Source of the DNA: Patescibacteria group bacterium | GTDB lineage: Bacteria; Patescibacteriota; Patescibacteriia; JBHPGJ01 | DNA: 64,000 nt | Assembly: GCA_042570545.1 (NCBI GenBank) | Contig: JBHPGJ010000005.1 | Location: forward strand, 5,529 to 69,528 | Reading direction: 5' to 3' | Shown here: positions 1 to 64,000 of the stretch, piece after piece | How positions within the stretch are numbered: position 1 is the stretch's first letter | Layout of the letters: each line of letters starts with the position of its first letter | Made by a program: the position numbers and the translations under genes | The notes under the pieces: model-generated | Told to the model about the DNA's origin: nothing | The model's database searches: none | The model's input: the letters and a program-made list of their open reading frames with translations, nothing else

Positions 1-16
1 ACTTGAGGCAGATATA

Positions 17-232
17 GTGATTATACTCAACTGTAATGCGGGGAAATATGGCATTCCAAGTAGTATGACGGATGACCCAATACTAAATATTCTTTTGAGT
101 GATGCGGATCAACATGAGGATGGTGAAGAACGGAGGGTATTCTACGTAGCAATGACAAGGGCAAAAGAAAAGGTATTCTTAATTGCTGATAAAAACAATC
201 CCTCAAAATTTATTAAAGAACTAGAAAATTAA
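17..232 (+). CDS. Small ORF with a UvrD/AAA_12-like helicase C-terminal motif; probably a gene remnant
   Basis: Translation carries the '..RRVFYVAMTRAKEKVFLI' block typical of the extreme C-terminus of UvrD/Rep-like helicases. An in-frame TAG sits at 14-16, directly upstream of the GTG start. A 71-aa product cannot be a complete helicase. Confidence 0.35.
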   Translation: MIILNCNAGKYGIPSSMTDDPILNILLSDADQHEDGEERRVFYVAMTRAKEKVFLIADKNNPSKFIKELEN

Positions 233-555
233 TGCCAAAGCTAGTTTACATATCCCACCCAATATCAGGCAACGTTAAGAAAAATGTTGAAGAAGTCCTC
301 CGTATTTGCCAGAAGATTCATTCCAAAGATATCATACCCTTCGCTCCATATTTAGTTTCATTACAGTATCTAGATGATAATGTAGTTCGAGACAGAGAAT
401 TAGGCATAGACGCTACATTAGAGACCTTAAGAAGGGGAATGGTTGACGAGCTATGGGTATATGGAGCGACCATATCTGCTGGCATGAAAGAAGAAATAAT
501 AATTGCCAATAAAAAAGGTATTCCTGTTATATACAAAAACGACGAACTTAATTAA
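232..555 (+). CDS. Hypothetical protein, possibly nucleoside 2-deoxyribosyltransferase-like (DUF4406-like) fold
   Basis: 107-aa ORF. The N-terminal 'KLVYISHPISG' resembles the 'vYiaGPmtG' start of DUF4406/deoxyribosyltransferase-like proteins. The assignment is tentative. Confidence 0.4.
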   Translation: MPKLVYISHPISGNVKKNVEEVLRICQKIHSKDIIPFAPYLVSLQYLDDNVVRDRELGIDATLETLRRGMVDELWVYGATISAGMKEEIIIANKKGIPVIYKNDELN

Positions 556-585
556 TACCAAATCTAATTATCACACATAATAGTT

Positions 586-615
586 CAAACACCCTCCACG
601 ATGTCCAACCAATTC
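586..615 (+). repeat. Copy 1 of a ~30-nt imperfect direct repeat (ACC[C/T]TCCACGA[T/C]G..CCA.CCA)
   Basis: Lies ~30 nt downstream of the stop of ORF 232..555. About 21 of 30 positions match a second copy at 1351..1380. Confidence 0.35.
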
Positions 616-647
616 TATCGTATACATGAATCTTTAAGTATAAATAA

Positions 648-1334
648 ATGACAACAATTAAAGATCGTTACGACCATAGTGAATTAACTGGTATGCAGTT
701 TGCATTCTTAAAGCGATTTGCCAGGATTCTTGCAGACGAAAACACACGACAGCGTAAGCATGCAGAAAAAATTGTAAATGCTGAGAAAAAGAATATACCC
801 AGCAAATTAATCGTTGATGATGAAATATATGAGCTATATCTCTCAAGCTTAGAACAAACTGAAGCAATGTATGGTTATGAAAGCGATAATTTCCAGCAAT
901 TATTATTCCGATCATTTGCGATTACTGCCCTAGTATTTATTGATGATCAACTAAAATTATATTGTGATCATTTAAAAGAGAAGCACGTATTAGCTATTAG
1001 TGTTTCCGATTTGAGAGGTTATGGGGCACGTAGATCACTGAATTATGTTAATAAAGTTACAGGGAAAGAAATCTTGATAAATGCAAACTTGAAAAAACAC
1101 TTTAAGGTTGCTGTAGAACTTCGAAATATTTTTGTTCATTCGGAAGGAATGACCACAGAAAAAAACCATCGTTTGTTAAATGATTATTCAAAAACATATC
1201 CAAAATATCTTGAGATACATGATAAACATACATTTATTACTGAAGATTATCTTAAGTTATTGTTAGGAATACATAATAAAATCTCCGATAAGATTTATAG
1301 ACAACTCCCAGAGAAATATAAACGTAGTAAATAA
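648..1334 (+). CDS. Hypothetical protein with a possible HEPN-type R-x4-H motif
   Basis: 228-aa ORF. 'ELRNIFVHSEG' matches the Rx4-6H signature of HEPN RNase domains. There is no other recognisable similarity. Confidence 0.5.
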   Translation: MTTIKDRYDHSELTGMQFAFLKRFARILADENTRQRKHAEKIVNAEKKNIPSKLIVDDEIYELYLSSLEQTEAMYGYESDNFQQLLFRSFAITALVFIDDQLKLYCDHLKEKHVLAISVSDLRGYGARRSLNYVNKVTGKEILINANLKKHFKVAVELRNIFVHSEGMTTEKNHRLLNDYSKTYPKYLEIHDKHTFITEDYLKLLLGIHNKISDKIYRQLPEKYKRSK

Positions 1335-1350
1335 TCATTCGATTTGGGTT

Positions 1351-1380
1351 CTAATACCTTCCACGACGGCCAGCCAGTGA
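1351..1380 (+). repeat. Copy 2 of the ~30-nt imperfect direct repeat
   Basis: Lies ~17 nt downstream of the stop of ORF 648..1334 and is similar to 586..615. Confidence 0.35.
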
Positions 1381-1513
1381 AAAAATTAGTAATATTATTA
1401 ATTAACTAAGTCAAAAAATTATAGAATTGCCGAACTGGATAAAACCAAATCAGCCTGGTTTAAAGATTCCGAAGGAAACATACTATCCCTTAACTAGATG
1501 TAAATAATTAAGA

Positions 1514-2188
1514 TTAAGCCTCGTAATTTACGGGGCTTTTTCTTTTTTTAGATATATAAAATTTCAAGCGGTACAGTAAGGCAATAGTAACGGTAATTAG
1601 ATATATCAACCACACTGTTTTTACCCAGTTGATTTGCAGGTCACTGCCGATATTCCAGCTGTGAAAAAATGCTAGAAAAAAGATTAAGTAGTTCAGTAAG
1701 TGCAACTTTCTCCATAATTTAATTTTTTTTCTCAATAGAGCAGTGATCGCGGTAATTATTATTAGATACAGCGCTAGCGGACCTAATGATTGCCACAATA
1801 GTGTCTGACTCGAAAAATCCGGTAGCAGCCAAAGATAATCTAAGCTGTTGTCTCGTATATCATTCATTATCAAAAGCACGGGATGGGTTAAGGCTATTAT
1901 CACCGCTACTATGCCCAAGATCAGATGTATCCTCAGCCATAGAGGGGAAAATAAGAGAACAAAGAATTTGCGGAATGCACCAATTACTATCTGTGTGAAT
2001 ATTATAGAAAAAGCCAGCAAGCCAAATAAACGAACCAATGTCAAGTAAATTATTTCAGGCGATGCATTTAGACTCGATCTTAGACCATCGGGTAGAGAAC
2101 GATCGATAATAATAAAAGGCAAAATTAGTATAATAAGGTAGGTTATTATGGCAACCAAAACGATCGTTTTTTTACTTCGCGGGGTCAT
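1514..2188 (-). CDS. Ferric reductase-like transmembrane (bis-heme b) domain protein
   Basis: Polytopic membrane protein. It has two transmembrane His pairs, H-x13-H in 'RIHLILGIVAVIIALTHP' and H-x12-H in 'KLHLLNYLIFFLAFFHSWN', which is the spacing seen in FRD/NOX/MsrQ-type heme-b domains. Confidence 0.55.
   Translation of the reverse strand: MTPRSKKTIVLVAIITYLIILILPFIIIDRSLPDGLRSSLNASPEIIYLTLVRLFGLLAFSIIFTQIVIGAFRKFFVLLFSPLWLRIHLILGIVAVIIALTHPVLLIMNDIRDNSLDYLWLLPDFSSQTLLWQSLGPLALYLIIITAITALLRKKIKLWRKLHLLNYLIFFLAFFHSWNIGSDLQINWVKTVWLIYLITVTIALLYRLKFYISKKRKSPVNYEA
1516..1550 (+). terminator. Rho-independent terminator-like hairpin plus T-run
   Basis: AAGCCTCG / CGGGGCTT stem (8 bp, one G-U) with loop TAATTTA, followed by TTTTCTTTTTTT. 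It overlaps the last codons of the minus-strand ORF 1514..2188. Confidence 0.45.
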
Positions 2189-2273
2189 GGATATGATTTT
2201 AACATATTTAAATTAATGAGTCTTGGCAATAATACTAAATTTTTATATACTTATAGTTGAATAGAGTAATAAT

Positions 2274-2678
2274 ATGAATTCAAATAAAGGACTATTGCTA
2301 TTTAGTGGTGTAATTGTGGCTATTATAGTGTTGGTTATCGCTTATCAGTATAGTGATAATGGTAGTTGGATTAGGGATAGTCGCGGACTTTGGATTAAGG
2401 ATGGAAGCCCCAGATCGGTCCCAGAAGCGGTAGTAGAGCAGCAGATTTTACTGTTAGCTGCCCAGGCTTTGTATCAAGAAGCTAATGGATCAAATATCAA
2501 TCTGGCCTATGGTCCCTGTTTAGGACTGATCGGTGATGATTGGGTGGTTGATATTGCCCACGTACCCCGTGAATCATATGACGAAGACTCCGATAATCAA
2601 TGCCCCGAATACCAAAATGGAACAGCCTCTCATTTTATTGAATTGGATCCTGATGGAAATTTGTTAAGAATTAAATAA
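2274..2678 (+). CDS. Hypothetical membrane-anchored or secreted protein
   Basis: N-terminal hydrophobic helix 'LLLFSGVIVAIIVLVIA' followed by a soluble domain. No motif recognised. Confidence 0.45.
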   Translation: MNSNKGLLLFSGVIVAIIVLVIAYQYSDNGSWIRDSRGLWIKDGSPRSVPEAVVEQQILLLAAQALYQEANGSNINLAYGPCLGLIGDDWVVDIAHVPRESYDEDSDNQCPEYQNGTASHFIELDPDGNLLRIK

Positions 2679-2687
2679 GGAGTGCCC

Positions 2688-3179
2688 ATGAAGAGCATCA
2701 TAATAATAATCGTAATAATCGTGTTGGGCGGTCTTGGCTTTTGGGCTTTCTCACAATACCAGACTACTAATACCAATACCCCGACAACGACCGTTACAAA
2801 TACGACAGCTACCAGTAATACCAATGTTTCTGAAATAGTTATCAATACCAACAGCAGTCTTAATACCAATATTGTCGATACAAATACTTCCGTAATTTCG
2901 CCAAATGAAGTTGCTATTACCGGATTAGGATTTTCCCCACAGTCCATCACAGTATTAGCGGGCTCGACCGTGACTTGGCTTAACAACGATTCGGTATTGC
3001 ATCACGTGGCTCCCGATGATCATCCGTCCCATACTAAGTATGTTGATACTTGGCCAGATACCGGCGCTGGTCGTATAGCTGGTGGCGAGGCTTATAGTTT
3101 TACATTCACTACTGCTGGAACTTATACCTACCATGATCATTTGCACCCCACATTAATCGGCACGGTTATAGTAGAATAA
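2688..3179 (+). CDS. Membrane-anchored cupredoxin-like domain protein with an N/T-rich linker and no Cys ligand
   Basis: An AGGAG lies 6 nt upstream of ATG 2688; the ORF track starts at GTG 2682. It has an N-terminal transmembrane segment and a TNTNT low-complexity linker. The C-terminus has a cupredoxin-type pattern, 'SITVLAGSTVTWLNNDS..HHV...AGTYTYHDHLHPTLIGTVIV', where the usual Cys position is Asp. Confidence 0.55.
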   Translation: MKSIIIIIVIIVLGGLGFWAFSQYQTTNTNTPTTTVTNTTATSNTNVSEIVINTNSSLNTNIVDTNTSVISPNEVAITGLGFSPQSITVLAGSTVTWLNNDSVLHHVAPDDHPSHTKYVDTWPDTGAGRIAGGEAYSFTFTTAGTYTYHDHLHPTLIGTVIVE

Positions 3180-3189
3180 ATAATTTAAA

Positions 3190-3226
3190 AAGAACGTCGG
3201 CCATTATGTTAGCCAACGTTCTTTTG
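3190..3226 (+). terminator. Rho-independent terminator
   Basis: AAGAACGTCGGC / GCCAACGTTCTT stem with 11 of 12 bp paired, loop CATTATGTTA, followed by TTTT. Confidence 0.55.
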
Positions 3227-3233
3227 CTATAAT
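3226..3233 (+). promoter_or_regulatory. Extended -10 (TGcTATAAT) 6 nt upstream of the VIT1 start; leaderless-type geometry
   Basis: TATAAT at 3228-3233 is preceded by TG, and the ATG is at 3240. Confidence 0.35.
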
Positions 3234-3239
3234 CAGACT

Positions 3240-4010
3240 ATGGATAAAGATAAATTAGCCAAAGCTTACGCCAAGAAGAGTGCTTTATTAGCAAAAAGTG
3301 ATAATCGAGCCAAGAAAAAACTAGACGATGTTTGGCATGAAAGAAGTACCGGACGATATATTGGCGATGTAATATTTGGAGCTAACGATGGCATTATTAC
3401 CACTTTTGCCGTAATATCCGGAGCTACCGGCGGTCAGTTGGCTCCGATTGTGGTGATAATTTTAGGCACGGCTAATCTTTTCGCTGACGGTGTATCAATG
3501 GGCCTGGGAAATTATTTGGGCCAAAAATCTGAACGTTCGTATGTAAAAGGACAAAGAAATAAAGAAGCTTGGGAAGTGGAAAATTTACCGGAAATTGAAA
3601 CCCAAGAAATTAGAGATATTTTTCAGGATTGGGGATTTAAGGATAATGATTTGGAACGTGCGGTTGAAATTGTAACTAATGATAAAGAAGTGTGGATTGA
3701 TATTATGATGAAGTATGAATTGGAAATTTTTGAAAGCTCAGCCGAAAGTCCAATCAAAAAAGGCATTGCTACTTTTATCGCTTTTGTAATAGCTGGGGTG
3801 GTGCCACTTACCCCGTTTCTAATTGGAGTTGATAATCCATTTTGGTGGGCCGTTGGATTGACCGCTATTGAATTATTTGCCATAGGTTCGTCGCGGGCTA
3901 AGGTAGCTCCAGTTAAATGGCTGACAGCTGGTTTGGAGATGTTATCAGTTGGTACCCTGGCGGCGGCCATTGCCTATCTGATTGGCAGGCTATTGCATGC
4001 AATTATTTAA
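3240..4010 (+). CDS. VIT1/CCC1 family iron/manganese transporter
   Basis: 'GANDGIITTFAVISGATG' is the VIT1 signature, with C-terminal transmembrane helices. Confidence 0.8.
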   Translation: MDKDKLAKAYAKKSALLAKSDNRAKKKLDDVWHERSTGRYIGDVIFGANDGIITTFAVISGATGGQLAPIVVIILGTANLFADGVSMGLGNYLGQKSERSYVKGQRNKEAWEVENLPEIETQEIRDIFQDWGFKDNDLERAVEIVTNDKEVWIDIMMKYELEIFESSAESPIKKGIATFIAFVIAGVVPLTPFLIGVDNPFWWAVGLTAIELFAIGSSRAKVAPVKWLTAGLEMLSVGTLAAAIAYLIGRLLHAII

Positions 4011-4039
4011 ACTACTAATAATTATGAACCAAACACTAC

Positions 4040-5473
4040 ATGGCCACCAAATTTGATACTAAAGACCTGGTCAATAAATCACCTCACGACTTTACCTCTA
4101 AACGCAAAGGTCGCTCGCGATATAGTTTACTTAAGGCAGATCAACCAATTAGAAGGATCTTAATACACGGATCCCCGTATGTTATTACCATGAAAGAAAA
4201 TCGTTTGCGGATTTTACACCATCAATCGATCTATATTGAAGATGGAGTGATTAACAAGGTATTCCCGGCTGCTGATACAAAAAAAATCGATCTGTCAAAT
4301 GTTGACCTGATATATGATGCCGAACAACGGGGTGGTATTGTTATAACCCCAGGGTTTATAAATGCACATGCTCATCCGCCAATGTATCTCCTGAGAGGCG
4401 CTTTGGTGTTTATCGAAGATAATCTAGAAAAAGCATTAGCCGGTATGGCTAAGTTGGAAGGCAAGATGACAGATTCTGATTTCTTTATCGGCGCATTAGG
4501 TGATTTAACTGAGCAACAAAAATCCGGTATCACTAGTACGGTTTCTCATTATGGTGTGTTTGAGCCAATTGAAGAAGCTGCCCAACTGACCAATCAACGA
4601 GTGCTTAATGCCATTAGCGCTATATCGAATTCCCACCCCAATAATAGACCATCATTAATTGGTAATTACGCCAGACAAGCAAAAAATTTGTTTACCACTC
4701 CTGCTGCGGCTATTCATTACGTCCATCGAGCCAGTCCAGGTCAGCTTAGACAAATAGCCAAGGTGGTAAATAAATATAAACTGATATTTACCTTGCACGT
4801 TTCAGAAACCGAAGACTTGGTAAAGCAATGTATCGATAAGTTCGGCCTCCGACCCATCCAGGTACTTGACCGTTTCAAATTACTCTCTAAAAGAACGCTA
4901 CTTTCTCATAGTGTTCATCTGGATTCCGCTGAAATTCAATTAATTAAAAAACGCCAAGCAGCGATTGTCCACTTGCCGACATCAAATCTATTGCACAAAA
5001 GTGGTAATTTTAATTATCCTTTATTCCACCGATTAAAAGCCACAAAACAAATCGCTCTGGGCACTGACAGCGTGGTAAGTAAAAATAGATTGGACTTGCT
5101 ATCTGAAGCCCTACAGACAAAAACCATGCATCAATCCACAAGCATAGTGCCTTATTCAGACCTATTTAATATAATCACCGCTCAGGGAGCTCGATTAATC
5201 GGTCAGCCAGAACTAGGTAAAATTGAGGCAGGCTACAAGGCCGACATTTCCTTCTGGAAGCTAAAAGACAGGGGATTCTTGCCCTATGATGAAGCCAAGC
5301 CGGAAACTTTGGTGGCTAATATGATAACCCATGGCGGCCGCAATATTCGCGATTTGATGATTGATGGTAAATTTGTTATAACCAATCGAATGCACAACTT
5401 AATTGATGAAAGTTCGCTACTAGAATCACTACAAAAAGCGCATATGAAATTGCGATCGCGGTTGAAAGTATAA
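4040..5473 (+). CDS. Amidohydrolase-superfamily (TRZ/ATZ-type) deaminase, MtaD/guanine-deaminase-like
   Basis: HxH metal motif 'GFINAHAHPPMYLLRG' is close to the MtaD 'NAHTHLPMTLLRG' block. Downstream 'HVSET', 'HSVHL' and 'GTDS' motifs fit the amidohydrolase_1 fold. Confidence 0.65.
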   Translation: MATKFDTKDLVNKSPHDFTSKRKGRSRYSLLKADQPIRRILIHGSPYVITMKENRLRILHHQSIYIEDGVINKVFPAADTKKIDLSNVDLIYDAEQRGGIVITPGFINAHAHPPMYLLRGALVFIEDNLEKALAGMAKLEGKMTDSDFFIGALGDLTEQQKSGITSTVSHYGVFEPIEEAAQLTNQRVLNAISAISNSHPNNRPSLIGNYARQAKNLFTTPAAAIHYVHRASPGQLRQIAKVVNKYKLIFTLHVSETEDLVKQCIDKFGLRPIQVLDRFKLLSKRTLLSHSVHLDSAEIQLIKKRQAAIVHLPTSNLLHKSGNFNYPLFHRLKATKQIALGTDSVVSKNRLDLLSEALQTKTMHQSTSIVPYSDLFNIITAQGARLIGQPELGKIEAGYKADISFWKLKDRGFLPYDEAKPETLVANMITHGGRNIRDLMIDGKFVITNRMHNLIDESSLLESLQKAHMKLRSRLKV

Positions 5474-5477
5474 AGAA

Positions 5478-6938
5478 TTAATAATTTGCCGGTCGTTTTT
5501 TTATCTCAATACTATGCGGGTGGCTTTCTTTGTGGCCAGCATTTGTTATTCGGATAAATCGTGCTTGCTTATGGGCATGCTTGATATTGGCTGCTCCAAT
5601 ATATGCAAAACCAGAGCGAATCCCGCCACACAACTGACTAATTTGTTTGTAGGCTGACCCGCGGTATATAACTCGGCCTTCCACACCTTCAGAAATTAAC
5701 TGATCACCCTCTTTTTTATCGTCTTGAGCATAGCGGTCACTGCTACCAAGCTTCATAGCATTAATTGATCCCATACCGCGAAAGGTTTTATATGTTCTTC
5801 CCTGGTCATATTCAATTTCACCCGGAGCCTCATCCGTCCCAGCTAAAAGGCTACCCGTCATTACGCTGTCGGCACCAGCCGCTAAGGCCTTAACAATATC
5901 ACCAGAATATTTCATACCACCATCGGCAATAATTGGTATATTTTTTCTTACGGCTCGCCGTGCTTTAGTTGCTTCCATAATGGCCGACATCTGTGGGACA
6001 CCAATACCGGCGATAACCCGAGTAGTACATATTGATCCAGGCCCAACACCAATCTTAATCGCGTCCGCTCCGGCATCAATTAGAGCCTTGGCCCCATCGT
6101 TGGTAGCTATATTGCCAGCTATGACATCTATATTGTTAAATAGGGGACTTTTTTTAAGTTTTTTAACAGTTTCAATTACACCAGCCGAATGACCATGGGC
6201 AACATCAACTACCAACACATCGACTCCGGCGGCGGTTAATATCTTAGCCCGTTCAATCGCTTCATTGCCTACTGATATAGCACCGCCAACCCGGAGCTGT
6301 TTACGACTATCTTTATTGGCCAACGGGAAAGCCTCATTTTTTTCCAGATCTTTACGAGTGACCATTGATACTAATTCGCCGTCCTTATTCGTTATTGGTA
6401 GTACTGATAATTTTTTTGCTCGAATTATTTTATTAGCTTCTTTAAGGGTTATACCCTTGTGTCCAACTGTAATTTTTGATACGGGAGTCATCTTTAATTT
6501 AATAGGTAATGTCAGGTCATCGGGAGTAAAGTAATCCAAATTCGTAAGCAAGCCAACCAGTTTGCCACTTTTGCTAGTAATTGGAATTTTGGTATAGCCA
6601 AATTCCCGCTCAATTTTTACCGCCGCGGTTACATGGTCTTCGGGGTATAAGGTCTTGGGATCTTCAATGAATCCATTTTCCCAACGTTTCACTCGTTCGA
6701 TTTCTTCAGCTTGTATTTCTGGTGCTAAATTTTTATGTATTATCCCTATTCCACCAGATGTGGCCAGGGCAATAGCCATCGTATGCTCAGTAACTGTGTC
6801 CATGGCAGCTGAAACAATCGGAACATTTAAAGAAATTCTTCGAGATAATTTTGTCTGCAAGTTAACGTTTGCCGGTCGAACCTCAGAAAAACGCGGCTCA
6901 AGTAATAAATCTTCAAATGTAAAACCTTCTTTTATCAT
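5478..6938 (-). CDS. guaB: IMP dehydrogenase
   Basis: Tandem CBS region and the catalytic '[11 protein letters not shown]' loop, with '[20 protein letters not shown]' and 'GMGS'. The start is trimmed to the internal '[13 protein letters not shown]', which is the canonical IMPDH N-terminus. Confidence 0.9.
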
Positions 6939-6979
6939 TATATAAATGTAATAATTTGTAGTATAGGTTAACTTATAGA

Positions 6980-6985
6980 TATAAT
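6980..6985 (+). promoter_or_regulatory. -10 hexamer TATAAT 6 nt upstream of the guaA ATG, in the guaB/guaA divergent region
   Basis: gaTATAATcaatatATG, with no room for a Shine-Dalgarno sequence. Confidence 0.3.
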
Positions 6986-6991
6986 CAATAT

Positions 6992-8812
6992 ATGCCAAAA
7001 AACCATAACCTTATAATCATTATAGATTTTGGGTCGCAGTACACACATTTGGTAGCCCGTCGGGTAAGAGAATTGGGTATAAAAAGCGTCATTACTCAAC
7101 CAAATAATTATAAGCAATATTTAAAATTTGCTAAAGGAATCATATTTTCCGGTGGGCCACAGAGTGTACTTACTAAGAACAGTCCGAAAATAAATAAAAG
7201 TATTTTCAAGCTTGGTTTACCAATATTAGGCCTATGTTATGGTCATCAGTTAATAGCCAAGATGCTTGGCGGACAATTAATTAAAGGCCAAATCAGAGAA
7301 TATGGGGAGTCCAAAATTATCTTAACCAATACTGATAAAGCCAGAAAGTTTTTTAATAAGCTACCAGCGCGACAGATTGTTTGGATGAGTCACGGGGATA
7401 GTGTAATCAGTCCACCGGCCGGTTTTTCAATTACCGCCACCAGCGCTGATTGTCCGGTAGTAGCAATGGCAAATCACAGTAAGGACATTTATGGATTACA
7501 GTTCCATCCGGAAGTGGTACATACAAATTATGGTGTAAAAATGTTATCAAATTTTGTCAGTAACATCTGTCGGGCCCAACCCGATTGGCGTCTAAATAAT
7601 ATAAAGAATGAAATTATCTTGAATATCAGAAATCAAGCCAAAGGAAGAAAAGTTTTTATGCTGATATCCGGGGGAGTAGATTCAACAGTGGCCTTTGTCC
7701 TATTAGCTAAAGCCTTGGGTCAAAAAAATGTCTATGGACTTCATATAGATAGTGGTCTAATGAGACAGAACGAGTCAGATAAAGTTGAGAAATTATTGTA
7801 CAAAACCGGTTTTAAAAACTTACATATGGCGAACGCCAAGTATGGATTTTTAAAGGCTTTAAAAAATATTACTGATCCAGAAATTAAAAGACAAATAATT
7901 GGCGAGGAATATTTACAGGTGGCCGAAAAAACAATGAGCAATTTGAAGTTGGATCCGCGTAAATGGCTTCTTGGACAAGGCACAATATATCCTGACACAA
8001 TCGAAACCGGTGGGACAGCTAATTCAGCCATCATCAAGACTCATCATAATCGGATTCCTCGTCTACAAAAGATGATTAAACAAGGACTGGTAATTGAGCC
8101 GTTAAAGGATTTATATAAAGATGAAGTACGGTATATAGGTCGGGCCTTAGGCTTGTCAAAAAATTTAATACAAAGACATCCTTTTCCTGGACCGGGTTTG
8201 GCCATTAGATTGATTTGTAGTCAAAAAAAATCTACTTTAAATAGGAGCGACAAACTGTTAATTAAAAAAATAAGACACGATAAAGAATTAAAGGTACATA
8301 CTAAAATAAATATCTCATTATTACCAGTGCGCAGTGTTGGCGTCCAGGGCGACGAAAGAAGCTATGCTCGGGCCTTAGTAATATCTGGTCCTTATAATTG
8401 GTCAGTTCTGCGCCATTATGCAAGATATATCCCAGCTCGGTATCATAATATAAACAGGTTATTGTGGTTAGTTGCGGGTGATATTAGATCTCTTGAACAC
8501 TCATCTTTAGTTAAGTCGCAAATTACCGAGGAACGTTTGGTAAAACTTCAACAAATTGATAGTGCCGTGTGGCAGATTCTTAAAAAACAACAATCTAAAA
8601 TATGGCAAATGCCTGTTATACTTGTACCGTTTGATTTTGGCGAGGCTGTAGTTATCCGACCAGTAATGTCAGAAGAAGCCATGACCGTAAAGCCTTTTAA
8701 AATACCTAATAATTTAATAAACCAATTAAAAGTAAAACTACATAATATGGGAATTTACTACGTTTTTTTGGATATTACTGATAAACCACCGGCGACAATA
8801 GAGTGGGAATAA
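6992..8812 (+). CDS. guaA: GMP synthase (glutamine-hydrolysing) with an extended C-terminal domain
   Basis: GATase 'GLCYGHQLIA', the ATP-PPase P-loop 'SGGVDSTV', and 'RHPFPGPGLAIR' through to the C-terminal 'KPPATIEWE'. It is about 80 aa longer than typical GuaA. Confidence 0.9.
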   Translation: MPKNHNLIIIIDFGSQYTHLVARRVRELGIKSVITQPNNYKQYLKFAKGIIFSGGPQSVLTKNSPKINKSIFKLGLPILGLCYGHQLIAKMLGGQLIKGQIREYGESKIILTNTDKARKFFNKLPARQIVWMSHGDSVISPPAGFSITATSADCPVVAMANHSKDIYGLQFHPEVVHTNYGVKMLSNFVSNICRAQPDWRLNNIKNEIILNIRNQAKGRKVFMLISGGVDSTVAFVLLAKALGQKNVYGLHIDSGLMRQNESDKVEKLLYKTGFKNLHMANAKYGFLKALKNITDPEIKRQIIGEEYLQVAEKTMSNLKLDPRKWLLGQGTIYPDTIETGGTANSAIIKTHHNRIPRLQKMIKQGLVIEPLKDLYKDEVRYIGRALGLSKNLIQRHPFPGPGLAIRLICSQKKSTLNRSDKLLIKKIRHDKELKVHTKINISLLPVRSVGVQGDERSYARALVISGPYNWSVLRHYARYIPARYHNINRLLWLVAGDIRSLEHSSLVKSQITEERLVKLQQIDSAVWQILKKQQSKIWQMPVILVPFDFGEAVVIRPVMSEEAMTVKPFKIPNNLINQLKVKLHNMGIYYVFLDITDKPPATIEWE

Positions 8813-8883
8813 GTTACTATTGGCCAGTATTTAATAGTTTGGTATACTATTTATACAGGAAATAGTATTAATTAATACATTTT

Positions 8884-9738
8884 ATGTTTGAAAATCAACA
8901 ACCAAACCAGGGTGGTCAAGATCCTAACCAAGCACCCGACCAAACACCAAATCAAGCACCCGAACCAACCCTACCGCCACCAGTCCCTGGAGCGGCGCCT
9001 ATTGGTAAAGAAGAAGGAGCGGAGGATATTTTTGCCGACACAAATCAACCAGCAGCTGAAGCTGGCGGTCCGCCGCCACCGGTTGATGTACCACCACCTG
9101 CCGATGCCATACCACCGGAAGCACCCGGTTCGTCAGAACCCTTTGCTGAGCCTAAACCATCGCGAGGCAATAGACGAATGATTGTGTTAATCGTAGCTCT
9201 AGTGGTTGTGGTTGGAGCTGGCGCCTCGCTGTTTTTCTTCACTGATTTGTTTCAAGCCGACACCAATACTACCGTTACTAATGGTAGTAATAACTTAAAC
9301 AGCCTGTTGCAGAATCTAAATGCCAATACTAATACACCTACGTCGAATTCTAATTTGACGCTTAATACCAATACCGCTACAAACTTCAATACCAACTCTA
9401 CTATTAACACTAACTTTAACTCTAATATTAACTCAAACCTAAATACGAATAGCGTGTTGAACACAAATACGACTGCCAATACTAACACTACGATTAATAC
9501 GAATATTAATACCAACACCAGTATTGATACTGATAATGATGGCCTGACTGACGAAGAGGAGTTTGCTTTAGGCACGTTGATTAATAATCGAGATTCTGAT
9601 GCTGATGGTTTATCAGATTATGCTGAAGTAAAATTTTATTCTACTGATCCATTAAATACTGATACTGATGGTGACGGCTATGATGATGGAACTGAAGTTG
9701 AAAACGGCTTTGATCCCAACGGCCCTGGCGAACTATAA
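8884..9738 (+). CDS. Membrane-anchored protein with a Pro-rich N-terminus, an N/T-rich stalk and thrombospondin-type-3-like Ca-binding DxDxDG repeats
   Basis: Pro/Gln-rich N-terminus, a transmembrane segment 'MIVLIVALVVVVGAGASLFFF', then ~100 aa of N/T low complexity, then 'DTDNDGLTDEEE', 'DSDADGLSDYAE' and 'DTDGDGYDDGTE'. Confidence 0.55.
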   Translation: MFENQQPNQGGQDPNQAPDQTPNQAPEPTLPPPVPGAAPIGKEEGAEDIFADTNQPAAEAGGPPPPVDVPPPADAIPPEAPGSSEPFAEPKPSRGNRRMIVLIVALVVVVGAGASLFFFTDLFQADTNTTVTNGSNNLNSLLQNLNANTNTPTSNSNLTLNTNTATNFNTNSTINTNFNSNINSNLNTNSVLNTNTTANTNTTINTNINTNTSIDTDNDGLTDEEEFALGTLINNRDSDADGLSDYAEVKFYSTDPLNTDTDGDGYDDGTEVENGFDPNGPGEL

Positions 9739-9756
9739 CAGATACGCAAATCACAT

Positions 9757-10383
9757 ATGGTCCGGGTCGAAGATGGTGTAATTAAATCAAACGACAAGCA
9801 CAAATCCGAGAATAAAAAACCACCACCCAAGATTAAGTTAGGGTGCGGTGGTTTTATTATTATTTTATTTTTAATAGTGCTTATCTGGCTGATAATAATT
9901 TTCGGCCTGATGGGAATAATAAACTTTCCATTTTTATCGGCTGCTGAACCACGACGACAAGTAGATACAAGTGGTTTGCAATCCGATCAGCTATCTCTAG
10001 ATGAATCTGTCGCTGGATCAACATACGCTGGTCTGACAGAAGGACAGCTCACAATACTTTTAAGAACGGCCCTTAGTAATTTAGACAATCAAATTCTTTC
10101 GGAAAGTCAGATTACAATTGAACCAAATAATTTTGAGTTATTCGGTAAATTTGCCAATCGTCCCTCAGTAGTTACTACTTCAATTATTGAATTATCAGTA
10201 AATAAAGAAGCCATTGACGTTGACATTAAATCATTTAAACTAGGTCACATAGCTTTACCGGCATTTCTAGCTCAAATATTTATAGGACCAGTAATCTCTG
10301 AAATATTACCAACAATTTTATCTCCGGCAGTGGGAAAAAATATCATTCAAAGACCAGGCCTAATTGAATTTCAAGCATTATAA
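9757..10383 (+). CDS. Hypothetical membrane-anchored protein
   Basis: Lys/Pro-rich N-terminus, one transmembrane helix, then a soluble domain. No motif recognised. Confidence 0.45.
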   Translation: MVRVEDGVIKSNDKHKSENKKPPPKIKLGCGGFIIILFLIVLIWLIIIFGLMGIINFPFLSAAEPRRQVDTSGLQSDQLSLDESVAGSTYAGLTEGQLTILLRTALSNLDNQILSESQITIEPNNFELFGKFANRPSVVTTSIIELSVNKEAIDVDIKSFKLGHIALPAFLAQIFIGPVISEILPTILSPAVGKNIIQRPGLIEFQAL

Positions 10384-10386
10384 ATT

Positions 10387-11148
10387 ATGAACCTACTTAG
10401 AAGAAGCCTACCAATTATTTCTTCATTACTGTTGATACTTACCACTCAAGTGTTGCTGTTTTATCCCAACCTAATTTGGTATTTGGGCGGTCTATATTTG
10501 CTAATCAGCATATTTACCAGCATAGTAGTAAGCCGCGGTGATGTACGTGGAGGCCGTTGGCATTTTGCAATTATGGCCGCTCTTTATGCGTTGTCTGTGA
10601 TACTTTTTCTATTATTTCTTCAAGCAAATATTTTTAAACAATTACATCTGATTAGCACCGCAGCCTTATGGTGGTTATGGATGGAGCAACTATATAGATT
10701 TAACTATGATCCTCAAAAGTATATACCGTTTGCTGTCGCCAATATAGCCAGTATGGTAGCCGTAGTTACGTCATTTTATTTTGCCAGTTCATCTTTTGCT
10801 CTAAAATTATTGTTGGGATATCCAACCTGGATACTTACCCTAATTGCTGGTTTGCTTGGTTTTCTTTTCAGTATAGAGATTATCTGGTCCGAAAAACTTT
10901 CACCAATTAGATATTGGCGGGTACCAGTAGTTATTGGATTAATTACTGCTGAACTATTCTGGTCAATACATTATTTGCCCTCAAGTTATTTGGTCAATGG
11001 TCTTATCTTAACAATAATAATGTATATTAGTATCAACCTAGGCCGGTTTTCAATTAATCAACAATTAACAGCGACGGTATTAAAAAGATACTTGCTGATT
11101 GGCACTATTATGTTATTATTAACTGTAGTCTCGGCCCGCTGGATATAA
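10387..11148 (+). CDS. Hypothetical polytopic membrane protein
   Basis: Seven or eight hydrophobic segments. It starts 4 nt after the previous stop. Confidence 0.45.
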   Translation: MNLLRRSLPIISSLLLILTTQVLLFYPNLIWYLGGLYLLISIFTSIVVSRGDVRGGRWHFAIMAALYALSVILFLLFLQANIFKQLHLISTAALWWLWMEQLYRFNYDPQKYIPFAVANIASMVAVVTSFYFASSSFALKLLLGYPTWILTLIAGLLGFLFSIEIIWSEKLSPIRYWRVPVVIGLITAELFWSIHYLPSSYLVNGLILTIIMYISINLGRFSINQQLTATVLKRYLLIGTIMLLLTVVSARWI

Positions 11149-11163
11149 TCCGGGAAAGATTTT

Positions 11164-12378
11164 ATGAAGCCAAAGACAGTACCAACATCACCAAAAGGAA
11201 GGAAACAATCTGATTCTTTAGAGAACATATACAATGTTAAAAAGTTGTCGCAGTTGGATCAACCACTGCGAGTGAGGCTAGGTTGGTCAATAGGATTATT
11301 AGTAATTATTTTATCTGTCGTGGCCGGATTATTTGGAGCGGTTATTTTTGATTGGTTAATTTATAATAATCCACATTGGTCTCTATGGCAGAGGTTGAAT
11401 ATCGCAACAGCACCAACCACTACTATTGAAACAACCACTACTATTGACTCAGCTAGTACCAGAGATTGGGACCAGGCTCTGCAAAAAGCCTTAAATAATA
11501 CTGTCCAGATTTTTCCAAAACGACTGGGTGAGGGTTTGTGGAATAATATATATAGACCCATTGATCGTCGCGGTAACGCCTTAATACTATCTACCGATGG
11601 TTTACTGGTCACAATTGACGATTATAAATTAAGCAGCGAAGAACAATTAGTAGCTATTACAAAAAACGGTGATATTTATGAGATAAAATCAATTATTAAT
11701 GACCCAGCTAGCCCATATACCTTTTTAACTACTGAGGGCAATGATTTAACGCCAACCCAATTTGTAACCGAAGATCAAATAGAATTCAGCCAGTCAATTT
11801 TAGAGCTTGACCCAGACCTATTGAGTAATAGTAAAGCCAAGATAATAAACATAACCAATAATAATTATCAGGCAAAACAGTTATTAAACTCTGATAACTT
11901 AAGTCGTTTGATAACTACTTCAAACAATGATGACAATAATAAAGGTCGCATTTACTTGACCCAAAGTGGTGATATTATCGGTATGTCTAATGATTCAGGA
12001 CACGTCGCACCGCTATTTCATATTAGCAATGTTCTAACTAAGGCATTATCTGAAGAACTTGTTGAACGACCATACTTGGGCGTCAATTATATTGACGTTA
12101 ATACCCCAGGCCTGGTCAGTAATGTAAAAAAACCTGGCGCTTACGTTACTTCCGGGCCAGATGGACTACCGGCGGCAGTTGAAGAAGACAGTCCGGCCGC
12201 AGAGGGGTTACTACAAACTGGCGATGTAATAATATCAGTCGACGACGATGATATTTTAATAGGTAGCCAATTGTCAGAAATAATTCAGTCAAAACATATT
12301 GGCGATACTATTCTTATAAAGTATATTCGTGATGAAATAGAAAGTGAAATAGAAATAACTCTAGGCAAATTGCCATGA
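11164..12378 (+). CDS. Membrane-anchored PDZ-domain protein with an HtrA-like, apparently catalytically degenerate core
   Basis: C-terminal PDZ 'YLGVNYIDVNTPGL...GLLQTGDVIISVDDDDI'. The upstream region resembles the trypsin fold, but the catalytic His is not evident and the GNSGGPL motif is degraded to 'SNDSGHVAPL'. Its stop overlaps the next start (ATGA). Confidence 0.5.
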   Translation: MKPKTVPTSPKGRKQSDSLENIYNVKKLSQLDQPLRVRLGWSIGLLVIILSVVAGLFGAVIFDWLIYNNPHWSLWQRLNIATAPTTTIETTTTIDSASTRDWDQALQKALNNTVQIFPKRLGEGLWNNIYRPIDRRGNALILSTDGLLVTIDDYKLSSEEQLVAITKNGDIYEIKSIINDPASPYTFLTTEGNDLTPTQFVTEDQIEFSQSILELDPDLLSNSKAKIINITNNNYQAKQLLNSDNLSRLITTSNNDDNNKGRIYLTQSGDIIGMSNDSGHVAPLFHISNVLTKALSEELVERPYLGVNYIDVNTPGLVSNVKKPGAYVTSGPDGLPAAVEEDSPAAEGLLQTGDVIISVDDDDILIGSQLSEIIQSKHIGDTILIKYIRDEIESEIEITLGKLP

Positions 12379-14537
12379 ATCTTAAGACTACACTCACCCT
12401 AGCGGCCATCGGGTCAGCTGTATTAATATTATCTAGTAATACAAGTACTGATGAAGCAATGTTGTCTATACCGAATATTGAATCATTTGACAATCAGGAA
12501 TTAGCGTTGAAAGTAGATACAAAAAGTATTAAATCCCCAGTTGATTGGCCGGAATTAGTTAATGAAGTTATTCAGCAGACTGATTCCTATATTAAAAAAG
12601 TTGAAAATACGGAAATTAACCTGACTCCCAGAGACACTTATTATACAGAACAAGATTATTTACCAACAATAAAAGCTGATGTAGCCTGGGATACATCGGT
12701 GGGCAATCGAGACGTGGTTATTGCAGTGTTAGATACTGGACTGGACATCATACATCCTGATATTAAGAAAAATTTATGGATTAATAACGATGAAATTGAT
12801 GGTGATGGGATCGACAATGACAACAATGGTTATATTGATGATATTAATGGCTGGAACTTTGTAAATAATAACTCCACGATTCGCCCAGTTAAATCAGGTG
12901 CTTATACAACAGCCGGAATAAACCATGGCACAGTAGTCAGCGGCATTGCTGCTGCTGTAGGTGATAATAATACCGGCATAACCGGGGTTGCCTGGAAAGC
13001 CTCATTAATGTCGGTCAAGGTTGTCAACAATAGCGGTGCCGGGGTCACATCAAATTTAATAAAAGGATTACGCTATGCTGCTGATAATGGCGCGGACGTA
13101 GTCAACGTAAGCATATCCGTAACCGTTAAACCAGGGAACGCAGCGGTTTATGACGCTGATTTACAATCGGCTATTGATTATGCATATCAAAAAGGCACAA
13201 CCGTAGTTGTTTCAGCTGGAAATGAATATGTAAATCTTAATAATGCTTTAAGATACCCCGTTTGTTATAAAAATGTGATTGGTGTAGCAGCCCTAAATTC
13301 GTCAAATTTATTAGCCAGCTTTTCAAATTACGGTAAAAATTGTATTGATATATCTGCGCCTGGTACCGGATTTTATAGTACGCAATATTATGATGGCAGT
13401 GGTCAATTCTCCAAACGTTATGGTGGTGGGTGGAACGGTACATCAATGTCTGCTCCCGTGGTGACTGGCGTGGTAGCTCTTATTAAAAGTATCTATCCCA
13501 ACCTAACTAATTCCGAAATCGAAAAATTATTGGAATCCACAGCTACAACCTTACCTAGTAATAGCGATCAGCTGGGGGCTGGATTGATAAACGCTAGTGG
13601 TATAAATATGGTAACTACTAATTTTTTTGAAAAAGATTCGGTACTTACGGCACCACGATCAATGGGTGGGCCAGACGTTAGGCTGTACTCAGCGGCTGGT
13701 AATAAGGTAAGAAGTATCAATGCCTACCACACAGCTTTCCGTGGTGGTGTAAACATTGCCACAGGCGATGTTGATGGTGATAGTAAAAATGAAATTATAA
13801 CTGTACCTATTAGTAATGGCGGACCACACGTTAGAATATTTAACAAATTGGGTAGACTAGAAAAGCAATGGTTTGCTTATGAAGAAAATTTTCGTGGTGG
13901 CCTAACGGTAGCCAGCGGAGATTTAGATAATGACGGCGATGATGAAATCATTGTAGCCCCGCGTTCACAAGGTGGGCCAGACGTCAGAATATTTAATGCT
14001 AATGGCCACAAATTAAAAAGCATAGAAGCTTACCATCCATCGTTCCGCGGTGGTGTTGATGTGGCAACGGGGGATGTCGATGGTGATGGCGTAGCGGAAA
14101 TAATCACCACACCAATATCAGCTGGTGGTCCTCATGTGAGAATATTTAATGCTCAGGGCGAGGTAGTTAACGAATGGTTTGCTTATGAAGAAAATTTTCG
14201 TGGTGGCCTAACGGTAGCCAGCGGAGATTTAGATAATGACGGCGATGATGAAATCATTGTAGCCCCGCGTTCACAAGGTGGGCCAGACGTCAGAATATTT
14301 AATGCTAATGGCCACAAATTAAAAAGCATAGAAGCTTACCATCCATCGTTCCGCGGTGGTGTTGATGTGGCAACGGGGGATGTCGATGGTGATGGCGTAG
14401 CGGAAATAATCACCACACCAATATCAGCTGGTGGTCCTCATGTGAGATATTTTAACTTTCAAGGTAGGCTAGTGGGTCAGTGGTTTGCTTATACAGAAAG
14501 TTTTAGAGGCGGCTTAAGCATTTCTACATTAAATTAG
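12375..14537 (+). CDS. Subtilisin-like (S8) serine peptidase with C-terminal FG-GAP/VCBS-type repeats
   Basis: Catalytic Asp 'VIAVLDTGLD', His 'NHGTVVSGIAAA' and Ser 'GTSMSAPVVTGVVAL'. The C-terminus has about six 'FRGG..A.GD.D.DG..EII..P.S.GGP.VRIFN' repeats. Confidence 0.85.
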   Translation: MNLKTTLTLAAIGSAVLILSSNTSTDEAMLSIPNIESFDNQELALKVDTKSIKSPVDWPELVNEVIQQTDSYIKKVENTEINLTPRDTYYTEQDYLPTIKADVAWDTSVGNRDVVIAVLDTGLDIIHPDIKKNLWINNDEIDGDGIDNDNNGYIDDINGWNFVNNNSTIRPVKSGAYTTAGINHGTVVSGIAAAVGDNNTGITGVAWKASLMSVKVVNNSGAGVTSNLIKGLRYAADNGADVVNVSISVTVKPGNAAVYDADLQSAIDYAYQKGTTVVVSAGNEYVNLNNALRYPVCYKNVIGVAALNSSNLLASFSNYGKNCIDISAPGTGFYSTQYYDGSGQFSKRYGGGWNGTSMSAPVVTGVVALIKSIYPNLTNSEIEKLLESTATTLPSNSDQLGAGLINASGINMVTTNFFEKDSVLTAPRSMGGPDVRLYSAAGNKVRSINAYHTAFRGGVNIATGDVDGDSKNEIITVPISNGGPHVRIFNKLGRLEKQWFAYEENFRGGLTVASGDLDNDGDDEIIVAPRSQGGPDVRIFNANGHKLKSIEAYHPSFRGGVDVATGDVDGDGVAEIITTPISAGGPHVRIFNAQGEVVNEWFAYEENFRGGLTVASGDLDNDGDDEIIVAPRSQGGPDVRIFNANGHKLKSIEAYHPSFRGGVDVATGDVDGDGVAEIITTPISAGGPHVRYFNFQGRLVGQWFAYTESFRGGLSISTLN
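13866..14447 (+). repeat. Perfect in-frame tandem duplication (~276 bp identical, period 306 bp) inside the S8 peptidase FG-GAP region
   Basis: 13866..14141 and 14172..14447 are identical base for base. Each copy encodes 'WFAYEENFRGGLTVASGDLDNDGDDEIIVAPRSQGGPDVRIFNANGHKLKSIEAYHPSFRGGVDVATGDVDGDGVAEIITTPISAGGPHVR'. Confidence 0.9.
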
Positions 14538-14543
14538 CAATCT

Positions 14544-14987
14544 GTGAAAAAGTATTATTATCGTGTAGCAAAAACATTACCCTTCTTAGGTAATGTTACC
14601 GTACGACAATTCATTAAGTTTTCTATGGTGGGTGTTAGTAATACCATTATTGATTTCTCTCTATATCTTTTACTGACAAGAATTTTCCATATACATTTTT
14701 TGATCGCTAATGCATTGGCTTTTGTTATTGCTGTAACCTGGAGCTATACGGCAAATAAAATGTGGACCTTCCGTGACACTAGCAATCGGATGACAGCTCA
14801 ATTTACAAAGTTTATTATTATTAACTTAGTTGGATTAGGTTTAGCTGAGGGCATCCTAAGCGTCTTAGTGATCTATTTTGGGCTGTGGGATATATTGTCA
14901 AAGTTCATAGCCGTGTTAATTGTCGTGTTTTGGAATTTCTGGGCCAATCGCCATTGGACGTTTAAGGATAGTCAAGAAAGGTTGTAA
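14544..14987 (+). CDS. GtrA-family small membrane protein (polyprenyl-phosphate sugar translocation)
   Basis: 'FIKFSMVGVSNTIIDFSLYLLL' with four transmembrane helices, typical of GtrA (PF04138). GTG start. Confidence 0.7.
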   Translation: MKKYYYRVAKTLPFLGNVTVRQFIKFSMVGVSNTIIDFSLYLLLTRIFHIHFLIANALAFVIAVTWSYTANKMWTFRDTSNRMTAQFTKFIIINLVGLGLAEGILSVLVIYFGLWDILSKFIAVLIVVFWNFWANRHWTFKDSQERL

Positions 14988-15051
14988 AAAAACTGACAAA
15001 TCATTATAATATTTTTAAGTGAGACCTGGGTTCAAACAATCATCAGATTCG

Positions 15052-15765
15052 ATGGATTTGACCATCGTCATACCAGCTCATAACGAAGCTGGTAGAATTA
15101 GCCCAATGTTAACATCGTATATTGAACATTTTCAAAAGCGGGCCAGGATTTTGATAGTTTTAAACGGCTGTTCTGACAATACCTTGGATGTTGTCAGTAC
15201 AATTATCGATAGTATTGGCCGGCAAGGAATAGTTGATTATTTAGATATTGCTGAGCCGATTGGCAAGGCTGGAGCGGTATATGAGGGCTTTAATAAGGCC
15301 GATACTAAGTGGGTAGGGTTTGTAGATGCTGACGGCTCAACACCATCATTTGAATTTGAAAGACTCTTTCATGAAATCAACAATGCTGATGGAGTGATCG
15401 CATCTCGACGCATGCCTACCTCGCATGTGGTATATAGCAGGGTTCGCCAATTAATCAGCTGGACGTTCTCACAGGTTACAAATAGATATTTAAAATTAAA
15501 TTATCGTGATACTCAGTGTGGGGCCAAAATTTTTAAAACTAACGCTATTAATGATGTGATGGCAAAGCTGAAGGTGAAAAACAATGCTTTCGATGTGGAA
15601 CTTTTACTGGTTCTTAAAAGGGCCGGATATTTAGTTAAAGAGGAGCCAACTTTCTGGATAGAAAATAAATCATCAGCCATGTTTGGCTCTCCGTTTAAAT
15701 TCATTTCCGCCTCATGGGAAATGTTTAAAACAGTCAGGGACTTAGCAAAACAATATAAGATTTAA
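15052..15765 (+). CDS. GT2 glycosyltransferase, GtrB/DPM1-like polyprenyl-phosphate sugar synthase
   Basis: 'MDLTIVIPAHNEAGRI', 'VLNGCSDNT' and the 'FVDADGS' DxD motif. An alternative in-frame GTG start lies at 15019, with a TATAAT at 15005-15010. Confidence 0.75.
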   Translation: MDLTIVIPAHNEAGRISPMLTSYIEHFQKRARILIVLNGCSDNTLDVVSTIIDSIGRQGIVDYLDIAEPIGKAGAVYEGFNKADTKWVGFVDADGSTPSFEFERLFHEINNADGVIASRRMPTSHVVYSRVRQLISWTFSQVTNRYLKLNYRDTQCGAKIFKTNAINDVMAKLKVKNNAFDVELLLVLKRAGYLVKEEPTFWIENKSSAMFGSPFKFISASWEMFKTVRDLAKQYKI

Positions 15766-15770
15766 ATCAA

Positions 15771-16775
15771 ATGGCTAAACCAATCTTTGAGCGCAATAAC
15801 ATAGTAGTTACCGGTGGTGCCGGATTCCTCGGCTCTCATCTTTGTGATCGTCAGGTAAAAAAACATAAGGTAATTTGTATCGATAATTTTAAAACCGGCG
15901 TTGAAGAAAATATCAACCACCTATTACAGCATCCTAATTTCGAATTTGTTAGGCATGATTTAGTAGAGCCTATTAATATGGAAGTGCTGCCTGGGCTTAA
16001 AGCTTTTAAAGTATCTTTTCAAGGTGTTCAAGAGGTATATCATTTAGCTAGCCCAACATCACCAGTTGCTTATAAACGTTACCCAGTTGAAACAATATTA
16101 GCTAATACGCACGCTACTAAAAACGCCCTGGATATCGCTGTGAAATATCAAGCAAAATTTATTTTATTTTCTGCATATGCAGTTTATGGACAACCGACAG
16201 AGAACAAGCCATTACCAGAAGATTATTGGGGCTATCTAGATCATCTGGGACCAGATAGTGCTTTTGCTGAAGGCAAAAGAGCGGCCGAAAGCATAGTCTA
16301 TCATTATCGCCAAGCTTACAACATTGACGCTAAGATAATAAGATTATTTCCAGTTTATGGTCCTCGTCTACAGTTAAAAGACGGACGATTAATTCCGGAA
16401 TTAATAAGACAGGCATTATCAGAACCAGTAATTACGGTACCAGGGAAGGAAGATGATAAAGTTACAATTAGTTTTTATACCGATATTTTAGATGGCGTTG
16501 AACGAATGATGAAATCTAACGAACACGGACCGATAAACTTGGGCAGTGATGAGTTGCTTAACTTAGGTGACCTAGTAGAAATGATTAAAAAGCTTAGCGC
16601 CTCTGAAGCGAATATTCGTTATGACAACAGCGGTGAAGACTATCCATTACGTCAACCCAGCATTCATTTAGCACGACAGCGACTGGGTTGGTTTCCTGTA
16701 GTAAACTTAGAAAACGGATTAAAACAAACTATTGATTACTTAAAGGCCTCTAAGGTCGTTCATAAACTAAAATGA
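15771..16775 (+). CDS. UDP-glucuronate decarboxylase (UXS)-like extended SDR with substituted catalytic Thr and Tyr
   Basis: 'VVTGGAGFLGSHLCDR', 'IDNF.TG', 'EDYWGYLDHLGP' and 'RLFPVYGPR' closely follow UXS. Canonical 'ASTSEVYG' is 'FSAYAVYG' here, and 'YDEGKR' is 'FAEGKR'. Confidence 0.7.
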   Translation: MAKPIFERNNIVVTGGAGFLGSHLCDRQVKKHKVICIDNFKTGVEENINHLLQHPNFEFVRHDLVEPINMEVLPGLKAFKVSFQGVQEVYHLASPTSPVAYKRYPVETILANTHATKNALDIAVKYQAKFILFSAYAVYGQPTENKPLPEDYWGYLDHLGPDSAFAEGKRAAESIVYHYRQAYNIDAKIIRLFPVYGPRLQLKDGRLIPELIRQALSEPVITVPGKEDDKVTISFYTDILDGVERMMKSNEHGPINLGSDELLNLGDLVEMIKKLSASEANIRYDNSGEDYPLRQPSIHLARQRLGWFPVVNLENGLKQTIDYLKASKVVHKLK

Positions 16776-16791
16776 TTAACTAAAATATTAT

Positions 16792-17934
16792 ATGATACCA
16801 AAGTATATTTTTACTTCAGAATCAGTAACTGAAGGGCATCCCGACAAAGTATGTGATCAAATCTCTGACGCTATATTGGATAACATTATTAAACAAGATC
16901 CACACTCACATGCCGGAATAGAAACCGTGGCGACAACCGGTTTGGTTATGGTAACGGGTGAAATTAGAACCAAAGGTTATGCCGACATCGCCAGTATTGT
17001 CAGAAAAACTATTAAAGAAATTGGCTACACCGATCATACGTATGGTTTTCACTATGAGGACTGTGGAGTGATTGTAAGTGTTGATGAACAAAGCCCCGAT
17101 ATTGCTCAGGGTGTTGATAAAAAAAATCAGGGAGCTGGTGATCAGGGTCTGATGTTTGGTTATGCTACAGATGAGACTGCCGAATTGATGCCATTACCAA
17201 TAACAATAGCTCATAAATTAACAAAAAAATTAGCTCAAGTACGTAAAAAAGGAATTTTGTCATACCTCGGTCCCGATGGAAAAAGTGAAGTGGCTGTCGA
17301 GTATGTAAATGGCCGTCCTAAAAGAATTGAGACAGTAGTTATAGCCACCCAGCACAGTGATAATGTATTAACTAGCAAGATTAGACGTGATGTAATAAAT
17401 AAAGTTATTATTCCAGTCGCTAAGAAATATATTGACAAAAAGACCAAATTTTTTGTTAATGCTACTGGTCGTTTTGTCAAAGGAGGCCCACCGGCTGATG
17501 CTGGCTTGACCGGACGAAAAATAATAATCGATACTTATGGCGGACAAGGCAGTCATGGTGGTGGTGCTTTTTCTGGAAAGGATCCTTCAAAAGTCGATCG
17601 TTCAGCATCGTACATGGCTCGGTATATAGCTAAAAATATTGTGGCCGCAAAACTAGCTAAAAAATGTGAAATCCAATTAGCTTATGTTATCGGGATTGCC
17701 CAACCCATAAGCGTAATGGTTAATTCATATGGCACTGGTGTTTTTGATGATGTAAAACTGGCTAAGATTGTTCGTCGAGTATTTCCGCTTGAGCCAAGAG
17801 AAATAATAAAGCATTTGAAACTGTTACGTCCAATATATCAAGCAACGGCTTCTTATGGCCATTTCGGTCGGAATGGTGCCAAATTTACTTGGGAAAAGGT
17901 TGATAAAATATCAGCGCTTAAAAGTTATTTATAG
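16792..17934 (+). CDS. metK: S-adenosylmethionine synthetase
   Basis: '[24 protein letters not shown]', '[12 protein letters not shown]' and '[17 protein letters not shown]'. Confidence 0.92.
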
Positions 17935-17940
17935 GATGCA

Positions 17941-18864
17941 ATGAAGATTATTGTCACGGGAGGTGCTGGATTTATTGGAAGTCACATAGTTGATGCCCTG
18001 GTCTCTCGGAAGGATCAGGTATTGGTTATTGACGATCTAAGCTCCGGGCTTGAAGAAAATGTTCCATCGTCCGTCAAGTTAATAAAGATGGATATTCGTG
18101 ATCAGGGCCTAGCAGAAGTGTTCAGTAAGTTTGAACCAGAGGCTACATTTCATTGTGCAGCCCAAAAAAATGTTCGCAAGTCCGTTGATGATCCAAGCTA
18201 TGATGCGGATGTTAATATTATTGGTTCACTCAACGTTATACAGCAATGCCAGCGTTTGAACAGCAAGGTAATTTTTACCTCCACTGGCGGTGCACTATAC
18301 GGAGATGCTCAGGTATTACCGACACCAGAAACATATGATAAAAAGCCGCTGTCGCCTTATGGCATTGCTAAGTTTTCGGTTGAAGAATATCTGCGTTATT
18401 ATCAATCGGTACATGGTTTAAAGAGTATATCTCTGCGTCTGGCCAACGTCTATGGGCCACGTCAAGACCCAAAGGGCGAGGCTGGTGTTGTAGCAATATT
18501 TTTACACAAGCTTTTAACCGGACAAACGCCTATCATAAATGGTGATGGCACCCAAACAAGAGATTATGTGTATGTAGCTGACGTGGTAAAAGCAGCCATG
18601 GCGGTTCTAACGACTACTCTTAGAGGTACCTACAACGTCGGTACGGGGATTGCCACGAGCGTAAATGAACTATATGAGACTATTCGTCATCAAGGTAATT
18701 TTGCCGCCGAGGCTACACACGGCCAAGCTCTTTCCGGTGAACAAAAAACCAGCTGTCTCGATCGTCAGAAAATTACCGACGCCACTGATTGGCAACCTAC
18801 TTTTACACTAAAAACTGGGCTCGCCAAAACCATTGATTGGTTTAGGGATAAATATCATGTCTAG
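17941..18864 (+). CDS. NAD-dependent nucleotide-sugar epimerase, UDP-glucose 4-epimerase-like
   Basis: 'MKIIVTGGAGFIGSHIVDAL' Rossmann motif and the 'YGIAKFSVEEY' YxxxK. Confidence 0.75.
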   Translation: MKIIVTGGAGFIGSHIVDALVSRKDQVLVIDDLSSGLEENVPSSVKLIKMDIRDQGLAEVFSKFEPEATFHCAAQKNVRKSVDDPSYDADVNIIGSLNVIQQCQRLNSKVIFTSTGGALYGDAQVLPTPETYDKKPLSPYGIAKFSVEEYLRYYQSVHGLKSISLRLANVYGPRQDPKGEAGVVAIFLHKLLTGQTPIINGDGTQTRDYVYVADVVKAAMAVLTTTLRGTYNVGTGIATSVNELYETIRHQGNFAAEATHGQALSGEQKTSCLDRQKITDATDWQPTFTLKTGLAKTIDWFRDKYHV

Positions 18865-20173
18865 AATAAAAAAAAGTTCAAAGAAGAAATACTATCGCTC
18901 TCGCGGCACTATTGCCGTAATTGGCCTGGGCTACGTTGGTCTGCCTCTGGCGTGCATAGCTGCGGAAAAAGGTTATAAAGTAATAGGCGTTGCTAAAAAT
19001 AAAGCGAAGATTGAACTGATAAATAATGGCCAAAGCCCTATAGCCGATCGTCAATTAAAATCTTGGCTGAAAAATGTTAGTATTAATGCCTCTAGTGATT
19101 ATAACCTTGTCCAGAAAGCCAAAATAATTATAGTAAGTGTTCCAACGCCGGTAGATGAATTTTATAATCCTGATTTGCGTCCTTTAAAATCAGCTTGCGA
19201 ATCAATAAGAAAAAATCTTAAAAAAGGACAGTTAGTAGTAATTGAATCGACGGTAAATCCTGGTATTTGCGAAGAAGTTGTGAAGCCGATTTTAGAGAAA
19301 TCGAAATTAGTTGCTGGTCGTGATTTTTATCTATCACATTGTCCAGAACGGATAAACCCGGGAGATAAAAGATGGAATGTTAAAAACATTCCCCGAGTTG
19401 TTGGTGCGCTAACAAAAAAAGGTTTGAAAAAAACTATTAATTTTTATAATAATATTATTGAAGCACCACTTAAACCGATGAAAGGTCTGAAAGAAGCCGA
19501 GGCAACCAAAATAATTGAAAATTCTTTTCGTGATGTAAACATTGCTTTTGTTAATGAAATGGCAAAATCATTTGACCGACTTGGTATTGATGTATTGGAT
19601 GTAATTGAAGGAGCCAGTACTAAACCATTTGCCTTCATACCTCATTACCCTTCATGTGGAGTGGGCGGTCATTGTATACCCGTAGATCCACATTATTTGA
19701 TAAAGAGAGCAAAACGCTCAGGTTTTGACCACGAATTTCTAAAACTTGCTCGCTCGATCAATAATAGCATGCCCGAATATACAGTTGATTTATTGGCCAA
19801 TGCTCTAAATAGTATCAAACATACAGTACAAGGCGCTAGGGTGGGATTACTGGGCGTTGCCTATAAAGCTAATGTTGCTGATGTTAGGGAAAGCCCGGCC
19901 TTTGAAATTCAAAAATTATTACTTGAACTTGGAGCTCGTTTATTTATTTATGATCCATATGTGGAACAATATAATAATACCAAAAGCTTAAATGAACTAT
20001 TGCTTAAATCAGAGTGCCTAATTTTAATAACTAATCATAATTTATTCATCACTAAGTTAACTCCTAAATTATTGAAAGATTCTAATATTAGTGTCATAAT
20101 CGACGGGAAAAATGCTTTGGACAAAAAAGCAATTAAAGCAAAGGGCATAGTATATAAAGGCATTGGAAGATAA
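18857..20173 (+). CDS. UDP-N-acetyl-hexosamine 6-dehydrogenase (WecC/WbpA/TviB family)
   Basis: 'IAVIGLGYVGLPLA' NAD fold and the catalytic 'CPERINPG' region. ATG 18857 overlaps the upstream gene by 8 nt; the ORF track offers an alternative start at 18833. Confidence 0.75.
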   Translation: MSRIKKSSKKKYYRSRGTIAVIGLGYVGLPLACIAAEKGYKVIGVAKNKAKIELINNGQSPIADRQLKSWLKNVSINASSDYNLVQKAKIIIVSVPTPVDEFYNPDLRPLKSACESIRKNLKKGQLVVIESTVNPGICEEVVKPILEKSKLVAGRDFYLSHCPERINPGDKRWNVKNIPRVVGALTKKGLKKTINFYNNIIEAPLKPMKGLKEAEATKIIENSFRDVNIAFVNEMAKSFDRLGIDVLDVIEGASTKPFAFIPHYPSCGVGGHCIPVDPHYLIKRAKRSGFDHEFLKLARSINNSMPEYTVDLLANALNSIKHTVQGARVGLLGVAYKANVADVRESPAFEIQKLLLELGARLFIYDPYVEQYNNTKSLNELLLKSECLILITNHNLFITKLTPKLLKDSNISVIIDGKNALDKKAIKAKGIVYKGIGR

Positions 20174-20174
20174 A

Positions 20175-21494
20175 ATGGCTAGTATAAAGGGTAAAAATAT
20201 GAATATTACCGTTATCGGCGTTGGTTATGTCGGTTTGGTATCGGGTACTTGCTTGGCTGAATTGGGTCATATTGTGACCTGTGTTAACAGAACTCCTGAT
20301 AAAATTATCCAGTTAAAAAAAGGTAAAATTCCAATTTACGAGCCGGGCTTAGAAAAGTTGGTCAAGAGTAATATGAAAGCTGGTCGACTGAAATTTACCA
20401 CTGATTTTGATGAGGGTTTAAAAAAAGCTAAAGTAATATTTATCTGTGTTGGCACGCCGTCTTTGGCCGATGGTCGAGCCGATATTACTCAGGTTAAAAA
20501 AGCAGCTAAAGAGATCGGAAAAAGATTAAAATCATACACTGTAATTGTAAATAAAAGCACCGTACCCATAGGCACTGCAGAGGTAGTTAAAAATATTGTA
20601 AAAAGACAAACTAGAAAACAGTTTTCTATAGTTTCATGTCCCGAGTTTCTCCGGGAAGGTTTTGCGGTTAAGGACTTTTTTTATGGCGACAGAATAATTA
20701 TCGGAAGCGATAGTAGCCGGGCAACTAAACTGATGTTGAATTTGTTTGCCAAATTAAAAATGGCAAAAATAGTAACCTCAATCCCCAGTGCCGAGATGAT
20801 AAAATATGCTTCTAATGCCTTCCTGGCGACAAAAATCTCGTTTATTAATGAAATTGCTAATATTAGTGAGCTCGTAAATGCCGATGTTAATGAGGTGGCC
20901 AAGGGCATGGGTCTTGATAAAAGAATAGGTGATAAATTTCTAAAAGCTGGAATTGGCTATGGCGGAAGTTGCTTCCCCAAGGATGTAAGGGCGCTCGAAA
21001 ATATCGCCCTTAACACCGGTTATGATTTTAAATTATTAAAGGCGGTGATTGATGTTAATAATTTTCAGCGTCAAGTGCCAGTAAAGAAATTATTGGCTCA
21101 TTTAAAAACATTTAACGGTCTAGGCAAAACCATTACAGTGCTGGGCTTAGCTTTCAAAAACAATACTGATGATGTCAGAGAATCATCAGCTATAAATATT
21201 ATTCAAAATTTGCTCTCCCGCGGGGCTAATGTCAATGCTTACGATCCCATTGCCGAGAAAAACGCTTCAAGAATTTTAGGTGAAGAGGTAAAGTACTTTA
21301 ATGATCCCTACGAAGCGGCTCGAGATGCCCAAGCACTGATGATAGCTACCGAATGGGAAGAATTTCGTCTTTTAGATTGGAAAAAAATTAAAAGATTAAT
21401 GAAGAAGCCGATATTAATAGATGGTAAGAATTTATTAGACAAAGATAAAATGAATAAAATTGGTTTTATATATGAAGCCATAGGCCGCCCATGA
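20175..21494 (+). CDS. ugd: UDP-glucose 6-dehydrogenase
   Basis: 'MNITVIGVGYVGLVSGTCLAELGH', 'IYEPGL' and the catalytic 'GYGGSCFPKD'. ATG 20175 directly follows the upstream stop; an alternative TTG lies at 20163. Confidence 0.85.
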   Translation: MASIKGKNMNITVIGVGYVGLVSGTCLAELGHIVTCVNRTPDKIIQLKKGKIPIYEPGLEKLVKSNMKAGRLKFTTDFDEGLKKAKVIFICVGTPSLADGRADITQVKKAAKEIGKRLKSYTVIVNKSTVPIGTAEVVKNIVKRQTRKQFSIVSCPEFLREGFAVKDFFYGDRIIIGSDSSRATKLMLNLFAKLKMAKIVTSIPSAEMIKYASNAFLATKISFINEIANISELVNADVNEVAKGMGLDKRIGDKFLKAGIGYGGSCFPKDVRALENIALNTGYDFKLLKAVIDVNNFQRQVPVKKLLAHLKTFNGLGKTITVLGLAFKNNTDDVRESSAINIIQNLLSRGANVNAYDPIAEKNASRILGEEVKYFNDPYEAARDAQALMIATEWEEFRLLDWKKIKRLMKKPILIDGKNLLDKDKMNKIGFIYEAIGRP

Positions 21495-22453
21495 AATTAG
21501 TAGTTACCATACCAGCCTATAACGAGGAGGCGACTATAGCTGAGGTCATAAAAGAAATCCCTAGAAATATACCAAGCATAAACAGTGTTAAAGTTTTGGT
21601 CATTGATGATGGCTCCAGAGATCGAACGGTAGAAGTTGCCAGATCAGCCGGTGCCGATAGAGTAATTTCACACCCGGCTAATAAAGGCCTGGCAAAAACA
21701 TTTAAAGATGGCATCGAGCAAGCGTTAAAAATGGATGCCGATATAATAGTAAATACCGATGCTGACAATCATTATGATCAATCTCGTATCCCCGATCTTG
21801 TCAATCCAATAGTCCGGAAAAAAGCCGATGTAGTAATTGGTTCACGCAAAATCAAAGAATTAGAAGATATGCCATTAGCTAATAAACAGGGGAATCGTTT
21901 AGGCAGTTATATCACCAGCAAATTAGCCGGTTTGTCGGAGGTGGTGGATGTTTCGACGGGTTTTCGAGCCTATAATCGAGAAGCAGCCCTCAGAATAAAT
22001 GTATACTCAGATCATACTTATACCCATTCAACCCTAATCTCAGCAGCTGATCAGCGTTTGAAAATAGTTGAAGTACCAATTAGGGCCCGTAAGGTGACTC
22101 GTAAATCACGGCTGATTCCCAATGTAGGACACTTCATATTTTACGCCGGTACAAATATATTGAGAAATATTATATTATTCAAACCATTACGTTTTTTCGG
22201 TTTACTGGGTGGATTATTGTCCTTAGTAGGATCCATTTTTATTATTCGTTTCTTATATTATTACTTTTCCGACGGCGGGCAGGGTCATGTCCAGTCATTA
22301 ATTATCGCAGCTGTTTTGATTATTGTTGGATTTCAAGTAATAATTTTAGGCTTTATTGCCTCCGCTATTGGTTGGAGTCGGAAGTTGTTAGAAGAAATAT
22401 TATATCGGATTAAAAAGGAACAATTAAATTCTAATCACGATGACGAACAATAA
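21491..22453 (+). CDS. GT2 glycosyltransferase with C-terminal transmembrane helices (DPM1/GtrB-like)
   Basis: '[13 protein letters not shown]', '[10 protein letters not shown]' and 'NTDADNHYD', with two C-terminal hydrophobic helices. Confidence 0.8.
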
Positions 22454-23420
22454 AAAAGCTTTAATTACTGGTATTACCGGCCAAGATGGTTCGTATCTGG
22501 CTGATTTTCTTATATCAAAAAATTATGATGTCTATGGAGTTGTCCGTCGTTCTAGCACCGAGAGCTTCGAAAGAATTCAGCATTTAAAAAATAAAATTAA
22601 GCTCGAACAGGGTGATTTAACTGATTTATCCTCTTTGATAAAAGTAGTAAATAAAGTGCAACCTGATGAAGTATATAATTTAGGAGCGCAAAGTTTTGTT
22701 CCTACTTCGTGGAATCAAGCAATATTAACCGGCACCGTAACGGCTCTGGGGGTAACTAATATATTGGAGGCCCTGAGATTATTACCAAAACAGATTAGAT
22801 TTTATCAAGCATCCTCAAGCGAAATGTTCGGTCGAGTGCGAGAAACTCCACAAAACGAAAAGACACCGTTTTATCCTCGTAGTCCATATGGCGTAGCTAA
22901 GGTATATGGACACTTTATAACCATTAATTACCGTGAAAGTTATGATATGTTTGCGGTATCAGGAATACTATTTAATCATGAATCACCACGACGAGGATTG
23001 GAATTTGTAACTCGCAAGGTAACCGACGGGGTAGCAAAAATAAAGCTCGGTTTGGCGAAAAGTATACATTTAGGTAATTTAGAGGCTAAAAGAGATTGGG
23101 GTTATGCCGAAGATTATGTTGAGGCGATGTGGTTAATGTTGCAGCATGACAAACCGGAAGATTTTATTATTGCCACCGGTAAATCACACTCGGTAAAAGA
23201 ATTGGCAGAAACCGCTTTTGAACACGTTGGTTTGGATTACAAAAACTTTGTAAAAATAGATGATTCTTTGAAGCGACCGGCCGAGGTTGACACATTGGTT
23301 GGTGATTCAACCAAGGCTAAGAAGTTATTAGGCTGGCAGCCAAAAGTATCTTTTGCCGAATTGATCAAGATGATGGTTGATGCTGATCTTGAACGATTAA
23401 ATAAAAAAATGCGCCAATGA
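22440..23420 (+). CDS. gmd: GDP-mannose 4,6-dehydratase
   Basis: '[34 protein letters not shown]', '[11 protein letters not shown]' and 'YGVAKVYG'. Confidence 0.9.
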
Positions 23421-24319
23421 GAATCCTGGTAACTGGGATTAGTGGTTTTGTCGGCCCGTATTTAAAAAAGGCCTTAGAACAAAAGAATAATACAGTAATC
23501 GGCTTAGATAGGCAGGGGAACGGCAAAGACGTCTATAAAGTAGATATTCTCGACAGCAAGACGCTCAATAAAATATTTATCAAATTACAACCAGAAGCTA
23601 TCATACATTTAGCTGGTTTTAGTTCGGTTAAGGAAAGCTGGGAAAAGCCGGAATTAACAAAAGCGATAAACGTAGATGGAACCAAAAACATTCTATCAGC
23701 AGCTGAGAAATTAAAACATCAGCCAAAACTATTGATAATCGGTTCAGCCGAAATTTATGGTACACCAGAATATACTCCAATTGATGAAAAACATCCACCG
23801 CATCCGCAAAGTCCTTACGCTGAATCAAGATTTGAACAGGAAAAGATCTCATTGTCTTCAAGTTTGCCAGTCATTATTGCTCGAAGCTTTAATCACACTG
23901 GACCCGGTCAAATGGACAAGGCAGCCTTGCCGTCATTTGCTAAAAAAATTGTTAATATCGAACTCGGCCATGATTCTTCACCCATGCTGGTAGGTAATGT
24001 CAGTGTTCAGCGGGATTTTACTGACGTGAGAGATGTTGTTGAGGCATATTATTTACTGCTTCAGCATGGCCAAACAGGCGAAGTGTATAATGTTTGTTCT
24101 GGTCGATCTTATGAATTAAAATCATTATTGGAATATCTAATAACACAATCGACGACTAAAATTGATTATAAAATTGACGAAAAATTATCACGTCCCAATG
24201 ATATTCCAGTTTTAAAAGGTGACTATACAAAAATCAATAATCTTTGTGGCTGGGAACCAAAAATCAAAATAAATAAGACATTAGACGATATTCTTAATTA
24301 TTGGCGGTCCCATGAGTGA
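23417..24319 (+). CDS. GDP-4-keto-6-deoxy-D-mannose reductase (Rmd)-like SDR epimerase/reductase
   Basis: '[16 protein letters not shown]' and the '[12 protein letters not shown]' Y-x3-K region. It lies directly downstream of gmd and overlaps it by 4 nt. Specificity (Rmd or Fcl) is not resolvable by eye. Confidence 0.6.
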
Positions 24320-25382
24320 TAATGGCGATGATTTAAAGATTTTATTTATTACTCGAAAATATCCTCCACAAATTGGTGGAATGGAAAAGTTAAGTTATCG
24401 TGTAACTCAAGGCGTAAAAGGCCACAATAAAATTATCGCTTTAAAAAAGAGTAAGTGGCATATAATTTGGTTTATGCCCTACGCGTTAATCCGTGGCTTT
24501 ATACAGGCTCCAAATTATTCAGTCGTGCACTTAGGTGATCCAACGCTAGCCTTTATTGGCTGGATGATAAAGAAAATAAGGCATAAACCAGTATCAGTTA
24601 CCGTACACGGCCTGGACATTACTTATAATAATAAACTATACCAATGGTATTTGAGAACATTTGCCGATAACTTAGATCAATATATTTGTATTAGTAAAAA
24701 TACTGAAAAACTGGCCCGCGAAAAAAACTATAAAAATACTATAATTATACCGGTTGGAGTTGACGTTCATTCAATTGAAAAAATTTCTGATAAATTACCC
24801 AGCCTTATTAAAAAAAATATATATAATAAAAAAGTAATATTAACGGTTGGTCGATTGGTAAAAAGAAAAGGAGTGGAGTGGTTTATAAGAAAAATTTTAC
24901 CAGAAATAAAAGAAGACGTTATTTATGTCGTCGTCGGTAAAGGCAAGGAGGCTGACAATATAAACGAATCTATCAAGCAATCTAATCAGGAAAATCGCGT
25001 ATTGATGATAGGCGAGGCAGATAATGACCAATTAGAAGCAATTTATCAAATTGCCGATTTATGTGTTCTGCCAAACATCCCCGTTAAAGGTGACGTGGAA
25101 GGCTTTGGCATGGCCGCTCTGGAGCCAACCATATATGGCAAGTTAGTTGTAGCGGCTGATCTAGAGGGCCTTAAGGATGCAATTACACACATGGAAAATG
25201 GTATATTAATACCAACCCAAAATGCAAATTCGTTTATCGATGTAATAACAAATTATTTAGATAATGATCAGCAACGTAAAGAGTTCGGCAATCAAGCCAG
25301 AAATTATACCATTAACCATTTTAATTGGAATATTATCACAGAGCAATATTTTCAAGCTTTCAAGAAGCTTGGACAAAATTAA
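24312..25382 (+). CDS. GT4 (GT-B) glycosyltransferase
   Basis: C-terminal 'GDVEGFGMAALEPTIYGKLVVAADLEGLKDAITHMENGILIP' is the EX7E retaining GT4 motif. Confidence 0.8.
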   Translation: MSDNGDDLKILFITRKYPPQIGGMEKLSYRVTQGVKGHNKIIALKKSKWHIIWFMPYALIRGFIQAPNYSVVHLGDPTLAFIGWMIKKIRHKPVSVTVHGLDITYNNKLYQWYLRTFADNLDQYICISKNTEKLAREKNYKNTIIIPVGVDVHSIEKISDKLPSLIKKNIYNKKVILTVGRLVKRKGVEWFIRKILPEIKEDVIYVVVGKGKEADNINESIKQSNQENRVLMIGEADNDQLEAIYQIADLCVLPNIPVKGDVEGFGMAALEPTIYGKLVVAADLEGLKDAITHMENGILIPTQNANSFIDVITNYLDNDQQRKEFGNQARNYTINHFNWNIITEQYFQAFKKLGQN

Positions 25383-25384
25383 TT

Positions 25385-26485
25385 ATGAATATCACTCTCA
25401 TTAACGAGTTATACGGCACTACCAGACATGGCGGTGAACAAATAGCATCCCATAACTTATTTATTGGCGCCGGTAAAAATAATTTAGATTTAAATGAATT
25501 TAGTTTGAGTGGTCAGGACAATACAATCAGAATTATCACCCGTCTACCAAAATGGTTATTTATCACACCTTATCTTAGGGAATTAATTGGCTTGCCACTT
25601 TTAGCAAAACAGATCATCAACAAAGCCGAGGAGGCAGATATAATTCATTTAACCAGCCCAACTTTATTCGCTTGCCGGCGGCCAAACAAGCCGTATATTG
25701 TAACTGTTCACGGACTAAAATCAGAGAAAGCACAACGTCTTGGAAAATTAAATATTAGGTATAAACTTTTATTTAACCCATTAGTGATCTGGATGTTAAA
25801 AAAATTAGAACGACGTGGACTAATATCAGCTTCACGAGTAATAGCCTTAACTGAGCGTACTAGGGATTATTTAGTTGATAATCTTGACCTGCCAGCAGAC
25901 AAAATAAAAATAATACCTAATGGGGTTGATATTGATGAATTTCCCTTTAGGGCATTGAGTCAGGGGCCAGTATTATTTGTGGGACGTGCATCGATACCCA
26001 AAGGCATTGATATATTATTTGCAGCGGTTAAAAAATATAAATTTCCATTAGCTATAGTAACCAAAAGACTATCAAAGGTTTTAGAACAAGAAGCTAAAGT
26101 ACTCGGTATCACCGTTTATAAAAACATACCCCATGATCATATTGACGAGATTTACAGTCAGGCGAGCATATTCGTATTACCCAGTCGCGATGAAGAGCAG
26201 CCATTAACAATTTTGGAAGCCATGGCGTCGGGATTGCCAATAATAACTACCAAAATTGGATCGGGCGGGCTTGTTACCGACGGTCAGAATGGCATAATTG
26301 TATCAGCCGATGCTGACCAGGTTGGTCAAGCAATAATTAGGCTAATGAATGATAAAACTTGGCGTGACGACCTGGCCAAAACAAGCCGAACCATAGCCGA
26401 AAAATATACCTGGCAAAAAGTAATCGCTATGTATATCAATATTTATAATGAGGTAGTATCTACCAAAGGCTCAACTAGCTCATAA
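25385..26485 (+). CDS. GT4 (GT-B) glycosyltransferase
   Basis: 'FVGRASIPKGIDIL' and 'EEQPLTILEAMASGLPIITTKIGSGGLVTDGQNGIIV'. The start is trimmed to ATG 25385, just after the upstream stop. Confidence 0.8.
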   Translation: MNITLINELYGTTRHGGEQIASHNLFIGAGKNNLDLNEFSLSGQDNTIRIITRLPKWLFITPYLRELIGLPLLAKQIINKAEEADIIHLTSPTLFACRRPNKPYIVTVHGLKSEKAQRLGKLNIRYKLLFNPLVIWMLKKLERRGLISASRVIALTERTRDYLVDNLDLPADKIKIIPNGVDIDEFPFRALSQGPVLFVGRASIPKGIDILFAAVKKYKFPLAIVTKRLSKVLEQEAKVLGITVYKNIPHDHIDEIYSQASIFVLPSRDEEQPLTILEAMASGLPIITTKIGSGGLVTDGQNGIIVSADADQVGQAIIRLMNDKTWRDDLAKTSRTIAEKYTWQKVIAMYINIYNEVVSTKGSTSS

Positions 26486-28143
26486 AGTCGAAGAGATAAA
26501 CCATCGGGCCGGGTTACTTTGTATAACTTATTGAAGTACTTTTGACCTTCTGGGGTATCAATGATATTACTTAAGCCATTTATGGGTATTGAGTCATAGA
26601 GACCCTGTCTAGCGGTCTGACGCTCATCAATTAGAAGATAGTTTATTGGGTATTGTTTAATTAGATTGTAGGCCTGATTTGCGTTATTGGTGGCAAATAT
26701 TTCCGGTATATCAGCTCCGCCACCGTTAGAAATCCAAAAACGTCGGTATCTTGCATAATCAACAAAATTGGTTGAAGCTGTCATTACAATGGTGTCGTTG
26801 GGTAAATTATTACTCACATATTCACCTAGGTGGCGATAAACTTCGAGCGATTCAGAGTCTTGGCGCCCTGAATTTGCGTAAAAAGGTTGATGAAATTGTG
26901 TAATAAAAGTGTGGGTAAAAATGAAAATAATTAATAATATTACGCTTAAATTTATAATTTGTGGTTTTCTTAACTTAGTTAATATTATTAATAAATATAT
27001 AATCCCTGATGTTAATATCATAATTAACAATGAAACACCGAAAATATGATACTGCCAAATAGCAGTATCGGTGAAGTAGGTGAACAGAATTTCGCCAGTT
27101 AGCATCACCAAGACAATAATACCTAGCTTTATATTTTTACGGCTAATATAATAAAATCCTAATAATATCAATACCAATATTATCAACGATCCGATTAAAT
27201 TCCACTCATCTAGGGGGAGGGTATTGTCAAAAGTAAAGGGAAATGACAGGTAGGCCAGCATTACGCTCGTCAATGAGGGATATGAACGTAAGTAACCTAA
27301 TCTGGAAGATTGTATATCTCTGGCCTCTTCATCAGCTGGATATTTGTTATTGGTAATATTTTGGTAATAGGGAATTTTATCAAGTACACCCGAAGTGCCC
27401 GAGCCCGGGACATAACCAATTGTACCATTACGATTAAGATGCTCGAGCTGAAAGGGTAGAGTTATTACCATCATTAAAATTAGTAATACTATACTCTGAC
27501 GCCAAAAATTATCTTTATTTCTAATATACTTGATAAGCCCAAACATAATTATGATTATTAATAACAAGGGCAGTATCAATAATCCTTGCTGTTTTAAGCT
27601 CATGGCCAAGCCACCGGATAAGGCTGTCAGGAAAATGTATAACCACTTACCGCTTCTAGTCCACTGGATAAAAAAATAAATTGTTGCCAACATCGCAGTA
27701 AGAAGCGGTTGTTCTATTATTGGGCTCATTATGAATCTCTTTAAATTAAAAATTACAGCCAATACAGCCGCCAAGGCTGCCAGTCGCCGATCAATTGGCT
27801 TAAGTATTAAAAAGATCAATAAGGCTGACAGAGAAGCAAATAGCAATGATGATGCTTGTAGCAGTATGTCACCACCCAGCCATAATATACCGGCGTATAG
27901 CAAATAAGCAGCTTCTGGGTAATTTATTGGTGCGTTAATAGCTTGATCGTTAGCATCAAATTTTAAGGCGATATAAGGATTATCTGGCAATGGCCAGCCT
28001 TGATCCAGGATTGTTTCGGTAACAATTTTATGATATTGGGCATCGCCATAAATATTTGTAGAAAAGGTGTAAATGCCGATCAATAACAATACAACCGCGA
28101 TCACCACCGAGCCGATAATTAGATCTAACCTTTTCTCATTCAT
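26443..28143 (-). CDS. Polytopic membrane protein, probable GT-C-fold glycosyltransferase
   Basis: About eleven transmembrane helices. The first extracytoplasmic loop carries 'GDAQYH' (a DxxY-type motif) and there is a C-terminal soluble domain. Its 3' end overlaps the convergent GT4 gene by 43 nt. Confidence 0.45.
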   Translation of the reverse strand: MNEKRLDLIIGSVVIAVVLLLIGIYTFSTNIYGDAQYHKIVTETILDQGWPLPDNPYIALKFDANDQAINAPINYPEAAYLLYAGILWLGGDILLQASSLLFASLSALLIFLILKPIDRRLAALAAVLAVIFNLKRFIMSPIIEQPLLTAMLATIYFFIQWTRSGKWLYIFLTALSGGLAMSLKQQGLLILPLLLIIIIMFGLIKYIRNKDNFWRQSIVLLILMMVITLPFQLEHLNRNGTIGYVPGSGTSGVLDKIPYYQNITNNKYPADEEARDIQSSRLGYLRSYPSLTSVMLAYLSFPFTFDNTLPLDEWNLIGSLIILVLILLGFYYISRKNIKLGIIVLVMLTGEILFTYFTDTAIWQYHIFGVSLLIMILTSGIIYLLIILTKLRKPQIINLSVILLIIFIFTHTFITQFHQPFYANSGRQDSESLEVYRHLGEYVSNNLPNDTIVMTASTNFVDYARYRRFWISNGGGADIPEIFATNNANQAYNLIKQYPINYLLIDERQTARQGLYDSIPINGLSNIIDTPEGQKYFNKLYKVTRPDGLSLRLYELVEPLVDTTSL

Positions 28144-29597
28144 ACTGTTGTATCTTCGTGATTGGGTTTAGATCGCCACACTAACAACGATTTAATATCT
28201 GATAATGCAAGTTCTTTGGTTATATGAAGTACTAAGAAAAATACTATTGGCAGCAATATATATGAACTAATCGAACCAGTAATCGTGTTGGGGAACAAAT
28301 AGCTCAGTAAAACAATAGTAGCACCGGCAAATAATATTTTAAGGACTGAAGACATTGGAATAAATGACCGGTGTTTGGCATATACAATAATACTAGTAAT
28401 AACAAAGCCTAGTAGAGCCATTAAACCCGAAGCTAATGCCGCACCGGCTAATCCATATTTTGGTATTAGGAGTATATTAGCCACTATATCAACAATCAAT
28501 AAAGATAAAACGTAATAAATAATACTTACTGGACGCCGGCCACCAATTATAATAGTGGTGGTTAACTTAAATAGTGTTAGAAAAAACATGCCCGCTGCTA
28601 AAATTGTTAACGGCCAGGCAGCCGGGCTAAAAGCATCAGTATATAATATATTTATTAAATTATCAGCCGTGGTCATTATTAATATTGTCAGTGGTAGGAT
28701 AATAATTATGCCAATTCTTAAGGTCTGTCTTATATAATACGATATTTTTTCATAATTCTGTTGCGCGATAGCAGCCGATATAGACGGTAACAACACTACC
28801 GCTAATGAAGTAAAAAGAAAAAAGGGCAATCTAGCAATGGTCGAGGCGGCAGTATAATAACCGGCTGCTTCTGTGTCTGCCATTAGTATTTTGACCATAA
28901 AGAGATCAATATTAAAAATAAGGGGAAACATAATCAGATAGGCAATTAGAGGTAAGGTGGTAACAATAAGTTTTTTAGCTGGAAATATTTCATCTCCTTC
29001 TGGTCGCCGCTCCATTAAGTACCAGGCAAAAATTAAACCACCCAATCCACCCGCTAGATAGGCAAATAAAACTCCAGCGATTCCTAAGCCTATCCACAAA
29101 ACTGTTATGACGCCAATAATTTTTACCGTTGCCCCGGCGATCATTGAAACAGCTTGTTTTCCAAATTGTTGTTGACCATTAAGAAAACTTTGGTATAAAG
29201 ATCTAAAACCGTATATCGGAGCGATTAGAGCCAAGATACGAATAAAATTTGTAATATCGGGTTCGTTAAATAATTTAGCCAGCGGATTAGCGAGAATAAT
29301 AAACAATCCAGCAAATATTATGGCTAAACTTAACTGAATTCGTTTAGAAATTTTAATAATACTTTTCGTCGCCGCGGGTTTTTCAGCAATATATTTTGAT
29401 GTAGCTAGGAACAAGCCGGATCCAAAAAAATATTCCGTCAAACTGAGTGTATATATAACTACTCCCAATACTCCATATTCGGCCGGACCAAGAAATCGTC
29501 CAAGCAATACTTGTATAATATAACTTGATCCGAGAAAAATGGCGTTAGCTATGGTGAGATATAATGCGCCCCTTTTAAAAGCCTGGCTCATAACCAT
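28140..29597 (-). CDS. Wzx-type polysaccharide flippase (MOP superfamily)
   Basis: 'FKRGALYLTIANAIFLGSSYIIQVLLGRFLGPAEYGVLGVV' with about 12-14 transmembrane segments. Confidence 0.75.
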   Translation of the reverse strand: MVMSQAFKRGALYLTIANAIFLGSSYIIQVLLGRFLGPAEYGVLGVVIYTLSLTEYFFGSGLFLATSKYIAEKPAATKSIIKISKRIQLSLAIIFAGLFIILANPLAKLFNEPDITNFIRILALIAPIYGFRSLYQSFLNGQQQFGKQAVSMIAGATVKIIGVITVLWIGLGIAGVLFAYLAGGLGGLIFAWYLMERRPEGDEIFPAKKLIVTTLPLIAYLIMFPLIFNIDLFMVKILMADTEAAGYYTAASTIARLPFFLFTSLAVVLLPSISAAIAQQNYEKISYYIRQTLRIGIIIILPLTILIMTTADNLINILYTDAFSPAAWPLTILAAGMFFLTLFKLTTTIIIGGRRPVSIIYYVLSLLIVDIVANILLIPKYGLAGAALASGLMALLGFVITSIIVYAKHRSFIPMSSVLKILFAGATIVLLSYLFPNTITGSISSYILLPIVFFLVLHITKELALSDIKSLLVWRSKPNHEDTTV

Positions 29598-30684
29598 TTG
29601 TAATTAGGTCATATATTGAGCTGACAGTATTATTCATCTGACCATGTTCGGGTAAATGTATTATTTTGGGCGGATGTTTTTCAGCTATGGATTGTAGTAG
29701 TATTTTTTGCTGGTTAGCTAGTTTGTTAAGTTTACGACTGACAATAATGGGATTGACGAATTGACTCATACGATACCATGACAAGAAATCCCGACGCTCG
29801 TATTCTAAGCATAAGCTCATAACTTGAGCATATGTCTCAGCCGGCATATCTTCATATTTAAATTCTTCAGTATTGATTCTGGCAATGAGAAAAAGGTCAG
29901 TTAATTTTGTCTCACCGACTATTTGGTTGACCGGAAAAGCTTGACGCAATGGTATTCTTACATGACCCTTAGCATCAAGTACTTGTTTTACCTCGCGAGC
30001 ATAATGGGCAATAGTGTTATTACCCTTGGCAAAAGGTGACATGGTTTTTAGAACTAAACTGTTTAAAGCAAATAATGCACGTAATTTTTTTGGTGCCTTT
30101 TTTTTCAGCTCGGGATAATGTTTAAAATTGTAATTGAATAAATTTAACGATTTTGGATAAGCATAGATATTATCCTCATCAATTATTGTCCAATCATCAG
30201 CCAAATAGCCCGCTCCACGCTTTAACATGCCCAAGACCAAGTTACTCTTTCCGGTATGGGCCCAGGCACTAAAGACGACGCCGTGCTGGTTTAGTTTTAC
30301 CGCCGAGGCATGAATGAAAAGTGCTTTCTTAAAAGTTATATAAAATTGCATCAATGGCTCAAGCACCTGAATAAAAAACAGCGGATCAATAGAATGATCG
30401 ACCTGTAATGTTATTTTATCCTTATCGAGATCGTTAAAGGACATTTTTATAAAAGATGAAGCGCTATCCTTTATATAAGTATGTTTGTCTTTAACAGCAA
30501 TAGCAGAACTAATCAAAGTGGCAGTGGGGGGGATTATTAGGCGGGTAAATTCAATATTAATATCAGCTTTATTTTCTGGGTTATGCTCGATCATCAGTGG
30601 TAACTCAGCGGTAAACCAATCACTGACTTTAGTTGGCGGATTTCTCAGTTCAACTCTAATTTTATTATAAATATTAATAATCAT
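29575..30684 (-). CDS. HprK C-terminal-domain-like P-loop protein, paralog with a degenerate Walker A
   Basis: 'FIHASAVKLNQHGVVFSAWAHTGKSNLVLGMLKRGAGYLADDW' parallels the HprK 'HG..v.i.G.GvLi.G.SG.GKSe.AleL...Gh.LvaDD' block. Confidence 0.5.
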   Translation of the reverse strand: MIINIYNKIRVELRNPPTKVSDWFTAELPLMIEHNPENKADINIEFTRLIIPPTATLISSAIAVKDKHTYIKDSASSFIKMSFNDLDKDKITLQVDHSIDPLFFIQVLEPLMQFYITFKKALFIHASAVKLNQHGVVFSAWAHTGKSNLVLGMLKRGAGYLADDWTIIDEDNIYAYPKSLNLFNYNFKHYPELKKKAPKKLRALFALNSLVLKTMSPFAKGNNTIAHYAREVKQVLDAKGHVRIPLRQAFPVNQIVGETKLTDLFLIARINTEEFKYEDMPAETYAQVMSLCLEYERRDFLSWYRMSQFVNPIIVSRKLNKLANQQKILLQSIAEKHPPKIIHLPEHGQMNNTVSSIYDLITNGYEPGF

Positions 30685-30685
30685 T

Positions 30686-31687
30686 TTAAATCAGTTGTTT
30701 GTTTATGGCGGATAGTTTAGCCGGACGATTATAGGCTAATAGTACTTTTTCTGTCGAAGAAAGCAACCGTCTTAATCTTTGCCCCCTGGTATCATTAGTA
30801 ATTGGATTTGACACAATGTTATTTAGATATTTTATAGGCGAGTGATAATGGAATTCCTTGGTTTCTTCGTGCATCTGTTCAATTTTTTCAGCTAAACTTA
30901 CATCATTTATTTTGTTTAGTTCAAAGTTGGGAGATGACTCGACAAAAAATATTTTTTTTATTATTGCTACGTTGGTCAACTCATGTTCGTTTAAATTTAA
31001 ATGATATTTTCCAAATACTTTGTTGCCTGACACCTTACGTCCAATTAGGGTGGCTGTTTCATTTGCAATTCTGACTACTTCAGGAAAGGCATATACTTTG
31101 TCATCCTTATACAATGTAAAATTATCAGCCATTAATTTATAGCCATCATTTAATAATGATAAGGCTAGAGTAGTTTTGCCAGAACCATTAGCACCAGTAA
31201 AGATTAATGCTTCATCATTCTTGGCTACAGTAGCAGCGTGTATGATACTAAAACCATCACGTTCTAATAACCAGAACAGTGGGTAATGCAATAAAAAGCG
31301 TATTATTCTTTGGTACATTTGTAGCTGAAAAGTTTTTCGGTTGATAAGTGAAAGAATTTTGACCATCATTGGCTCATAATACTGCGCTGTTACATCCAGT
31401 TGGTCATCATGATAGTTCATGTTAGCAGTTAGTTTTGTATGGCGATGGGATAATAAGGGGTCATATAATATTGAATTCTTATTTATAATTACGCTGGGAG
31501 AAATATATTTACCGGTGATATTTTTTATTGGGACTGAATAATTTAATACAATATCAGCATGAGAAATGTTTTCAGTGACGAATAATGAATAGTTATTTTT
31601 GATGAAATTTAAAAAATTGTCATCATTAATATTGCATTTAATTTCAAGTCCATGTACTGATAGATTTATTGTTTTTAAATCGGTCAT
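30686..31687 (-). CDS. HprK C-terminal-domain-like P-loop kinase homolog
   Basis: 'IIHAATVAKNDEALIFTGANGSGKTTLALSLLNDGYKLMADNF' matches the HprK Walker-A core. Confidence 0.55.
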   Translation of the reverse strand: MTDLKTINLSVHGLEIKCNINDDNFLNFIKNNYSLFVTENISHADIVLNYSVPIKNITGKYISPSVIINKNSILYDPLLSHRHTKLTANMNYHDDQLDVTAQYYEPMMVKILSLINRKTFQLQMYQRIIRFLLHYPLFWLLERDGFSIIHAATVAKNDEALIFTGANGSGKTTLALSLLNDGYKLMADNFTLYKDDKVYAFPEVVRIANETATLIGRKVSGNKVFGKYHLNLNEHELTNVAIIKKIFFVESSPNFELNKINDVSLAEKIEQMHEETKEFHYHSPIKYLNNIVSNPITNDTRGQRLRRLLSSTEKVLLAYNRPAKLSAINKQLI

Positions 31688-34626
31688 TTACTTATTGACA
31701 CATTACTTATGTAGACTCCAATTCCTCTTTCGCTTTCGCGAGTTATCAGTTCCTCGCCGCTTTGTACCACCTTAAAATTAAGATCATTCCAGCCGGACTT
31801 AATACTTGGTAGAATCAAAGTTACAATCTCTTCTTCGATTGTAATGTTTTTACTCAAAATATTGGTGCCATTAAGATCAATATTTAATTCAGTTAAAGGT
31901 AATAAACCACGCAGAGTAAATTCTAATGTATAATCGTCTGAATTATCCGTTGAATATAAGTAAATGGAAGAGTCGCCTTTTAATTCTCTTTCCGCGATAC
32001 CATTACTGGTATGGCTGATCTTGCGCCATTGGCTTTCTCCAAGAACAGGTAGGGGAGTCGTAAAATCAGTAGCCGTGAATACTAACGAGTAATCACCACC
32101 AGTAATTCTCTTAAGTTTTAATGACCCCCAAGTATTTGCAAATTTTTGCATAAAAGTTATATAAGCCTGACGAAGTTTTGTTGAATCAATAGTTAGTGTT
32201 TGCTGATCAAACAAACTTGCAGCCGACTGAATTGTTTGCTTATAATAATCCTCCGAGTAGAAATCCTGGGCTTGCAACCATAAGTCAGGATTGATACTGC
32301 CAGTTATAAGCTGTTGCCATAAGGGAAAGCCGTAAATTTCCGGCCAATCTGTAAGTCCGGGAATGGCTTCTGATAGTCTTGGAATATTGAAATTATTAAA
32401 ATAATAGGCAGTAGGTGTAATTTCTTTCAATTCTTGACCATGGGGATATTTATCTGTACTTATAAACGAATCATCTATTAATGATAATGATGTCACTTTC
32501 ATGTCATTACTTTTAGAGGGATTACGAGCATTCCTAATATTTATTCTTATGGTGTGTTGGCCAGGCGCCAAATTATCTAAAGGCAAAGAAAGTATATTTA
32601 ACTCAGGCCAAGCATAAAAGGTTCGACCAATAAATTTTTCATCTATTTCATGATATACCAATAGCGGCTCATTGTTACTGGTGGTCATTTGCACTGTAAA
32701 GTCTTTCGTAGTTTCACCGGAATTGTTAATAATAATTTCACCCCCATTATCCAGATTTCTGGCTGAAGTATCTTCCGTTGGCTGACTCCAATTTGATTCA
32801 TTCGCTACAGATATGTAACTTTCTGACGTTCCCTGATATTCTGGTACGCGATAGGCTATTAATTTATCGTCTTCATATTCAGTCGGTAGAGATAATACTT
32901 CAGTAATAAATTTCTTAAGCATAATAAAGTTCTCAGGTAAAATTTCATATGGTCCCTGACCGATATATTCTTTACTTAGAGTAACATATTTAATTTTCCA
33001 TTGTTTGAATATGGTCTTAGATAATTGTCTATAGTCATATGATATAACATCGTTAACGCTTTTACCTACTGGTAGTAAGTATAGAAGTTCTCTGATAATT
33101 GGCGTATTTTTTTGTTGATTATATTTATCGGGAGTTTTTCTGGCAAAGTCCAAACCGCCTATTACATCTTTATGATGGATAGCTTGACGATAGCGCGATT
33201 GAGTTTCATAAGTATAGCTGGTACTGCTGGGTATCTCGATTATAGAATAATCATCTGGCTCTGATAGTAACTGATCATAAAAAGCGGGATATTCTAAAGA
33301 AGTGGTAGGCAATGGTACCACAAAATATTCAACACCAATTATTATGATGAATAAACCGGCAACAGCATTTTTTATTTTGTTACTGTCTATTCGACGAAGT
33401 AAATAACTAATACCAAAAGCAGCAGCAATAGCCAGTGCCAGGTAGGAAATTATATCCAAACGATTGACTGAACGTATATTATTAAAAAAAGGTACCAAGG
33501 TAGGAAATAACAAGTATGGCATCGGGATTTTTGGTGATAATATACCGGAAATATGTAGGAATGGTCCTAATGAAAGTATATAAAATCCGATACCGGTGAA
33601 ACCCCAAAATAATGGTTCTTTATATTTTTTAAATAAAGATATCATTACTAATATAATTAGCCCCAATCCTAAGTAGCCAGAATTTTCGGCCGTATTGCCG
33701 GTGAAGCTAGCTCTAATTCCAGAGAAAGTATCACCGAATATTGCACTTAGTTTTGGTGGCACAATGCTACTTAGGGCATCATTTGAGTAAGCGCTGATTT
33801 GATCTAGGGGTACTTGGAGATAGTTATTATCAGAAAATACTATTTGAAATAGATTGCGATAAGAGTATAAGAAAATAATAACGGCAACAATGGCTATAAT
33901 AATCAACCATTTCTTTATTTGCTTGTTATACAAAATTGAAGGATTACGATAGATATAAAAACTAAGTAGAGGAATTAAAAAAATTATATAGAAAACAGCA
34001 AAATGCGGTTCACCATAAATTAATAAAATGAAAAATATTAGGGTATAAAATAAATATTTTAGCTTTTGATGATGTATAGTTTTTAAAAGAAATAGAGTAG
34101 TGAAGGGGATCCATTGAATGTGGGTAGCCCCAGAAAAACCCATTGACCAGGCCAGATGGGCCGGATTAAAAGCAAAAATAAAACCGGCTAATATAGCTGG
34201 CAATTCAAGCTGGTAGATACGGTTTTTAATTGTATCTTTAAAGGTATTGAGGATGACAAATCTGGTTAATAAATAAGTCCCCAAACCAGCCAGAATAAAA
34301 GACAGTAGCCAGAAAATATTATAGCCAAGCGGTACGTCAAATATGAGTGAAAAATAAGAGTACAACTGATTGGTGCCTAATTTTAATGATCCAATGTCAG
34401 CAAAAAAACCACTCAGTTGTCCCTGGGCCTGGTAGTCAGATATTTTATTTAGTATAATTGCCAGGACGTTATGTACATCACCGGGCTGGCCAGGTACTTT
34501 TTCAGTAGCATCTTTAATTAAGGGGTAAGTAAGTGCCAGAGTAGCAATTATATATAGGGCCAGAACAAATAATATGGTCCCTTTTTTTACCTTTAAATCT
34601 GCTTTCATTCCATAACATACTATCAA
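31684..34626 (-). CDS. Large polytopic membrane protein with a ~500-aa C-terminal extracytoplasmic domain (YfhO/GT-C-like)
   Basis: 980 aa. N-terminal half has at least 12 transmembrane helices, and the C-terminal half is hydrophilic. No catalytic motif could be firmly assigned. Confidence 0.45.
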   Translation of the reverse strand: MIVCYGMKADLKVKKGTILFVLALYIIATLALTYPLIKDATEKVPGQPGDVHNVLAIILNKISDYQAQGQLSGFFADIGSLKLGTNQLYSYFSLIFDVPLGYNIFWLLSFILAGLGTYLLTRFVILNTFKDTIKNRIYQLELPAILAGFIFAFNPAHLAWSMGFSGATHIQWIPFTTLFLLKTIHHQKLKYLFYTLIFFILLIYGEPHFAVFYIIFLIPLLSFYIYRNPSILYNKQIKKWLIIIAIVAVIIFLYSYRNLFQIVFSDNNYLQVPLDQISAYSNDALSSIVPPKLSAIFGDTFSGIRASFTGNTAENSGYLGLGLIILVMISLFKKYKEPLFWGFTGIGFYILSLGPFLHISGILSPKIPMPYLLFPTLVPFFNNIRSVNRLDIISYLALAIAAAFGISYLLRRIDSNKIKNAVAGLFIIIIGVEYFVVPLPTTSLEYPAFYDQLLSEPDDYSIIEIPSSTSYTYETQSRYRQAIHHKDVIGGLDFARKTPDKYNQQKNTPIIRELLYLLPVGKSVNDVISYDYRQLSKTIFKQWKIKYVTLSKEYIGQGPYEILPENFIMLKKFITEVLSLPTEYEDDKLIAYRVPEYQGTSESYISVANESNWSQPTEDTSARNLDNGGEIIINNSGETTKDFTVQMTTSNNEPLLVYHEIDEKFIGRTFYAWPELNILSLPLDNLAPGQHTIRINIRNARNPSKSNDMKVTSLSLIDDSFISTDKYPHGQELKEITPTAYYFNNFNIPRLSEAIPGLTDWPEIYGFPLWQQLITGSINPDLWLQAQDFYSEDYYKQTIQSAASLFDQQTLTIDSTKLRQAYITFMQKFANTWGSLKLKRITGGDYSLVFTATDFTTPLPVLGESQWRKISHTSNGIAERELKGDSSIYLYSTDNSDDYTLEFTLRGLLPLTELNIDLNGTNILSKNITIEEEIVTLILPSIKSGWNDLNFKVVQSGEELITRESERGIGVYISNVSISK

Positions 34627-34717
34627 TTCTATAAGCCAAATACAAGTTGTTTGGGGTTAATTATTGTGGTAGTATTATCTATCACCGCAACTATGATATG
34701 GTTAAATTGAATATCTA

Positions 34718-37321
34718 ATGATAAATTTGCTATCGCCAAATTCCGGTGACAATTTAAATCCGGATATTGGTTTGCCAAGATACAAAAACTGGCGAATCGT
34801 AATCAAGCTCATATCATTTATTGGAATGATAGGGGTGATAGCATTACTGGTTGGGCGATATTTATTGGTTGAAAAATATTTCTGGTTAAGCAGTCTAGAT
34901 GAGATTGTGTTAGTTTTGTTATTTATTGATTTTCTGGTTCTATATTTATCAATGAATTTTAAAACAGCTAAAATCCGATCTATTTTATATTGGTTGCTAA
35001 GTATTCTGTTAATGATGAATTTTGTTTGGGGCATTGCTCAAGTAAATTACCCCCAGGTTGATCTATATTCTTTTAATATCGACCTAAACTATATTTTAAT
35101 TATTGCCGGACTTTTACTAATACCCATAACAAAAACTAAAAAAGCCACTTTTTTTATAGGGTTAATCATTTTTTTATTACTACCCGATACAAGCATTTAC
35201 CCGTTGCTGCTAATTTCTTTACTTGTGTTTTTATTTATACGTGAATTTGTTAAAACAAGTCAAATAACTATACCAAGAGAAGTGATTGTAAGGTTACTTA
35301 TCGGTTTTTTGGGATTACTGTTTCTGATTAATTTAATGAATTTTATTCCGACGAATATTCTGTCCGATGCCATATTGATCATCGATAGTATTTATAAATA
35401 TCATCTTTATATAATTACCCTGATTCTGGCCATAGTACATTTTCATATTTTGCATCGAGTTGAAAATGACAGAATAAAACCATCGATTAGCCAACAGCCT
35501 TCTGGAAAGAAACCATGGCCAATAATTATTGGTTTGGGAGTTGTAACTATAATTTATCTCTTTTTTAGTTTTCAAAGCTGGCGGTTTATTTCAATTGGGG
35601 AGACCAAATGGCTTAATCTAAGAAATGATGAAATAGTTTTAGTTGAGGGTTATGATGATATTTCTCCCGAAGTAGTCAAAGAAACATCTGCCCGCTGTGA
35701 ATCCTATTGGACGGCATACCTTGCAGGAAATATTAAAGCCACTTTTAATAATCCAAATCCTAATGCCTCCCTTTGTTTTTACCACCTGCCTGGTTATCTA
35801 ACTAGAAATGTTACCAGTCTTGATCAATATATTTTAATTGCTCGGGTAACAATTATTGTTCACAACCTTTTAATCTTATATCTCATCTTCTATCTTTTAA
35901 ACCGATTGCTATCGGCGAAACAGGCGCTAATTATAACTGGTTTAATGGGCCTCCAACCACTTTTTATAGGTTATTCTCGGGTATACAATCATGATGCTAT
36001 ACAGGGATTATATGCGGTCAGTTTTATTTTATCTTTACTCTTAGCATTAAAAAGCAAAAGCCGTAAACATCTGGCCTTGGCCGGAGCGATGTTCAGTTTA
36101 GCGCTGTTTACTCAATTCAAAACGCAATATATTGTTCCCTTATTGTTTATTATGCCGATAATAGGCTGGTATCTATGGAACGATAAAAAAATAATTAGTT
36201 TCTTGGCACGTAATCTTTCTTCTTTTTATAAGGCTGCTATCATAATAACTATTATTATAATACCGGCGGTATTAGTATTTCCTAAATTAATTATTGATCG
36301 CTTCTTTTTTTACTACGGTAGCCCGATGGTTCTACTGGCAACTTTTTTCGCCATTATTCTGTTCTTGACTGCTTATTATCGGTTCCATTATATTACGACA
36401 ATTTTTAAATATATTAAGAAGTTAGAAAAGTACTTTGTTAGGATCTTTATTATAGCACTCCTTGGTTTATTCATTACTATTTTATGGCAACAAGATAATA
36501 TATTCAGTAATTATTTATATCAGTATTTTTTACCAAATTTTAGGCCGGCATTATGGACCGCCTCCTCAATATTATTTTATTCTCTGCCGCCAATCGTTTT
36601 ATTGTTTTTAATATTTTGGCTGATTAAATACTATATAAAACCAAAAATTGATTTTTCCTCTCTCTTTGTTATATTATTTTTCCTCAGCTTTATTTTAATT
36701 GCCTTGAATTCTATGGCCACCAGTAATAAGCTGGGCGATGGCTTTGTCGTAGTTGGGTCTAAGTATGTATTTACTATATTACCCTTATTAATTATAGGTT
36801 TAGGTGCGTCAATTACACTAAATAAGATGTCATACAAACGCCTATCGATTATTTTCATTTTTATAATATCTTCGTTAGTTTTCTCTAACCTATCGATAGC
36901 ACCCTTTTATCACGATTATAGTAATTTTTTACTGCCCGATAATCAGATCAATGCGCGCAGTAGCTGGGCGACTGATACAGGAATACTAGCCGATTATATT
37001 AATAGCAATTTTGCTAATGTAGAAGTTTATCATCCCAAGGGTACGTTGGGTTATTTAGTCAGGGAAGATATTAAGGTAATCAGCTGGTCGGATCTTTTTT
37101 GGGAAGAAAATCCTGATTATATTATAGTAACCTGGGACAAAACACATCGCTATGCCAAGATATTTGATTATTACCGGTATAACCTCCAGCCAATTTGGTC
37201 CATTGAACATAATGGCGTAGTGTATGTGGGAATATATAATTTTGATCCGTCAATAGATTATGATCAGCTATTTGAGGAAACTATTGAATTTAATAAATCT
37301 TTGCAAAATTATTTTGATTAA
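34718..37321 (+). CDS. Large polytopic membrane protein, probable GT-C-fold (ArnT/PMT-like) glycosyltransferase
   Basis: 867 aa, extremely hydrophobic, with more than 20 predicted transmembrane helices. It is divergent from the 31684..34626 gene. Confidence 0.45.
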   Translation: MINLLSPNSGDNLNPDIGLPRYKNWRIVIKLISFIGMIGVIALLVGRYLLVEKYFWLSSLDEIVLVLLFIDFLVLYLSMNFKTAKIRSILYWLLSILLMMNFVWGIAQVNYPQVDLYSFNIDLNYILIIAGLLLIPITKTKKATFFIGLIIFLLLPDTSIYPLLLISLLVFLFIREFVKTSQITIPREVIVRLLIGFLGLLFLINLMNFIPTNILSDAILIIDSIYKYHLYIITLILAIVHFHILHRVENDRIKPSISQQPSGKKPWPIIIGLGVVTIIYLFFSFQSWRFISIGETKWLNLRNDEIVLVEGYDDISPEVVKETSARCESYWTAYLAGNIKATFNNPNPNASLCFYHLPGYLTRNVTSLDQYILIARVTIIVHNLLILYLIFYLLNRLLSAKQALIITGLMGLQPLFIGYSRVYNHDAIQGLYAVSFILSLLLALKSKSRKHLALAGAMFSLALFTQFKTQYIVPLLFIMPIIGWYLWNDKKIISFLARNLSSFYKAAIIITIIIIPAVLVFPKLIIDRFFFYYGSPMVLLATFFAIILFLTAYYRFHYITTIFKYIKKLEKYFVRIFIIALLGLFITILWQQDNIFSNYLYQYFLPNFRPALWTASSILFYSLPPIVLLFLIFWLIKYYIKPKIDFSSLFVILFFLSFILIALNSMATSNKLGDGFVVVGSKYVFTILPLLIIGLGASITLNKMSYKRLSIIFIFIISSLVFSNLSIAPFYHDYSNFLLPDNQINARSSWATDTGILADYINSNFANVEVYHPKGTLGYLVREDIKVISWSDLFWEENPDYIIVTWDKTHRYAKIFDYYRYNLQPIWSIEHNGVVYVGIYNFDPSIDYDQLFEETIEFNKSLQNYFD

Positions 37322-37324
37322 TAT

Positions 37325-38614
37325 ATGTTGAGAATTTTTACTAAGGATTTCAAGCAAGGAAAAAATATATTAATTTTTATGTTCTTTAAAGTACTGGGTG
37401 GTGTTTTTGCCGCCTTGCTACCCCTAGCGTTGGCCAAAATACTTGCTCCAGACATAATGGGCTCATTTTCACTGTTTAAGATGATTATTTTTTTCGTCAT
37501 CACGTTTTTTATTGCTCCATTGGCCTATCCGTTTAATATCGAGTCCAATAAAGAATACGCCGCAAGAGGCAAGTCGAATCAGACGTTTACTTCTTTCTTA
37601 ATATACATTGTTTCAACCGTAATTTTGTTTTTTGCTATTTTTGTACTTTTTGGCAAGCAGCTGATCGGCTTTACCGGACTTTCCTATCAAGAATATAAGT
37701 ACATTTTTATTCTAGCCTTCTTAGGACTGGCCCTGTTTCGCATTTTGAATGTATTTTTCTTGGGTCAAAACAAAAAGACAATCCATGCCATTATTGATAC
37801 CGTATATCCTCTGACCCACATAATCTATTTAGTGATTATTTATTATCTTAATATTTTTACCTTAGCCAATGTTCTTCTTGGATATTTTATTGCCGCTGTC
37901 GTGGTCGGTTTAATATCTCTATTTTTCATAGATTATTCTCGAGTGCGACCGCTACAATTTTCTAAAGAAAATTTCAAAGAAATAGGGAGGTTCGGCAGTT
38001 GGGTTATTTTAGGCACAACGGCCGGTTATTTTATCAATTGGGGAGATAATGTTGTGCTAAAGTATTTTGTATCATTATCTGATATTGGTGTGTATAACCT
38101 TGCTTATCAGTTCTTTTTAATGGGCTTAATGCTTCGTTTTTTTATTGGACAATATTATACACCTTTTCTTAGCCAAAAAATTTCCGATAAAGAAAAAATA
38201 ATAAATTATTTCAAGGTAAAAAGGAAGAAAATATTAACCTACTTACTACCCGCTTTTTTAGTTGCTGAATTAGTAATTGGATATGTAATAAGATTGCTTT
38301 TTGATCCTAGTTACTGGGGAGCGATTAATGTTATTAGAATTTTATTGGTGGCAAATATCTTAATGATTATAATCTCATTTCATTTACCAATATTTAATAT
38401 CATTAAAAAATATAAATTAGCTAATATTACTCTAATATTACAACTTACCTTAAACGTGGTATTAAACATTATCCTGGTTCCGTACTGGGGGATTGTGGGG
38501 GCGGCAGTCGCCACTACCGTCGCCTATCTGGTATATGTTATTATAATAGCTATATTATTTAAAAATAAAATTAAACCGGCGCTTAATGATATTTGGATAA
38601 ATAATAAGGAGTAA
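37325..38614 (+). CDS. Wzx-like polysaccharide flippase (MOP superfamily), second copy
   Basis: 'FFKVLGGVFAALLPLALAKILAPDIMGSFSLF' N-terminus and a 12-transmembrane topology. Confidence 0.6.
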   Translation: MLRIFTKDFKQGKNILIFMFFKVLGGVFAALLPLALAKILAPDIMGSFSLFKMIIFFVITFFIAPLAYPFNIESNKEYAARGKSNQTFTSFLIYIVSTVILFFAIFVLFGKQLIGFTGLSYQEYKYIFILAFLGLALFRILNVFFLGQNKKTIHAIIDTVYPLTHIIYLVIIYYLNIFTLANVLLGYFIAAVVVGLISLFFIDYSRVRPLQFSKENFKEIGRFGSWVILGTTAGYFINWGDNVVLKYFVSLSDIGVYNLAYQFFLMGLMLRFFIGQYYTPFLSQKISDKEKIINYFKVKRKKILTYLLPAFLVAELVIGYVIRLLFDPSYWGAINVIRILLVANILMIIISFHLPIFNIIKKYKLANITLILQLTLNVVLNIILVPYWGIVGAAVATTVAYLVYVIIIAILFKNKIKPALNDIWINNKE

Positions 38615-38657
38615 AAAGAAATTATTTAGTAAAGATGAATAAAAGAAACACCATCAT

Positions 38658-39389
38658 ATGAAGTTTATTATTATCGGTATACAAAGGTCAGGCACAATAA
38701 TGCTGACCGCTTTTCTTAATTCACACCCCCAACTGACTTGTTATGCCGAAGAAGGCGCCCAATTCCTGGAAGAACTAAAAGATAATGAGGGTAGTAATTT
38801 AAAATATAACCACATTTTACCTAATACGCCGCTTCAAAATTACAAAATTTTACACCTGATCAGAAAGGATTTATTTGCCCTGTCACTATCAAAAGTTATT
38901 AATAAGCACCAATCAAAATACGGCCGACCAGCACATATATTTAATCGATCAAAAGCCGAAGATTTAGAATTTCCTATTAGTAGTAATTATCCCAAAAGAA
39001 AATTATTATTATCAACATTACCGCAGTCAGCAAAATCAAGGAATAAACAAAAAAGTCCGGTAAAAATTAACCCTTGGGAAATAAGATGGGAAATGCTTAA
39101 AAATTATTATCAGGTTACTCGTTGGAATGAAAAATTGAAGAAGTATGATCCCCTGGTAATCAACTACGAAGATATTACTCAGGGAGGGGAAGTTAATGTA
39201 ATGCCCCAACCAATTGCCGATAATGTCTGCGACTTTTTAGGAGTTAAACATTGTCAATTAACAACATCAATGAAAAAAGTAAACCCAAAAAATTACGAAG
39301 ATTATATCGTCAACTGGAAAAAAATCAGTAAAATTGGCGGCAGCATTACCAAAAAATACCAAAATAAAATTGAATACCTAATCAAATAA
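38658..39389 (+). CDS. Sulfotransferase (Stf0-like family)
   Basis: 5'-PSB P-loop 'IIIGIQRSGTIML' and 3'-PB 'RKDLFALSLS', which fits Stf0 'RRDVLAQAVS'. Confidence 0.7.
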   Translation: MKFIIIGIQRSGTIMLTAFLNSHPQLTCYAEEGAQFLEELKDNEGSNLKYNHILPNTPLQNYKILHLIRKDLFALSLSKVINKHQSKYGRPAHIFNRSKAEDLEFPISSNYPKRKLLLSTLPQSAKSRNKQKSPVKINPWEIRWEMLKNYYQVTRWNEKLKKYDPLVINYEDITQGGEVNVMPQPIADNVCDFLGVKHCQLTTSMKKVNPKNYEDYIVNWKKISKIGGSITKKYQNKIEYLIK

Positions 39390-39394
39390 TAATA

Positions 39395-40213
39395 TCAAAC
39401 TTTTTTTGCTAAGATAAGTCTAGTATCGTTGCAACGGTTTTGATATTGGTGATAAATATTTTTATTTATTTTGGGGTAATAAAGTAAATAATCAACCTGC
39501 TCGATAATTTTGCAGTGATTTTGCAGTATATCAACAATATCGTTCCACTCAATATGATCATCAGGCCAAACGTGAATATCTCCTTCTGCTTGATAGCGCT
39601 TATTAATGAAATTCTTAATAAAAAGACCTTTCACAAAGTTCCAGCTGAATAATTCACCCGATTTCAACGAAGAAGATAATTTTTCCCAAAACGTTTTCTT
39701 GATAAGCTGATAATATTCATTTAATACTGGATTGGGGTGCCAATGATTATTATTGGTTTCGTGGTCGATATATACCAGGCCGTTCTTTTTTGTTACTCGG
39801 ACCATTTCCTCAATGGCTGATAGATAATCTGGTATGTGGTGCAGTACTGAATATGTTGAAACAATATCAAATGAATTATCAGGAAAAGGCAATGTCTGTC
39901 CGTTATAAGGTTTGACTTTCAAATTTGGCGAATTAGATTCTTGGCTCAAAATATTCAATGATTTTTCTGAAACATCACAAGCAGTCACTTGACAACCAAA
40001 ATTGATAAATTTTTTTGTTAAATTCCCCGTACCGGCTCCAAAATCTAATACCTGAATGGATTTTAATTTTGTTCTAGAAATAATATCCTTGATTATATTA
40101 TTCAATCTATGCTGTTCGATATCATTATAAATTTCATCATGTTTTTGATTATACTTACAAGCGATCTTGTCGTGGGTAATACGATTATATTTAATTTGTT
40201 TATTGTCTGTCAT
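39395..40213 (-). CDS. Class I SAM-dependent methyltransferase
   Basis: Motif I 'VLDFGAGTGNLTKKF' and 'CDVSE'. Confidence 0.75.
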   Translation of the reverse strand: MTDNKQIKYNRITHDKIACKYNQKHDEIYNDIEQHRLNNIIKDIISRTKLKSIQVLDFGAGTGNLTKKFINFGCQVTACDVSEKSLNILSQESNSPNLKVKPYNGQTLPFPDNSFDIVSTYSVLHHIPDYLSAIEEMVRVTKKNGLVYIDHETNNNHWHPNPVLNEYYQLIKKTFWEKLSSSLKSGELFSWNFVKGLFIKNFINKRYQAEGDIHVWPDDHIEWNDIVDILQNHCKIIEQVDYLLYYPKINKNIYHQYQNRCNDTRLILAKKV

Positions 40214-40252
40214 TGGTAAAGATAATAAATCGAGCCGAGTTAAATGTTCGGA

Positions 40253-40912
40253 TTATTTTCCAAAAGTGTAGCCGAATAATTCAATATCTTCCTGAAAATG
40301 CCGGGCAACAAAATCTTTAGTATACGTATCATAATATTCAGAATAATTTTTGTGTCGACTCACGTTTTTGAACGGTAAAGAGACATCAATTCCGATAGTA
40401 TTTGTCACATAAGAAAAATCATTTTCTAGATTTTCAAATCGGCCGATAAAGTCAACCAGCTGAGCAGACTCAAAATAAAAGAAATCTTTTTGTGTATACA
40501 TCCAATTTTTTACAAACCATTCCAGATAAGAGCGAAAAGAATCTAATTTTTTAACTTTTTTATGACGAATATTATTTTTACTCTGAGATATAAAGTGATA
40601 TAAGGAAACATGGAGATCCCACGGATTTCTTACAAAACCGAATTTAAATGCTTCTTGCCAAAAAGCAGGGTTAATATTATTTTTCACGTCAAATGCAGTC
40701 TGGTGCTTATTAAAAGAGGGAATAAATGGCACGTAACGGCTGATAAAGGGATTTAACCGCTGGCCGAAAGGGGAGCCCTCACAAAGTTTATGAAGCCAGG
40801 CGCTGTGGAGAGGATTGATAACGCCATATGATTTAAGGGCATTGACAATACTTTCTCCCGCCACTTTTCGGTTGTGGATAAAGATAAATTTATTTTTATA
40901 AGAAATTAGCAT
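40253..40912 (-). CDS. Sulfotransferase (carbohydrate-sulfotransferase/Sulfotransfer_2-like)
   Basis: 5'-PSB 'FIFIHNRKVAGESI' (compare PKVACT/PKTGGT) and 3'-PB 'FVRNPWDLHVSLYHF' (compare VRDPFERLVSAY). Confidence 0.6.
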   Translation of the reverse strand: MLISYKNKFIFIHNRKVAGESIVNALKSYGVINPLHSAWLHKLCEGSPFGQRLNPFISRYVPFIPSFNKHQTAFDVKNNINPAFWQEAFKFGFVRNPWDLHVSLYHFISQSKNNIRHKKVKKLDSFRSYLEWFVKNWMYTQKDFFYFESAQLVDFIGRFENLENDFSYVTNTIGIDVSLPFKNVSRHKNYSEYYDTYTKDFVARHFQEDIELFGYTFGK

Positions 40913-40918
40913 AATTGG

Positions 40919-42052
40919 CTATTTATTGCGGAGATCATAATAATACTGATTAAGCCTTTTAGTGTATTTAGTAAGATAAAATTGTTGAGCGTTTGTTAAA
41001 CCGTTTTTTGATAAATTATTTCGTAATTTATCGTTACGATTTAAAAAATTAATTTTATTTTTTAAATCACCGCTATTATCAATGTTAAAAAATATTCCAT
41101 TAACATTATCAGTAATAATTTCTTTTAGAGCCGGTATATTGGCCGCAATAACGGGTATGCCCATAGATTGGGCCTCCACCGCCACTAAGCCCATGGATTC
41201 ACTGGAAGATGGGACAACCAAACAATCTAAAAGGGAATAAAACCACGCCATATTGTTTACAAAACCCAAGTAATTAATATTATTAGAATGTCCACTAGAA
41301 CTAATTAACCGCAGCATTTTATCCCTTTCTGGTCCATCGCCTGCAATTAATAATTTTATTTTGTCGTTATCATTTAATAACTCTAAAACTGAATTTATCA
41401 TTCTTTCCCATCCTTTTTCTGGATCTATTCTACCAGAAAAACCAATTACGAATTGATTTGATTGTATTCCCAAATTAGTTCTCTCATTTTTTATATCCCA
41501 AGTAATATTTTCTTTAGAGTATTTATTCTGATTAACGAAATTACTTAATAATATTATCCGGTTTTTACTAATTTTAGCTTTATCAATGAAAGCATTTCTG
41601 ACATAGTTTGAAACAGCAATAAATTTATCAACTACTAATCCAAAAAAATTAAGGTAAAAGATATACCATAAATACTTAAAACCCTTATTATGAGTTGATA
41701 TAAGAAAACCATGCTCGTGATAGATAATATTAATTCGGTGAATAAAAAAGATTTTTAAAAAAAAGGCATACAGCAAGGGTTTTGCAAGATGCAGATGTAG
41801 TATTTCGAAATTATTCTTTTTAATTATATTTTTTAGTTCAAGTAAAATACTAAAACTAAATTTGTAAGGTTTAAATGAGTTAAAGTAAAATACTTTGTCA
41901 TTTATATTATTGAAAATGTTGACCTGAGTTTTCTTAAATACATAAACAAAGTGATTATCAAGATTCTGACATAAATCTCTCACTTGCGATTGGGCTCCTC
42001 CCAGATATGAGTTTGATATAATGTGTAATACTTTTATCTTTTCGGCGGTCAT
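40919..42052 (-). CDS. GT4 (GT-B) glycosyltransferase
   Basis: 'KVLHIISNSYLGGAQSQV' N-domain and 'SESMGLVAVEAQSMGIPVIAANIPALKEIITDNVNGIFF'. Confidence 0.8.
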   Translation of the reverse strand: MTAEKIKVLHIISNSYLGGAQSQVRDLCQNLDNHFVYVFKKTQVNIFNNINDKVFYFNSFKPYKFSFSILLELKNIIKKNNFEILHLHLAKPLLYAFFLKIFFIHRINIIYHEHGFLISTHNKGFKYLWYIFYLNFFGLVVDKFIAVSNYVRNAFIDKAKISKNRIILLSNFVNQNKYSKENITWDIKNERTNLGIQSNQFVIGFSGRIDPEKGWERMINSVLELLNDNDKIKLLIAGDGPERDKMLRLISSSGHSNNINYLGFVNNMAWFYSLLDCLVVPSSSESMGLVAVEAQSMGIPVIAANIPALKEIITDNVNGIFFNIDNSGDLKNKINFLNRNDKLRNNLSKNGLTNAQQFYLTKYTKRLNQYYYDLRNK

Positions 42053-42092
42053 TATTCTATGATCTTTTTACGTTACCGGTAAAAATAATGTA

Positions 42093-42857
42093 TCATTGAT
42101 TACCTTTACTTTGAAAAACAAACTGATTACATCCCGATATTCCCAAGGGCGGTATGACTTTTAATAATTTAAAACCACGTCGGTTTAAAAATTCAATCAC
42201 TTCAGACTTAGTGGCATATTCATAAGGATAACCACCGAGCCAATCGATGGCATCGTAATAAAATTTCATTCCACGTTTTTTCTTAAAAAACCTTCGACGA
42301 TAAATTAATATCTTCAACGGCGCTACCAGAATGAAGTAGAATAATTCAATTAACCACTTAATTATGCGAGGCGAATGATGATAAAGCCACTTTTCTATTT
42401 TCCAGAAGGGACTCATAAAATTTTTATTATAAATAGCTAACATTAATAATCCATCAAGGTGGACCAATTTAGTAGCATTATCGATCGCCTGCCACATATC
42501 TCCGGTATGATGTAGCGATCCCCAGGCATAGACAATATCAAATTTACCCAAGGCAGTAATTTGTGGATCTAAAGCAGATAATTTTTTAAATTTAATATCG
42601 TTGATATTATATTTTACTGCATTTTCAATCGAACATTGAATTGAGCTGGGCAATACATCAATACCAATGACTGGCTTGGCGCCTAATTGATGGGCGCCAA
42701 TGCTAAATATTCCTGAACCACAGCCAATGTCGATAAAGCTCTTATTAGACAATCTTCTCGGTCCAAACAACTGTTCTAGGGATTTTATAGCTTCATCAAA
42801 TTCAGTTTTGGTTAATGATTTAGAATAATTTCTCCAATTTTTCCCAAAATCAAACAT
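42093..42857 (-). CDS. Class I SAM-dependent methyltransferase
   Basis: Motif I 'FIDIGCGSGIFSIGAHQLGAKPVIGIDV'. Confidence 0.75.
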   Translation of the reverse strand: MFDFGKNWRNYSKSLTKTEFDEAIKSLEQLFGPRRLSNKSFIDIGCGSGIFSIGAHQLGAKPVIGIDVLPSSIQCSIENAVKYNINDIKFKKLSALDPQITALGKFDIVYAWGSLHHTGDMWQAIDNATKLVHLDGLLMLAIYNKNFMSPFWKIEKWLYHHSPRIIKWLIELFYFILVAPLKILIYRRRFFKKKRGMKFYYDAIDWLGGYPYEYATKSEVIEFLNRRGFKLLKVIPPLGISGCNQFVFQSKGNQ

Positions 42858-42885
42858 AGGATTTAATAATCTTTGAATAATAAAA

Positions 42886-43692
42886 TCACGACTGAATAAC
42901 TACGGCAACATAGGGGGAGAGGAACCTATTTTTACCGTTGTATTTAATAATCTTAGCAAAACGAGAAATGATAGAACTAAATAAATTAAAAAAATATTTT
43001 AATCTTGTATGTTTATTACCAAAAAAGGTTACTCCCAAATTAATCCCACCGCAATAATCAATATATTTAGTTTTTAAATCTAGCTTTTGGCATACATTTT
43101 TTACTGCCTCAAGATTAGTAATTGATAAATTGTGCTCTAATAAGTCATCTTTATTTATCGCTCGTTGAAGTCGATAATTTAAGCTTTTGTGCTGTTTGTC
43201 AAAATTGGGAACAGTAATAATTAATATCCCATTTTCATTTAATATTTTTAAGTGCTTTTTAATTATGTTTTCAACATCAGGAAAATGTTCAATAAATCCC
43301 AGACTAAGAACCAGATCATATTTTTTACTAAAATTGTAGTTTAAAAAATCATCGTAAATCAGTTCGTAATCATTAACTCCCAATAATCTCAAGTTCTCCT
43401 TAGTTTTTGCTACCCCCACTTCGCTGTATTCAATCCCGGCAACATTCATATTATGTTTTATTTTAAAATAATGCATCCAGATTCCTGGAGCGCAACCAAT
43501 TTCTATCATACTTTTTTTATCTGAAGAGTATTTATCAAACAAAGCCGTCAACAAAGTAATCGGATTTTTTTTTACATCAACAGTTGTTGGTAGATTGGAT
43601 CTATCCCATCTGCCGGACCAGTAATGTGAGTCAGTAATTTCTTTTTCCATGTAAATGTTTTTATGTATTTTGCTTAAATAATTGATGCTCAA
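42886..43692 (-). CDS. Class I SAM-dependent methyltransferase
   Basis: 'MIEIGCAPGIWMHYF...VAGIEYSE'. Confidence 0.7.
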   Translation of the reverse strand: MSINYLSKIHKNIYMEKEITDSHYWSGRWDRSNLPTTVDVKKNPITLLTALFDKYSSDKKSMIEIGCAPGIWMHYFKIKHNMNVAGIEYSEVGVAKTKENLRLLGVNDYELIYDDFLNYNFSKKYDLVLSLGFIEHFPDVENIIKKHLKILNENGILIITVPNFDKQHKSLNYRLQRAINKDDLLEHNLSITNLEAVKNVCQKLDLKTKYIDYCGGINLGVTFFGNKHTRLKYFFNLFSSIISRFAKIIKYNGKNRFLSPYVAVVIQS

Positions 43693-43710
43693 ATTAATAA
43701 TATTTTCGTA

Positions 43711-45516
43711 TTATACCATCCATTTCTCATACCACCTATTAAACGAAAATAATACCCAAAATAGATGTGAATAATCAGAATCTCCTTTTTGATGCTTTTT
43801 CCACAACTTTTTTAATTGTTCCTTATCATAGTAATTAAATAATTCAAAGTTGAATAATTTATCGTAAAAATAATCTTTTAATTCCTTTCTAATATAATGT
43901 TCTAGGGGCACCCCGAAACCTTTCTTTTTCCGGCGCAGTACCTTAGCTGGAATAAGACCGTGAAAAGCTTTTTTTAAGATGTATTTTTTTTGTCCAGATC
44001 TGAATTTGTATTTCAAAGGCAAATTATTAACATATTCCACCAAGCGGTGGTCTAAAAACGGTATTCTGCCTTCTAAGCTTACACCCATAGTTGCCCTGTC
44101 CTCTTTGACTAGTAGATCGTTTGGTAAATATTCATTTTGATCAAAGTTTAAAATATTAAAAATGGAATTATCATACCGAAATAGCTTATCAAAGTCCTTT
44201 AGTGATTTATCGGCGCCAATTTTCAACTCATCTTTATCTCTGAATAAATAGCTAAAAAGTTTTAGATATAATTCCTGTTCATTCTTTACGTTTAATAAAA
44301 TATTTAATTTATTTGCCTTATCTTTATTTAATAATTTGTAAATAACACTTAGGGATTTTTTAAGCCAGGCAGGTAAGCGCCTAAGTTTGTTTAAATATAT
44401 GAAATCACTATAGCGGTTGTAGCCGAAAAATATCTCGTCGCCACCAGTACCGGATAGACACACTTTGACTTGTTTTTTTGCCACACTGGCAACCAAGTAG
44501 GTCGGAATCATAGAAGGATCCCCAAGCGGTTCATTAAAATAATCAACTAGATTTGGGATTAGCTGTTTAATTTTCTGAGCGTCGAATCTTATTTCGTAAT
44601 GATTGGTTTCTAGTTCTTGAGCAATTTTTTTTGCCCATTCGGCTTCATCGTAATCTTTATAATCAAAAGATATTGAATAGGTTTTAAGATTCTTATTATA
44701 TTTTTTCATTAAATAACAAATGATAGAACTATCAATACCCCCCGACAGAAAAGCACCAACTGGTACGTCGGCAATCATCCTTTTTTTTACAGAGTCATCC
44801 AGTAAATGTCGTATGGTGTTGGTGGCCTCCGGAAAAGGTATGTCCTGTTCTGAAAAATGATTATCCCAATATTTGGTAATTGAAAAAGTCTTTCTTTCTA
44901 TATCAAATATACCATAAGAACCAGGTGGCAGTTTATTGATATTATTAATAATGGATTGATTGCCAGGAACAAAACCTAAAAATAAATAATGATTTAATGC
45001 TTGTTTGTTAATTTCCTTTTTAATGCCAGCCTTAAGGAATAACTTCAATTCTGATCCAAACAGAAAATTCCCATCTTTATGATAAAAATAGAATGGTTTA
45101 AAACCAAGCCGGTCTCGGGCCACAAATAATATTTTTTTTATCTTGTCATAAACACAAAAAGCAAAGTCACCATTTAGATATTCGGGACAATTCTCACCCC
45201 ATTCGATATAGGCGTTTAATAAAACCTCAGTGTCTGTCTTGGTACGAAATTTATAACCTCGTTTAAGTAATTTTTCTTTCAGTTCTATGAAATTGTATAT
45301 TTCACCATTATATACAATAATGTAATTTTTTGTAGCATCGGTAAAAGGTTGCTTGCCGTCTTCAGACAAATCTAAAATTGCTAGTCTTTTATGCGCAAAG
45401 CTTACATTATTATCTTGATATGATCCATCCTGATCCGGGCCCCGATATTCCATGAGACAACTTAAATCTATAAGTTGTTTTTCTTCTATGAAATTACTGC
45501 CTACTATGCCACACAT
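43711..45516 (-). CDS. Asparagine synthetase B-type glutamine amidotransferase (WbpS-like glycan amidotransferase candidate)
   Basis: N-terminal 'MCGIVG' Ntn nucleophile, 'YNGEIYNF', and the PP-loop 'SGGIDSS'. Confidence 0.8.
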   Translation of the reverse strand: MCGIVGSNFIEEKQLIDLSCLMEYRGPDQDGSYQDNNVSFAHKRLAILDLSEDGKQPFTDATKNYIIVYNGEIYNFIELKEKLLKRGYKFRTKTDTEVLLNAYIEWGENCPEYLNGDFAFCVYDKIKKILFVARDRLGFKPFYFYHKDGNFLFGSELKLFLKAGIKKEINKQALNHYLFLGFVPGNQSIINNINKLPPGSYGIFDIERKTFSITKYWDNHFSEQDIPFPEATNTIRHLLDDSVKKRMIADVPVGAFLSGGIDSSIICYLMKKYNKNLKTYSISFDYKDYDEAEWAKKIAQELETNHYEIRFDAQKIKQLIPNLVDYFNEPLGDPSMIPTYLVASVAKKQVKVCLSGTGGDEIFFGYNRYSDFIYLNKLRRLPAWLKKSLSVIYKLLNKDKANKLNILLNVKNEQELYLKLFSYLFRDKDELKIGADKSLKDFDKLFRYDNSIFNILNFDQNEYLPNDLLVKEDRATMGVSLEGRIPFLDHRLVEYVNNLPLKYKFRSGQKKYILKKAFHGLIPAKVLRRKKKGFGVPLEHYIRKELKDYFYDKLFNFELFNYYDKEQLKKLWKKHQKGDSDYSHLFWVLFSFNRWYEKWMV

Positions 45517-45520
45517 ATAT

Positions 45521-46627
45521 TTATAAATTTTTTAATATAGTTAGTAACATATCCGAATTCTTGTTAATATCATGATTTATCACAGCGTACTGAAATGCCT
45601 TTTGGCTCATGTTGTTATATGATTCTCTATCTGATGTTAACCGATGTAAATATTTCTTCAGTAGTTCTGAATCATTATTACAATAATATCCACAGCCATA
45701 CTTAGTGATAAAGTAGTCGGGATTTACTGCTAAACTTAAAATTGGCACTTTATTTTTAGCGGCTTGAATGAACGTATTGGGGAAGCCTTCATATTTTGAA
45801 GTATTAACAAATGCTTTGGCCTTTCTGAAATAATCATCGATTTCAATAAAAGGAACAAATTTAATAAAACGTAAGTTTTTTATATTAGATGCCTCCTGGG
45901 CAAGCTTATCAGATAATCCTGGGTTCTCGGTGGCGGGCGGGCAAATCATTACAAAATGTTCTTGAGGAAAATTTTTGGCTAACTCAATAAATTTTTCCGG
46001 TTGTTTCCAGGGCATGCTCCTGGCCACCCAGAGAATATATTCACCAGCATTTTTATTAAAATCATTTATTGAGTATCCTGATCGAATTAAAACTGATTGA
46101 CATCTTTTTAATTCACGTAGTTTGTCTGCTTGATAGTTATTCTGAACAATTATTACGTTAGCAATTTTAAAAGTTAAATTGGCCAACTTTTTACTTATGT
46201 AGTGTTTATATATATTATGGGTATCATCTGTTTCTGAATTATGCGAGACCATATAGATCAGCTTTTTCCGCTTAAATTTGCAATATAGGGCAATTAGCCC
46301 AGATAAAGGAGTTAGTGTCCGCTGAAGATAAATGTCGGCATTTATACGGTTGAAGCTTGATATGAATTGTCCGATTTGTCTGATAATATTATGCTTGAAA
46401 TTTAAAGAGTTCCAAACTTTTATCTGGTTGTATTCTTCCAGTTTATTTTGACCAAAATCGGCAACCATAAAATGAATATCTAGACTATCATCTTTAATTA
46501 TCTCTTGGGCCAGCAAATATAGCTGAACCTCGGCTCCGCCAAAGGTTGATTTTACTTTAGGATTAAACAGCTGATAAGCTTTGGGAGAGATAAAGCAAAC
46601 TCTGCTTCTTTGTCTTTCTTTTTCCAT
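45521..46627 (-). CDS. GT4-like (GT-B) glycosyltransferase
   Basis: 'FGGAEVQLYLLAQEI' N-domain and C-terminal 'NTSKYEGFPNTFIQAAKNKVPILS'. Confidence 0.65.
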   Translation of the reverse strand: MEKERQRSRVCFISPKAYQLFNPKVKSTFGGAEVQLYLLAQEIIKDDSLDIHFMVADFGQNKLEEYNQIKVWNSLNFKHNIIRQIGQFISSFNRINADIYLQRTLTPLSGLIALYCKFKRKKLIYMVSHNSETDDTHNIYKHYISKKLANLTFKIANVIIVQNNYQADKLRELKRCQSVLIRSGYSINDFNKNAGEYILWVARSMPWKQPEKFIELAKNFPQEHFVMICPPATENPGLSDKLAQEASNIKNLRFIKFVPFIEIDDYFRKAKAFVNTSKYEGFPNTFIQAAKNKVPILSLAVNPDYFITKYGCGYYCNNDSELLKKYLHRLTSDRESYNNMSQKAFQYAVINHDINKNSDMLLTILKNL

Positions 46628-46628
46628 G

Positions 46629-47504
46629 TTAATAATGCTTCCTATAAACCCATTTCTTATTAAAAGGATAACTAATAATAGTAGCCAGAAATCTTGTTAA
46701 TGGTCCTTTATTAATTTTCCAATTATCATCTTTTTTTATTTGTGAAAATTCTTTTCTTTTTTCAGTGCGGGCCAGGCGGTTGCCACCCAAATTATGGTAA
46801 TCCATTAACCGGATGATTTCCGGGTAATTATCAGGAATCACAATATCTATAAACGATCCGATTGTTTTTAAATATTTATTGGGATTCTCACAGAACTGAT
46901 CATAGCTGATAACCAAGCTTTTTACTTGTGATAATCTCAGATAGCGAAAGATTAACTTATTGACGAATATCCACTTAAGAAGAGATATAAAATAATTTTT
47001 CGGTTTTTTTCCTTCCACCATCTTATTAAATGAATTTGCTGTTCCCCGGCCATCCCGGACAATGTGTATGTTATAAACTTCCAATCTATTATCATTAACC
47101 AATTCAATAAGACGACCAAGCTCTTTAGAGGAATCTAAAATAAAATCCGTATTAGGCGGTAAATTGTTTTGAATCTGGTTTAACAACAAGTAATTTTCTG
47201 GACTTGACAGCTGACCAATCTTTTTTTTGGAGAAATAAAGATATCGAAGAATAGTTAAGTAGTTTTTTAAATTTGCTCTGTTTACAATCCTGATATCCCT
47301 AGTAATAATACGGCTCCAAAAATTGCAATGTGTCATATTTTTACCGCATGAGCATAACCGATCGTCATTTTTATATTCGTTATAGCGATATATTTCACCC
47401 ACACTAAAAACATTTGGGCTGGTTGAGATAATTATATCAAGTAGGGTAGAGCCGCTACGCCCTAAACCCGAGATATATATGACCTTTATCTTGTTGTCAT
47501 CCAT
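46629..47504 (-). CDS. Sulfotransferase (Stf0/Sulfotransfer_3-like)
   Basis: 5'-PSB 'IYISGLGRSGSTLL' and 3'-PB 'IVRDGRGTANS'. Confidence 0.7.
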   Translation of the reverse strand: MDDNKIKVIYISGLGRSGSTLLDIIISTSPNVFSVGEIYRYNEYKNDDRLCSCGKNMTHCNFWSRIITRDIRIVNRANLKNYLTILRYLYFSKKKIGQLSSPENYLLLNQIQNNLPPNTDFILDSSKELGRLIELVNDNRLEVYNIHIVRDGRGTANSFNKMVEGKKPKNYFISLLKWIFVNKLIFRYLRLSQVKSLVISYDQFCENPNKYLKTIGSFIDIVIPDNYPEIIRLMDYHNLGGNRLARTEKRKEFSQIKKDDNWKINKGPLTRFLATIISYPFNKKWVYRKHY

Positions 47505-47537
47505 TAAATTAGTTGTTTAATGAAATATATAGGACTA

Positions 47538-48647
47538 TCACTTTAAAATATTATCGTATTTTTCAATAATAATTTTCCAGTCATACATTTTCTTAACTCG
47601 TTCTCGTGCAATATTTTGCGATCTTTTCATTTCATCCGGGTGGTTTATTAATTGCCAGATTGCCTGTCGAATTTTTTCTGGGTTGTTAGGGGGTAATAAT
47701 GTACCAGCCCCATTAACAGTTTCAGCACAGCCATACACATCACTTGTAATCATAGCGCAACCGGCCGACATCGCCTCAAGAAGAGCTATGCTGGCATTCT
47801 CTCTTTCCGAAACCAGGACATATATTGCCGCTTGCTCAAGTAGATTTATATATTTTTGACTTTTATTATCTAGCCAGCCGTGAAATACTATTTTTGTTTT
47901 CGACTGAGCTGCTATTTCATTAAGTTTATTCATCATTGGTCCGTCGCCGCAGACGTTCACCTGATAACCAATATCATTATCTGCTACCGCTGTAATTAAA
48001 TGTTGAAATCCTTTTCTTCTAAGAAGCCGACCGGAAGTAAAGATTGATTTGTTCTTAGTATTAGGCAAGAACGAATCCGGATCAATGCCGTTTGGGATAT
48101 AAATTAAATTAGTCAGATTGTTAGAAATATTTTTCTTAATTAAGCGCTTTAGATATTGGGATGGCGCCACCACATATTTGGAATTTACGGCTATACTTTT
48201 TAAAATGGGGCCGGTAAATTTGTGTAGAAAACTGAATCGATCAGGATTATAACCCGGCACATCGCTGCCATGACTGGTAACGATGTAGGGTAGTTTGTGA
48301 CGCTTAAAAAGCCAATAAGCGATTACGCCGGTTGGAATTAAAAAGTGTGTATGACAAATATCATAGTTACGCTTTTTATGCAATTGGCTACTAAGTCGGT
48401 AGGCGGGGATCAAATAGGTTAGCTGTTCATGTGGATAGCACATCTCTTTTTTTGAACGCCAACACCTGACCCGATAAATATTTATATTATCCTTTATTTC
48501 AAATCGGGGTATATTTTTGAACCCCATTGTAATAACATCAACTTGATGTCCAAGCCGTGCGTAGCCCTTGGCTATCTCATAACTAACCGGACTTGCTCCT
48601 CCGCCAAGTGGCGGGAACTCATAGTTTAGTACAAGTATTTTTTTCAT
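47538..48647 (-). CDS. GT4 (GT-B) glycosyltransferase
   Basis: 'ILVLNYEFPPLGGGASPV' and 'ENASIALLEAMSAGCAMITSDVYG'. Confidence 0.8.
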   Translation of the reverse strand: MKKILVLNYEFPPLGGGASPVSYEIAKGYARLGHQVDVITMGFKNIPRFEIKDNINIYRVRCWRSKKEMCYPHEQLTYLIPAYRLSSQLHKKRNYDICHTHFLIPTGVIAYWLFKRHKLPYIVTSHGSDVPGYNPDRFSFLHKFTGPILKSIAVNSKYVVAPSQYLKRLIKKNISNNLTNLIYIPNGIDPDSFLPNTKNKSIFTSGRLLRRKGFQHLITAVADNDIGYQVNVCGDGPMMNKLNEIAAQSKTKIVFHGWLDNKSQKYINLLEQAAIYVLVSERENASIALLEAMSAGCAMITSDVYGCAETVNGAGTLLPPNNPEKIRQAIWQLINHPDEMKRSQNIARERVKKMYDWKIIIEKYDNILK

Positions 48648-49450
48648 AAACTATTCTTTTTTTTATTATCTTGCATACCAACTATAATTTCATCGTGAAA
48701 ATAGCCATTAGAAGCAACTAGTCCATTAGGAAGGGTTGGTTTTTCTTTATTGTAATGAATAACCCTTCCATTTTTATCAGTTACTCTACCGCCGGCTTCA
48801 TGGAGAATAATGTCCGGTGCGCAACTGTCATATTCACTCATCCTATTAGTTGAATTAAAAAAACAGTCAGCGCCTCCCTCGGCAATTAAACTGATTTTTA
48901 CTCCATTACTACCCATTTTAATTGGTTTAGGAAGACGCAAACACTTGGCTGTGTAGGCGTCGTCGTCACTATAGTGGTTACGACTAGTTAAGAATACAGC
49001 TTTATCTAAGCGATGATTTTGTGAAACTCGTAATCTTTTTGGAGATTTCCCGCTTTCACGCAAATAGGCCCCCTTGCCAGTCTGTGCAAAATAGAGCTTT
49101 TTTTGCAACGGTAAATATACGACACCAAGGATGGGGCGACTATAGTGTACCAAGCCAATCATTATAGAAAATTCACCCGTGCCTTGAATAAAATCGGTTG
49201 TGCCATCAAGAGGATCAACAATCCATACAAATTCTTTTTTCATACGTTCCCGATCGTCAGCCTTTTCTTCGGAAATCATCCCATAATTTTTGTTTTGTAA
49301 TTGTGAAATAATTATGGCCCCAGATTGTTTATCAGCCTCCGTTACAGCCTCATTGTCTCGGTAGTCGATTTTAATATTTCTTTTGTAGTAGGTAAGTATC
49401 TTTTCACCGGCGATTTGTGCAGCAGTTTGTGCTCGAGCTAGATCAGACAT
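48644..49450 (-). CDS. cysQ: 3'(2'),5'-bisphosphate nucleotidase / inositol monophosphatase family
   Basis: 'VWIVDPLDGTTDFI' and 'WDSCAPDIIL'-type metal motifs. It is co-oriented with, and overlaps, cysNC. Confidence 0.65.
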   Translation of the reverse strand: MSDLARAQTAAQIAGEKILTYYKRNIKIDYRDNEAVTEADKQSGAIIISQLQNKNYGMISEEKADDRERMKKEFVWIVDPLDGTTDFIQGTGEFSIMIGLVHYSRPILGVVYLPLQKKLYFAQTGKGAYLRESGKSPKRLRVSQNHRLDKAVFLTSRNHYSDDDAYTAKCLRLPKPIKMGSNGVKISLIAEGGADCFFNSTNRMSEYDSCAPDIILHEAGGRVTDKNGRVIHYNKEKPTLPNGLVASNGYFHDEIIVGMQDNKKKNSL

Positions 49451-51267
49451 TATAACTTGTTAATGTAATGATGTTTTTCAAGGTAGGTAAGCAACTTTTG
49501 TACTGAATTTTCTACGCTTTCTTCGTGTGTTAGTAATTCAAGATCAGGATTTTCTGGCTCTTCGTAGGGGTGGGAAATGCCGGTAAAATCTTTAATTTTT
49601 CCTTCTTTGGCTTTTTTATACATGCCTTTGACGTCGCGTTCTTTACATATCTCCAGTGGTGCGTTGACAAAAACTTCAATATAATTTTTCACTTCTTTTT
49701 TTATTAGTTCACGCTGACGGCGATAGGGAGAAATAAAAGAAGCCAGTACTATTACGCCATGTTTACTGAGCAGCTTGGCTACAAAGGAAACGCGTTTAAT
49801 ATTTTCATCGCGGTCTTCCTTAGAAAAACCCAGATCACCAGTAAGCGATTTCCGCACGATATCACCGTCAAGACTTTCTGTACTTACGTTACGTCGATGC
49901 AGTTCCTCTGCCAGTGCATTAGCGATGGTGCTTTTGCCCGATCCGGAAAGACCAGTAAACCATACTACGGCACCTGTTTTTTTATTGGCTTTGATTATAT
50001 CTGTTTCAGACTTTTTTGGAGCGGTGCGTAAAATTATACCAGCCGCAATCGTATTATTTGTAATTTCATCAATAAGAATGAAGTTGCCGGTATTGCGATT
50101 TTTACTATAAGGATCAAAAAACAGGGGGTCGAGGGTTCTGATGAATGCTCGGCCAATATCGTTCATATTTAATTCATTATCTTTAATTCGATGAAGAGTA
50201 TCAATATTCAGACGATAATGTAATCGTGGTATAAAGGCGCTGGTAGAGCGGGTAGTATGTTTTAGGATATATCTTTTGTTTAGTTCTAGTGGTGCTTCAG
50301 CAAACCAGGATATCATAGCTTCAATTTCATCACTTGTTTCTGGTTGGTTATTTTCCCGAATTATCATTTCTCCCCGACTGACATCTAACTGGTCATTAAG
50401 TGTTATCAATGCTGACTGTGGATTAAAAGCCTCTTTTTGATTTTTATTGTCAAAAACAATGTTTTTAATCTTTGATTTTTTATTACTTGGTAATAGCATA
50501 ACTTGGTCGCCCTTTTTAATCACTCCGCCCTCAACTTTACCGGTATAGCCCCTTTCGTTGGGTGACAGTCGTATTACATTTTGAATTGGATATCTAAAAT
50601 CAATCAAATTACGGTTACTGGAAATCTCAATATTTTCCAGTAAATTAAAAAGGGTAGTACCATTGTACCAGCTCATTTTAGTTCCCCGATTAACTATCAT
50701 GTCACCATTCAAAGCTGATACGGGTATGAATTGTAGATCACGAATATCTAATTTTGCAGCAAACAAAGATAATTCATCTTTGATTGAATCGTAGGTCTCT
50801 TGTTTGAAACTAATTGAGTCCATCTTATTTATAACAATTATGATATGAGGTATGCCTAAAAGACTGGCGATAAATAGATGACGTTTTGATTGGGTGGTAA
50901 TTCCATTATGGGCATCAATTAAAATTAAAGCCATGTCGGCATTCGATGCGCCCGTGACCATGTTTCTGGTATATTGTTCGTGACCCGGAACATCAGCGAT
51001 AATAAATCTTTTTTTTGGTGTAGAAAAATATCTATAAGCTACGTCAATTGTTATCCCTTGTTCTCGCTCAGCCGATAAACCATCAGTGAATAACGATAAA
51101 TCAACTTCGTTACCACCCCTTTTTTGACTAGTTTTTTTAATTGCCTCATATTGGTCTTCATAGATTAAATTTGTATCATAGAAAAGGCGGCCAATCATTG
51201 TGGATTTACCATCGTCAACGCTACCCGCTATTACTATTCTAACTAGTTGCTTATTGCTATCCGACAC
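49450..51267 (-). CDS. cysNC: Bifunctional sulfate adenylyltransferase subunit 1 / APS kinase (NodQ-type fusion)
   Basis: N-terminal GTPase '[11 protein letters not shown]' and '[12 protein letters not shown]'. C-terminal APS kinase '[18 protein letters not shown]...LDGDIVR'. Confidence 0.9.
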
Positions 51268-52173
51268 TTAAAAATATCCCTCTTTCTTTTTGGCTTCCAT
51301 AGCACTTTCCGAGCTATAATCAATAGCTCTAGTTTCTCGTTCTGATTTTTTAGCTTTCAGAGTCTCCTCTATTATCATATCAATATTAGAAGCTGTAGAG
51401 GGGACGCAGCCTGTAGAAGGCGAACAGCCCAAAGTACGGTAACGGGTTGACATCTCTAGAACCTTTTCGTCTTCTTTTGGTTGAACAAATTCGTCTACTC
51501 TTAATAATACGTTATTTCGCTTAATTACCTTTCTTTTCTGGGCAAAATATAATGGGACAACCTCAATTTTTTCATGTTTTATATATTCCCAAATATCATT
51601 TTCCATCCAATTAGAAAGAGGAAAAATTCTAACCGATTCAGTCTCGTTGATACGGCAATTATAGAGGTGCCATAATTCGGGCCGCTGGTTTTTTGGATCC
51701 CATGAACCAATATCATTACGTAATGAAAATATTCTTTCCTTAGCGCGCGATTTCTCCTCCTCACGGCGGGCGCCGCCAAAGGCAGCATCAAATTCATTTT
51801 TTTTAATGGCCTCAAGTAATGGTTTGGTTTTTTTGTAATATATGTAGTTGTCAGTATTTGCTTCTTCCGGTTTCATTTGTTTAGCTGTTGGTTCGTTATT
51901 TTTCTCAACTATCAACTCAGCTCCGATCTTTTTAGTAAAATAATCTCTGAATTTAATCATTTCATTGAATTTGAAGCCAGTATCAATGTGCAATAAAGGA
52001 AACGGTAATTTGTTAGGATAGAAGGCTTTTTGTGCCAATCTCAACATAACTGAGGAATCTTTGCCAATGGAATAAAGCATGACGGGATTTTTAAATTCAG
52101 CAGTTGTTTCTCTTATTATATGAATACTTTCGGATTCAAGTTGTTTTAGATAGTTTATGCCGTAATCTCTCAT
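51268..52173 (-). CDS. cysD: Sulfate adenylyltransferase subunit 2
   Basis: PAPS-reductase-fold 'LYSIGKDSSVMLRLAQKAF' with CysD-type ends. Confidence 0.88.
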   Translation of the reverse strand: MRDYGINYLKQLESESIHIIRETTAEFKNPVMLYSIGKDSSVMLRLAQKAFYPNKLPFPLLHIDTGFKFNEMIKFRDYFTKKIGAELIVEKNNEPTAKQMKPEEANTDNYIYYKKTKPLLEAIKKNEFDAAFGGARREEEKSRAKERIFSLRNDIGSWDPKNQRPELWHLYNCRINETESVRIFPLSNWMENDIWEYIKHEKIEVVPLYFAQKRKVIKRNNVLLRVDEFVQPKEDEKVLEMSTRYRTLGCSPSTGCVPSTASNIDMIIEETLKAKKSERETRAIDYSSESAMEAKKKEGYF

Positions 52174-52292
52174 AATATTAATTTATAGATCTATCCCACT
52201 GTATGGAATTCCAAGCGCGTTCATGTAAATAATAAAAAATAGATGTGGCCTTGGTTGGGCTGCGCTGCTGATCATCTGCATTTATATCACCG

Positions 52293-53249
52293 TTAGTCAT
52301 TATCTTTCTTATTCTCAAAGATATCTTTTATGGCGTAAGCTTTACGATTACCATTAAAGTATGTTTTAACAGCAATATCAGCCAATAGGCCGGAAACAAA
52401 TAATTGGATACCCGCTAGTACCAGAAAAAAAGCTACTAACGGCCAAATGCGATTAGCTAATGAAAAGCTGTAAAAGTATCTTAAGACGAATAATATTATT
52501 CCCAAAACCGATCCTGATAGTATAAGTAGGAGCCCAACACCGCCAAATAAATGTAGTGGACGAGACGCATATTTACGCCAAAACCAGACCGAAAGCATGT
52601 CAACAAAACCTTTAACAATACGGCGCCAACTATACTTAGTCTGACCGGCTACCCGGGGACGATGATTAACTTTTATTTCACCGATGCGAAAACCTTGCCA
52701 TCTTAGCATGGCCGGAATAAAACGATGCATCTCGCCAAATAAAGTTAATTTATGAAAACATTCACGCCGGTATGCTTTCAGAGTACAACCCGAATCATGA
52801 ATATTATCCTTTATTAAAATACTACGAAGAGTGTTAGCACCGCGTGAAATAAAATTCTTTGAAGCTGAATCTTTACGTTGCCAGCGCCAACCAGATACCA
52901 CGTCATACCCTTCATTGATCTTATTGATTAGCCGGGGAATATCTTTAGGATCATTTTGCCGGTCCGCATCCATAGTTACTATGATCTCACCAGCGGCTTC
53001 ATGAAAACCGGCATCCATTGCTGCTGTCTGGCCGAAATTTTTTCTAAAACGAATAATTTTTACCGGTCTTAAGGTTTTTAATTTCTTAAAAGTGTCATCC
53101 GACGAACCGTCATCGATAAATATAATTTCAAATGGCTGGTTTAAAGTGTTCATTACTGAAGTAATTTCCTGATGCAGCTGAATGACATTTTCTTGTTCGT
53201 TATATGTCGGAATTACCAATGAATATTTTATTTCCTCAATGTTGGTCAT
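52293..53249 (-). CDS. GT2 polyprenyl-phosphate glycosyltransferase (ArnC/GtrB-like) with C-terminal transmembrane helices
   Basis: 'YSLVIPTYNEQENV', 'IFIDDGSSDDT' and 'MDADRQNDP', with two C-terminal transmembrane helices. Confidence 0.8.
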   Translation of the reverse strand: MTNIEEIKYSLVIPTYNEQENVIQLHQEITSVMNTLNQPFEIIFIDDGSSDDTFKKLKTLRPVKIIRFRKNFGQTAAMDAGFHEAAGEIIVTMDADRQNDPKDIPRLINKINEGYDVVSGWRWQRKDSASKNFISRGANTLRSILIKDNIHDSGCTLKAYRRECFHKLTLFGEMHRFIPAMLRWQGFRIGEIKVNHRPRVAGQTKYSWRRIVKGFVDMLSVWFWRKYASRPLHLFGGVGLLLILSGSVLGIILFVLRYFYSFSLANRIWPLVAFFLVLAGIQLFVSGLLADIAVKTYFNGNRKAYAIKDIFENKKDND

Positions 53250-54202
53250 GTTCGATTATCCTTATACCATTTGATAAATTTATTCATACCGTCGGCGAAG
53301 CCGGTTTGCGGATTAAAATTTAATAATTGTTTAGCCTTGGTGATATCAGAATATGTTTGGTTAACATCACCTGGCTGCATCGGCAGTTGTTTTATTTTAG
53401 CTTTCTTGCCTAAAGCACTTTCTACAATATTTATAAATTCATTTAGAGTAACTGTGTTTGAATTACCAAGATTAATAATCTTAAAGCCAAAGTTTTTATC
53501 TAAGGTAGCCAATACCCCATCAATAATGTCGTCAATATAGGTATAATCTCGTCTTGTTTCACCCGTACCAAATTTTTTTAGTTCTTTGTCATTCCAGATC
53601 CATTCCGTAAATAGATATGGTGCCATATCCGGCCGTCCTTTTGGCCCGTAGACCGTAAAAAATCTTAGACAAACAGTGTCAATGTCATATAAGTGATGAT
53701 AAGTAGACATTAATAATTCACCCGCTCGCTTAGTCGCTGCGTATGGCGAGATAGGACGATCAACTGAATCTTTTTCTGAAAAAGGAACCTTTTTTTGATT
53801 ACCATACACTGATGAAGAAGAAGCAAATATAAACTTCTTTATTCCATTTTGACGAGCCAGTTCCAATAAGTTTTGGGTCCCATTAACATTTACACGAGTA
53901 TAGAGCTGGGGAAACTTAAGTGAAGGCCTGACTCCTGCTCGAGCGGCGATATGAATTATGGCATCAATATTTTCAAATTGCCCGAAAGCTGACTGTAATT
54001 TATCCCAGTCAGCAATATCTACTTTTATTAAAATGTAGTTCTTATGAACCTTAAATAATTCTATATTCTCGTGTTTATAACGAGGATTATAGTAATCATT
54101 AAAATCATCAATACAGATAACACGATGCCCTCGTTCGAGTAGAGCTTCGGTCAGATGTGAACCAATAAAACCAGCTCCACCAGTCAACAAATAAGTTTTC
54201 AT
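53246..54202 (-). CDS. UDP-glucuronate 4-epimerase-like SDR (GlaE/Cap1J family)
   Basis: 'LLTGGAGFIGSHLTEAL', 'FASSSSVYG', 'YAATKRAGELL' and the family-typical 'RFFTVYGPKGRPDMAPYLFT'. Confidence 0.75.
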   Translation of the reverse strand: MKTYLLTGGAGFIGSHLTEALLERGHRVICIDDFNDYYNPRYKHENIELFKVHKNYILIKVDIADWDKLQSAFGQFENIDAIIHIAARAGVRPSLKFPQLYTRVNVNGTQNLLELARQNGIKKFIFASSSSVYGNQKKVPFSEKDSVDRPISPYAATKRAGELLMSTYHHLYDIDTVCLRFFTVYGPKGRPDMAPYLFTEWIWNDKELKKFGTGETRRDYTYIDDIIDGVLATLDKNFGFKIINLGNSNTVTLNEFINIVESALGKKAKIKQLPMQPGDVNQTYSDITKAKQLLNFNPQTGFADGMNKFIKWYKDNRT

Positions 54203-54327
54203 AGAAAAATATTAATAAAACAATGCAAAAACTGAGCACAACTATAACAGAAAATTAGGTGAGTGTAAAGATGCGAAAATAAGTGTTTTTTGTTGTAAAC
54301 AATGGTTTTTTAAATTACTATTAGTTT

Positions 54328-54711
54328 ATGAACCAAACCAACTTTAAACAAGAAACGTCTTGGCACAAACTGTTAGCTGATTTATTTCTGGCCTCTTTAT
54401 TAATAGCTTTTATTATCATTACTTTTGACAAATTAGTACCGGGAATATTTATCGATAAATTACCAATGACATTATTTTTTGGACTGCCAGTAATTTTAGC
54501 TATACCGCTAATGATTATTAAATCGGATCAACAAAAAATTAATAATAAATTATTAGTAACAATATTTTTGATCTTTGGGATTATAATGATAATAACAATA
54601 CCGACTACTCTCATTGTCAAGATTATTTTTACCCTGATAGTTACAATGCTAGCTGTCGGATTGTATATAATCACTTCGAATAAAAATAATTTTAATCAAT
54701 ACAATCGGTGA
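54328..54711 (+). CDS. Small hydrophobic membrane protein
   Basis: Three or four transmembrane helices. No motif recognised. Confidence 0.4.
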   Translation: MNQTNFKQETSWHKLLADLFLASLLIAFIIITFDKLVPGIFIDKLPMTLFFGLPVILAIPLMIIKSDQQKINNKLLVTIFLIFGIIMIITIPTTLIVKIIFTLIVTMLAVGLYIITSNKNNFNQYNR

Positions 54712-56279
54712 ATAGAAATACATTAATCGTCTGGACTGTAGCAGGAGTGTTTTTTATATTGACTAGCTGGCCGGGAATATATCATGCCGGAGGTTATACT
54801 TCACCTGACGAAGAAATTAATTACATTGCTGCCGAATCATTTAGCGAGAATGGTAATTTTCTATTAGGTAACGCTTTAGCCGAAGACGATTTGGGTACCG
54901 TTAAACCCAGAAACGCCCAAATAGTAAATAATTATATTGTGCCCTTAAGTTTTTTAGGCTTCCCATTAATAATGGGAATCACGGCTAAGATATTTGGCAG
55001 CTGGATTATCTCATTAATAACGCCGCTTATAGTATCATTTGGCTTGGTGGCATTTTATTTTTTAGTGAAAAGTTATTGGGGCGAATTTATTGGCTTAGTA
55101 GGCTTTATATTGTTAACGATATTTCCCGGTTTATTATTTTTTACCTATAAAGGCCTTTGGCACAATGCCGTGTTTATCAGTTTACTGATAATTTCATTTT
55201 TTATGGCTGTGATTTACAAAAAGAAAGAAAGTTGGTGGGTAATAATTGTAGCAGGCGGTTTTTTTGGTCTAGCCATAACCATTAGAACAAGTGAATTGGT
55301 TTGGTTGATCCCCCTGATGATATTATGGCTTACTATTGCTTTGAGGAATATTAACTTAAAGAAAATTTTTACGTTTATTATTATTACCATCGTCTTCACC
55401 TTACCAATACTGTATTTTAATAGCCAAACTTTTGGTGGACCATTATCATTTGGCTACACGGCCGCTTTAGAAAGAGAGGGTAGCATTGTGTCAGAGACCA
55501 GTACATTCACCAGAGCGGTCAATCTATTAATACCATCGGATAATAAACTGTCAAATTATATCGACAATGGCCAAAGGTACATTGTTGAATTTTCACCACT
55601 TTACTTTTTGTTAATAATGTTAGGCCTCTTGAGTTTAATAGTAAAAAAAATAAATCAACAATTAAAAATATGGCTTATAATTATGTTCTTAGTTTCCGTC
55701 TGGTTGTTTTGGTATTATGCTGGAACAATATACTACGGGGGCACCACCACGGCTGATGGCCCAATTATTGGTTCATCTTATATCAGATACTTTTTGCCAA
55801 TGACGGTATTGGTAATGCCCATCGCCGCCAGTGGCATTAAATGGATTATTGATCTATATCGCGGCAAGACCAGGCAACTTTTATTAGCAGCAATTATTAC
55901 TATATTATTAATATCTTCAGTTCATATATTATTGTTTGATTCACAAAGTGGTCTGATAAAATATTTTAACGAAGATATTCCCCAAATTAACGAAGCTAGT
56001 GAATCGGTAATTAATTTAACCGAAACCGATGCCATAATAATTGCCGGCGCCAAAGATAAATTATTTTTTCCAGAACGAAGTGTTATTGGGTATAATGATA
56101 TATCCGATAAGCACCTGAAAACTATCAGTAAACTAATTGGTGAATATGATCTATATTACAATGATATTGCTGAGCGCGATCTTACAACATTGAGCGAACT
56201 TGCGGCTGATAATAATTATTCTTTAAAATCGGTTGGAAATATTGGACAAGATATATTATATAAATTTGTAAAAAACTAA
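54708..56279 (+). CDS. Polytopic membrane protein, possible GT-C-fold glycosyltransferase
   Basis: About 12 transmembrane helices. The first loop carries 'SPDEEINYIAAESF', an acidic DE motif like that in the first loop of GT-C enzymes. GTG start overlaps the upstream stop. Confidence 0.45.
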   Translation: MNRNTLIVWTVAGVFFILTSWPGIYHAGGYTSPDEEINYIAAESFSENGNFLLGNALAEDDLGTVKPRNAQIVNNYIVPLSFLGFPLIMGITAKIFGSWIISLITPLIVSFGLVAFYFLVKSYWGEFIGLVGFILLTIFPGLLFFTYKGLWHNAVFISLLIISFFMAVIYKKKESWWVIIVAGGFFGLAITIRTSELVWLIPLMILWLTIALRNINLKKIFTFIIITIVFTLPILYFNSQTFGGPLSFGYTAALEREGSIVSETSTFTRAVNLLIPSDNKLSNYIDNGQRYIVEFSPLYFLLIMLGLLSLIVKKINQQLKIWLIIMFLVSVWLFWYYAGTIYYGGTTTADGPIIGSSYIRYFLPMTVLVMPIAASGIKWIIDLYRGKTRQLLLAAIITILLISSVHILLFDSQSGLIKYFNEDIPQINEASESVINLTETDAIIIAGAKDKLFFPERSVIGYNDISDKHLKTISKLIGEYDLYYNDIAERDLTTLSELAADNNYSLKSVGNIGQDILYKFVKN

Positions 56280-56292
56280 ATTAGGTAACAAT

Positions 56293-57753
56293 TTGAATAA
56301 GTCATTATATTTAACTTTAAAAACCCTAATATGGCTTACGCCAATAGTAGTATTAGTTTGGATAAGTAATATTATTATAATCCCTGAAGGTGAAGTATCA
56401 TTTACTTACGACCAATCAGACGAAGAAAGTGTGATTACTGGTTTTAATAAGCGTGAAAAATATTCCGCTGAATATTTAAAGCAAAACAATACAGTCAGAG
56501 ACATAAATGCTGATCAAGCAAATTTTTTTATTAATCAATTAGTACCCTTTACTGATATTGAGATTTCTCTTGATATAACCAGAATTTCTAGCCGAATATA
56601 TTTAACTTCCGTAGGGAAGCCAGGTTTGGGATTAATAAGACAGCCATTATACTTACCATTACTTGACGACTATAATAACTGGACGATTGTTGAAGATGAT
56701 AGTTTGTCGTTGTGGCAGAGAGAAAATAAATATAATAATATAGCTGATTTCCTAAGTTCGCCACCACCAGCCGACACAATAAGTGTTGAGAGTGTCAGGA
56801 TTAAAGAACCTAATTTTGAAAATATTGATATAAAATTGGAAGATAAAATATTTAATCTTCCTTTAAGGGGTTCCCACAGTTTTTACGTAAATGTACCAAG
56901 TAATAAATTGTTTTTAGAAATAAGTAAGACCGATTTAAATAAATTAACTGGACCTGACCGGTTAACAGTTGATATTTATGATAAGAATAATAAAATTGTT
57001 CATAGTCAGATCATTGGTGATGACGGTGACGAAACGCCGAGTGAAATATTAGGCAAGACGCAAATTAATGTGATTGAGTTGACTAATTTGCCTGATCGGA
57101 TTTATAGAATGGAAATAGCTGCCAATGACGATGTGATAATTGACTCGATAAAAACTAATAATGAATTAGTAATCTATCGACAGTTAAAATTATTTGATAA
57201 AGAAGATGAAAATAATATAGTTGAGGCCAGAGGTTTTCATCTAGTAATTATTAATGATGGTCAGAATGATGCTCGAATTTCTCTGGATGATAAAATCGTT
57301 TCAGTTAAACCTGATGAAAGTAAGATAATAAATATTGATGAAATTGTGACTATCGAAAATCTTAATAAGGTCCCCGTCAGGTATATAACTGACGGTGGTT
57401 TTATAGATCGGGACTTTAATTACTTTGATTATCAATATGGTTATGGCTTGTTGCCTAAAGAAATAGCTGATCAAATTGGAGTTGATTATGTATTAGCCAA
57501 TTATCGTCAACCAGAAAAAGTAAATGAATTAACACGGACCAAAGCCTCATACCAACTGAATGATTTATTCTACACAGATGCCGGTTATAATTTTATTATT
57601 AATATAGAACAAGATAATTTACTACCCATGGCCCTCGGCCAAGTAACATATACCACCACTCGACCGCAAATTTCTTCAATAAACTTACCAGAGCTGGCTA
57701 AAAACATGTTTAAATTTTTAAAAAGTGTCTGGCGCATACAAGTAGCAAATTAA
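56293..57753 (+). CDS. Hypothetical membrane-anchored extracytoplasmic protein
   Basis: TTG start, one N-terminal transmembrane helix and a large hydrophilic domain. Confidence 0.45.
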   Translation: MNKSLYLTLKTLIWLTPIVVLVWISNIIIIPEGEVSFTYDQSDEESVITGFNKREKYSAEYLKQNNTVRDINADQANFFINQLVPFTDIEISLDITRISSRIYLTSVGKPGLGLIRQPLYLPLLDDYNNWTIVEDDSLSLWQRENKYNNIADFLSSPPPADTISVESVRIKEPNFENIDIKLEDKIFNLPLRGSHSFYVNVPSNKLFLEISKTDLNKLTGPDRLTVDIYDKNNKIVHSQIIGDDGDETPSEILGKTQINVIELTNLPDRIYRMEIAANDDVIIDSIKTNNELVIYRQLKLFDKEDENNIVEARGFHLVIINDGQNDARISLDDKIVSVKPDESKIINIDEIVTIENLNKVPVRYITDGGFIDRDFNYFDYQYGYGLLPKEIADQIGVDYVLANYRQPEKVNELTRTKASYQLNDLFYTDAGYNFIINIEQDNLLPMALGQVTYTTTRPQISSINLPELAKNMFKFLKSVWRIQVAN

Positions 57754-57762
57754 AAAGTCATT

Positions 57763-57771
57763 TGATATAAT
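57763..57771 (+). promoter_or_regulatory. Extended -10 (TGaTATAAT) 7 nt upstream of the rmlC-like ATG; leaderless-type geometry
   Basis: ttTGaTATAATattatttATG. Confidence 0.3.
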
Positions 57772-57778
57772 ATTATTT

Positions 57779-58255
57779 ATGATTAGTGGAGTAATAATAA
57801 AGAAACTTAAAGTTCATCAAGACGTAATTGATAAAGATGAAGTTGTAAAGCAACCGGGGATCCTAATGGAAATCATCAGGAGTGATGAGGGACTTTTAAA
57901 AAAATTTGGTCAGAGTACGATGACCATAGCTTATAAAGATACTATTAAGGCGTTTCACTGGCATAAGAAGCAGGACGATCTGTGGTTTGTCGCTACTGGC
58001 AAAGCATTAATTGTGCTGCATGATTTACGCGAGAACTCAGAGACCAAAGGGGAGACAATGACCATTGAGGCTGGAGCAGGTAAATATAAATTAATAGTGA
58101 TACCCAATGGAGTCGCCCATGGTTATAAAGTACTGTCTGAGGAACCAGTGATGCTTTTCTACTATACTACCGAAACATACGATCCAAACAATCCTGACGA
58201 AGAACGAATTACGATGAATGACAATAGAATAAACTTTAATTGGTCAGAATATTAA
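57779..58255 (+). CDS. rmlC: dTDP-4-dehydrorhamnose 3,5-epimerase-like cupin
   Basis: 'FHWHKKQDDLWFVATGKALIVLHDLR', 'IPNGVAHGYKVLSEEPVMLFYYTTETYDP' and '..INFNW'. Confidence 0.7.
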   Translation: MISGVIIKKLKVHQDVIDKDEVVKQPGILMEIIRSDEGLLKKFGQSTMTIAYKDTIKAFHWHKKQDDLWFVATGKALIVLHDLRENSETKGETMTIEAGAGKYKLIVIPNGVAHGYKVLSEEPVMLFYYTTETYDPNNPDEERITMNDNRINFNWSEY

Positions 58256-59212
58256 ATGAAAGAGCCAAACATCATCATCTATGGCTCAATGGCTCATGAC
58301 CGGATACTGAACTTTCCTGGACGTTTTGCTGATCATATTCTTAAGGATAAGATCCATGTCCTATCGGTAAGCTTTGGTATCAGTGAATTCAATGATAATT
58401 ATGGTGGTACCGCAGGTAATATCGCCTATAATCTTTCCCTGCTTAAACAACAAGCCAATATCATCGCCGCTATTGGTAAAGATGACGACAAGTATCGATT
58501 ATGGTTAAAATTTAATAATCTTAGCCAGGCCGGAATTGAGGGAGTGCCTAACGAGCCGACAGCGCTTGTTTATATATTTACTGACCGAGATGATAACCAA
58601 ATTGCTGGTTTTTATCCTGGGGCGATGAAAAAAACAGTGAAAGTAAGGCTAAGTGAAATGATGAAGAAAAATTCATTTAATTATTTATTATTAGCACCAG
58701 GTAATAAGAACGATATAATCAGACTAGGCAGTGAAGCCCAAAAGTTAGAAATTCCTTATATGTTTGATCCCGGACAATCGTTACCACTGTTTAATAAATC
58801 AGAACTCAGAAAATTAATAGACGGAGCCGATATTCTTATTTCTAATGATTATGAATTAAGTATGATCGAAAAAATCACTGGTTGGAAGGCCGGTACTATT
58901 GAGGAAAAAGTACATATATTAATAACTACCTTAGGTCCCAAGGGGTCAGTCGTCAGACACGGCAAAAAATGTTATCGTATATCGGCTGGTAAGCCTAAGA
59001 ACGAATCAGATCCAACCGGAGCCGGAGATGCATTTCGCGCGGGTTTTCTTACCGGGTATTTGAACGGTAAAGATTTAAAAGATTCAGCCCGTCTTGGCTC
59101 AACTGTCAGTCTTTACACAGTTGAGAAATATGGCACCCAAACGCATCAATTCAACTTAAAACAAATTAAAAATAGATATTATAAAAATTATAAGAGTAAA
59201 ATAAGTTTATGA
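58256..59212 (+). CDS. PfkB-family kinase, adenosine-kinase/ribokinase-like
   Basis: 'GGTAGNIAYNLSLL' and the anion-hole 'DPTGAGDAFRAGFLTGYL'. It overlaps ahcY by 4 nt. Confidence 0.7.
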   Translation: MKEPNIIIYGSMAHDRILNFPGRFADHILKDKIHVLSVSFGISEFNDNYGGTAGNIAYNLSLLKQQANIIAAIGKDDDKYRLWLKFNNLSQAGIEGVPNEPTALVYIFTDRDDNQIAGFYPGAMKKTVKVRLSEMMKKNSFNYLLLAPGNKNDIIRLGSEAQKLEIPYMFDPGQSLPLFNKSELRKLIDGADILISNDYELSMIEKITGWKAGTIEEKVHILITTLGPKGSVVRHGKKCYRISAGKPKNESDPTGAGDAFRAGFLTGYLNGKDLKDSARLGSTVSLYTVEKYGTQTHQFNLKQIKNRYYKNYKSKISL

Positions 59213-60465
59213 AATACGATATTAAGGATATTAAACTGGCAAAAAAAGGTTATAAAAGGATCATGTGGGCAAATAATAACATGCCCGTGTTGTCTGAGAT
59301 CAGGAAAAGATTTAATAAGACCAAACCATTAAAAGGAGTGAAACTAGCGGCCTGTCTTCACGTCACTACTGAAACTGCTAATCTGATGCGGACATTAAAA
59401 GATGGCGGAGCCAGTGTGGTATTATGTGCTTCAAATCCACTTTCGACACAGGATGATGTAGCAGCATCTTTAGTTAAAGATTTTGATATTCCCACCTTTT
59501 CAATAAGAGCAGAAAACCGGAAGGTGTACTATGAGCACCTTAAGGCTGCTCTCGACACAAAGCCGCACATCACGATGGATGACGGCGCTGATCTTTTCAC
59601 CGAATTAGTGAAAAATAGACAAGGGCAACTAAAAGATGTCTGGGGCTCGACCGAAGAAACCACTACTGGTGTTATCAGGCTTAAAAGTATGGAAAAACAG
59701 GGTGTGTTGCCAGTGCCGGTAATCGCGGTGAATGACTCACAGACCAAGCACCTTTTTGATAATCGTTACGGCACCGGACAATCAACGATCGATGGCATAC
59801 TTCGAGCGACGAATCTTCTGATCGCCGGCAGCACTTTTGTGATCTGTGGATATGGCTGGTGTGGTCGGGGGGTATCTATGCGTGCTAAAGGCATGGGCGC
59901 TGAAGTGGTAATTTGTGAAGTCGATCCCGTTAGGGCATTAGAGGCGCGGATGGATGGATTTCGGGTAATGCCGCTAACAAAGGCCGCGACAATCGGTAAT
60001 GTATTTGTGACAGTCACTGGTGATGCCAAAGTTATAACAAAAGAACATTTTGAAAAGATGAAAAACGGTGCTATCATAGCGAACGCCGGTCACTTTGACG
60101 TGGAAATAGATATCAAGGCACTAAAGAAAATGTCCAATAAATACTATGAAGCACGTAAAGAAGTTATGGCTTACGAAATATCAAGGAAAAAGACAGTTTA
60201 TGTGTTGGGCAGTGGTAGATTGATTAATCTGGCCGCGGCTGAAGGACACCCCGCCATGGTGATGGATATGAGTTTTGCCAATCAAGCACTAGCCGCTGAA
60301 CATATTAAAAATAATCATAAACAACTTGATGATATAGTTTACACGCTGCCTAATGAAATAGATGAATTTATAGCTACACTTAAGTTAAAAACTATGGGCA
60401 TAAAAACGGATAAATTGACCGACGAACAGGAGAAATATCTTAGCTCCTGGAAAATTGGGACCTAA
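59209..60465 (+). CDS. ahcY: Adenosylhomocysteinase, short form
   Basis: 'CLHVTTETANLMRTLKDGGA', 'DDGADL', and the NAD-binding 'VICGYGWCGRGVSMRAKGMGA'. Confidence 0.9.
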   Translation: MKYDIKDIKLAKKGYKRIMWANNNMPVLSEIRKRFNKTKPLKGVKLAACLHVTTETANLMRTLKDGGASVVLCASNPLSTQDDVAASLVKDFDIPTFSIRAENRKVYYEHLKAALDTKPHITMDDGADLFTELVKNRQGQLKDVWGSTEETTTGVIRLKSMEKQGVLPVPVIAVNDSQTKHLFDNRYGTGQSTIDGILRATNLLIAGSTFVICGYGWCGRGVSMRAKGMGAEVVICEVDPVRALEARMDGFRVMPLTKAATIGNVFVTVTGDAKVITKEHFEKMKNGAIIANAGHFDVEIDIKALKKMSNKYYEARKEVMAYEISRKKTVYVLGSGRLINLAAAEGHPAMVMDMSFANQALAAEHIKNNHKQLDDIVYTLPNEIDEFIATLKLKTMGIKTDKLTDEQEKYLSSWKIGT

Positions 60466-60468
60466 ACT

Positions 60469-61512
60469 ATGAAAATACTTGTTACCGGCGGTGCAGGTTT
60501 TATAGGCTCTAATTTTATCCATTACTGGATGCGAGAACATCCAGCTGATTCTATTATTAATTTGGACAAATTAACATACGCTGGAAATTTAGAGAATCTG
60601 GAGAGCATCGATAAAAATCCGAATTACGAATTTCACAAATTTGATATCACCTGCCGTAGGAATGGTGCCTATAATGATATGGATTTTCAAAAGCTGGTTG
60701 AGTTAGTTAAAAAGTGCGACGTCGTAGTACATTATGCAGCTGAGTCACACGTCGATCGTTCTATAGCTAGCGCCCAGGAATTTGTAATGACCAATGTCGT
60801 TGGCACCCAGCTGTTGCTCGAGGCAGCACTTGCAGCGGGAAAGAAACGCTTTCATCACGTTTCTACCGATGAAGTATTTGGTCAGCTGGCACTTGAAGAC
60901 AATACTAAATTTACTGAAACGACGCGCTATAATCCGAGAAATCCATATTCAGCATCAAAGGCGTCATCGGATCATTTTGTTCGGGCGTATTGTCATACTC
61001 ACGGTCTGCCAATTACAATAACAAACACGGAAAATAATTATGGGCCATATCAATATCCCGAGAAGCTTTTACCCTTGGCCATAACCAATCTATTAGAAGG
61101 TAAAAAGGTTCCTATCTATGGTGACGGTAAGTATATTCGTGATTGGCTATATGTTGATGATCATTGCCGGGCAATTGACCTGATATTAGAAAAGGGAAAG
61201 ATCGGCGAGACTTACTGTATTGGTGGACTGACCGAGGATGTTAACAATCTTGAATTAATACAAAAAGTTCTTGAGGTAATGAATAAGGATGATAATTCAC
61301 TAGAATTTGTTAAAGATAGACCTGGACATGACAGGCGTTATGCTGTTGATTGGACTAAGGCCAAAAATGAGCTGGGCTATGTACCAAAGCACAGTCTAGA
61401 TGAATATTTAGAAAAAACAGTTCAGTGGTATGAAGACAACGAGGCTTGGTGGAAAAGAATTAAAAGCGGAGAATATCTTGAATACTATAAAAAACAATAC
61501 GTCGAAAGGTAG
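60469..61512 (+). CDS. rmlB: dTDP-glucose 4,6-dehydratase
   Basis: 'MKILVTGGAGFIGSNFI', 'DKLTYAGN', 'YSASKASSDHFVRAY' and 'NNYGPYQYPEKLLPL'. Confidence 0.9.
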   Translation: MKILVTGGAGFIGSNFIHYWMREHPADSIINLDKLTYAGNLENLESIDKNPNYEFHKFDITCRRNGAYNDMDFQKLVELVKKCDVVVHYAAESHVDRSIASAQEFVMTNVVGTQLLLEAALAAGKKRFHHVSTDEVFGQLALEDNTKFTETTRYNPRNPYSASKASSDHFVRAYCHTHGLPITITNTENNYGPYQYPEKLLPLAITNLLEGKKVPIYGDGKYIRDWLYVDDHCRAIDLILEKGKIGETYCIGGLTEDVNNLELIQKVLEVMNKDDNSLEFVKDRPGHDRRYAVDWTKAKNELGYVPKHSLDEYLEKTVQWYEDNEAWWKRIKSGEYLEYYKKQYVER

Positions 61513-61518
61513 ACGATA

Positions 61519-62355
61519 ATGAAAGTATTGATATTGGGTGCCAAAGGAATGTTGGGGCACGCTTTAGTAGAAGTATATAAGGAACATGATGTAATAGCGT
61601 GGGATCAGGAGGAGCTTGATATTGCCAACAAAAGTAAAGTACGTGAAATAATACCAGAAACTAAGGCTGACATAATAATAAACGCAGCTGCCTTTACTGA
61701 TGTAGACGCCTGTGAAGAAAAAAGGGCTACAGCCTATAGAGTCAATGGCGAAGCGGTGGGCTATCTTGCACTGGCAGCTGATGAAATGAACATACCGATA
61801 GTACATATTAGCACCGACTACGTTTTTAGCGGTAAAAAGAAAGAGGGTTATAGCGAAGAAGATATACCTGAACCAATTAATTCTTACGGCCGATCAAAAC
61901 TACGAGGTGAACAGCATCTAAAAGTAAATGCCAAACAATATTATCTTATACGCACGGCTTGGCTTTTTGGACCAGATGGTAATAATTTCGTTAAGACGAT
62001 AGCAAAACTATGCAAAGAAAAGAACCAGATTGAAGTGGTAAACGACCAGTTTGGCAATCCCACCTATTCTAAAGACTTAGCAGCAAATATTTACAGGTTA
62101 GTATATGAAAAGCCAGATTTTGGTATTTATCACTTTACCAATAGTGGAGTGGTGAGTTGGTATGACTTTGCTAATGAAATTGTGAAGTTAATAAATCCTC
62201 AATGCAAGGTGTTACCAGTTGATTCTGATAAAAATAAAAAACCGGCTAAAAGACCAGCTTATTCAATTCTACTAAATAACAAGTTTTATAAGATGCGTAA
62301 TTGGCAAGATGCTTTGAGAAATTATATCTATAAAATTGACGAAGATAATGAATAA
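61519..62355 (+). CDS. rmlD: dTDP-4-dehydrorhamnose reductase
   Basis: 'MKVLILGAKGMLG', 'HISTDYVFSG', 'YGRSKLRGE' and 'IRTAWLFG'. Confidence 0.85.
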   Translation: MKVLILGAKGMLGHALVEVYKEHDVIAWDQEELDIANKSKVREIIPETKADIIINAAAFTDVDACEEKRATAYRVNGEAVGYLALAADEMNIPIVHISTDYVFSGKKKEGYSEEDIPEPINSYGRSKLRGEQHLKVNAKQYYLIRTAWLFGPDGNNFVKTIAKLCKEKNQIEVVNDQFGNPTYSKDLAANIYRLVYEKPDFGIYHFTNSGVVSWYDFANEIVKLINPQCKVLPVDSDKNKKPAKRPAYSILLNNKFYKMRNWQDALRNYIYKIDEDNE

Positions 62356-62372
62356 AGAGTAGTATATTTATT

Positions 62373-63107
62373 ATGAAAGGTATTATTTTAGCCGGAGGAG
62401 CGGGGACCAGATTGCACCCCATAACAAAAGTTACCAGCAAGCAATTACTGCCGATATATGATCGGCCAATGATATATTACCCCCTGCAAACATTACTAAA
62501 TGCCGGTATTAAGGAAATACTAATTATTGTTGCCCCAGAAAATGCTGGTGACTATTTAAAATTACTTGGATCAGGCAAAGAATTTAAAGCAAAATTTGCT
62601 TATGAAATTCAAGATAAGCCCGAAGGCTTAGCCCAAGCATTTATTATTGGTGAGACATTTATTGGTGATGATAATGTAACCATGATACTTGGCGACAATT
62701 TATTTTTAGCAGATACTGGACCGATAACACAAGCAATTCAAAATTTTAAATCTGGTGGCATCATAATCACGCGTGAAGTGAATGATCCCGAGCGCTTTGG
62801 CGTAGCCAAGTTTGATGATAAAGGTGAATTGGTAGAAATTATAGAGAAACCTAAAGATCCGCCAAGTAATCAGGCGGTTACCGGTCTATACGTGTATGAT
62901 AATAGGATTATCAAATTTGCCCAACAATTGAAGCCATCGGCTCGGGGAGAGTTAGAAATTACTGATCTCAACAATATTTATCTAAAAAATAAAGAACTGC
63001 AAGCTATTGAGTATAAAGGGAAATGGCTCGACACCGGCACATTTGACACTTTGCTTGATGCGGCCAATCACGTAGCCGAATTGAATAGGGGATCTAAGTT
63101 ATTTTAA
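62373..63107 (+). CDS. rmlA: Glucose-1-phosphate thymidylyltransferase, short form
   Basis: 'MKGIILAGGAGTRLHPITKVTSKQLLPIYDRPMIYYPL' and 'GLAQAFIIGETFIGDD'. Confidence 0.85.
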   Translation: MKGIILAGGAGTRLHPITKVTSKQLLPIYDRPMIYYPLQTLLNAGIKEILIIVAPENAGDYLKLLGSGKEFKAKFAYEIQDKPEGLAQAFIIGETFIGDDNVTMILGDNLFLADTGPITQAIQNFKSGGIIITREVNDPERFGVAKFDDKGELVEIIEKPKDPPSNQAVTGLYVYDNRIIKFAQQLKPSARGELEITDLNNIYLKNKELQAIEYKGKWLDTGTFDTLLDAANHVAELNRGSKLF

Positions 63108-64000
63108 TTCTGTTTAGACCCTGGCTGGCTGAATAATATATCACATCATTTTCGGTAGTCATGATTATATCTGCCTCCAGAGCTTGAGATAATAATTTTT
63201 CTTTTTGTAATTGAGTTTCAGAGTCCGTATCGATCAAGTACACTCCTTTTTTTTGTTTATACAGTAAATGATAATTATTAAACCAATTAATTTCTGCAAT
63301 ATTAGCCGAGGTTCTCTCAAGTAGATTCAATTCATAATCATGACTAGAACTTGCTACCCATATTTCATTTTCCGAAGCTAGAAAAAAAGCAGAACGATTT
63401 TTGTTCCAGGCCGTGGTGCGTGGTATAAAGGTGAGGTTGATATTTAATAATTGCTGACCGTCAAGTAATAGCATCAGTGGTTTGGTATTTGATATCAAAC
63501 CAATATGATGGTTGATTGAATTCTCGATAAAATTATAATCATCATTGGCCAAAGCATACTCTTCAATAGTATCCCCGTTGGTTGAAATTAATTCTAATGA
63601 AGTTTTGTCAGTTAAGGTCCACAACTGGTCACTGGAAGCCTTTATTGACGATATTATATTATCAGAACGAATAATGTTTATACTGCGATCAGCTAATTTA
63701 ATTAAATATAGTTGTTTGCTGGTCTGGGCAATTAAATTTACACCATTGAGCCAGTAAACTTCGGAAAACGACAACTGGCTAAGTGCTGGCAAAGTAGTGA
63801 TGTCATTATTTGCTCGGTCAACAACGCTATATTGTCCTTCACCGGTTTTAATTAAAATTTTATTTGAATCATCTGACCATTTTGCGGATATTATTTTCTT
63901 ACCAATTGTTATATCCTGCTGATTGTTATTGTCGATATTTATTATTTGTAAAACTGAATCCTGTCCAGACTCTAAATAAGCTAAAAATTGTTGATTTGGG
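63094..64000 (-). CDS. Hypothetical protein, 5' end beyond the window; possibly beta-propeller-like
   Basis: The open frame continues past position 64000. No recognised motif. Its 3' end overlaps the convergent rmlA by 14 nt. Confidence 0.45.
   Translation of the reverse strand, partial: PNQQFLAYLESGQDSVLQIINIDNNNQQDITIGKKIISAKWSDDSNKILIKTGEGQYSVVDRANNDITTLPALSQLSFSEVYWLNGVNLIAQTSKQLYLIKLADRSINIIRSDNIISSIKASSDQLWTLTDKTSLELISTNGDTIEEYALANDDYNFIENSINHHIGLISNTKPLMLLLDGQQLLNINLTFIPRTTAWNKNRSAFFLASENEIWVASSSHDYELNLLERTSANIAEINWFNNYHLLYKQKKGVYLIDTDSETQLQKEKLLSQALEADIIMTTENDVIYYSASQGLNRIKIT

Follow-up and report, generated by a model that had tools for sequence, protein, structure and literature searches.

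Transmembrane glycosylation has been described in three-component, four-component and so-called complex systems, which bring together priming on C55-P, a Wzx flippase, and GT-C enzymes acting as polymerase and transferase (PMC9574508). In the Wzy-less system of Lactococcus the polymerase is itself a GT-C enzyme, WpsI, while the Rha-CWPS initiator TagO/GacO is encoded outside its locus (PMC9574508). Herein we describe a locus found in a window of 64,000 nucleotides from a Patescibacteria group bacterium. NCBI places proteins identical to those encoded here in a Patescibacteria MAG. Gene families were assigned by Pfam and NCBIfam profile searches, with NCBIfam equivalog cut-offs where given. Patescibacteria (CPR) are ultra-small bacteria, and with moderate confidence we read the locus as a composite cell-surface glycan island of this group, working by multi-component transmembrane glycosylation and not by the classical Wzx/Wzy/PGT route; its glycan would be sulfated and O-methylated, would contain a uronamide and a 6-deoxyhexose, and would be flipped by Wzx and transferred by GT-C enzymes. 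The product is apparently a surface sugar coat, assembled on lipid carriers and put in place outside the membrane.

Layout, sugar donors and cytoplasmic glycosyltransferases

The ORF map revealed 43 closely packed genes between 14544 and 63107 (~48 kb), on five strand blocks at 14544-26485 (+), 26443-34626 (-), 34718-39389 (+), 39395-54202 (-) and 54328-63107 (+), which are the same coordinates as the first-pass annotation had given for four operon blocks and the stretch that follows them; most adjoining genes overlap by 4 bp or have a gap of <40 bp. The gene list of that annotation had left out 15 genes, about one third of the locus, namely three sulfotransferases, CysD/CysNC/CysQ, three methyltransferases, MetK/AhcY/nucleoside kinase, AsnB and two HprK-like kinases. 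Apart from the two HprK-like kinases, the 13 added genes bear on product chemistry and thus point to a glycan with sulfate, methyl and amide groups.

Eleven nucleotide-sugar enzymes were counted with Pfam and NCBIfam, in agreement with the more than ten reported before: Gmd, RmlB, RmlD, RmlA, Ugd, a WecC/TviB-like dehydrogenase, four other SDRs and an RmlC-like cupin. The GDP-mannose 4,6-dehydratase Gmd (22440..23420, +; TIGR01472 450 bits vs cut-off 415), the dTDP-glucose 4,6-dehydratase RmlB (60469..61512, +; TIGR01181 455 bits vs 365) and the dTDP-4-dehydrorhamnose reductase RmlD (61519..62355, +; TIGR01214 296 bits vs 224) score above their NCBIfam cut-offs, and for the RmlA-like glucose-1-phosphate thymidylyltransferase of the short form (62373..63107, +) the RmlA model is the best match, just under the cut-off (TIGR01207 311 bits vs 361). 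A full rmlABCD set had been proposed; its A, B and D members stand on these matches, but the 'rmlC' is a short RmlC-family cupin of 158 aa, an epimerase or isomerase (57779..58255, +; dTDP_sugar_isom 72 bits), which reaches 61 bits with TIGR01221 against an equivalog cut-off of 155.75. The pairing of gmd with an rmd-like gene was borne out by an overlapping 300-aa SDR (23417..24319, +; 31% identity to Gmd), a candidate GDP-4-keto-6-deoxymannose reductase. So were both proposed dehydrogenases, the Ugd/TuaD-like UDP-glucose 6-dehydrogenase (20163..21494, +; TuaD model 565 bits, TIGR03026 467 bits) and a WecC/TviB-like NDP-sugar 6-dehydrogenase (18833..20173, +; TIGR03026 409 bits), whose top specific matches are UDP-ManNAc dehydrogenase and TviB. 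The remaining SDRs are a 334-aa dehydratase/decarboxylase-like protein acting on NDP-sugars (15771..16775, +; Pfam Epimerase/GDP_Man_Dehyd, with sub-threshold NCBIfam matches to RmlB, UXS and ArnA) and, by Pfam and NCBIfam, two GalE/TviC-like proteins, a 4-epimerase of 307 aa (17941..18864, +) and an epimerase of 318 aa (53246..54202, -). By these family assignments the island encodes the synthesis of sugar donors, namely dTDP-6-deoxyhexose, a GDP-6-deoxyhexose, UDP-uronic acids and UDP-HexNAc-uronic acid.

The GtrA-family protein noted earlier is present as a small membrane protein of 147 aa with 3-4 TM helices (14544..14987, +; Pfam GtrA_DPMS_TM 105 bits). Three GT2 enzymes had been called GtrB/ArnC-like, and three were found; two C-terminal TM helices of that type are predicted in a polyprenyl-P-hexose synthase of AglJ/DPMS-like type (21491..22453, +) and in an ArnC/PgfS-like polyprenyl-P-sugar synthase (52293..53249, -; 4-bp overlap with the 318-aa SDR gene), both assigned by Pfam and NCBIfam, whereas the putative GtrA partner of 248 aa (15019..15765, +; Pfam Glycos_transf_2) is soluble and DPM1/PpgS/AglJ-like, with weak NCBIfam matches to PgfS, AglJ and PpgS. 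GT4 enzymes number five by Pfam and not six as claimed: GT4a (24312..25382, +; Glycos_transf_1 114.7 bits), GT4b (25325..26485, +), GT4c (40919..42052, -), GT4d (45521..46627, -) and GT4e (47538..48647, -). The supposed sixth is a 369-aa HprK-related P-loop kinase-like protein (29575..30684, -; weak NCBIfam and Pfam matches), a paralog of the adjoining 333-aa HprK-related kinase A-like P-loop protein (30686..31687, -; TIGR04352 53 bits, sub-threshold).

A core of GT2, GT-C, two GT4 enzymes, AsnB, methyltransferase and Wzx is found again in dozens of metagenome loci. GT4d, a marker of this core, has 174 metagenome relatives; over the 37 long loci among them, GT4e co-occurs in 29, the ArnC-like GT2 in 27 (orthologs of 43-52% identity, at the head of the locus), AsnB in 19, the methyltransferase in 11 and Wzx in 10. 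The usual gene order is GT2, GT-C, GT4e, (AsnB), GT4d, methyltransferase, AsnB, and Wzx is read from the other strand. Translational coupling joins the ArnC-like GT2 to GT-C in related loci, which fits a pair decorating with a single sugar and a primer/transferase pair equally well.

Genes for sulfation, methylation and amidation

Three sulfotransferases, predicted to be cytoplasmic and assigned by Pfam, are encoded with a PAPS pathway of their own. They comprise a Sulfotransfer_3 protein of 243 aa with an RSGT 5'-PSB-like motif (38658..39389, +), whose orthologs lie beside GT-C/Wzx in loci L001 and L004, a Sulfotransfer_2 protein of 219 aa (40253..40912, -; NCBI name 'sulfotransferase family 2'), and a Sulfotransfer_3 protein of 291 aa with an RSGS motif and weak TPST similarity (46629..47504, -). 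For PAPS there are the small subunit of sulfate adenylyltransferase, CysD (51268..52173, -; TIGR02039 443 bits vs cut-off 397), a CysN/CysC fusion of its large subunit with APS kinase (49450..51267, -; NF004035 805.5 bits vs 715), and a CysQ-like 3'(2'),5'-bisphosphate nucleotidase for PAP removal (48644..49450, -; Inositol_P 179 bits; best NCBIfam match CysQ, 158 bits, sub-cut-off); in the ORF map these genes and GT4e abut or overlap in the order CysD-CysNC-CysQ-GT4e. PAPS genes accompany the core in 5 of the 37 related loci, so sulfation is taken as an accessory feature.

The sulfation genes might be merely co-located with the glycan genes and act on a non-glycan target, either the tyrosines of a secreted protein or peptide or a sulfolipid. 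The only PDB sequence matches of the 291-aa protein are tyrosylprotein sulfotransferases (E about 5e-4), and Sulfotransfer_3 also includes peptide sulfotransferases such as RaxST. We regard this as very improbable, however, considering that one operon-like array mixes the sulfotransferase genes with those for GT4 enzymes and methyltransferases, that the CysQ-like gene and GT4e share 4 bp, that the 243-aa gene adjoins GT-C/Wzx in three lineages, and that no precursor peptide gene is evident. Moreover, the same sulfotransferase Pfam families mark cyanobacterial clusters for sulfated EPS (PMC8205485).

Three SAM methyltransferases, of 272 aa (39395..40213, -; Methyltransf_11 79.9 bits), 254 aa (42093..42857, -; Pfam; the one counted in related loci) and 268 aa (42886..43692, -; Pfam), are likewise encoded with their SAM regeneration, comprising the SAM synthetase MetK (16792..17934, +; TIGR01034 559.9 bits vs cut-off 309), the S-adenosylhomocysteine hydrolase AhcY (59209..60465, +; TIGR00936 626 bits vs 498) and a PfkB nucleoside, perhaps adenosine, kinase (58256..59212, +; PfkB 134 bits, best match nucleoside kinase). 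An AsnB-type glutamine amidotransferase (43711..45516, -; Asn_synthase 330 bits, TIGR01536 491 bits) is a candidate uronic-acid amidase.

GT-C-type proteins, flippases and the acceptor

Where four or five GT-C-like proteins had been listed, four candidates remain, of 980, 867, 523 and, weakly, 566 aa, which are mutually unrelated by sequence comparison; more than one glycan or acceptor, as suggested before, is therefore plausible. The 980-aa protein (31684..34626, -), with C-terminal CBM-like beta-sandwich ectodomains, is supported as GT-C by its predicted structure (AF2 pLDDT 85.5; Foldseek AftD 5e-7, STT3A 1e-5), and its homologs carry DUF6311/PMT_2/PTPS_related and a near-invariant D50 in loop 1. 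The 867-aa protein (34718..37321, +; PMT_2/GT39-like, 30.4 bits with PMT_2, above the cut-off; NCBI name 'GT39 family') has a profile match to PIG-M, an invariant E295 and an AF2 model of low confidence (pLDDT 41). To the 867-aa family hhalign relates the 980-aa family at 95.7%, the 523-aa protein (54708..56279, +; 12 TM, PMT_2 25.4 bits, LA_3751/3752 family 46.8 bits) at 94.4%, with the DE loop motif aligned too, and the 566-aa polytopic protein (26443..28143, -; 9+ TM, PMT_2 25.1 bits vs cut-off 26.1) at 68.6%; the last is weakly GT-C-like by sequence and could instead be an unrecognised polymerase. Upstream of the 523-aa gene, with a 4-bp overlap, lies a 127-aa membrane protein gene (54328..54711, +; 3-4 TM, no family), a possible GtrA/GacJ analogue. 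A 486-aa protein was rejected as GT-C, having a single TM helix; it is an N-terminally anchored extracytoplasmic protein with no assigned function (56293..57753, +), and its relatives adjoin GT-C genes in L004, L012 and L016.

Both Wzx flippases were recovered by Polysacc_synt-type matches, one of 485 aa in the Wzx/MOP family (28140..29597, -; Polysacc_synt_3 103 bits, Polysacc_synt 95 bits, MurJ 59 bits) and one of 429 aa (37325..38614, +; Polysacc_synt 49.6 bits). Each has a GT-C-type gene as its translationally coupled neighbour, the former overlapping the 566-aa gene by 4 bp and the latter following the 867-aa gene after 3 bp. The 867-aa/Wzx429 adjacency is preserved in L001, L004, L007 and L012, and the core of these two with sulfotransferase, methyltransferase, AsnB and GT4 is found in two further lineages.

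An archaeal-style, Agl-like protein glycosylation would place a polyprenyl-monophosphate glycan, through GT-C as oligosaccharyl- or mannosyl-transferase, on a surface protein (S-layer, pilin, or the upstream Asn/Thr-rich TSP3 protein) and not on a wall polysaccharide or lipid. This alternative bears on the acceptor and does not conflict with the mechanism in the transmembrane reading; we consider it quite unlikely. The best sub-threshold matches are the AglJ, AglM, AglF and Agl23 models, though every one lies far under its cut-off. Members of the 980-aa family are present in Micrarchaeota and Halobacteriota, and the model of the 980-aa protein resembles STT3A, yet no STT3/AglB/PglB or PglL-type oligosaccharyltransferase family match was obtained. 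MAGs labelled as Nanoarchaeia and Ainarchaeum, groups without peptidoglycan-bound rhamnan, contain relatives of the 867-aa protein, in one case together with the Wzx partner, but such labels depend on the binning of MAGs, and the L007 contig measures 4.4 kb. Just upstream on the same strand lie a membrane-anchored protein with ~100 N-x-S/T-rich residues (8884-9738) and an S8 protease with FG-GAP repeats, and an SLH-domain protein adjoins L004; haloarchaeal N-glycans also bear sulfated and methylated uronic acids. The acceptor itself, however, is not inferable from sequence.

Polymerase search and the proposed pathway

Among all window ORFs of >=100 aa, none matched a Pfam or NCBIfam model of the Wzy/O-antigen ligase, PCP/Wzz, LCP, ABC exporter or PGT families, or of Wzy_C, EpsG or O-antigen polymerase, with the polytopic proteins searched to E<=1; the first-pass annotation had likewise recognised no Wzy, Wzz or initiating phosphoglycosyltransferase in the island. 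The Wzy, ligase, PCP and PGT families are also missing from 38 polytopic proteins of about 37 related loci (PMT_2 in 17 of the 38, YfhO in 4, Wzx in 4) and from the 25 commonest families among 142 further ORFs of these loci. A weak sub-threshold Wzz match, probably spurious, was obtained outside the locus for a protein with a single TM helix (8884-9738).

These searches bear on a classical Wzx/Wzy pathway on undecaprenyl pyrophosphate, with the PGT (perhaps also Wzy, PCP and an LCP ligase) elsewhere in the genome or Wzy hidden among divergent polytopic proteins such as the marginally GT-C-like 566-aa protein, and with GT-C adding side-chain sugars only. A set with two Wzx and five GT4 enzymes is typical of a repeat-unit pathway, TagO/GacO too lies outside its locus (PMC9574508), and the search covered 64 kb of a contig of 71 kb, in a MAG that is incomplete. 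Against these points stand the negative searches here and in the related loci, the coupling of both Wzx genes to GT-C-type genes and the 867-aa/Wzx pairing conserved across lineages, and we hold the classical pathway to be unlikely. With polyprenyl-P-sugar synthases, flippases and GT-C proteins together, and no recognisable Wzy/Wzz/PGT here or in ~37 related loci, extracytoplasmic GT-C transfer, proposed already, is the best reading. The further claim of stepwise addition rather than polymerisation may or may not hold, since the Wzy-less Lactococcus system polymerises by WpsI (PMC9574508); five GT4 and two Wzx suggest that what is assembled on the cytoplasmic side and then flipped includes oligosaccharides and not single sugars alone.

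The acceptor may be a protein, a lipid or a wall polymer; as to primer chemistry, use of a monophosphate carrier is inferred solely from the missing PGT in 64 kb of the 71-kb contig, and the gene for a WecA/TagO/WbaP-type enzyme could lie in another part of the genome. In the proposed pathway, GT4 enzymes would build uronic-acid- and 6-deoxyhexose-rich units on polyprenyl phosphate on the cytoplasmic side of the membrane, and the ArnC-like GT2 would most likely prime this carrier, as WpsA/B does with C55-P-GlcNAc in Lactococcus. The units would be amidated, O-methylated and O-sulfated while in the cytoplasm, then flipped by Wzx, and the adjoining GT-C would transfer them to an extracytoplasmic acceptor, possibly polymerising them too. 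The GtrA/GT2 pair and the small-membrane-protein/GT-C pair may decorate with single sugars outside the membrane in the manner of Gtr/GacIJKL/Csd. To sum up, the nearest described mechanism is the multi-component transmembrane glycosylation of Gram-positive cell-wall polysaccharides, as by GacIJKL and by WpsA/B-WpsG-WpsI/J of Lactococcus.

Gene layout and sugar-building enzymes of the locus

The ORF map reproduced the five strand blocks of the glycan locus, 14544-26485 (+), 26443-34626 (-), 34718-39389 (+), 39395-54202 (-) and 54328-63107 (+), and placed 43 genes in 14544-63107, most of which overlap their neighbours by 4 bp or lie less than 40 bp from them. The only sizeable gaps are the divergent promoter regions at 34626-34718 and 54202-54328, together with 120 bp at 52173-52293, and neither tRNA genes nor Rfam families were found anywhere in the window. 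The central part (30000-47000), where the GT-C, Wzx, sulfotransferase, methyltransferase and GT4 genes lie, has a GC content of 0.30-0.34 versus 0.38-0.40 in the nucleotide-sugar and cofactor genes on either side, and this drop may reflect either horizontal acquisition or the composition bias of membrane proteins.

Families were assigned by a Pfam scan of all window ORFs of at least 100 aa and an NCBIfam scan of the locus ORFs. The first-pass annotation had proposed GtrA, three GT2 enzymes, two Wzx flippases and more than ten nucleotide-sugar enzymes, and the scans agree with it, giving PF04138 at 105.2 bits against a cut-off of 26.1 for GtrA, three GT2 enzymes, two Wzx/Polysacc_synt flippases and a count of 11 nucleotide-sugar enzymes. 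Gmd, RmlB and RmlD exceed the NCBIfam equivalog cut-offs, and the remaining genes encode Ugd, a WecC/TviB-like dehydrogenase, four more SDR epimerases, dehydratases or reductases, and an RmlC-family cupin, besides RmlA. For the proposed rmlABCD set, this means that RmlB and RmlD stand, that RmlA is the best match just under its cut-off (311 versus 361), and that rmlC is a short cupin scoring 61 against 155.75, which passes only the Pfam family threshold.

All three GT2 enzymes had been described as GtrB/ArnC-like, which holds for two of them: the proteins encoded from 21491 and 52293 each have two C-terminal transmembrane (TM) helices in the hydropathy scan, as is typical in GtrB/ArnC/DPMS, and by profile similarity they would be closest to AglJ and ArnC/PgfS, their respective best NCBIfam matches. 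The third, at 15019, is soluble and adjoins GtrA. Five GT4 enzymes were found instead of six, as the sixth candidate, a 369-aa ORF, proved in the NCBIfam scan to be an HprK-like P-loop protein. Another small membrane protein of 127 aa (54328-54711, +) has 3-4 TM helices and no family match even at E<=1. Taking the Pfam, TM and fold or profile evidence together, all three elements of a Gtr-type three-component system are present, namely the small membrane protein GtrA, a GtrB/ArnC-type GT2 and a polytopic GT-C.

Just upstream on the same strand, the gene at 8884-9738 (+) encodes a protein of 284 aa with a Pro-rich N-terminus, one TM helix, bacterial TSP3 calcium-binding repeats and about 100 residues of Asn/Thr/Ser low complexity with dozens of N-x-S/T sequons, features which make it a candidate glycoprotein acceptor. 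A Wzz assignment for this protein was rejected, as the match is sub-threshold and probably spurious, and the protein is single-TM and lies outside the locus. It is followed by a 208-aa protein (9757-10383, +) with two TM helices around a loop of about 110 aa, which has a PCP/WpsH-like topology and no family match, then by a 7-TM DUF5656 protein (10387-11148, +), a PDZ-domain membrane protein (11164-12378) and an S8 subtilase fused to FG-GAP repeats (12375-14537, +), whose gene ends 7 bp before GtrA. The PDZ and S8 subtilase genes, which are of the surface-protein-processing kind, may be co-transcribed with the glycan block.

Predicted genes for sulfation, methylation and amidation

Fifteen genes of the locus are absent from the first-pass annotation, and 13 of them, all except two kinases, are directly relevant to the product's chemistry. 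Three encode predicted PAPS-type sulfotransferases, at 38658 (+), 40253 (-) and 46629 (-), which match Pfam Sulfotransfer_3 or Sulfotransfer_2 with 30.1, 33.2 and 30.7 bits, above or near the cut-offs, between them carry the 5'-PSB-like loops RSGT, RSGS and RKVAGES, and are embedded among glycosyltransferase genes. PAPS would be supplied by CysD (443 bits) and a CysN/CysC fusion (805 bits), both above the NCBIfam cut-offs, and PAP removed by a CysQ-like phosphatase identified with NCBIfam. On the ORF map the genes for CysD, CysNC, the CysQ-like phosphatase and the GT4 enzyme GT4e (47538-48647, -) abut or overlap one another, and sulfation is therefore tied to glycan assembly. CysH, CysI and CysJ were not found in the window, which most likely means that PAPS donates sulfuryl groups and does not serve assimilation; an assimilatory role of the Cys genes is unlikely both on this ground and from the translational coupling to GT4. 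One weak TPST-like match would speak for a sulfotransferase target other than a glycan, which is contradicted by the interleaving of the genes and seems to us highly improbable.

The other modification genes encode three SAM methyltransferases, MetK, AhcY and a PfkB nucleoside kinase for SAM synthesis and by-product removal, and one AsnB-type glutamine amidotransferase. The sulfotransferases, methyltransferases and other modification enzymes have no TM segments, and modification must therefore be cytoplasmic, on nucleotide- or lipid-linked intermediates. The two kinases are paralogous HprK-related P-loop kinase-like proteins (29575-31687, -), encoded in one overlapping gene string with a Wzx gene on one side and the gene for the 980-aa GT-C on the other; phosphorylation of the glycan or of a protein is a possible role, and no homologs of the pair were found in the related loci. 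In the corresponding singleton NCBI proteins (MFC1662943-MFC1662967, with exact matches for the ten window proteins looked up) most of the sulfotransferases and GT-C proteins are named 'hypothetical'.

CPR bacteria (Patescibacteria) are host-attached organisms with very small genomes, and to our knowledge almost nothing is known of their surface chemistry. That about 48 kb is given to one glycan island with its own PAPS and SAM economy implies a polyanionic, heavily modified surface glycan as the product, and one of importance to the organism. Sulfated glycans are rare in bacteria and were regarded as essentially cyanobacterial (PMC8205485), with later reports from a few marine bacteria, and our literature searches turned up no account of glycan sulfation in CPR.

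GT-C candidates and their conservation in related loci

In the earlier reading no Wzy, Wzz or initiating phosphoglycosyltransferase (PGT) had been recognised in the locus, and this was upheld: apart from the sub-threshold Wzz match at 8884-9738, no window ORF of at least 100 aa matched any of these in Pfam or NCBIfam, including PF00953 and PF02397 of the WecA/WbaP-type PGT, and the polytopic proteins showed no match to Wzy_C, EpsG or O-antigen polymerase/ligase even at E<=1. The window ORFs likewise gave no match to PCP, LCP or ABC-exporter families, and no ABC transporter protein is found in the locus.

As for the GT-C proteins, four or five had been proposed; four candidates remain, and a 486-aa protein (56293-57753, +) is single-pass and not GT-C. 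The four have no mutual phmmer matches, and were rejected as recent paralogs for this reason. The 980-aa protein (31684-34626, -) has 149 homologs, mostly unnamed, some of which carry DUF6311, PMT_2 or PTPS_related domains or the name 'GT39'. Its confident AlphaFold2 model, built from an 80-sequence alignment (pLDDT 85.5), matches in Foldseek both AftD (E 5e-7), a mycobacterial GT-C with carbohydrate-binding ectodomains, and human STT3A (E 1e-5); the modelled C-terminal beta-sandwiches resemble BcsB and CBM modules, and the first-loop Asp D50 is nearly invariant. The 867-aa protein GT-C867 (34718-37321, +) passes the Pfam PMT_2 threshold and is named 'GT39 family' at NCBI. Its family profile matches the GPI mannosyltransferase PIG-M in the PDB and aligns with the 980-aa family at an hhalign probability of 95.7%, and an invariant Glu, E295, lies in the loop motif FxTxDEPxW. 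This family is small, with 18 cluster representatives at E<1e-30 among 1.84 billion and only three proteins in the word-indexed homolog search, profile query included, and its AlphaFold2 model from a 3-sequence alignment (pLDDT 41) is unusable. The 523-aa protein (54708-56279, +) aligns with the GT-C867 profile at 94.4%, with its TSPDEE loop aligned. The 566-aa protein (26443-28143, -) is marginal, with 25.1 bits for PMT_2 against 26.1 and hhalign probabilities of 68.6% to the GT-C867 family and 18.6% to the GT-C family of the related loci. PDB sequence searches gave no useful match for the four polytopic proteins, the 486-aa protein or two sulfotransferases.

Both flippase genes are coupled to genes for GT-C candidates on the ORF map: Wzx429 (37325-38614, +) lies 3 bp from GT-C867, and Wzx485 (28140-29597, -) overlaps the 566-aa gene by 4 bp. 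A scan of genome contigs returned nothing with the single GT-C867 sequence and four loci with an alignment query. The word-indexed search had placed the two other family members on metagenome contigs, of which the longest one read spans 181 kb, in loci L001 and L004, whose core has GT-C, Wzx and sulfotransferase in order, facing methyltransferases, AsnB, GT4 enzymes and a CysQ-like gene. The relatives from the alignment search lie in MAGs labelled Nanoarchaeia, Ainarchaeum (L008), Gammaproteobacteria and Patescibacteria, the archaeal labels depending on binning. The GT-C867/Wzx429 pair occurs at 35% and 45% identity (45% for Wzx) at 546-4340 of L007, the Nanoarchaeia MAG contig JAQVLH010000115.1, and its presence on a DPANN-binned contig could be CPR-DPANN gene sharing or a binning error. 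The pairing is kept in L001, L004, L007 and L012. Relatives of the 486-aa protein lie directly beside GT-C in L004 (3629-5998), L012 (19557-20855) and L016 (17882-19345), which suggests that this N-terminally anchored protein may be a conserved GT-C partner or substrate.

These archaeal relatives, the weak matches to Agl models, the SLH protein beside L004 and the Asn/Thr-rich membrane-anchored TSP3 protein just upstream (8884-9738) are what would favour an archaeal Agl-like protein acceptor, which is compatible with the same mechanism and which we consider unlikely.

With GT4d (45521-46627, -) as marker, 174 metagenome relatives were found, and co-occurrence was counted in the 37 loci of at least 12 kb from this search. 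GT4e recurs in 29 of the 37 and an ArnC-like GT2 in 27, followed by AsnB (19), the 254-aa type of methyltransferase (11), Wzx (10) and CysNC (5). The arrangement that recurs begins with the ArnC-like GT2 and a polytopic protein translationally coupled to it, continues with GT4e, an optional AsnB and GT4d, and ends with methyltransferase and AsnB, Wzx lying on the other strand. Of 38 polytopic proteins from the related loci, 17 are PMT_2, 4 YfhO (also GT-C) and 4 Wzx, and none is a Wzy, ligase or PGT. Neither the 523-aa nor the 566-aa protein is an ortholog of the GT-C located after the ArnC-like GT2 in these loci (hhalign about 18%). Among 142 further ORFs of the related loci, 24 are SAM methyltransferases, and PGT is absent from the 25 most frequent families. 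Considering these counts together, the core is a widespread, methylation-rich module, and sulfation is, by its gene distribution, an accessory elaboration in this lineage and a few others. A classical pyrophosphate-linked Wzx/Wzy route, with PGT and polymerase elsewhere in the genome or a Wzy hidden in the 566-aa protein, is doubtful, as it is opposed by the consistent absence of the Wzy and PGT families from about 37 related loci as well as by the Wzx/GT-C coupling.

Two further features of the related loci were noted. Serine hydroxymethyltransferase accounts for 6 of the 142 otherwise unassigned ORFs beside the core (L011-L090), which fits a one-carbon or methyl supply for the many methyltransferases. 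In L015 (Ga0180007_10001874), L028 and L085 the CysNC query matches a protein of 568-600 aa beside a gene of the CysQ-like type; a homolog of CysD was not found there, and PAPS may come from a different, Sat-type fusion.

Proposed pathway and comparison with known systems

By analogy, the architecture matches the multi-component transmembrane glycosylation described in the Gram-positive cell-wall field. From the observed gene content, folds and families, gene coupling and conservation we infer a primer chemistry, an order of steps, substrates for the modification enzymes and an acceptor, as follows. Units of uronic acids and 6-deoxyhexoses would be assembled by the GT4 enzymes on polyprenyl phosphate, the primer being most likely made by the ArnC-like GT2; a polyprenyl monophosphate primer is indirectly suggested by the absence of PGT from the window and the related loci. 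The units would then be altered in the cytoplasm by AsnB, the methyltransferases and the sulfotransferases, flipped by Wzx, and transferred or polymerised outside the membrane by the coupled GT-C, while single sugars would be added by the pair of GtrA and the soluble GT2 and by the 127-aa/523-aa pair. The tight GT2/GT-C coupling in the related loci would suit a primer/transferase pair as well as a simple decorating pair.

More broadly, and only tentatively, a pathway lacking PGT and Wzy may be common to ultra-small episymbionts, that is, to Patescibacteria and, if the MAG labels hold, DPANN archaea, in which polyprenyl monophosphate is primed by an ArnC-like GT2, GT4 enzymes lengthen the chain, and export and attachment fall to a conserved Wzx/GT-C pair. 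The product here would be a sulfated, O-methylated and amidated glycosaminoglycan-like coat, with a dedicated PAPS/SAM supply kept in a reduced genome, possibly for host attachment. Predictions open to direct testing concern how the carrier is primed, how much sulfate, methyl and amide the product contains, and which acceptor receives it.

Among known systems, the haloarchaeal Agl pathway (AglJ, AglM, AglP, AglR, AglS, Agl23), whose product has methylated or sulfated uronic acids, resembles the locus in a DPMS-like GT2 with monophosphate-lipid priming, presumed in the locus, a Wzx-like flippase and a PMT_2-like GT-C, all by weak model matches; however, every match is sub-threshold and the locus has no AglB/STT3 homolog. 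In comparison with the lipid A modification system ArnC/ArnT, the ArnC model is the best NCBIfam match of the GT2 at 52293 (181.7 bits), but the locus lacks ArnA/B/D/E/F and an aminotransferase, and CPR bacteria are, as far as we know, usually described as having neither outer membrane nor lipid A. The soluble GT2 and GtrA pair presumably mirrors PpgS/Rv3632 of the mycobacterial PpgS/Rv3632/Rv3779 system, and mycobacterial AftD, a GT-C with CBM ectodomains, is matched by the 980-aa model, although all scores to the ArnC/ArnT and mycobacterial systems are far under the equivalog cut-offs. The Synechocystis xss cluster for the sulfated exopolysaccharide synechan and the sulfated CPS clusters of Vibrio and Cobetia likewise have PF13469/PF03567 sulfotransferases among glycosyltransferases and Wzx; xss, in contrast, carries Wzy, PCP and OPX together with a priming GT, and lacks GT-C as well as in-cluster PAPS or SAM cofactor genes.

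Three-component systems consist of a GtrB-like GT-A, GtrA and a GT-C, and four-component systems such as GacIJKL of a GT-A, a small membrane activator, a Wzx flippase and a GT-C; the GT-C components have no sequence conservation (PMC9574508), the same as among the GT-C candidates of the locus. Like the side-chain system GacI/GacJ/GacK/GacL of Streptococcus pyogenes and GtrA-GtrB-GT-C of Shigella and Lactococcus, the locus has GtrA, a GtrB/ArnC-type GT2, Wzx and GT-C, with a GT2 or small membrane protein tightly paired with GT-C. Those systems add one sugar, whereas here five GT4 and the modification enzymes lie in the same arrays, with four unrelated GT-C candidates and two Wzx.

In the 'complex' derivative of Lactococcus, the C55-P-GlcNAc made by WpsA/B is lengthened by cytoplasmic glycosyltransferases to a C55-P-oligosaccharide, which the Wzx WpsG flips and which, among the GT-C proteins, WpsI polymerises and WpsJ attaches, with no PGT and no Wzy (PMC9574508). 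The locus shares with this L. lactis cwps module (WpsA/B, WpsC-F, WpsG, WpsI/WpsJ) a polyprenyl-P-sugar synthase of the GT2 type, which may have a small membrane protein as its partner, cytoplasmic glycosyltransferases to lengthen the lipid-linked sugar, Wzx, GT-C as transferase or polymerase, and the lack of PGT and Wzy. It differs in that orthology to the Wps proteins is unsupported and priming by its GT2 is only presumed, that the 127-aa partner has no DUF2304/GacJ signature and GtrA adjoins the soluble GT2 instead, and that rhamnan ABC-transporter and LCP genes are absent, while sulfation, methylation and amidation modules are added, in a CPR host.

To sum up, the mechanistic kind is already known, as are sulfotransferase-bearing polysaccharide clusters in cyanobacteria, Vibrio and Cobetia. 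New, as far as our literature searches show, is a Wzx/GT-C island in CPR that lacks Wzy and PGT, keeps its PAPS and SAM economies within the cluster, combines three sulfotransferases and three methyltransferases with an amidotransferase, and has a core common to many uncultured lineages; the locus is a solid, testable lead on CPR surface chemistry and not a categorically new system. The recurrence of the GT2/GT-C/GT4/GT4/AsnB/methyltransferase/Wzx core in dozens of uncultured lineages suggests that multi-component transmembrane glycosylation is far wider than the ovococci in which it was defined.

Follow-up and report, generated by a model that had tools for sequence, protein, structure and literature searches.

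A conserved tandem pair of PEPCK/HprK-superfamily paralogs embedded in microbial glycan loci

Introduction

HprK/P (PF07475, TIGR00679) is encoded by a single gene and forms a homohexamer; it is an oligomeric sensor enzyme with active sites that span subunits. Its P-loop motif is written (G/A)xxxxGK(S/T), and Asp179 serves as the proton acceptor. Experimentally characterised non-PTS relatives are all peptide kinases, among them PadeK, ThcoK, PsmK and LppK of the lasso and LPP peptide systems. These share a His-Lys-Asp-Asp/Glu-type site, and in the lasso-peptide enzymes the His-Lys-Asp-Asp tetrad was found to be essential by mutagenesis. They act as accessory "decorating" enzymes, and their clusters can also hold sulfotransferases, nucleotidyltransferases and glycosyltransferases (GTs). 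Further relatives include ATP-PEPCK (PckA; PF01293, TIGR00224), an enzyme of ~530 aa acting on a small molecule; ScmC (PF27840; TIGR04249), which belongs to a radical-SAM/SPASM peptide cassette; and the phosphonate monophosphate kinase FomB (NF000361), which shows that members of this superfamily can phosphorylate small non-protein substrates.

Here we describe two adjacent genes, K1 and K2, on a Patescibacteria contig, within a stretch of 64,000 nucleotides that we refer to as the window. Together they constitute a conserved, previously uncharacterised two-gene module that recurs in the sugar-polymer clusters of many uncultivated microbes.

Results and Discussion

K1 and K2 lie within a five-gene operon

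K1 and K2 occupy the second and third positions of a tight minus-strand operon comprising a 980-aa membrane protein, K1, K2, a Wzx flippase and a GT-C candidate (Table 1). The start of K1 overlaps the stop of the 980-aa gene by 4 bp, the end of K2 overlaps the start of Wzx by 23 bp, and a further 4-bp overlap joins the Wzx stop to the GT-C gene, which closes the operon. Both open reading frames matched the first-pass annotation exactly, and the flanking genes that it had named, a Wzx flippase and a giant membrane protein, were likewise recovered, as was the placement of the pair in a glycan locus. The 980-aa protein has at least 7 TM helices within its first ~440 aa; the remaining ~540 aa form a non-membrane domain. 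It yielded no sequence match in Pfam, NCBIfam, PADLOC or PDB and is not conserved beside the pair at other loci. The GT-C candidate has ~9 TM segments and a homolog in another pair-bearing locus, L001 (GTC566 E 3e-42). No TM segment was predicted in K1 or K2, and the window genes that were scanned yielded no PTS/HPr gene. The glycan locus of the window also possesses sulfation and methylation functions.

Table 1. Genes of the K1-K2 operon and positions of the catalytic blocks in the window.
Feature	Position	Strand	Description
980-aa membrane protein	31684..34626	-	Operon gene 1; no family match
K1	30686..31687	-	ORF, 333 aa, soluble; DN-type member of the PEPCK/HprK-superfamily pair
K1 catalytic block	31121..31240	-	Translation reads HAATVAKNDEALIFTGANGSGKTTLALSLLNDGYKLMADN
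K2	29575..30684	-	ORF, 369 aa, soluble; DD-type member of the PEPCK/HprK-superfamily pair
K2 catalytic block	30193..30312	-	Translation reads HASAVKLNQHGVVFSAWAHTGKSNLVLGMLKRGAGYLADD
Wzx/MOP-family flippase	28140..29597	-	485 aa; Polysacc_synt_3 E 1.9e-29, Polysacc_synt E 7.4e-27, MurJ E 3.2e-16
PMT_2-like (GT-C type) membrane glycosyltransferase candidate	26443..28143	-	566 aa; PMT_2 E 2.3e-5, slightly under the gathering score

The pair possesses a two-domain PEPCK-like fold

K1 and K2 were related to one another by BLASTP (E 6e-11) and, at the level of family profiles, by hhalign (probability 98.6 %, E 1.4e-15, 308 columns). On these sequence comparisons they are full-length, distantly related paralogs of the PEPCK/HprK P-loop superfamily, in agreement with the original reading. 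At E<=1e-30 the wider family numbers 173 cluster representatives, rising to 2744 at E<=1e-10; almost all of them are 320-370 aa long and match from end to end.

None of the curated models for HprK, HprK-related kinases A and B, ScmC or PEPCK reached its cutoff with either protein. The best curated sequence match was HprK-related kinase A (TIGR04352; K1 E 2.6e-14, 53 bits; K2 E 5.7e-6, 26 bits), and K2 matched TIGR04355 at E 1e-5. Scores were 25-53 bits where 200 are required, so the comparison with these two families proposed in the first-pass annotation did not support membership of either. Hpr_kinase_C gave weak matches to both proteins (E 0.002-0.003; K2 E 0.002), and the scores against the HprK/P models were 14-18 bits versus 240 and 17-18 versus 33.3. 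K1 and its close homologs have a precomputed match to PF27840, which means that K1-like proteins are already classed with ScmC-like HprK relatives in the newest Pfam. K1 nevertheless scores 15.8 against the cutoff of 125 of the SynChlorMet cassette equivalog TIGR04249, K2-like proteins are without any precomputed Pfam match, and the ScmC-type cassette is absent around the pair.

Structure prediction with AF2 produced confident models of K1 (pLDDT 88.3, pTM 0.87) and K2 (pLDDT 86.7, pTM 0.83). When these were searched against the PDB with Foldseek, ATP-PEPCK ranked over HprK/P in both cases (TMq 0.47-0.58 over ~380-420 aligned columns, E 1e-6 to 5e-9). For K1, ATP-PEPCK was matched at E 4.8e-9 and TMq 0.47-0.50 and HprK/P at E 1.7e-5, with no other fold below E 0.1; for K2, the ATP-PEPCK TMq was 0.53-0.58 over ~410-420 columns, HprK/P was matched at E 2e-5, and the top 50 consisted of these two folds only. 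The ATP-PEPCK match spans both domains (TM about 0.5-0.58), whereas that to HprK/P covers only the core, or catalytic domain (probability 1.0, TMt 0.44-0.57); the N-terminal domain of K1 and K2 aligns with PEPCK and not with the HprK/P N-domain. A K1-family profile searched against the PDB likewise returned PEPCK first (E 0.001) and HprK next (E 0.017), a PEPCK segment aligning with the family pattern FwlLErkG..H..v.K.g..iFtGanGsGKttL.

The first-pass annotation had named placement in a different P-loop family, such as PEPCK, as grounds for abandoning its assignment. PEPCK does take the top rank; since PEPCK and HprK-C share one superfamily, this relabels the finding and does not refute it. 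"PEPCK/HprK-superfamily two-domain kinase" is a more accurate label than "HprK-C-like". Sequence identity to ATP-PEPCK is nonetheless only ~10 %, both proteins are shorter (333 and 369 aa against ~530 aa), the family score is below cutoff (17.3 versus 26.5 bits), and the genomic context of the pair is unrelated to gluconeogenesis.

K2 retains the complete catalytic tetrad and K1 deviates from it

Translation confirmed the HprK-type His/Walker A/Asp motifs in both proteins, with the order and spacing seen in HprK/P and an equal distance from His to Asp in K1 and K2. The key residues of K1 are His150, the Walker A motif GANGSGKTT (165-173) with Lys171, and Ala-Asp188-Asn189. Those of K2 are His125, the variant Walker A AWAHTGKSN (140-148) with Lys146, and Ala-Asp163-Asp164; K2 also carries a helical insertion at ~184-240. 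The His, the P-loop Lys and the first Asp were invariant across 10 K1/K2-like sequences.

The variant P-loop had been taken as degenerate, and the pair as an active kinase (K1, with its canonical Walker A) beside a pseudokinase or regulatory partner (K2). We now consider this highly improbable. AWAHTGKS satisfies the classical [AG]xxxxGK[ST] pattern, as do the HprK/P motif and the true HprK_rel_A P-loop, APSGSGKST. The form AWxxTGK[ST] is present in ~25/154 family representatives and is invariant in 9 K2-family sequences, in whose alignment A140, W141, T144, G145, K146, D163 and D164 are all unchanged. Such invariance at 26-43 % identity reflects selection on the K2 P-loop and not decay. Furthermore, it is K2 that holds the full His-Lys-Asp-Asp tetrad, and K1 that departs from it: in the alignment, Asn189 of K1 replaces the second Asp in the HprK "VADD", at the position of the proton acceptor Asp179. 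K1 differs in this from the HprK_rel_A, lasso and LPP kinases, which have DD or DE, and both proteins are longer than these and paired. The retention of two clearly divergent paralogs as a pair would nonetheless suit a kinase and a pseudokinase, and the family does include asymmetric pairs in which one member is crippled. In a distant branch, the P-loop Gly is missing from one partner (GK to FK or LK, as in GRGGAFKT, GRGGSLKT and GRGGSFKT), and P0069, a fusion of two K2-like units located after a K1-like gene, reads GWKQMAKTA in its second half.

The pair recurs among glycan genes

As the first-pass annotation had suggested checking, homologous pairs were sought in other genomes and were found in 13 more independent loci, spread over many lineages, with GC contents of 28-71 %. 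Each has a K1-like gene followed immediately, in the same orientation, by a K2-like gene (L001, L006, L007, L008, L010, L011, L014, L015, L017, L018, L019, L026 and L030). The two genes mostly overlap, with a gap of 77-93 bp in L010 and L014. Every pair with motifs read (12/13 loci and the window) consists of one DN and one DD protein.

Nearly all of these loci are set among GT4, GT2, Wzx and sugar-nucleotide genes. Directly 3' of K2 (15 loci), the gene encodes a GT4 in 5/15, Wzx in 3/15, GINT1_N in 2/15 and PAPS_reduct in 2/15; the 81 other neighbours include 13 GT4, 5 GT2, 6 methyltransferases, 5 epimerase/RmlD and 2 Wzy_C. A solo K2-like gene was found within a run of 7 GT4 genes, and the more distant pairs are located in GT/Alg13-14/Wzx loci.

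A homologous Wzx directly follows K2 in L001, L007 and L008 and directly precedes the K1-like gene in L026, so that together with the window it adjoins the pair in five loci. This raises the idea that the pair uses NTP to regulate or help assemble the Wzx/GT-C export machinery, by analogy with the BY-kinases Wzc/CpsD or an HprK/P-type kinase/phosphorylase switch. The subunit-spanning sites of HprK/P, the resemblance to regulatory ATPases, of which paralog pairs with one deviant site are typical, and the finding of no constant biosynthetic partner gene across the loci compared are consistent with such a role. However, the neighbour in most loci is a GT4 and not a flippase, neither a membrane anchor nor a PCP partner consistently accompanies the pair, and L026 has a ParA/AAA_31-like (BY-kinase-like) gene of its own; we regard regulation of export as quite improbable.

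A reading of the pair as a Ser/Thr kinase of proteins or peptides, serving a hidden RiPP pathway, a protein glycosylated afterwards, or pathway regulation in the manner of HprK/P and HPr, has precedent in all characterised non-PTS relatives. LPP clusters have been reported within glycosyltransferase-rich loci, the hexoses of pseudomycoidin are attached onto phospho-Ser, HprK_rel_A is the best curated match, and the RiPP-associated nucleotidyltransferase family NTP_transf_5 accounts for 2/81 neighbours, including one in L001. The surroundings argue otherwise. From 15 to 54 kb of the window all genes are accounted for, with no gap >126 bp, and none encodes an RRE/PqqD, signal-peptidase-like or ABC-exporter protein; neither a precursor-like ORF nor a leader peptidase was found nearby, and these absences leave a RiPP role unsupported. 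Nor was there any PqqD/RRE match in 65 short intergenic ORFs located close to K genes at 18 loci. The TIGR04352 and TIGR04355 scores amount to at most about a quarter of the cutoff, the whole-protein fold resembles that of a small-molecule enzyme in both domains, and a true HprK_rel_A locus (on a Vibrio plasmid) comprises a single 299-aa kinase gene followed by a nucleotidyltransferase, without glycan genes. A peptide or protein substrate thus appears unlikely, though a protein encoded in trans may still be the target.

A putative kinase of glycan intermediates

We tentatively favour, with a little less than even confidence, a cytoplasmic two-paralog kinase whose most likely substrate is a glycan intermediate. 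K1 and K2 would be the two subunits of a nucleotide-dependent phosphotransferase serving glycan assembly, each a "mini-PEPCK" with a predicted beta-rich N-terminal domain and a P-loop domain bearing the His/[AG]xxxxGK[ST]/Asp block. We infer heteromer formation, kinase activity (from motifs alone) and substrate identity. The genes are translationally coupled and their products may act as a hetero-oligomer, to which K2 would contribute the complete His-Lys-Asp-Asp site and K1 a second, chemically different His-Lys-Asp-Asn site. Most likely, ATP is the phosphate donor and the acceptor is a sugar hydroxyl on a glycan precursor or lipid-linked repeat unit; the transfer would take place at the cytoplasmic face of the membrane, before the unit is flipped by Wzx and used outside by GT-C enzymes. 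The phosphate would then be a further anionic decoration on a glycan that the window locus also sulfates and methylates.

For a non-protein substrate, the superfamily offers the precedents of PEPCK itself and of FomB, to which K1 has a weak match (E 2.5e-4). Against a glycan kinase stand the exclusively peptide substrates of the characterised non-PTS relatives, the absence from K1 of an Asp that accepts the proton in HprK/P and is essential in lasso kinases, and the want of a constant third gene pointing to a particular sugar. Moreover, no glycan gene is found within 15 kb of the L030 pair, and a haloarchaeal solo homolog lies outside a typical glycan cluster. The P-loop Gly lost from one partner of the distant pairs suggests that one subunit may be non-catalytic, or that the chemistry is not simple O-phosphorylation.

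Alternatively, K1 and K2 might be two sequential small-molecule kinases that act on a soluble precursor before nucleotide activation, much as FomA/FomB or a sugar-1-kinase would. The PEPCK-like fold with its interdomain cleft would accommodate such a substrate, known relatives add several phosphates in series, and sugar-nucleotide genes and nucleotidyltransferases are common nearby. The FomB model is of similar size (325 positions), and K1-like proteins match it weakly over ~110-150 residues (E 1e-4 to 1e-3). Yet that match reaches ~20 bits against a cutoff of 400, the context of phosphonate biosynthesis is absent around the pair, and no nucleotidyltransferase is consistently adjacent, none being annotated between 15 and 54 kb of the window. 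Sequential action on a soluble precursor is, in our judgement, rather unlikely; it overlaps with the glycan kinase that we favour, and only the substrate differs.

An operon of two P-loop paralogs and a flippase

The low-GC (36 %) contig encodes, on its minus strand, five abutting or overlapping ORFs: a large membrane protein, the paralogous P-loop proteins K1 and K2 (NCBI locus tags ACFL04_02130 and ACFL04_02125), a Wzx flippase of the MOP family and a PMT_2-like GT-C glycosyltransferase. Successive junctions consist of a 4-bp overlap, a 1-nt spacer, a 23-bp overlap and a 4-bp overlap; thus, the five genes form a single translationally coupled operon. Neither K1 nor K2 contains a transmembrane segment, and the sequence motifs attributed to them by the first-pass annotation were found in both translations. 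The product of the first gene possesses at least seven transmembrane helices within its first ~440 residues, followed by a non-membrane C-terminal part of ~540 residues, and matched nothing in Pfam, NCBIfam, PADLOC or PDB sequences. This gene is specific to the window and is not retained beside K1-K2 pairs elsewhere.

Features of the window and of related loci, with their coordinates
Sequence	Positions (strand)	Feature	Details
Window	8884-9738(+)	small TSP3-repeat protein	bacterial TSP3 repeats, weak Wzz-like segment
Window	12375-14537(+)	S8 subtilase	FG-GAP repeats
Window	26443-28143(-)	PMT_2-like GT-C	566 aa
Window	28140-29597(-)	Wzx/MOP flippase	Polysacc_synt_3, E 1.9e-29
Window	29575-30684(-)	K2	
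Window	30686-31687(-)	K1	
Window	31684-34626(-)	membrane protein	980 aa
Window	34718-37321(+), 54708-56279(+)	PMT_2-like GT-C membrane proteins	
Window	37325-38614(+)	Wzx flippase	
Window	38658-39389(+), 40253-40912(-), 46629-47504(-), 48644-49450(-), 49450-51267(-), 51268-52173(-)	three sulfotransferases and PAPS set	
Window	16792-17934(+), 59209-60465(+), 39395-40213(-), 42093-42857(-), 42886-43692(-)	SAM synthetase, AdoHcy hydrolase, class-I methyltransferases	
Window	43711-45516	AsnB-type gene	full GATase domain, E 5e-43
Window	57779-61512(+)	isomerase-PfkB-AdoHcy hydrolase-RmlB block	~26 kb from K1-K2
L001	5221-8935(-)	isomerase-PfkB-AdoHcy hydrolase-RmlB block	directly and divergently beside K1-K2-Wzx
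L002	8943-11056	distant-branch pair	
L024	8001-10161	distant-branch pair	957-kb NCBI contig
L027	7297-9425	distant-branch pair	
L026	6913-8004	K1-like gene (ADNF)	contig GC 66 %; preceded by Wzx
L026	8001-10190	fusion of two K2-like units	729 aa
L022	8710-10005	solo K2-like gene (AWRGAGKTN/SDDR)	431 aa; Halobaculum halobium megaplasmid NZ_CP126159.1
L030	4953-7003	K1-K2 pair	GCA_964473545.1

K1 and K2 in the PEPCK/HprK superfamily

By BLASTP, K1 and K2 align over a 61-residue core (E 6e-11). Profiles of their respective families, when compared with one another, align across 308 columns (probability 98.6 %, identity 14 %), which shows the two to be old, full-length paralogs with more in common than a P-loop. 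AlphaFold models built from an eight-sequence alignment were confident for both proteins (K1, pLDDT 88.3 and pTM 0.87; K2, pLDDT 86.7 and pTM 0.83). With both models, Foldseek comparison with the PDB returned PEPCK and HprK/P at probability 1.0; K1 matched nothing else with an E value below 0.1, and for K2 these were the sole folds among the best 50 matches listed. Matches to ATP-dependent PEPCK (E 5e-9 to 1e-6) extended through both domains over ~380-420 aligned columns, with TMq values of 0.47-0.50 for K1 and 0.53-0.58 for K2, whereas those to HprK/P (E ~2e-5, TMt 0.44-0.57) covered the catalytic domain only. Against solved structures, the K1-family profile matched PEPCK (E 0.001) before HprK (E 0.017), and the K2-family profile matched HprK only, below significance. 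Both proteins display the superfamily order His ... [AG]xxxxGK[ST] ... Asp, with the His, Lys and Asp invariant. From the structural and profile matches together, the proper label for each is a two-domain member of the PEPCK/HprK P-loop superfamily; they are neither HprK nor PEPCK. The superfamily assignment of the first-pass annotation was right.

No curated functional model exists for the K1/K2 family. The best curated models were HprK-related kinase A and then B, with HprK/P, PEPCK, FomB and ScmC weaker, and all scores fell far under their cutoffs for K1, K2 and 15 other family members alike. Membership of HprK-related kinase A or B, the comparison first proposed for the pair, proved wrong: against cutoffs of 200 bits, K1 and K2 scored at most 53 bits, with 53.0 and 25.6 for kinase A (TIGR04352, equivalog) and 30.1 and 24.8 for kinase B (TIGR04355, of the GAK system), and the 15 further members reached no more than 52 bits for kinase A. 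Scores for HPr kinase/phosphorylase were lower still relative to the cutoffs of 240 bits for TIGR00679 (K1, 14.3; K2, 18.4) and 33.3 bits for PF07475 (K1, 17.4; K2, 18.1), and a scan of 49 window ORFs, a set without ~14 near the window ends, turned up neither HPr nor PTS genes. ATP-dependent PEPCK (PF01293, TIGR00224) shares with the K1 and K2 models its architecture of an N-terminal domain and a P-loop domain, but is far longer (~530 aa versus 333 aa for K1 and 369 aa for K2); its sequence alignment with the K1 family is limited to the His-P-loop-Asp block, and K1 scored 17.3 bits against the family cutoff of 26.5. In the E. coli enzyme, Arg65, Lys212/213 and Arg333 bind oxaloacetate/PEP and Mn. 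ScmC (PF27840) has a precomputed match for K1 and none for K2, and K1 attained only 15.8 of the 125 bits set for the equivalog TIGR04249.

Walker A and the catalytic tetrad

The Walker A consensus is [AG]xxxxGK[ST], with which the K2 sequence AWAHTGKS agrees; that of bona fide HprK-related kinase A reads APSGSGKST. Amongst nine K2-like sequences at 26-43 % identity, residues H125, A140, W141, T144, G145, K146, D163 and D164 are invariant, and the AW form of the motif recurs in ~25 of 154 family proteins. This conservation suggests that the K2 P-loop is a selected variant and not a product of decay.

In HprK/P, the Walker A motif is written (G/A)xxxxGK(S/T) and the second aspartate, Asp179, is the proton acceptor (PMC9399212). 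A His-Lys-Asp-Asp tetrad is essential in the HprK-like kinases of lasso peptides (review PMC9266682). This tetrad, shared by the lasso and LPP (linear polyphosphorylated peptide) tailoring kinases, is complete in K2 (H125, K146, D163, D164), whilst K1 has His-Lys-Asp-Asn (H150, K171, D188, N189). Likewise, of the HprK/P active site residues His140, Lys161, Ser162 and Asp179, all have equivalents in K2 (H125, K146, S147, D164), whereas K1 has H150, K171 and T172 and presents Asn189 at the proton acceptor position; at Glu204 and Arg245 the alignment was not reliable. Measured by this tetrad, K1 rather than K2 would be the deviant copy. The first-pass description of K2 as a pseudokinase with a degenerate Walker A was thus mistaken, since its motif fits the consensus, is invariant in the K2 family and accompanies a full tetrad.

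The Asp-to-Asn exchange raised K1 as a candidate dead subunit, an idea that was dropped because both partners of a distantly related pair (L027) carry Asn. Together with the prevalence of DN-type proteins, in which Walker A is followed by Asp-Asn as in K1 in place of the Asp-Asp of DD-type K2 (85 of 154 family members), this makes Asn seem a legitimate alternative within the family, such that DN would not simply mean inactive.

Family size and asymmetric tandem pairing

Single-sequence and word-indexed searches together yielded only five plus two relatives, and an alignment query brought no gain; the family was revealed by an exhaustive profile search alone. At E<=1e-30, this search recovered 173 proteins amongst 1.84 billion representatives (at least 173 clusters at 50 % identity); relaxing the threshold to E<=1e-10 raised the number to 2744. 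Nearly all have 320-370 aa and match end to end. Loci were sampled by scanning metagenomes with a K2-specific P-loop pattern and by looking up representatives. The joint K1 and K2 alignment proved too diverse for pattern scanning. Among the matches listed from a scan of genome contigs with a back-translated P-loop pattern, the single candidate relative, from Gorillibacterium (L005), was an ABC-transporter ATPase.

In 13 further independent loci (L001, L006-L008, L010, L011, L014, L015, L017-L019, L026 and L030), ranging from 28 % to 71 % GC, a K2-like gene directly follows a K1-like gene in the same orientation, and the two usually overlap. Every pair whose motifs were read, namely that of the window and those of 12 of the 13 loci, combines one DN-type with one DD-type protein. 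Solo K2-like genes are occasional (L009, L013, L016, L029). The K1-like gene of L026 precedes a single gene in which two K2-like units are naturally fused; the first unit has AWGQTGKTA/GDDL and the second, which has lost the P-loop Gly, GWKQMAKTA/GDDF. This arrangement may point to a 1:2 stoichiometry or a ring-like assembly.

Tandem pairs likewise characterise a more distant, low-GC family branch (L002-4, L024/25 and L027), within loci containing glycosyltransferase, Alg13-Alg14 and Wzx genes. In this branch, Phe or Leu replaces the Gly preceding the P-loop Lys in one of the two partners (GRGGAFKT, GRGGSLKT, GRGGSFKT), and it is this partner whose Walker A is genuinely degenerate. One of these contigs (L024) is probably archaeal because a Trm5/TYW2 gene lies nearby. 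Given the 13 loci and the distant-branch pairs, asymmetric tandem pairing of paralogs is the rule in this family.

Besides true HprK-related kinase A genes, a tblastn search of plasmids returned only a solo K2-like gene of haloarchaeal origin (L022); the annotated plasmid collection yielded no other K2 relative. This solo gene adjoins genes for a 'phosphotransferase', a DNRLRE-domain protein and a cohesin-domain protein.

Glycan context of the pair

The window contains a glycan locus of ~45 kb (roughly 15 to 61.5 kb) encoding GT2 and GT4 glycosyltransferases, three PMT_2-like GT-C proteins, two Wzx flippases, UDP-glucose dehydrogenases, GDP-mannose dehydratase, AsnB, four methyltransferases, MetK, AdoHcy hydrolase and three sulfotransferases with their own PAPS supply. 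The latter comprises a CysN/CysC fusion (EF-Tu-like GTPase and APS kinase, E 7e-64), CysD (PAPS_reduct family) and a CysQ-like Inositol_P phosphatase. With three sulfotransferases beside a complete PAPS set, this Patescibacterium appears, from its gene content, to make a sulfated surface glycan. The SAM synthetase, AdoHcy hydrolase and methyltransferases would amount to a local SAM cycle for glycan methylation. The three GT-C and two Wzx genes lie in two divergent units around 34.6-34.7 kb, which suggests that two different substrates are flipped or that glycosylation outside the cytoplasm takes two steps. Genes for a small TSP3-repeat protein and an S8 subtilase precede the glycan genes.

A block encoding a dTDP-sugar isomerase, a PfkB sugar kinase, AdoHcy hydrolase and an RmlB-like dehydratase is remote from K1-K2 in the window and adjacent to the pair in the related contig L001. 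The glycan genes of these two relatives have undergone rearrangement, with the K1-K2-Wzx unit left intact.

Across 15 loci, the gene directly 3' of K2 encodes a GT4 in five, Wzx in three, GINT1_N in two and a CysD-like PAPS_reduct protein in two. The 81 further neighbours include 13 GT4, six methyltransferase, five GT2, five epimerase/RmlD, four Phosphodiest and two Wzy_C genes, with NTP_transf_5 in just two. Wzx adjoins the pair in the window, L001, L007, L008 and L026, and a solo K2-like gene (L029) sits amid a run of seven GT4 genes. An all-against-all comparison of flanking genes gave only GT4 and Wzx groups, and hence no conserved third partner. The association with glycans originally proposed for the window is thus backed by the conserved context of pairs in other loci.

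CysD-like genes adjoin K pairs elsewhere too. A role for K1-K2 in PAPS supply was rejected, since the window already encodes CysN/CysC, CysD and CysQ. A defence role was also set aside, a PADLOC scan having given only mad8 (E 2e-4), on the P-loop.

Proposed function

Our preferred explanation, held tentatively, is that K1-K2 forms a cytoplasmic heteromeric phosphotransferase, the chemistry of which we infer entirely, that may decorate a sugar or lipid-linked glycan intermediate before it is flipped. The strongest rival holds that the pair is a peptide kinase of the RiPP or LPP type. All characterised non-PTS relatives are peptide kinases, and LPP clusters (SpI, RiPP recognition element (RRE), HprK-like kinase, NTP transferase and MsbA) are said to be embedded in glycosyltransferase-rich loci (PMC13381572). 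However, the lasso/LPP gene set of precursor peptide, RRE, leader peptidase, and cyclase or exporter is not co-located with K1-K2; the AsnB-type gene lies ~12 kb away. Every gene of the window between 14 and 55 kb is assigned and no gap there exceeds 126 bp, no small ORF lies within 7 kb of K1-K2, and no RRE, peptidase or ABC gene occurs at 15-54 kb. Furthermore, no PqqD/RRE match came from 65 small intergenic ORFs in the vicinity of K genes at 18 loci. A true HprK-related kinase A locus also differs in make-up. The PqqD-like RRE and PF14907 nucleotidyltransferase expected beside that kinase are both missing from 15-54 kb of the window. A protein encoded in trans is a possible substrate. Regulation by analogy with BY-kinases, or phosphorylation of a soluble precursor in the manner of FomB, would each be of lower probability.

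A bolder form of the glycan phosphotransferase reading, which we regard as unlikely, is that the pairs are hetero-oligomeric glycan kinases of a novel class, with a miniature PEPCK as their scaffold and a wide distribution among uncultivated bacteria and archaea. Their two paralogs would supply chemically distinct half-sites, one paralog having turned into a non-catalytic scaffold in some lineages. Such enzymes might phosphorylate, or polyphosphorylate as their peptide-kinase relatives do, a polyprenyl-linked oligosaccharide prior to flipping.

Eukaryotic-like kinases (WaaP, WbdD), or phosphotransferases with nucleotide or lipid donors, are usually credited with the phosphate on bacterial surface glycans. 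The literature searched describes no dedicated PEPCK/HprK-superfamily module for glycans, and queries on HprK-like kinases in polysaccharide loci and on the ScmC/TIGR accessions found nothing relevant. The module is widespread, sharply defined by its pairing of one DN-type with one DD-type protein (at times fused), uncurated and open to experiment; its hosts include Patescibacteria, a group with envelopes about which, to our knowledge, almost nothing has been established. Were the function confirmed, a recurrent 'hypothetical protein' pair of polysaccharide loci would gain a name and a role, the substrates of HprK-like kinases would widen from proteins and peptides to carbohydrates, and a compact model would be available for the evolution of paired active and deviant P-loop paralogs.

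The pair of L030 is the one clear exception to the glycan context, with no glycan genes within 15 kb and GGDEF/EAL, metallophosphatase, HrpA helicase and ExbB/ExbD genes as neighbours; as such, it may help distinguish what the module does in itself from the setting that it normally occupies.

Follow-up and report, generated by a model that had tools for sequence, protein, structure and literature searches.

Our results indicate that a Patescibacteria (CPR) bacterium, represented by a metagenome-assembled genome (MAG) at NCBI, probably carries a self-contained sulfation module within a large cell-surface glycan locus. In the 64 kb of this genome that were read (hereafter the window), a complete kit for making PAPS lies among three sulfotransferases and a set of sugar-building enzymes; given this arrangement of genes, the cell surface very probably bears a coat of sulfated sugar polymer. 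A preliminary description of this DNA had suggested that PAPS is dedicated here to glycan sulfation, and the view that a dedicated PAPS module feeds glycan-decorating sulfotransferases is supported most strongly by conserved synteny, and further by HMM matches, motifs and predicted folds. So far as the literature found shows, such a design is known in other bacteria and is unreported for this group of tiny-genome organisms.

The PAPS cassette and its gene context

An ORF scan indicated that glycan biosynthesis fills the whole 14.5-63 kb stretch of the window, and all genes named in the preliminary description were found where it had placed them (Table 1). Minus-strand genes for CysD, for a fused CysN-CysC and for a PAP phosphatase resembling CysQ occupy 52173-48644, and the catalytic motifs of all three proteins are intact. 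In the fusion, the product of which is predicted to be PAPS, the APS_kinase domain spans residues 432-578, an LDGD motif is present and the G1/G3/G4 and P-loop motifs are preserved. The top NCBIfam match of the CysQ-like protein is CysQ (TIGR01331), at 158 bits and under the cutoff of 229. As previously described, the window holds no CysH-like ORF: the CysD query matched CysD alone, and PF01507 was found in no other scanned ORF. The NCBI annotation of the MAG already names CysD, CysQ and one sulfotransferase.

The minus-strand run from 52173 to 39395 is densely packed, with intergenic gaps of at most 40 nt, and a plus-strand operon encoding a PMT_2 protein, a flippase and the sulfotransferase ST-A converges on it. 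Two features of the layout thus differ from the preliminary description, which had assigned ST-A to the minus-strand operon and the PAPS genes to its head. An epimerase gene and a GT2 gene lie upstream of cysD in the same direction, 119 nt away, and cysD is therefore not demonstrably the head of the operon.

Table 1. Principal features of the locus, with window coordinates and the matches that identify them
Feature	Position	Strand	Match or motif
Large GT-C/PMT_2 membrane glycosyltransferase	34718..37321	+	PMT_2 30.4 bits; ~18 TM-like segments
Wzx-like MOP flippase	37325..38614	+	Polysacc_synt
ST-A, small divergent Sulfotransfer_3 lineage; last gene of plus-strand operon	38658..39389	+	PF13469 30.1 bits (threshold 27)
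MT1, SAM-dependent methyltransferase; last gene of minus-strand run	39395..40213	-	Methyltransf_11 80 bits
ST-B, Sulfotransfer_2 family	40253..40912	-	PF03567 33.2 bits (threshold 22), aligned end to end
GT4-1 glycosyltransferase	40919..42052	-	Glycos_transf_1 131 bits
MT2, SAM-dependent methyltransferase	42093..42857	-	Methyltransf_31/23
MT3, SAM-dependent methyltransferase	42886..43692	-	Methyltransf_23/31
AsnB-type glutamine amidotransferase	43711..45516	-	Asn_synthase 331 bits + GATase_7
GT4-2 glycosyltransferase; begins 1 nt past ST-C stop codon	45521..46627	-	Glycos_transf_1
ST-C, Sulfotransfer_3 lineage with conserved CxC...C cluster	46629..47504	-	PF13469 30.7 bits (threshold 27)
GT4-3 glycosyltransferase	47538..48647	-	Glycos_transf_1, Glyco_transf_4
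CysQ-like 3'(2'),5'-bisphosphate nucleotidase (removes PAP)	48644..49450	-	Inositol_P (Pfam) 179 bits; DPLDGT motif
CysN-CysC fusion (ATP sulfurylase GTPase subunit + APS kinase)	49450..51267	-	NF004035 805 bits (cutoff 715)
CysD, ATP sulfurylase small subunit	51268..52173	-	TIGR02039 443 bits (cutoff 397); PP-loop SIGKDS
ArnC/PgfS-like polyprenyl-phosphate sugar GT2	52293-53249	-	
GalE-like epimerase	53246-54202	-	

The three sulfotransferases and their partner enzymes

All three proposed sulfotransferases exceed the Pfam gathering thresholds by which they were called (27 bits for Sulfotransfer_3, 22 bits for Sulfotransfer_2), albeit by only 3-11 bits. As had been claimed, each keeps both PAPS-binding motifs, the 5'-PSB and the 3'-PB, with the residues conserved in the respective family alignment. 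None has a TM segment, and all are predicted to be soluble. They represent unrelated lineages; even ST-A and ST-C, both in Sulfotransfer_3 (PF13469), are barely related. The earlier family assignment stood for ST-B, whilst the label 'Stf0-like' was dropped for ST-A and ST-C, neither of which matched the Stf0 family PF09037 in the Pfam scan. Both proteins that were modelled, ST-A and ST-C, have a predicted sulfotransferase fold.

In ST-A the 5'-PSB is R10-S11-G12-T13 and the 3'-PB is R69...S78, and 24 of 30 relatives match PF13469. Its AF2 model (pLDDT 72.6) retrieved nearly all sulfotransferases among the Foldseek matches listed, including Stf0 (1tex, TM 0.45). ST-B, a sulfotransferase family 2 protein in the NCBI annotation, carries H13/K16/G19/S21 (5'-PSB) and R95...S103 (3'-PB), conserved residues in an alignment of 120 homologues in which R95 and S103 are invariant (100%); PF03567 was present in every homologue among the matches listed, of 206 in total. 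In ST-C, the 5'-PSB is R16-S17-G18-S19-T20, the 3'-PB is R150...S158 and E37 is also conserved. The best 50 Foldseek matches of its AF2 model (pLDDT 92.8) in the PDB are all PAPS sulfotransferases, the nearest solved folds being TPST1 and TPST2 (TM 0.60), and by sequence its nearest solved relatives are the CurM/OLS sulfotransferase domains, with the family profile matching CurM at 1e-17. The substrate is a protein tyrosine in TPST and an acyl-ACP hydroxyl in CurM, neither of them a sugar.

The GT4 genes are interleaved with the sulfotransferases, as reported before, and ST-C is flanked by them on both sides at gaps of 1-33 nt. The AsnB-type protein, conserved in the related contigs L085, L087 and L089, has as its top NCBIfam match the XrtA/PEP-CTERM EPS amidotransferase, under its cutoff, and probably amidates a uronic-acid carboxyl. 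The large PMT_2 protein, the syntenic orthologues of which share 47-50% identity, is predicted to carry out an extracytoplasmic transfer or polymerisation step.

Conserved synteny and the proposed pathway

The architecture of the locus recurs in other contigs, Peregrinibacteria and Kerfeldbacteria among them. In related contigs the sulfotransferases belong to a common block of GT4, amidotransferase, methyltransferase and flippase genes, whose CysQ-CysNC(-CysD) cassette occupies one fixed position, being present or missing depending on the locus. In L085 and L089, PMT_2-Wzx-ST-A converges with methyltransferases-AsnB-GT4-GT4-CysQ-CysNC, and in L085, L087 and L089 alike ST-A follows the flippase (53-58% identity to ours). 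The order in L096 is GT2, CysQ, CysD (70% identity to the window protein), CysNC (57%), GT4-3 (55%), ST-C and a second sulfotransferase. Candidatus Peregrinibacteria L091 combines CysNC, CysQ and two sulfotransferases with glycosyltransferases and a Wzm/Wzt transporter; CysQ-like genes adjoin CysNC in L085, L089, L091 and L096. The Kerfeldbacteria contigs L081 and L082 keep the epimerase-GT2 pair, which is followed directly by a GT4, without the PAPS cassette. Orthologues of GT4-3 adjoin the cassette or a sulfotransferase in L089, L096 and L082. In L089 (one assembly), the ST-C-type sulfotransferase and the neighbouring GT4 form one in-frame ORF of 661 aa, to the C-terminal half of which GT4-2 is 49% identical (59% to its L085 orthologue). 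Of 31 metagenomic loci with an ST-C-family gene and a length of 8 kb or more, 23 also contain glycan genes.

The reading that we favour, and consider likely, is a dedicated PAPS supply for the cytoplasmic sulfation of a lipid-linked glycan, which would also be methylated and amidated and then flipped by Wzx. CysD and the CysN domain would convert sulfate and ATP into APS in a GTP-driven reaction, and the fused CysC domain would phosphorylate APS to PAPS. At the inner membrane face, the three GT4 enzymes may build an oligosaccharide on a lipid carrier, to different positions of which ST-A, ST-B and ST-C, as soluble cytoplasmic enzymes, would transfer sulfate from PAPS. The three SAM methyltransferases would O-methylate the same intermediate and the amidotransferase would probably amidate its uronic acid, whilst CysQ would hydrolyse the by-product PAP, otherwise inhibitory to the sulfotransferases. 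The Wzx-like flippase would export the decorated unit, whereupon, on the far side of the membrane, the large GT-C/PMT_2 enzyme would attach or polymerise it, with a wall polymer or surface protein as the carrier.

It is conceivable that PAPS instead serves a CysH/sulfite reductase pathway for cysteine synthesis and that the position in a glycan locus is incidental. CysD, CysN and CysC also serve assimilation, a cysH/sir pathway could sit in the genome beyond these 64 kb, and no sulfotransferase adjoins CysNC in its nearest loci outside CPR, those of Smithella and Bacteroidota. We regard this as very improbable, as the window has no CysH-like ORF, the cassette includes CysQ and has glycan genes on both flanks, it lies again beside sulfotransferases and glycosyltransferases in L085, L089, L096 and L091, and a survey of groundwater CPR recorded genes for PAPS synthase and none for sulfur reduction (PMC12114108). 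The affinities of ST-C with tyrosylprotein sulfotransferases and with CurM and OLS domains, together with the TM score of ST-A against Stf0, raise another explanation, namely that at least one sulfotransferase acts in the manner of TPST/RaxST on the tyrosine of a protein that is secreted or at the surface, or in that of Stf0/CurM on a lipid or small metabolite, and the glycan genes are mere neighbours; these folds do not reveal acceptor specificity. The fusion in L089, the GT4 genes bracketing ST-C, the flippase that always precedes ST-A and the membership of ST-B in a carbohydrate-sulfotransferase family argue against it, as do the scanned ORFs of the window, among which neither PKS genes nor a RaxX-like peptide accompanied by a type I exporter were seen, and we consider it unlikely. 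A variant of the favoured model, in which the carrier is a sulfated glycolipid or a protein-linked (S-layer/pilin) glycan rather than a polysaccharide, is a possibility of more substance, albeit the less probable form. The scanned ORFs include four GT-C/PMT_2 proteins, with weak matches to the archaeal Agl23 family, the ArnC/PgfS-like GT2 and GalE-like epimerase recall the Pgf protein-glycosylation set, and neither Wzy, Wzz nor a priming phosphoglycosyl transferase was recognised in the window; its two Wzx-type flippases and many nucleotide-sugar genes suit any lipid-linked pathway and are not decisive.

Comparison with known systems

The preliminary description had considered the locus undescribed. 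We found no paper describing a sulfated-glycan gene cluster in CPR, but the design of cysDNC, cysQ and sulfotransferases in a polysaccharide cluster is already established in other bacteria; therefore the novelty here is the lineage, not the kind. Cobetia marina KMM 1449 and Vibrio sp. KMM 8419 carry PAPS and sulfotransferase genes within the clusters of structurally determined capsules, the products are chemically shown to be sulfated, e.g. Rha2S, and the authors regard PAPS genes and sulfotransferases in one cluster as a hallmark of sulfated polysaccharide synthesis (PMC11766843, PMC11641403). The likeness extends to a cysN/cysC fusion, cysD, sulfotransferases, glycosyltransferases and rml genes, with cysQ in Cobetia. 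Both hosts, Gram-negative Gammaproteobacteria, export through a Kps ABC system, whereas the Patescibacteria MAG has Wzx flippases and GT-C/PMT_2 enzymes, and adds methyltransferases, an amidotransferase and sulfotransferases of three unrelated lineages; the Cobetia cassette includes a sulfate permease, whereas no sulfate transporter was found among scanned ORFs of the window. The Wzx-dependent synechan xss cluster of Synechocystis PCC 6803 likewise interleaves two sulfotransferases of distinct subfamilies with glycosyltransferases, and sulfation is proposed on the lipid-linked repeat unit (PMC8205485). Unlike the window, its published gene list lacks PAPS-synthesis genes, and it has a Wzy/PCP/OPX outer-membrane export pathway.

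In the mycobacterial Stf0/CysDNC/CysQ system for sulfolipid-1, a CysN-CysC fusion and CysQ back the cytosolic sulfation of a sugar (trehalose), and Stf0 is similar in size to ST-A with weak fold similarity. It differs in its PF09037 family and in genes unclustered with the sulfotransferase, and the window lacks PKS or lipid-assembly genes. In rhizobia NodP is a CysD and NodQ a CysN-CysC fusion, and the pair is reserved for providing a carbohydrate sulfotransferase with PAPS, as proposed here. That system has one sulfotransferase, a secreted lipo-chitooligosaccharide as acceptor and no flippase/GT-C context, and its host additionally assimilates sulfate. RaxP/RaxQ, similarly, are a CysD/CysNC pair that serves only a Sulfotransfer_3-type enzyme, and TPSTs are the nearest folds to ST-C, but the window has no substrate peptide or secretion genes, and in a relative ST-C is fused to a glycosyltransferase.

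Organisation of the locus and the PAPS-synthesis cassette

Genes for PAPS synthesis, sulfotransferases, glycosyltransferases and export lie in one contiguous cluster at 34718-54202, in which a plus-strand operon converges with a minus-strand run of sixteen genes that extends from 54202 to 39395 (see table). The ORF map agrees with the gene content given in the preliminary description, which had, however, placed the sulfotransferase ST-A on the minus strand, whereas it belongs to the convergent plus-strand operon. A gap of 119 nt separates the GT2 gene from cysD; from cysD downstream several genes overlap and no intergenic gap exceeds 40 nt. Operon boundaries are taken from this spacing, because promoter and terminator scans of the window gave counts equal to those of shuffled controls. 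Scans of the window for tRNAs and Rfam families returned no matches. The proteins of the locus are exact matches to NCBI entries MFC1662950-MFC1662962 (locus tags ACFL04_*) of a 'Patescibacteria group bacterium' MAG, encoded on a contig of 71,233 bp, and each is a singleton in clustering at 90% identity.

Features of the sulfation locus and the surrounding glycan region, with window positions
Feature	Position	Strand	Remark
Asn/Thr-rich secreted protein	2682-3179		low complexity
Asn/Thr-rich secreted protein	8884-9738		low complexity
Subtilase-like protein	12375-14537		
SAM synthetase (MetK)	16792-17934		in glycan region
ORF	29575-30684		no family match over threshold
ORF	30686-31687		no family match over threshold
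ORF, 980 aa	31684-34626		no family match over threshold
GT-C/PMT_2 protein	34718	+	convergent operon
Wzx-like flippase	37325	+	convergent operon
ST-A	38658-39389	+	predicted sulfotransferase
Third methyltransferase	to 39395	-	end of minus-strand run
ST-B	40253-40912	-	predicted sulfotransferase
GT4-1	40919	-	glycosyltransferase
Two methyltransferases		-	follow AsnB-type gene
AsnB-type amidotransferase		-	follows GT4-2
GT4-2	45521	-	adjoins ST-C
ST-C	46629-47504	-	predicted sulfotransferase
GT4-3	47538	-	follows CysQ-like gene
CysQ-like phosphatase	48644-49450	-	PAPS cassette
CysNC (CysN-CysC fusion)	49450-51267	-	PAPS cassette
CysD	51268-52173	-	PAPS cassette
GalE-like epimerase, then ArnC/PgfS-like GT2	52293-54202	-	start of minus-strand run
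Small protein, 4 TM	54328-54711		divergent from epimerase-GT2 pair
GT-C protein, 12 TM	54708-56279		divergent from epimerase-GT2 pair
ORF	56293-57753		no family match over threshold
PfkB-family kinase	58256-59212		in glycan region
SAH hydrolase	59209-60465		in glycan region

The cysD gene and the CysN-CysC fusion of the preliminary description are borne out by NCBIfam scores over the trusted cutoffs, 443 bits against 397 for CysD (TIGR02039) and 805 bits against 715 for CysNC (NF004035), the APS_kinase domain of the latter occupying residues 432-578. Every catalytic motif checked is intact, namely the PP-loop of CysD (SIGKDS) and the GTPase G1/G3/G4 and kinase P-loop motifs of CysNC ([18 protein letters not shown]; [12 protein letters not shown]). 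The two genes are therefore predicted to form a NodPQ-type CysD/CysN-CysC system for PAPS synthesis, in which CysN is joined to APS kinase. The third protein of the cassette is a clear member of the Inositol_P family and is annotated as CysQ by NCBI; its best NCBIfam match is CysQ (TIGR01331), at 158 bits and thus under the cutoff of 229, with HisN near at 142 bits. Since the equivalog score lies under the cutoff, its assignment leans on the metal-binding DPLDGT motif and on the kept position beside CysNC, which recurs in four other loci. Among the matches listed in a scan of the genome collection, relatives of CysNC share at most 57% identity, save for two short fragmentary contigs, and come from mixed phyla (Smithella, Bacteroidota, Thermoplasmatota). 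As previously noted, no window ORF resembles CysH; nor was a sulfite reductase domain found in the scanned window ORFs.

Three sulfotransferase lineages

All three predicted sulfotransferases exceed the Pfam gathering thresholds narrowly, ST-A and ST-C with 30.1 and 30.7 bits for PF13469 (threshold 27) and ST-B with 33.2 bits for PF03567 (threshold 22). Because these margins are small, all three were examined further. Family membership is consistent among the relatives: nearly all of those listed among 72 ST-C homologues match PF13469, all of those listed among 206 ST-B homologues carry PF03567, and 24 of 30 ST-A relatives match PF13469. The ST-A subfamily is small: a search of 1.8 billion representatives gave only 11 clusters at E <= 1e-30. 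Both PAPS-binding motifs, which the preliminary description had reported for each enzyme, were recovered in the three family alignments. The 5'-PSB loop is GRSGST in ST-C, invariant in the family; QRSGT in ST-A, with R10 and G12 conserved at >=90%; and H13-x2-K16-x2-G19-x-S21 in ST-B, conserved at 89-95%. The 3'-phosphate motif corresponds to R150/S158 in ST-C, where Glu37 is near-invariant as well, to R95/S103 in ST-B, each 100% conserved, and to R69/S78 in ST-A, where S78 is invariant and the spacing is 9 rather than 8. No TM segments were predicted in any of the three.

The AlphaFold model of ST-C (pLDDT 92.8) has only PAPS sulfotransferases among its top 50 PDB neighbours, the nearest being TPST1/2 at a TM-score of about 0.60, and the ST-C family profile matches the sulfotransferase domains of CurM (1e-17) and OLS (2e-16). 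The ST-A model is of moderate confidence (pLDDT 72.6); its listed structural neighbours are almost all sulfotransferases, at TM 0.42-0.45. Single-sequence PDB searches with ST-A and ST-B gave almost no information. Profiles and motifs thus place the three proteins as predicted members of the PAPS-dependent sulfotransferase superfamily, and the models predict the sulfotransferase alpha/beta fold for ST-A and ST-C. The label 'Stf0-like', previously given to ST-A and ST-C, does not hold: neither matches PF09037 at E <= 0.01, only 1 of 30 ST-A relatives does so, weakly (1.2e-4), and the similarity of the ST-A model to Stf0 (1tex) reaches only TM 0.45. Recent paralogy of ST-A and ST-C was likewise rejected, as the profile-profile probability from hhalign is 13%. 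By these comparisons the locus contains three independent lineages, ST-A and ST-C being essentially unrelated, which suggests three distinct sulfation reactions. The ST-C family also shows an invariant C51-x-C53-G...C60-x2-W63 cluster (residues 51-63) and an invariant H237. We know of no such cluster in TPST or SULT enzymes; it could serve to bind a metal or be an insert with a structural role.

Conserved synteny, probable acceptor and proposed mechanism

The preliminary reading of the locus, a PAPS module serving glycan sulfation, is supported with the corrections described here, and the strongest evidence for it comes from comparative sequence data, in the form of conserved synteny. On related contigs (L085/L086, L089) the order PMT_2-PMT_2-Wzx-ST-A is retained and converges on a run of methyltransferases, AsnB, GT4, GT4, CysQ and CysNC, the ST-A homologues on syntenic contigs sharing 49-67% identity. 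The same block is found in L087/L088, except that PAPS genes are missing there and GT4 lies directly beside GT2. A metagenomic contig (L096) carries GT2-CysQ-CysD-CysNC-GT4-ST-C followed by a second sulfotransferase (70% identity for CysD, 57% for CysNC, 55% for GT4 and 42% for ST-C). The collection indexes a Candidatus Peregrinibacteria locus in 39 blocks; this locus combines CysNC and CysQ with one Sulfotransfer_1/3 and one Sulfotransfer_2 gene, glycosyltransferases and a Wzm/Wzt transporter. A Parcubacteria contig has Sat and CysC beside sugar epimerases. Kerfeldbacteria hold ST-C homologues amid GT2, GT4 and flippase genes, 3' of the same epimerase-GT2 pair as in the window, without a local PAPS cassette. 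Five Thermoplasmatota MAG loci (L028, L031, L032, L034, L035) contain CysD-CysN-CysC with a weak ST-C-family match directly or a few kb after CysC, and their CysNC (52-55% identity) is among the closest in the matches listed, which hints that PAPS-plus-sulfotransferase modules are common to archaea and bacteria. A metagenome scan for the ST-C family, queried with an alignment of 15 closer sequences, returned mostly remote matches (23-30% identity) to high-GC sulfotransferases, which bear little on this locus. One contig (L093; Logan SRR31093534, 162 kb) carries a Wzy-dependent cluster with one gene of the Sulfotransfer_2 type and three of the Sulfotransfer_1 type, together with a pyruvyl transferase and a short gene of the PAPS_reduct family; it has the appearance of a locus for a heavily sulfated EPS.

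In the scheme proposed here, gene identities, motifs, folds and linkage are observed; acceptor, step order and final carrier are inferred. CysD/CysN would convert sulfate to APS with GTP, and CysC would phosphorylate APS to PAPS. The GT4 enzymes would build a lipid-linked oligosaccharide, which the three cytoplasmic sulfotransferases would sulfate and which would also be methylated and amidated, whilst CysQ would clear PAP, the inhibitory by-product. Wzx would then flip the decorated unit, and a GT-C enzyme would transfer or polymerise it outside.

Other uses of the cassette and other acceptors have to be weighed against this scheme. Use of PAPS for assimilation through cysH-sir is disfavoured by the gene context of the cassette and by a groundwater study in which CPR are reported to possess PAPS synthase genes and to lack sulfur-reduction genes (PMC12114108), the only relevant mention found in the CPR literature searched. 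The sulfotransferases could instead act on non-glycan acceptors; the TPST-like fold of ST-C, in particular, might point to tyrosine sulfation. Against this stands L089, in which a single 661-aa ORF (16080-18065, minus strand) joins the orthologues of ST-C (residues 1-293, 52% identity) and GT4-2 (residues 297-650, 49%), which are separate genes in the window, a stop codon and one base apart. The fusion was seen as assembled sequence in one assembly (ENA ERZ1283812), and, as ST-C is joined there to a glycosyltransferase, it speaks directly in favour of an acceptor that is a glycan or a glycolipid. A product that is protein- or lipid-linked, and not polymeric, is a further alternative to a sulfated polymer. 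It is a long shot that CPR episymbionts have in common a conserved surface-glycan locus whose PAPS cassette (cysD-cysNC-cysQ) comes and goes at a single position, between GT2 and the first GT4, with cassette-less sulfotransferase lineages (L087, Kerfeldbacteria L081/L082) relying on host PAPS; were it true, sulfation of the glycan would help to determine, in a manner coupled to the host, how ultra-small bacteria attach or evade phages.

Relation to known clusters and the wider glycan region

The capsules of Cobetia marina KMM 1449 and Vibrio sp. KMM 8419 are chemically proven to be sulfated, and their polysaccharide clusters contain bifunctional cysN/cysC, cysD, cysQ and sulfotransferases, plus rml genes; the combination of PAPS genes and sulfotransferases is described for Vibrio as a hallmark of sulfated polysaccharide synthesis (PMC11766843, PMC11641403). 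In the synechan xss cluster, of the Wzx pathway, sulfotransferases are interspersed with glycosyltransferases (PMC8205485). The window locus, from an uncultured organism represented by a MAG, similarly joins PAPS genes, sulfotransferases, glycosyltransferases and export. The Cobetia cassette includes a sulfate permease, whereas no sulfate permease or transporter was recognised among the scanned window ORFs, nor a priming phosphoglycosyl transferase or polymerase. The preliminary statement that such a locus had not been described stands in part: in the literature searched, neither sulfotransferases nor sulfated glycans were found described for CPR lineages, but the design is documented in Cobetia and Vibrio and the principle is known. 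The mechanism is textbook and tied to real gammaproteobacterial sulfated capsules, and the advance thus concerns distribution. New are the host lineage, the three unrelated sulfotransferases with a natural ST-GT4 fusion, and the Wzx/GT-C setting with a PAPS cassette that occupies a fixed position or is missing from it.

The sulfation genes form part of one large glycan region (about 14.5-63 kb), which also encodes GtrA, GT2, several epimerases/dehydratases, two UDP-sugar dehydrogenases, a GDP-mannose dehydratase, further GT4s, two Wzx flippases, GT-C/PMT_2 proteins and rmlA-D. With MetK and SAH hydrolase present, the locus has its own SAM-cycle genes beside its own PAPS supply; they accompany about six methyltransferase-dependent steps, and the SAHH-PfkB-RmlC neighbourhood recurs in Kerfeldbacteria (L082). 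From the locus a glycan is predicted that is sulfated, methylated, amidated and strongly anionic, in a bacterium whose metabolism is otherwise minimal. That at least 15 genes are devoted to it, besides a PAPS supply of its own and genes of the methyl cycle, implies that the decoration is important. Patescibacteria are expected to lack an outer membrane, and the CPR envelope mediates attachment to host cells. Polysaccharide sulfotransferases are also wanted for producing sulfated glycans, and three small soluble enzymes of different lineages, one of them GT4-fused in a relative, are targets for heterologous expression.

Further features of the window were observed. GC content is 0.30-0.35 over the variable glycan genes (30000-47000), compared with 0.36-0.41 in the cysNC genes and in the housekeeping portion, a low-GC pattern typical of horizontally exchanged O-antigen-like regions. 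Between flippase and sulfation block lies a group of three ORFs (29575-34626): two adjacent soluble proteins with only weak matches to HprK-related (P-loop) kinases, and a larger protein with about 6 TM segments. The epimerase and GT2, together with the divergent small protein and GT-C (52293-56279), look like a Gtr/Pgf-type three-component system, in which a polyprenyl-phosphate donor would supply the sugar to be added on the outer side of the membrane. The subtilase-like protein has FG-GAP/VCBS-like repeats in its C-terminal half and contains an extended, nearly exact internal duplication, in which about 90 residues recur verbatim. A His-rich, cupredoxin-like domain closes one of the two Asn/Thr-rich secreted proteins, and the other terminates in calcium-binding repeats that are rich in Asp and thrombospondin-type-3-like; both proteins may be targets of glycosylation.
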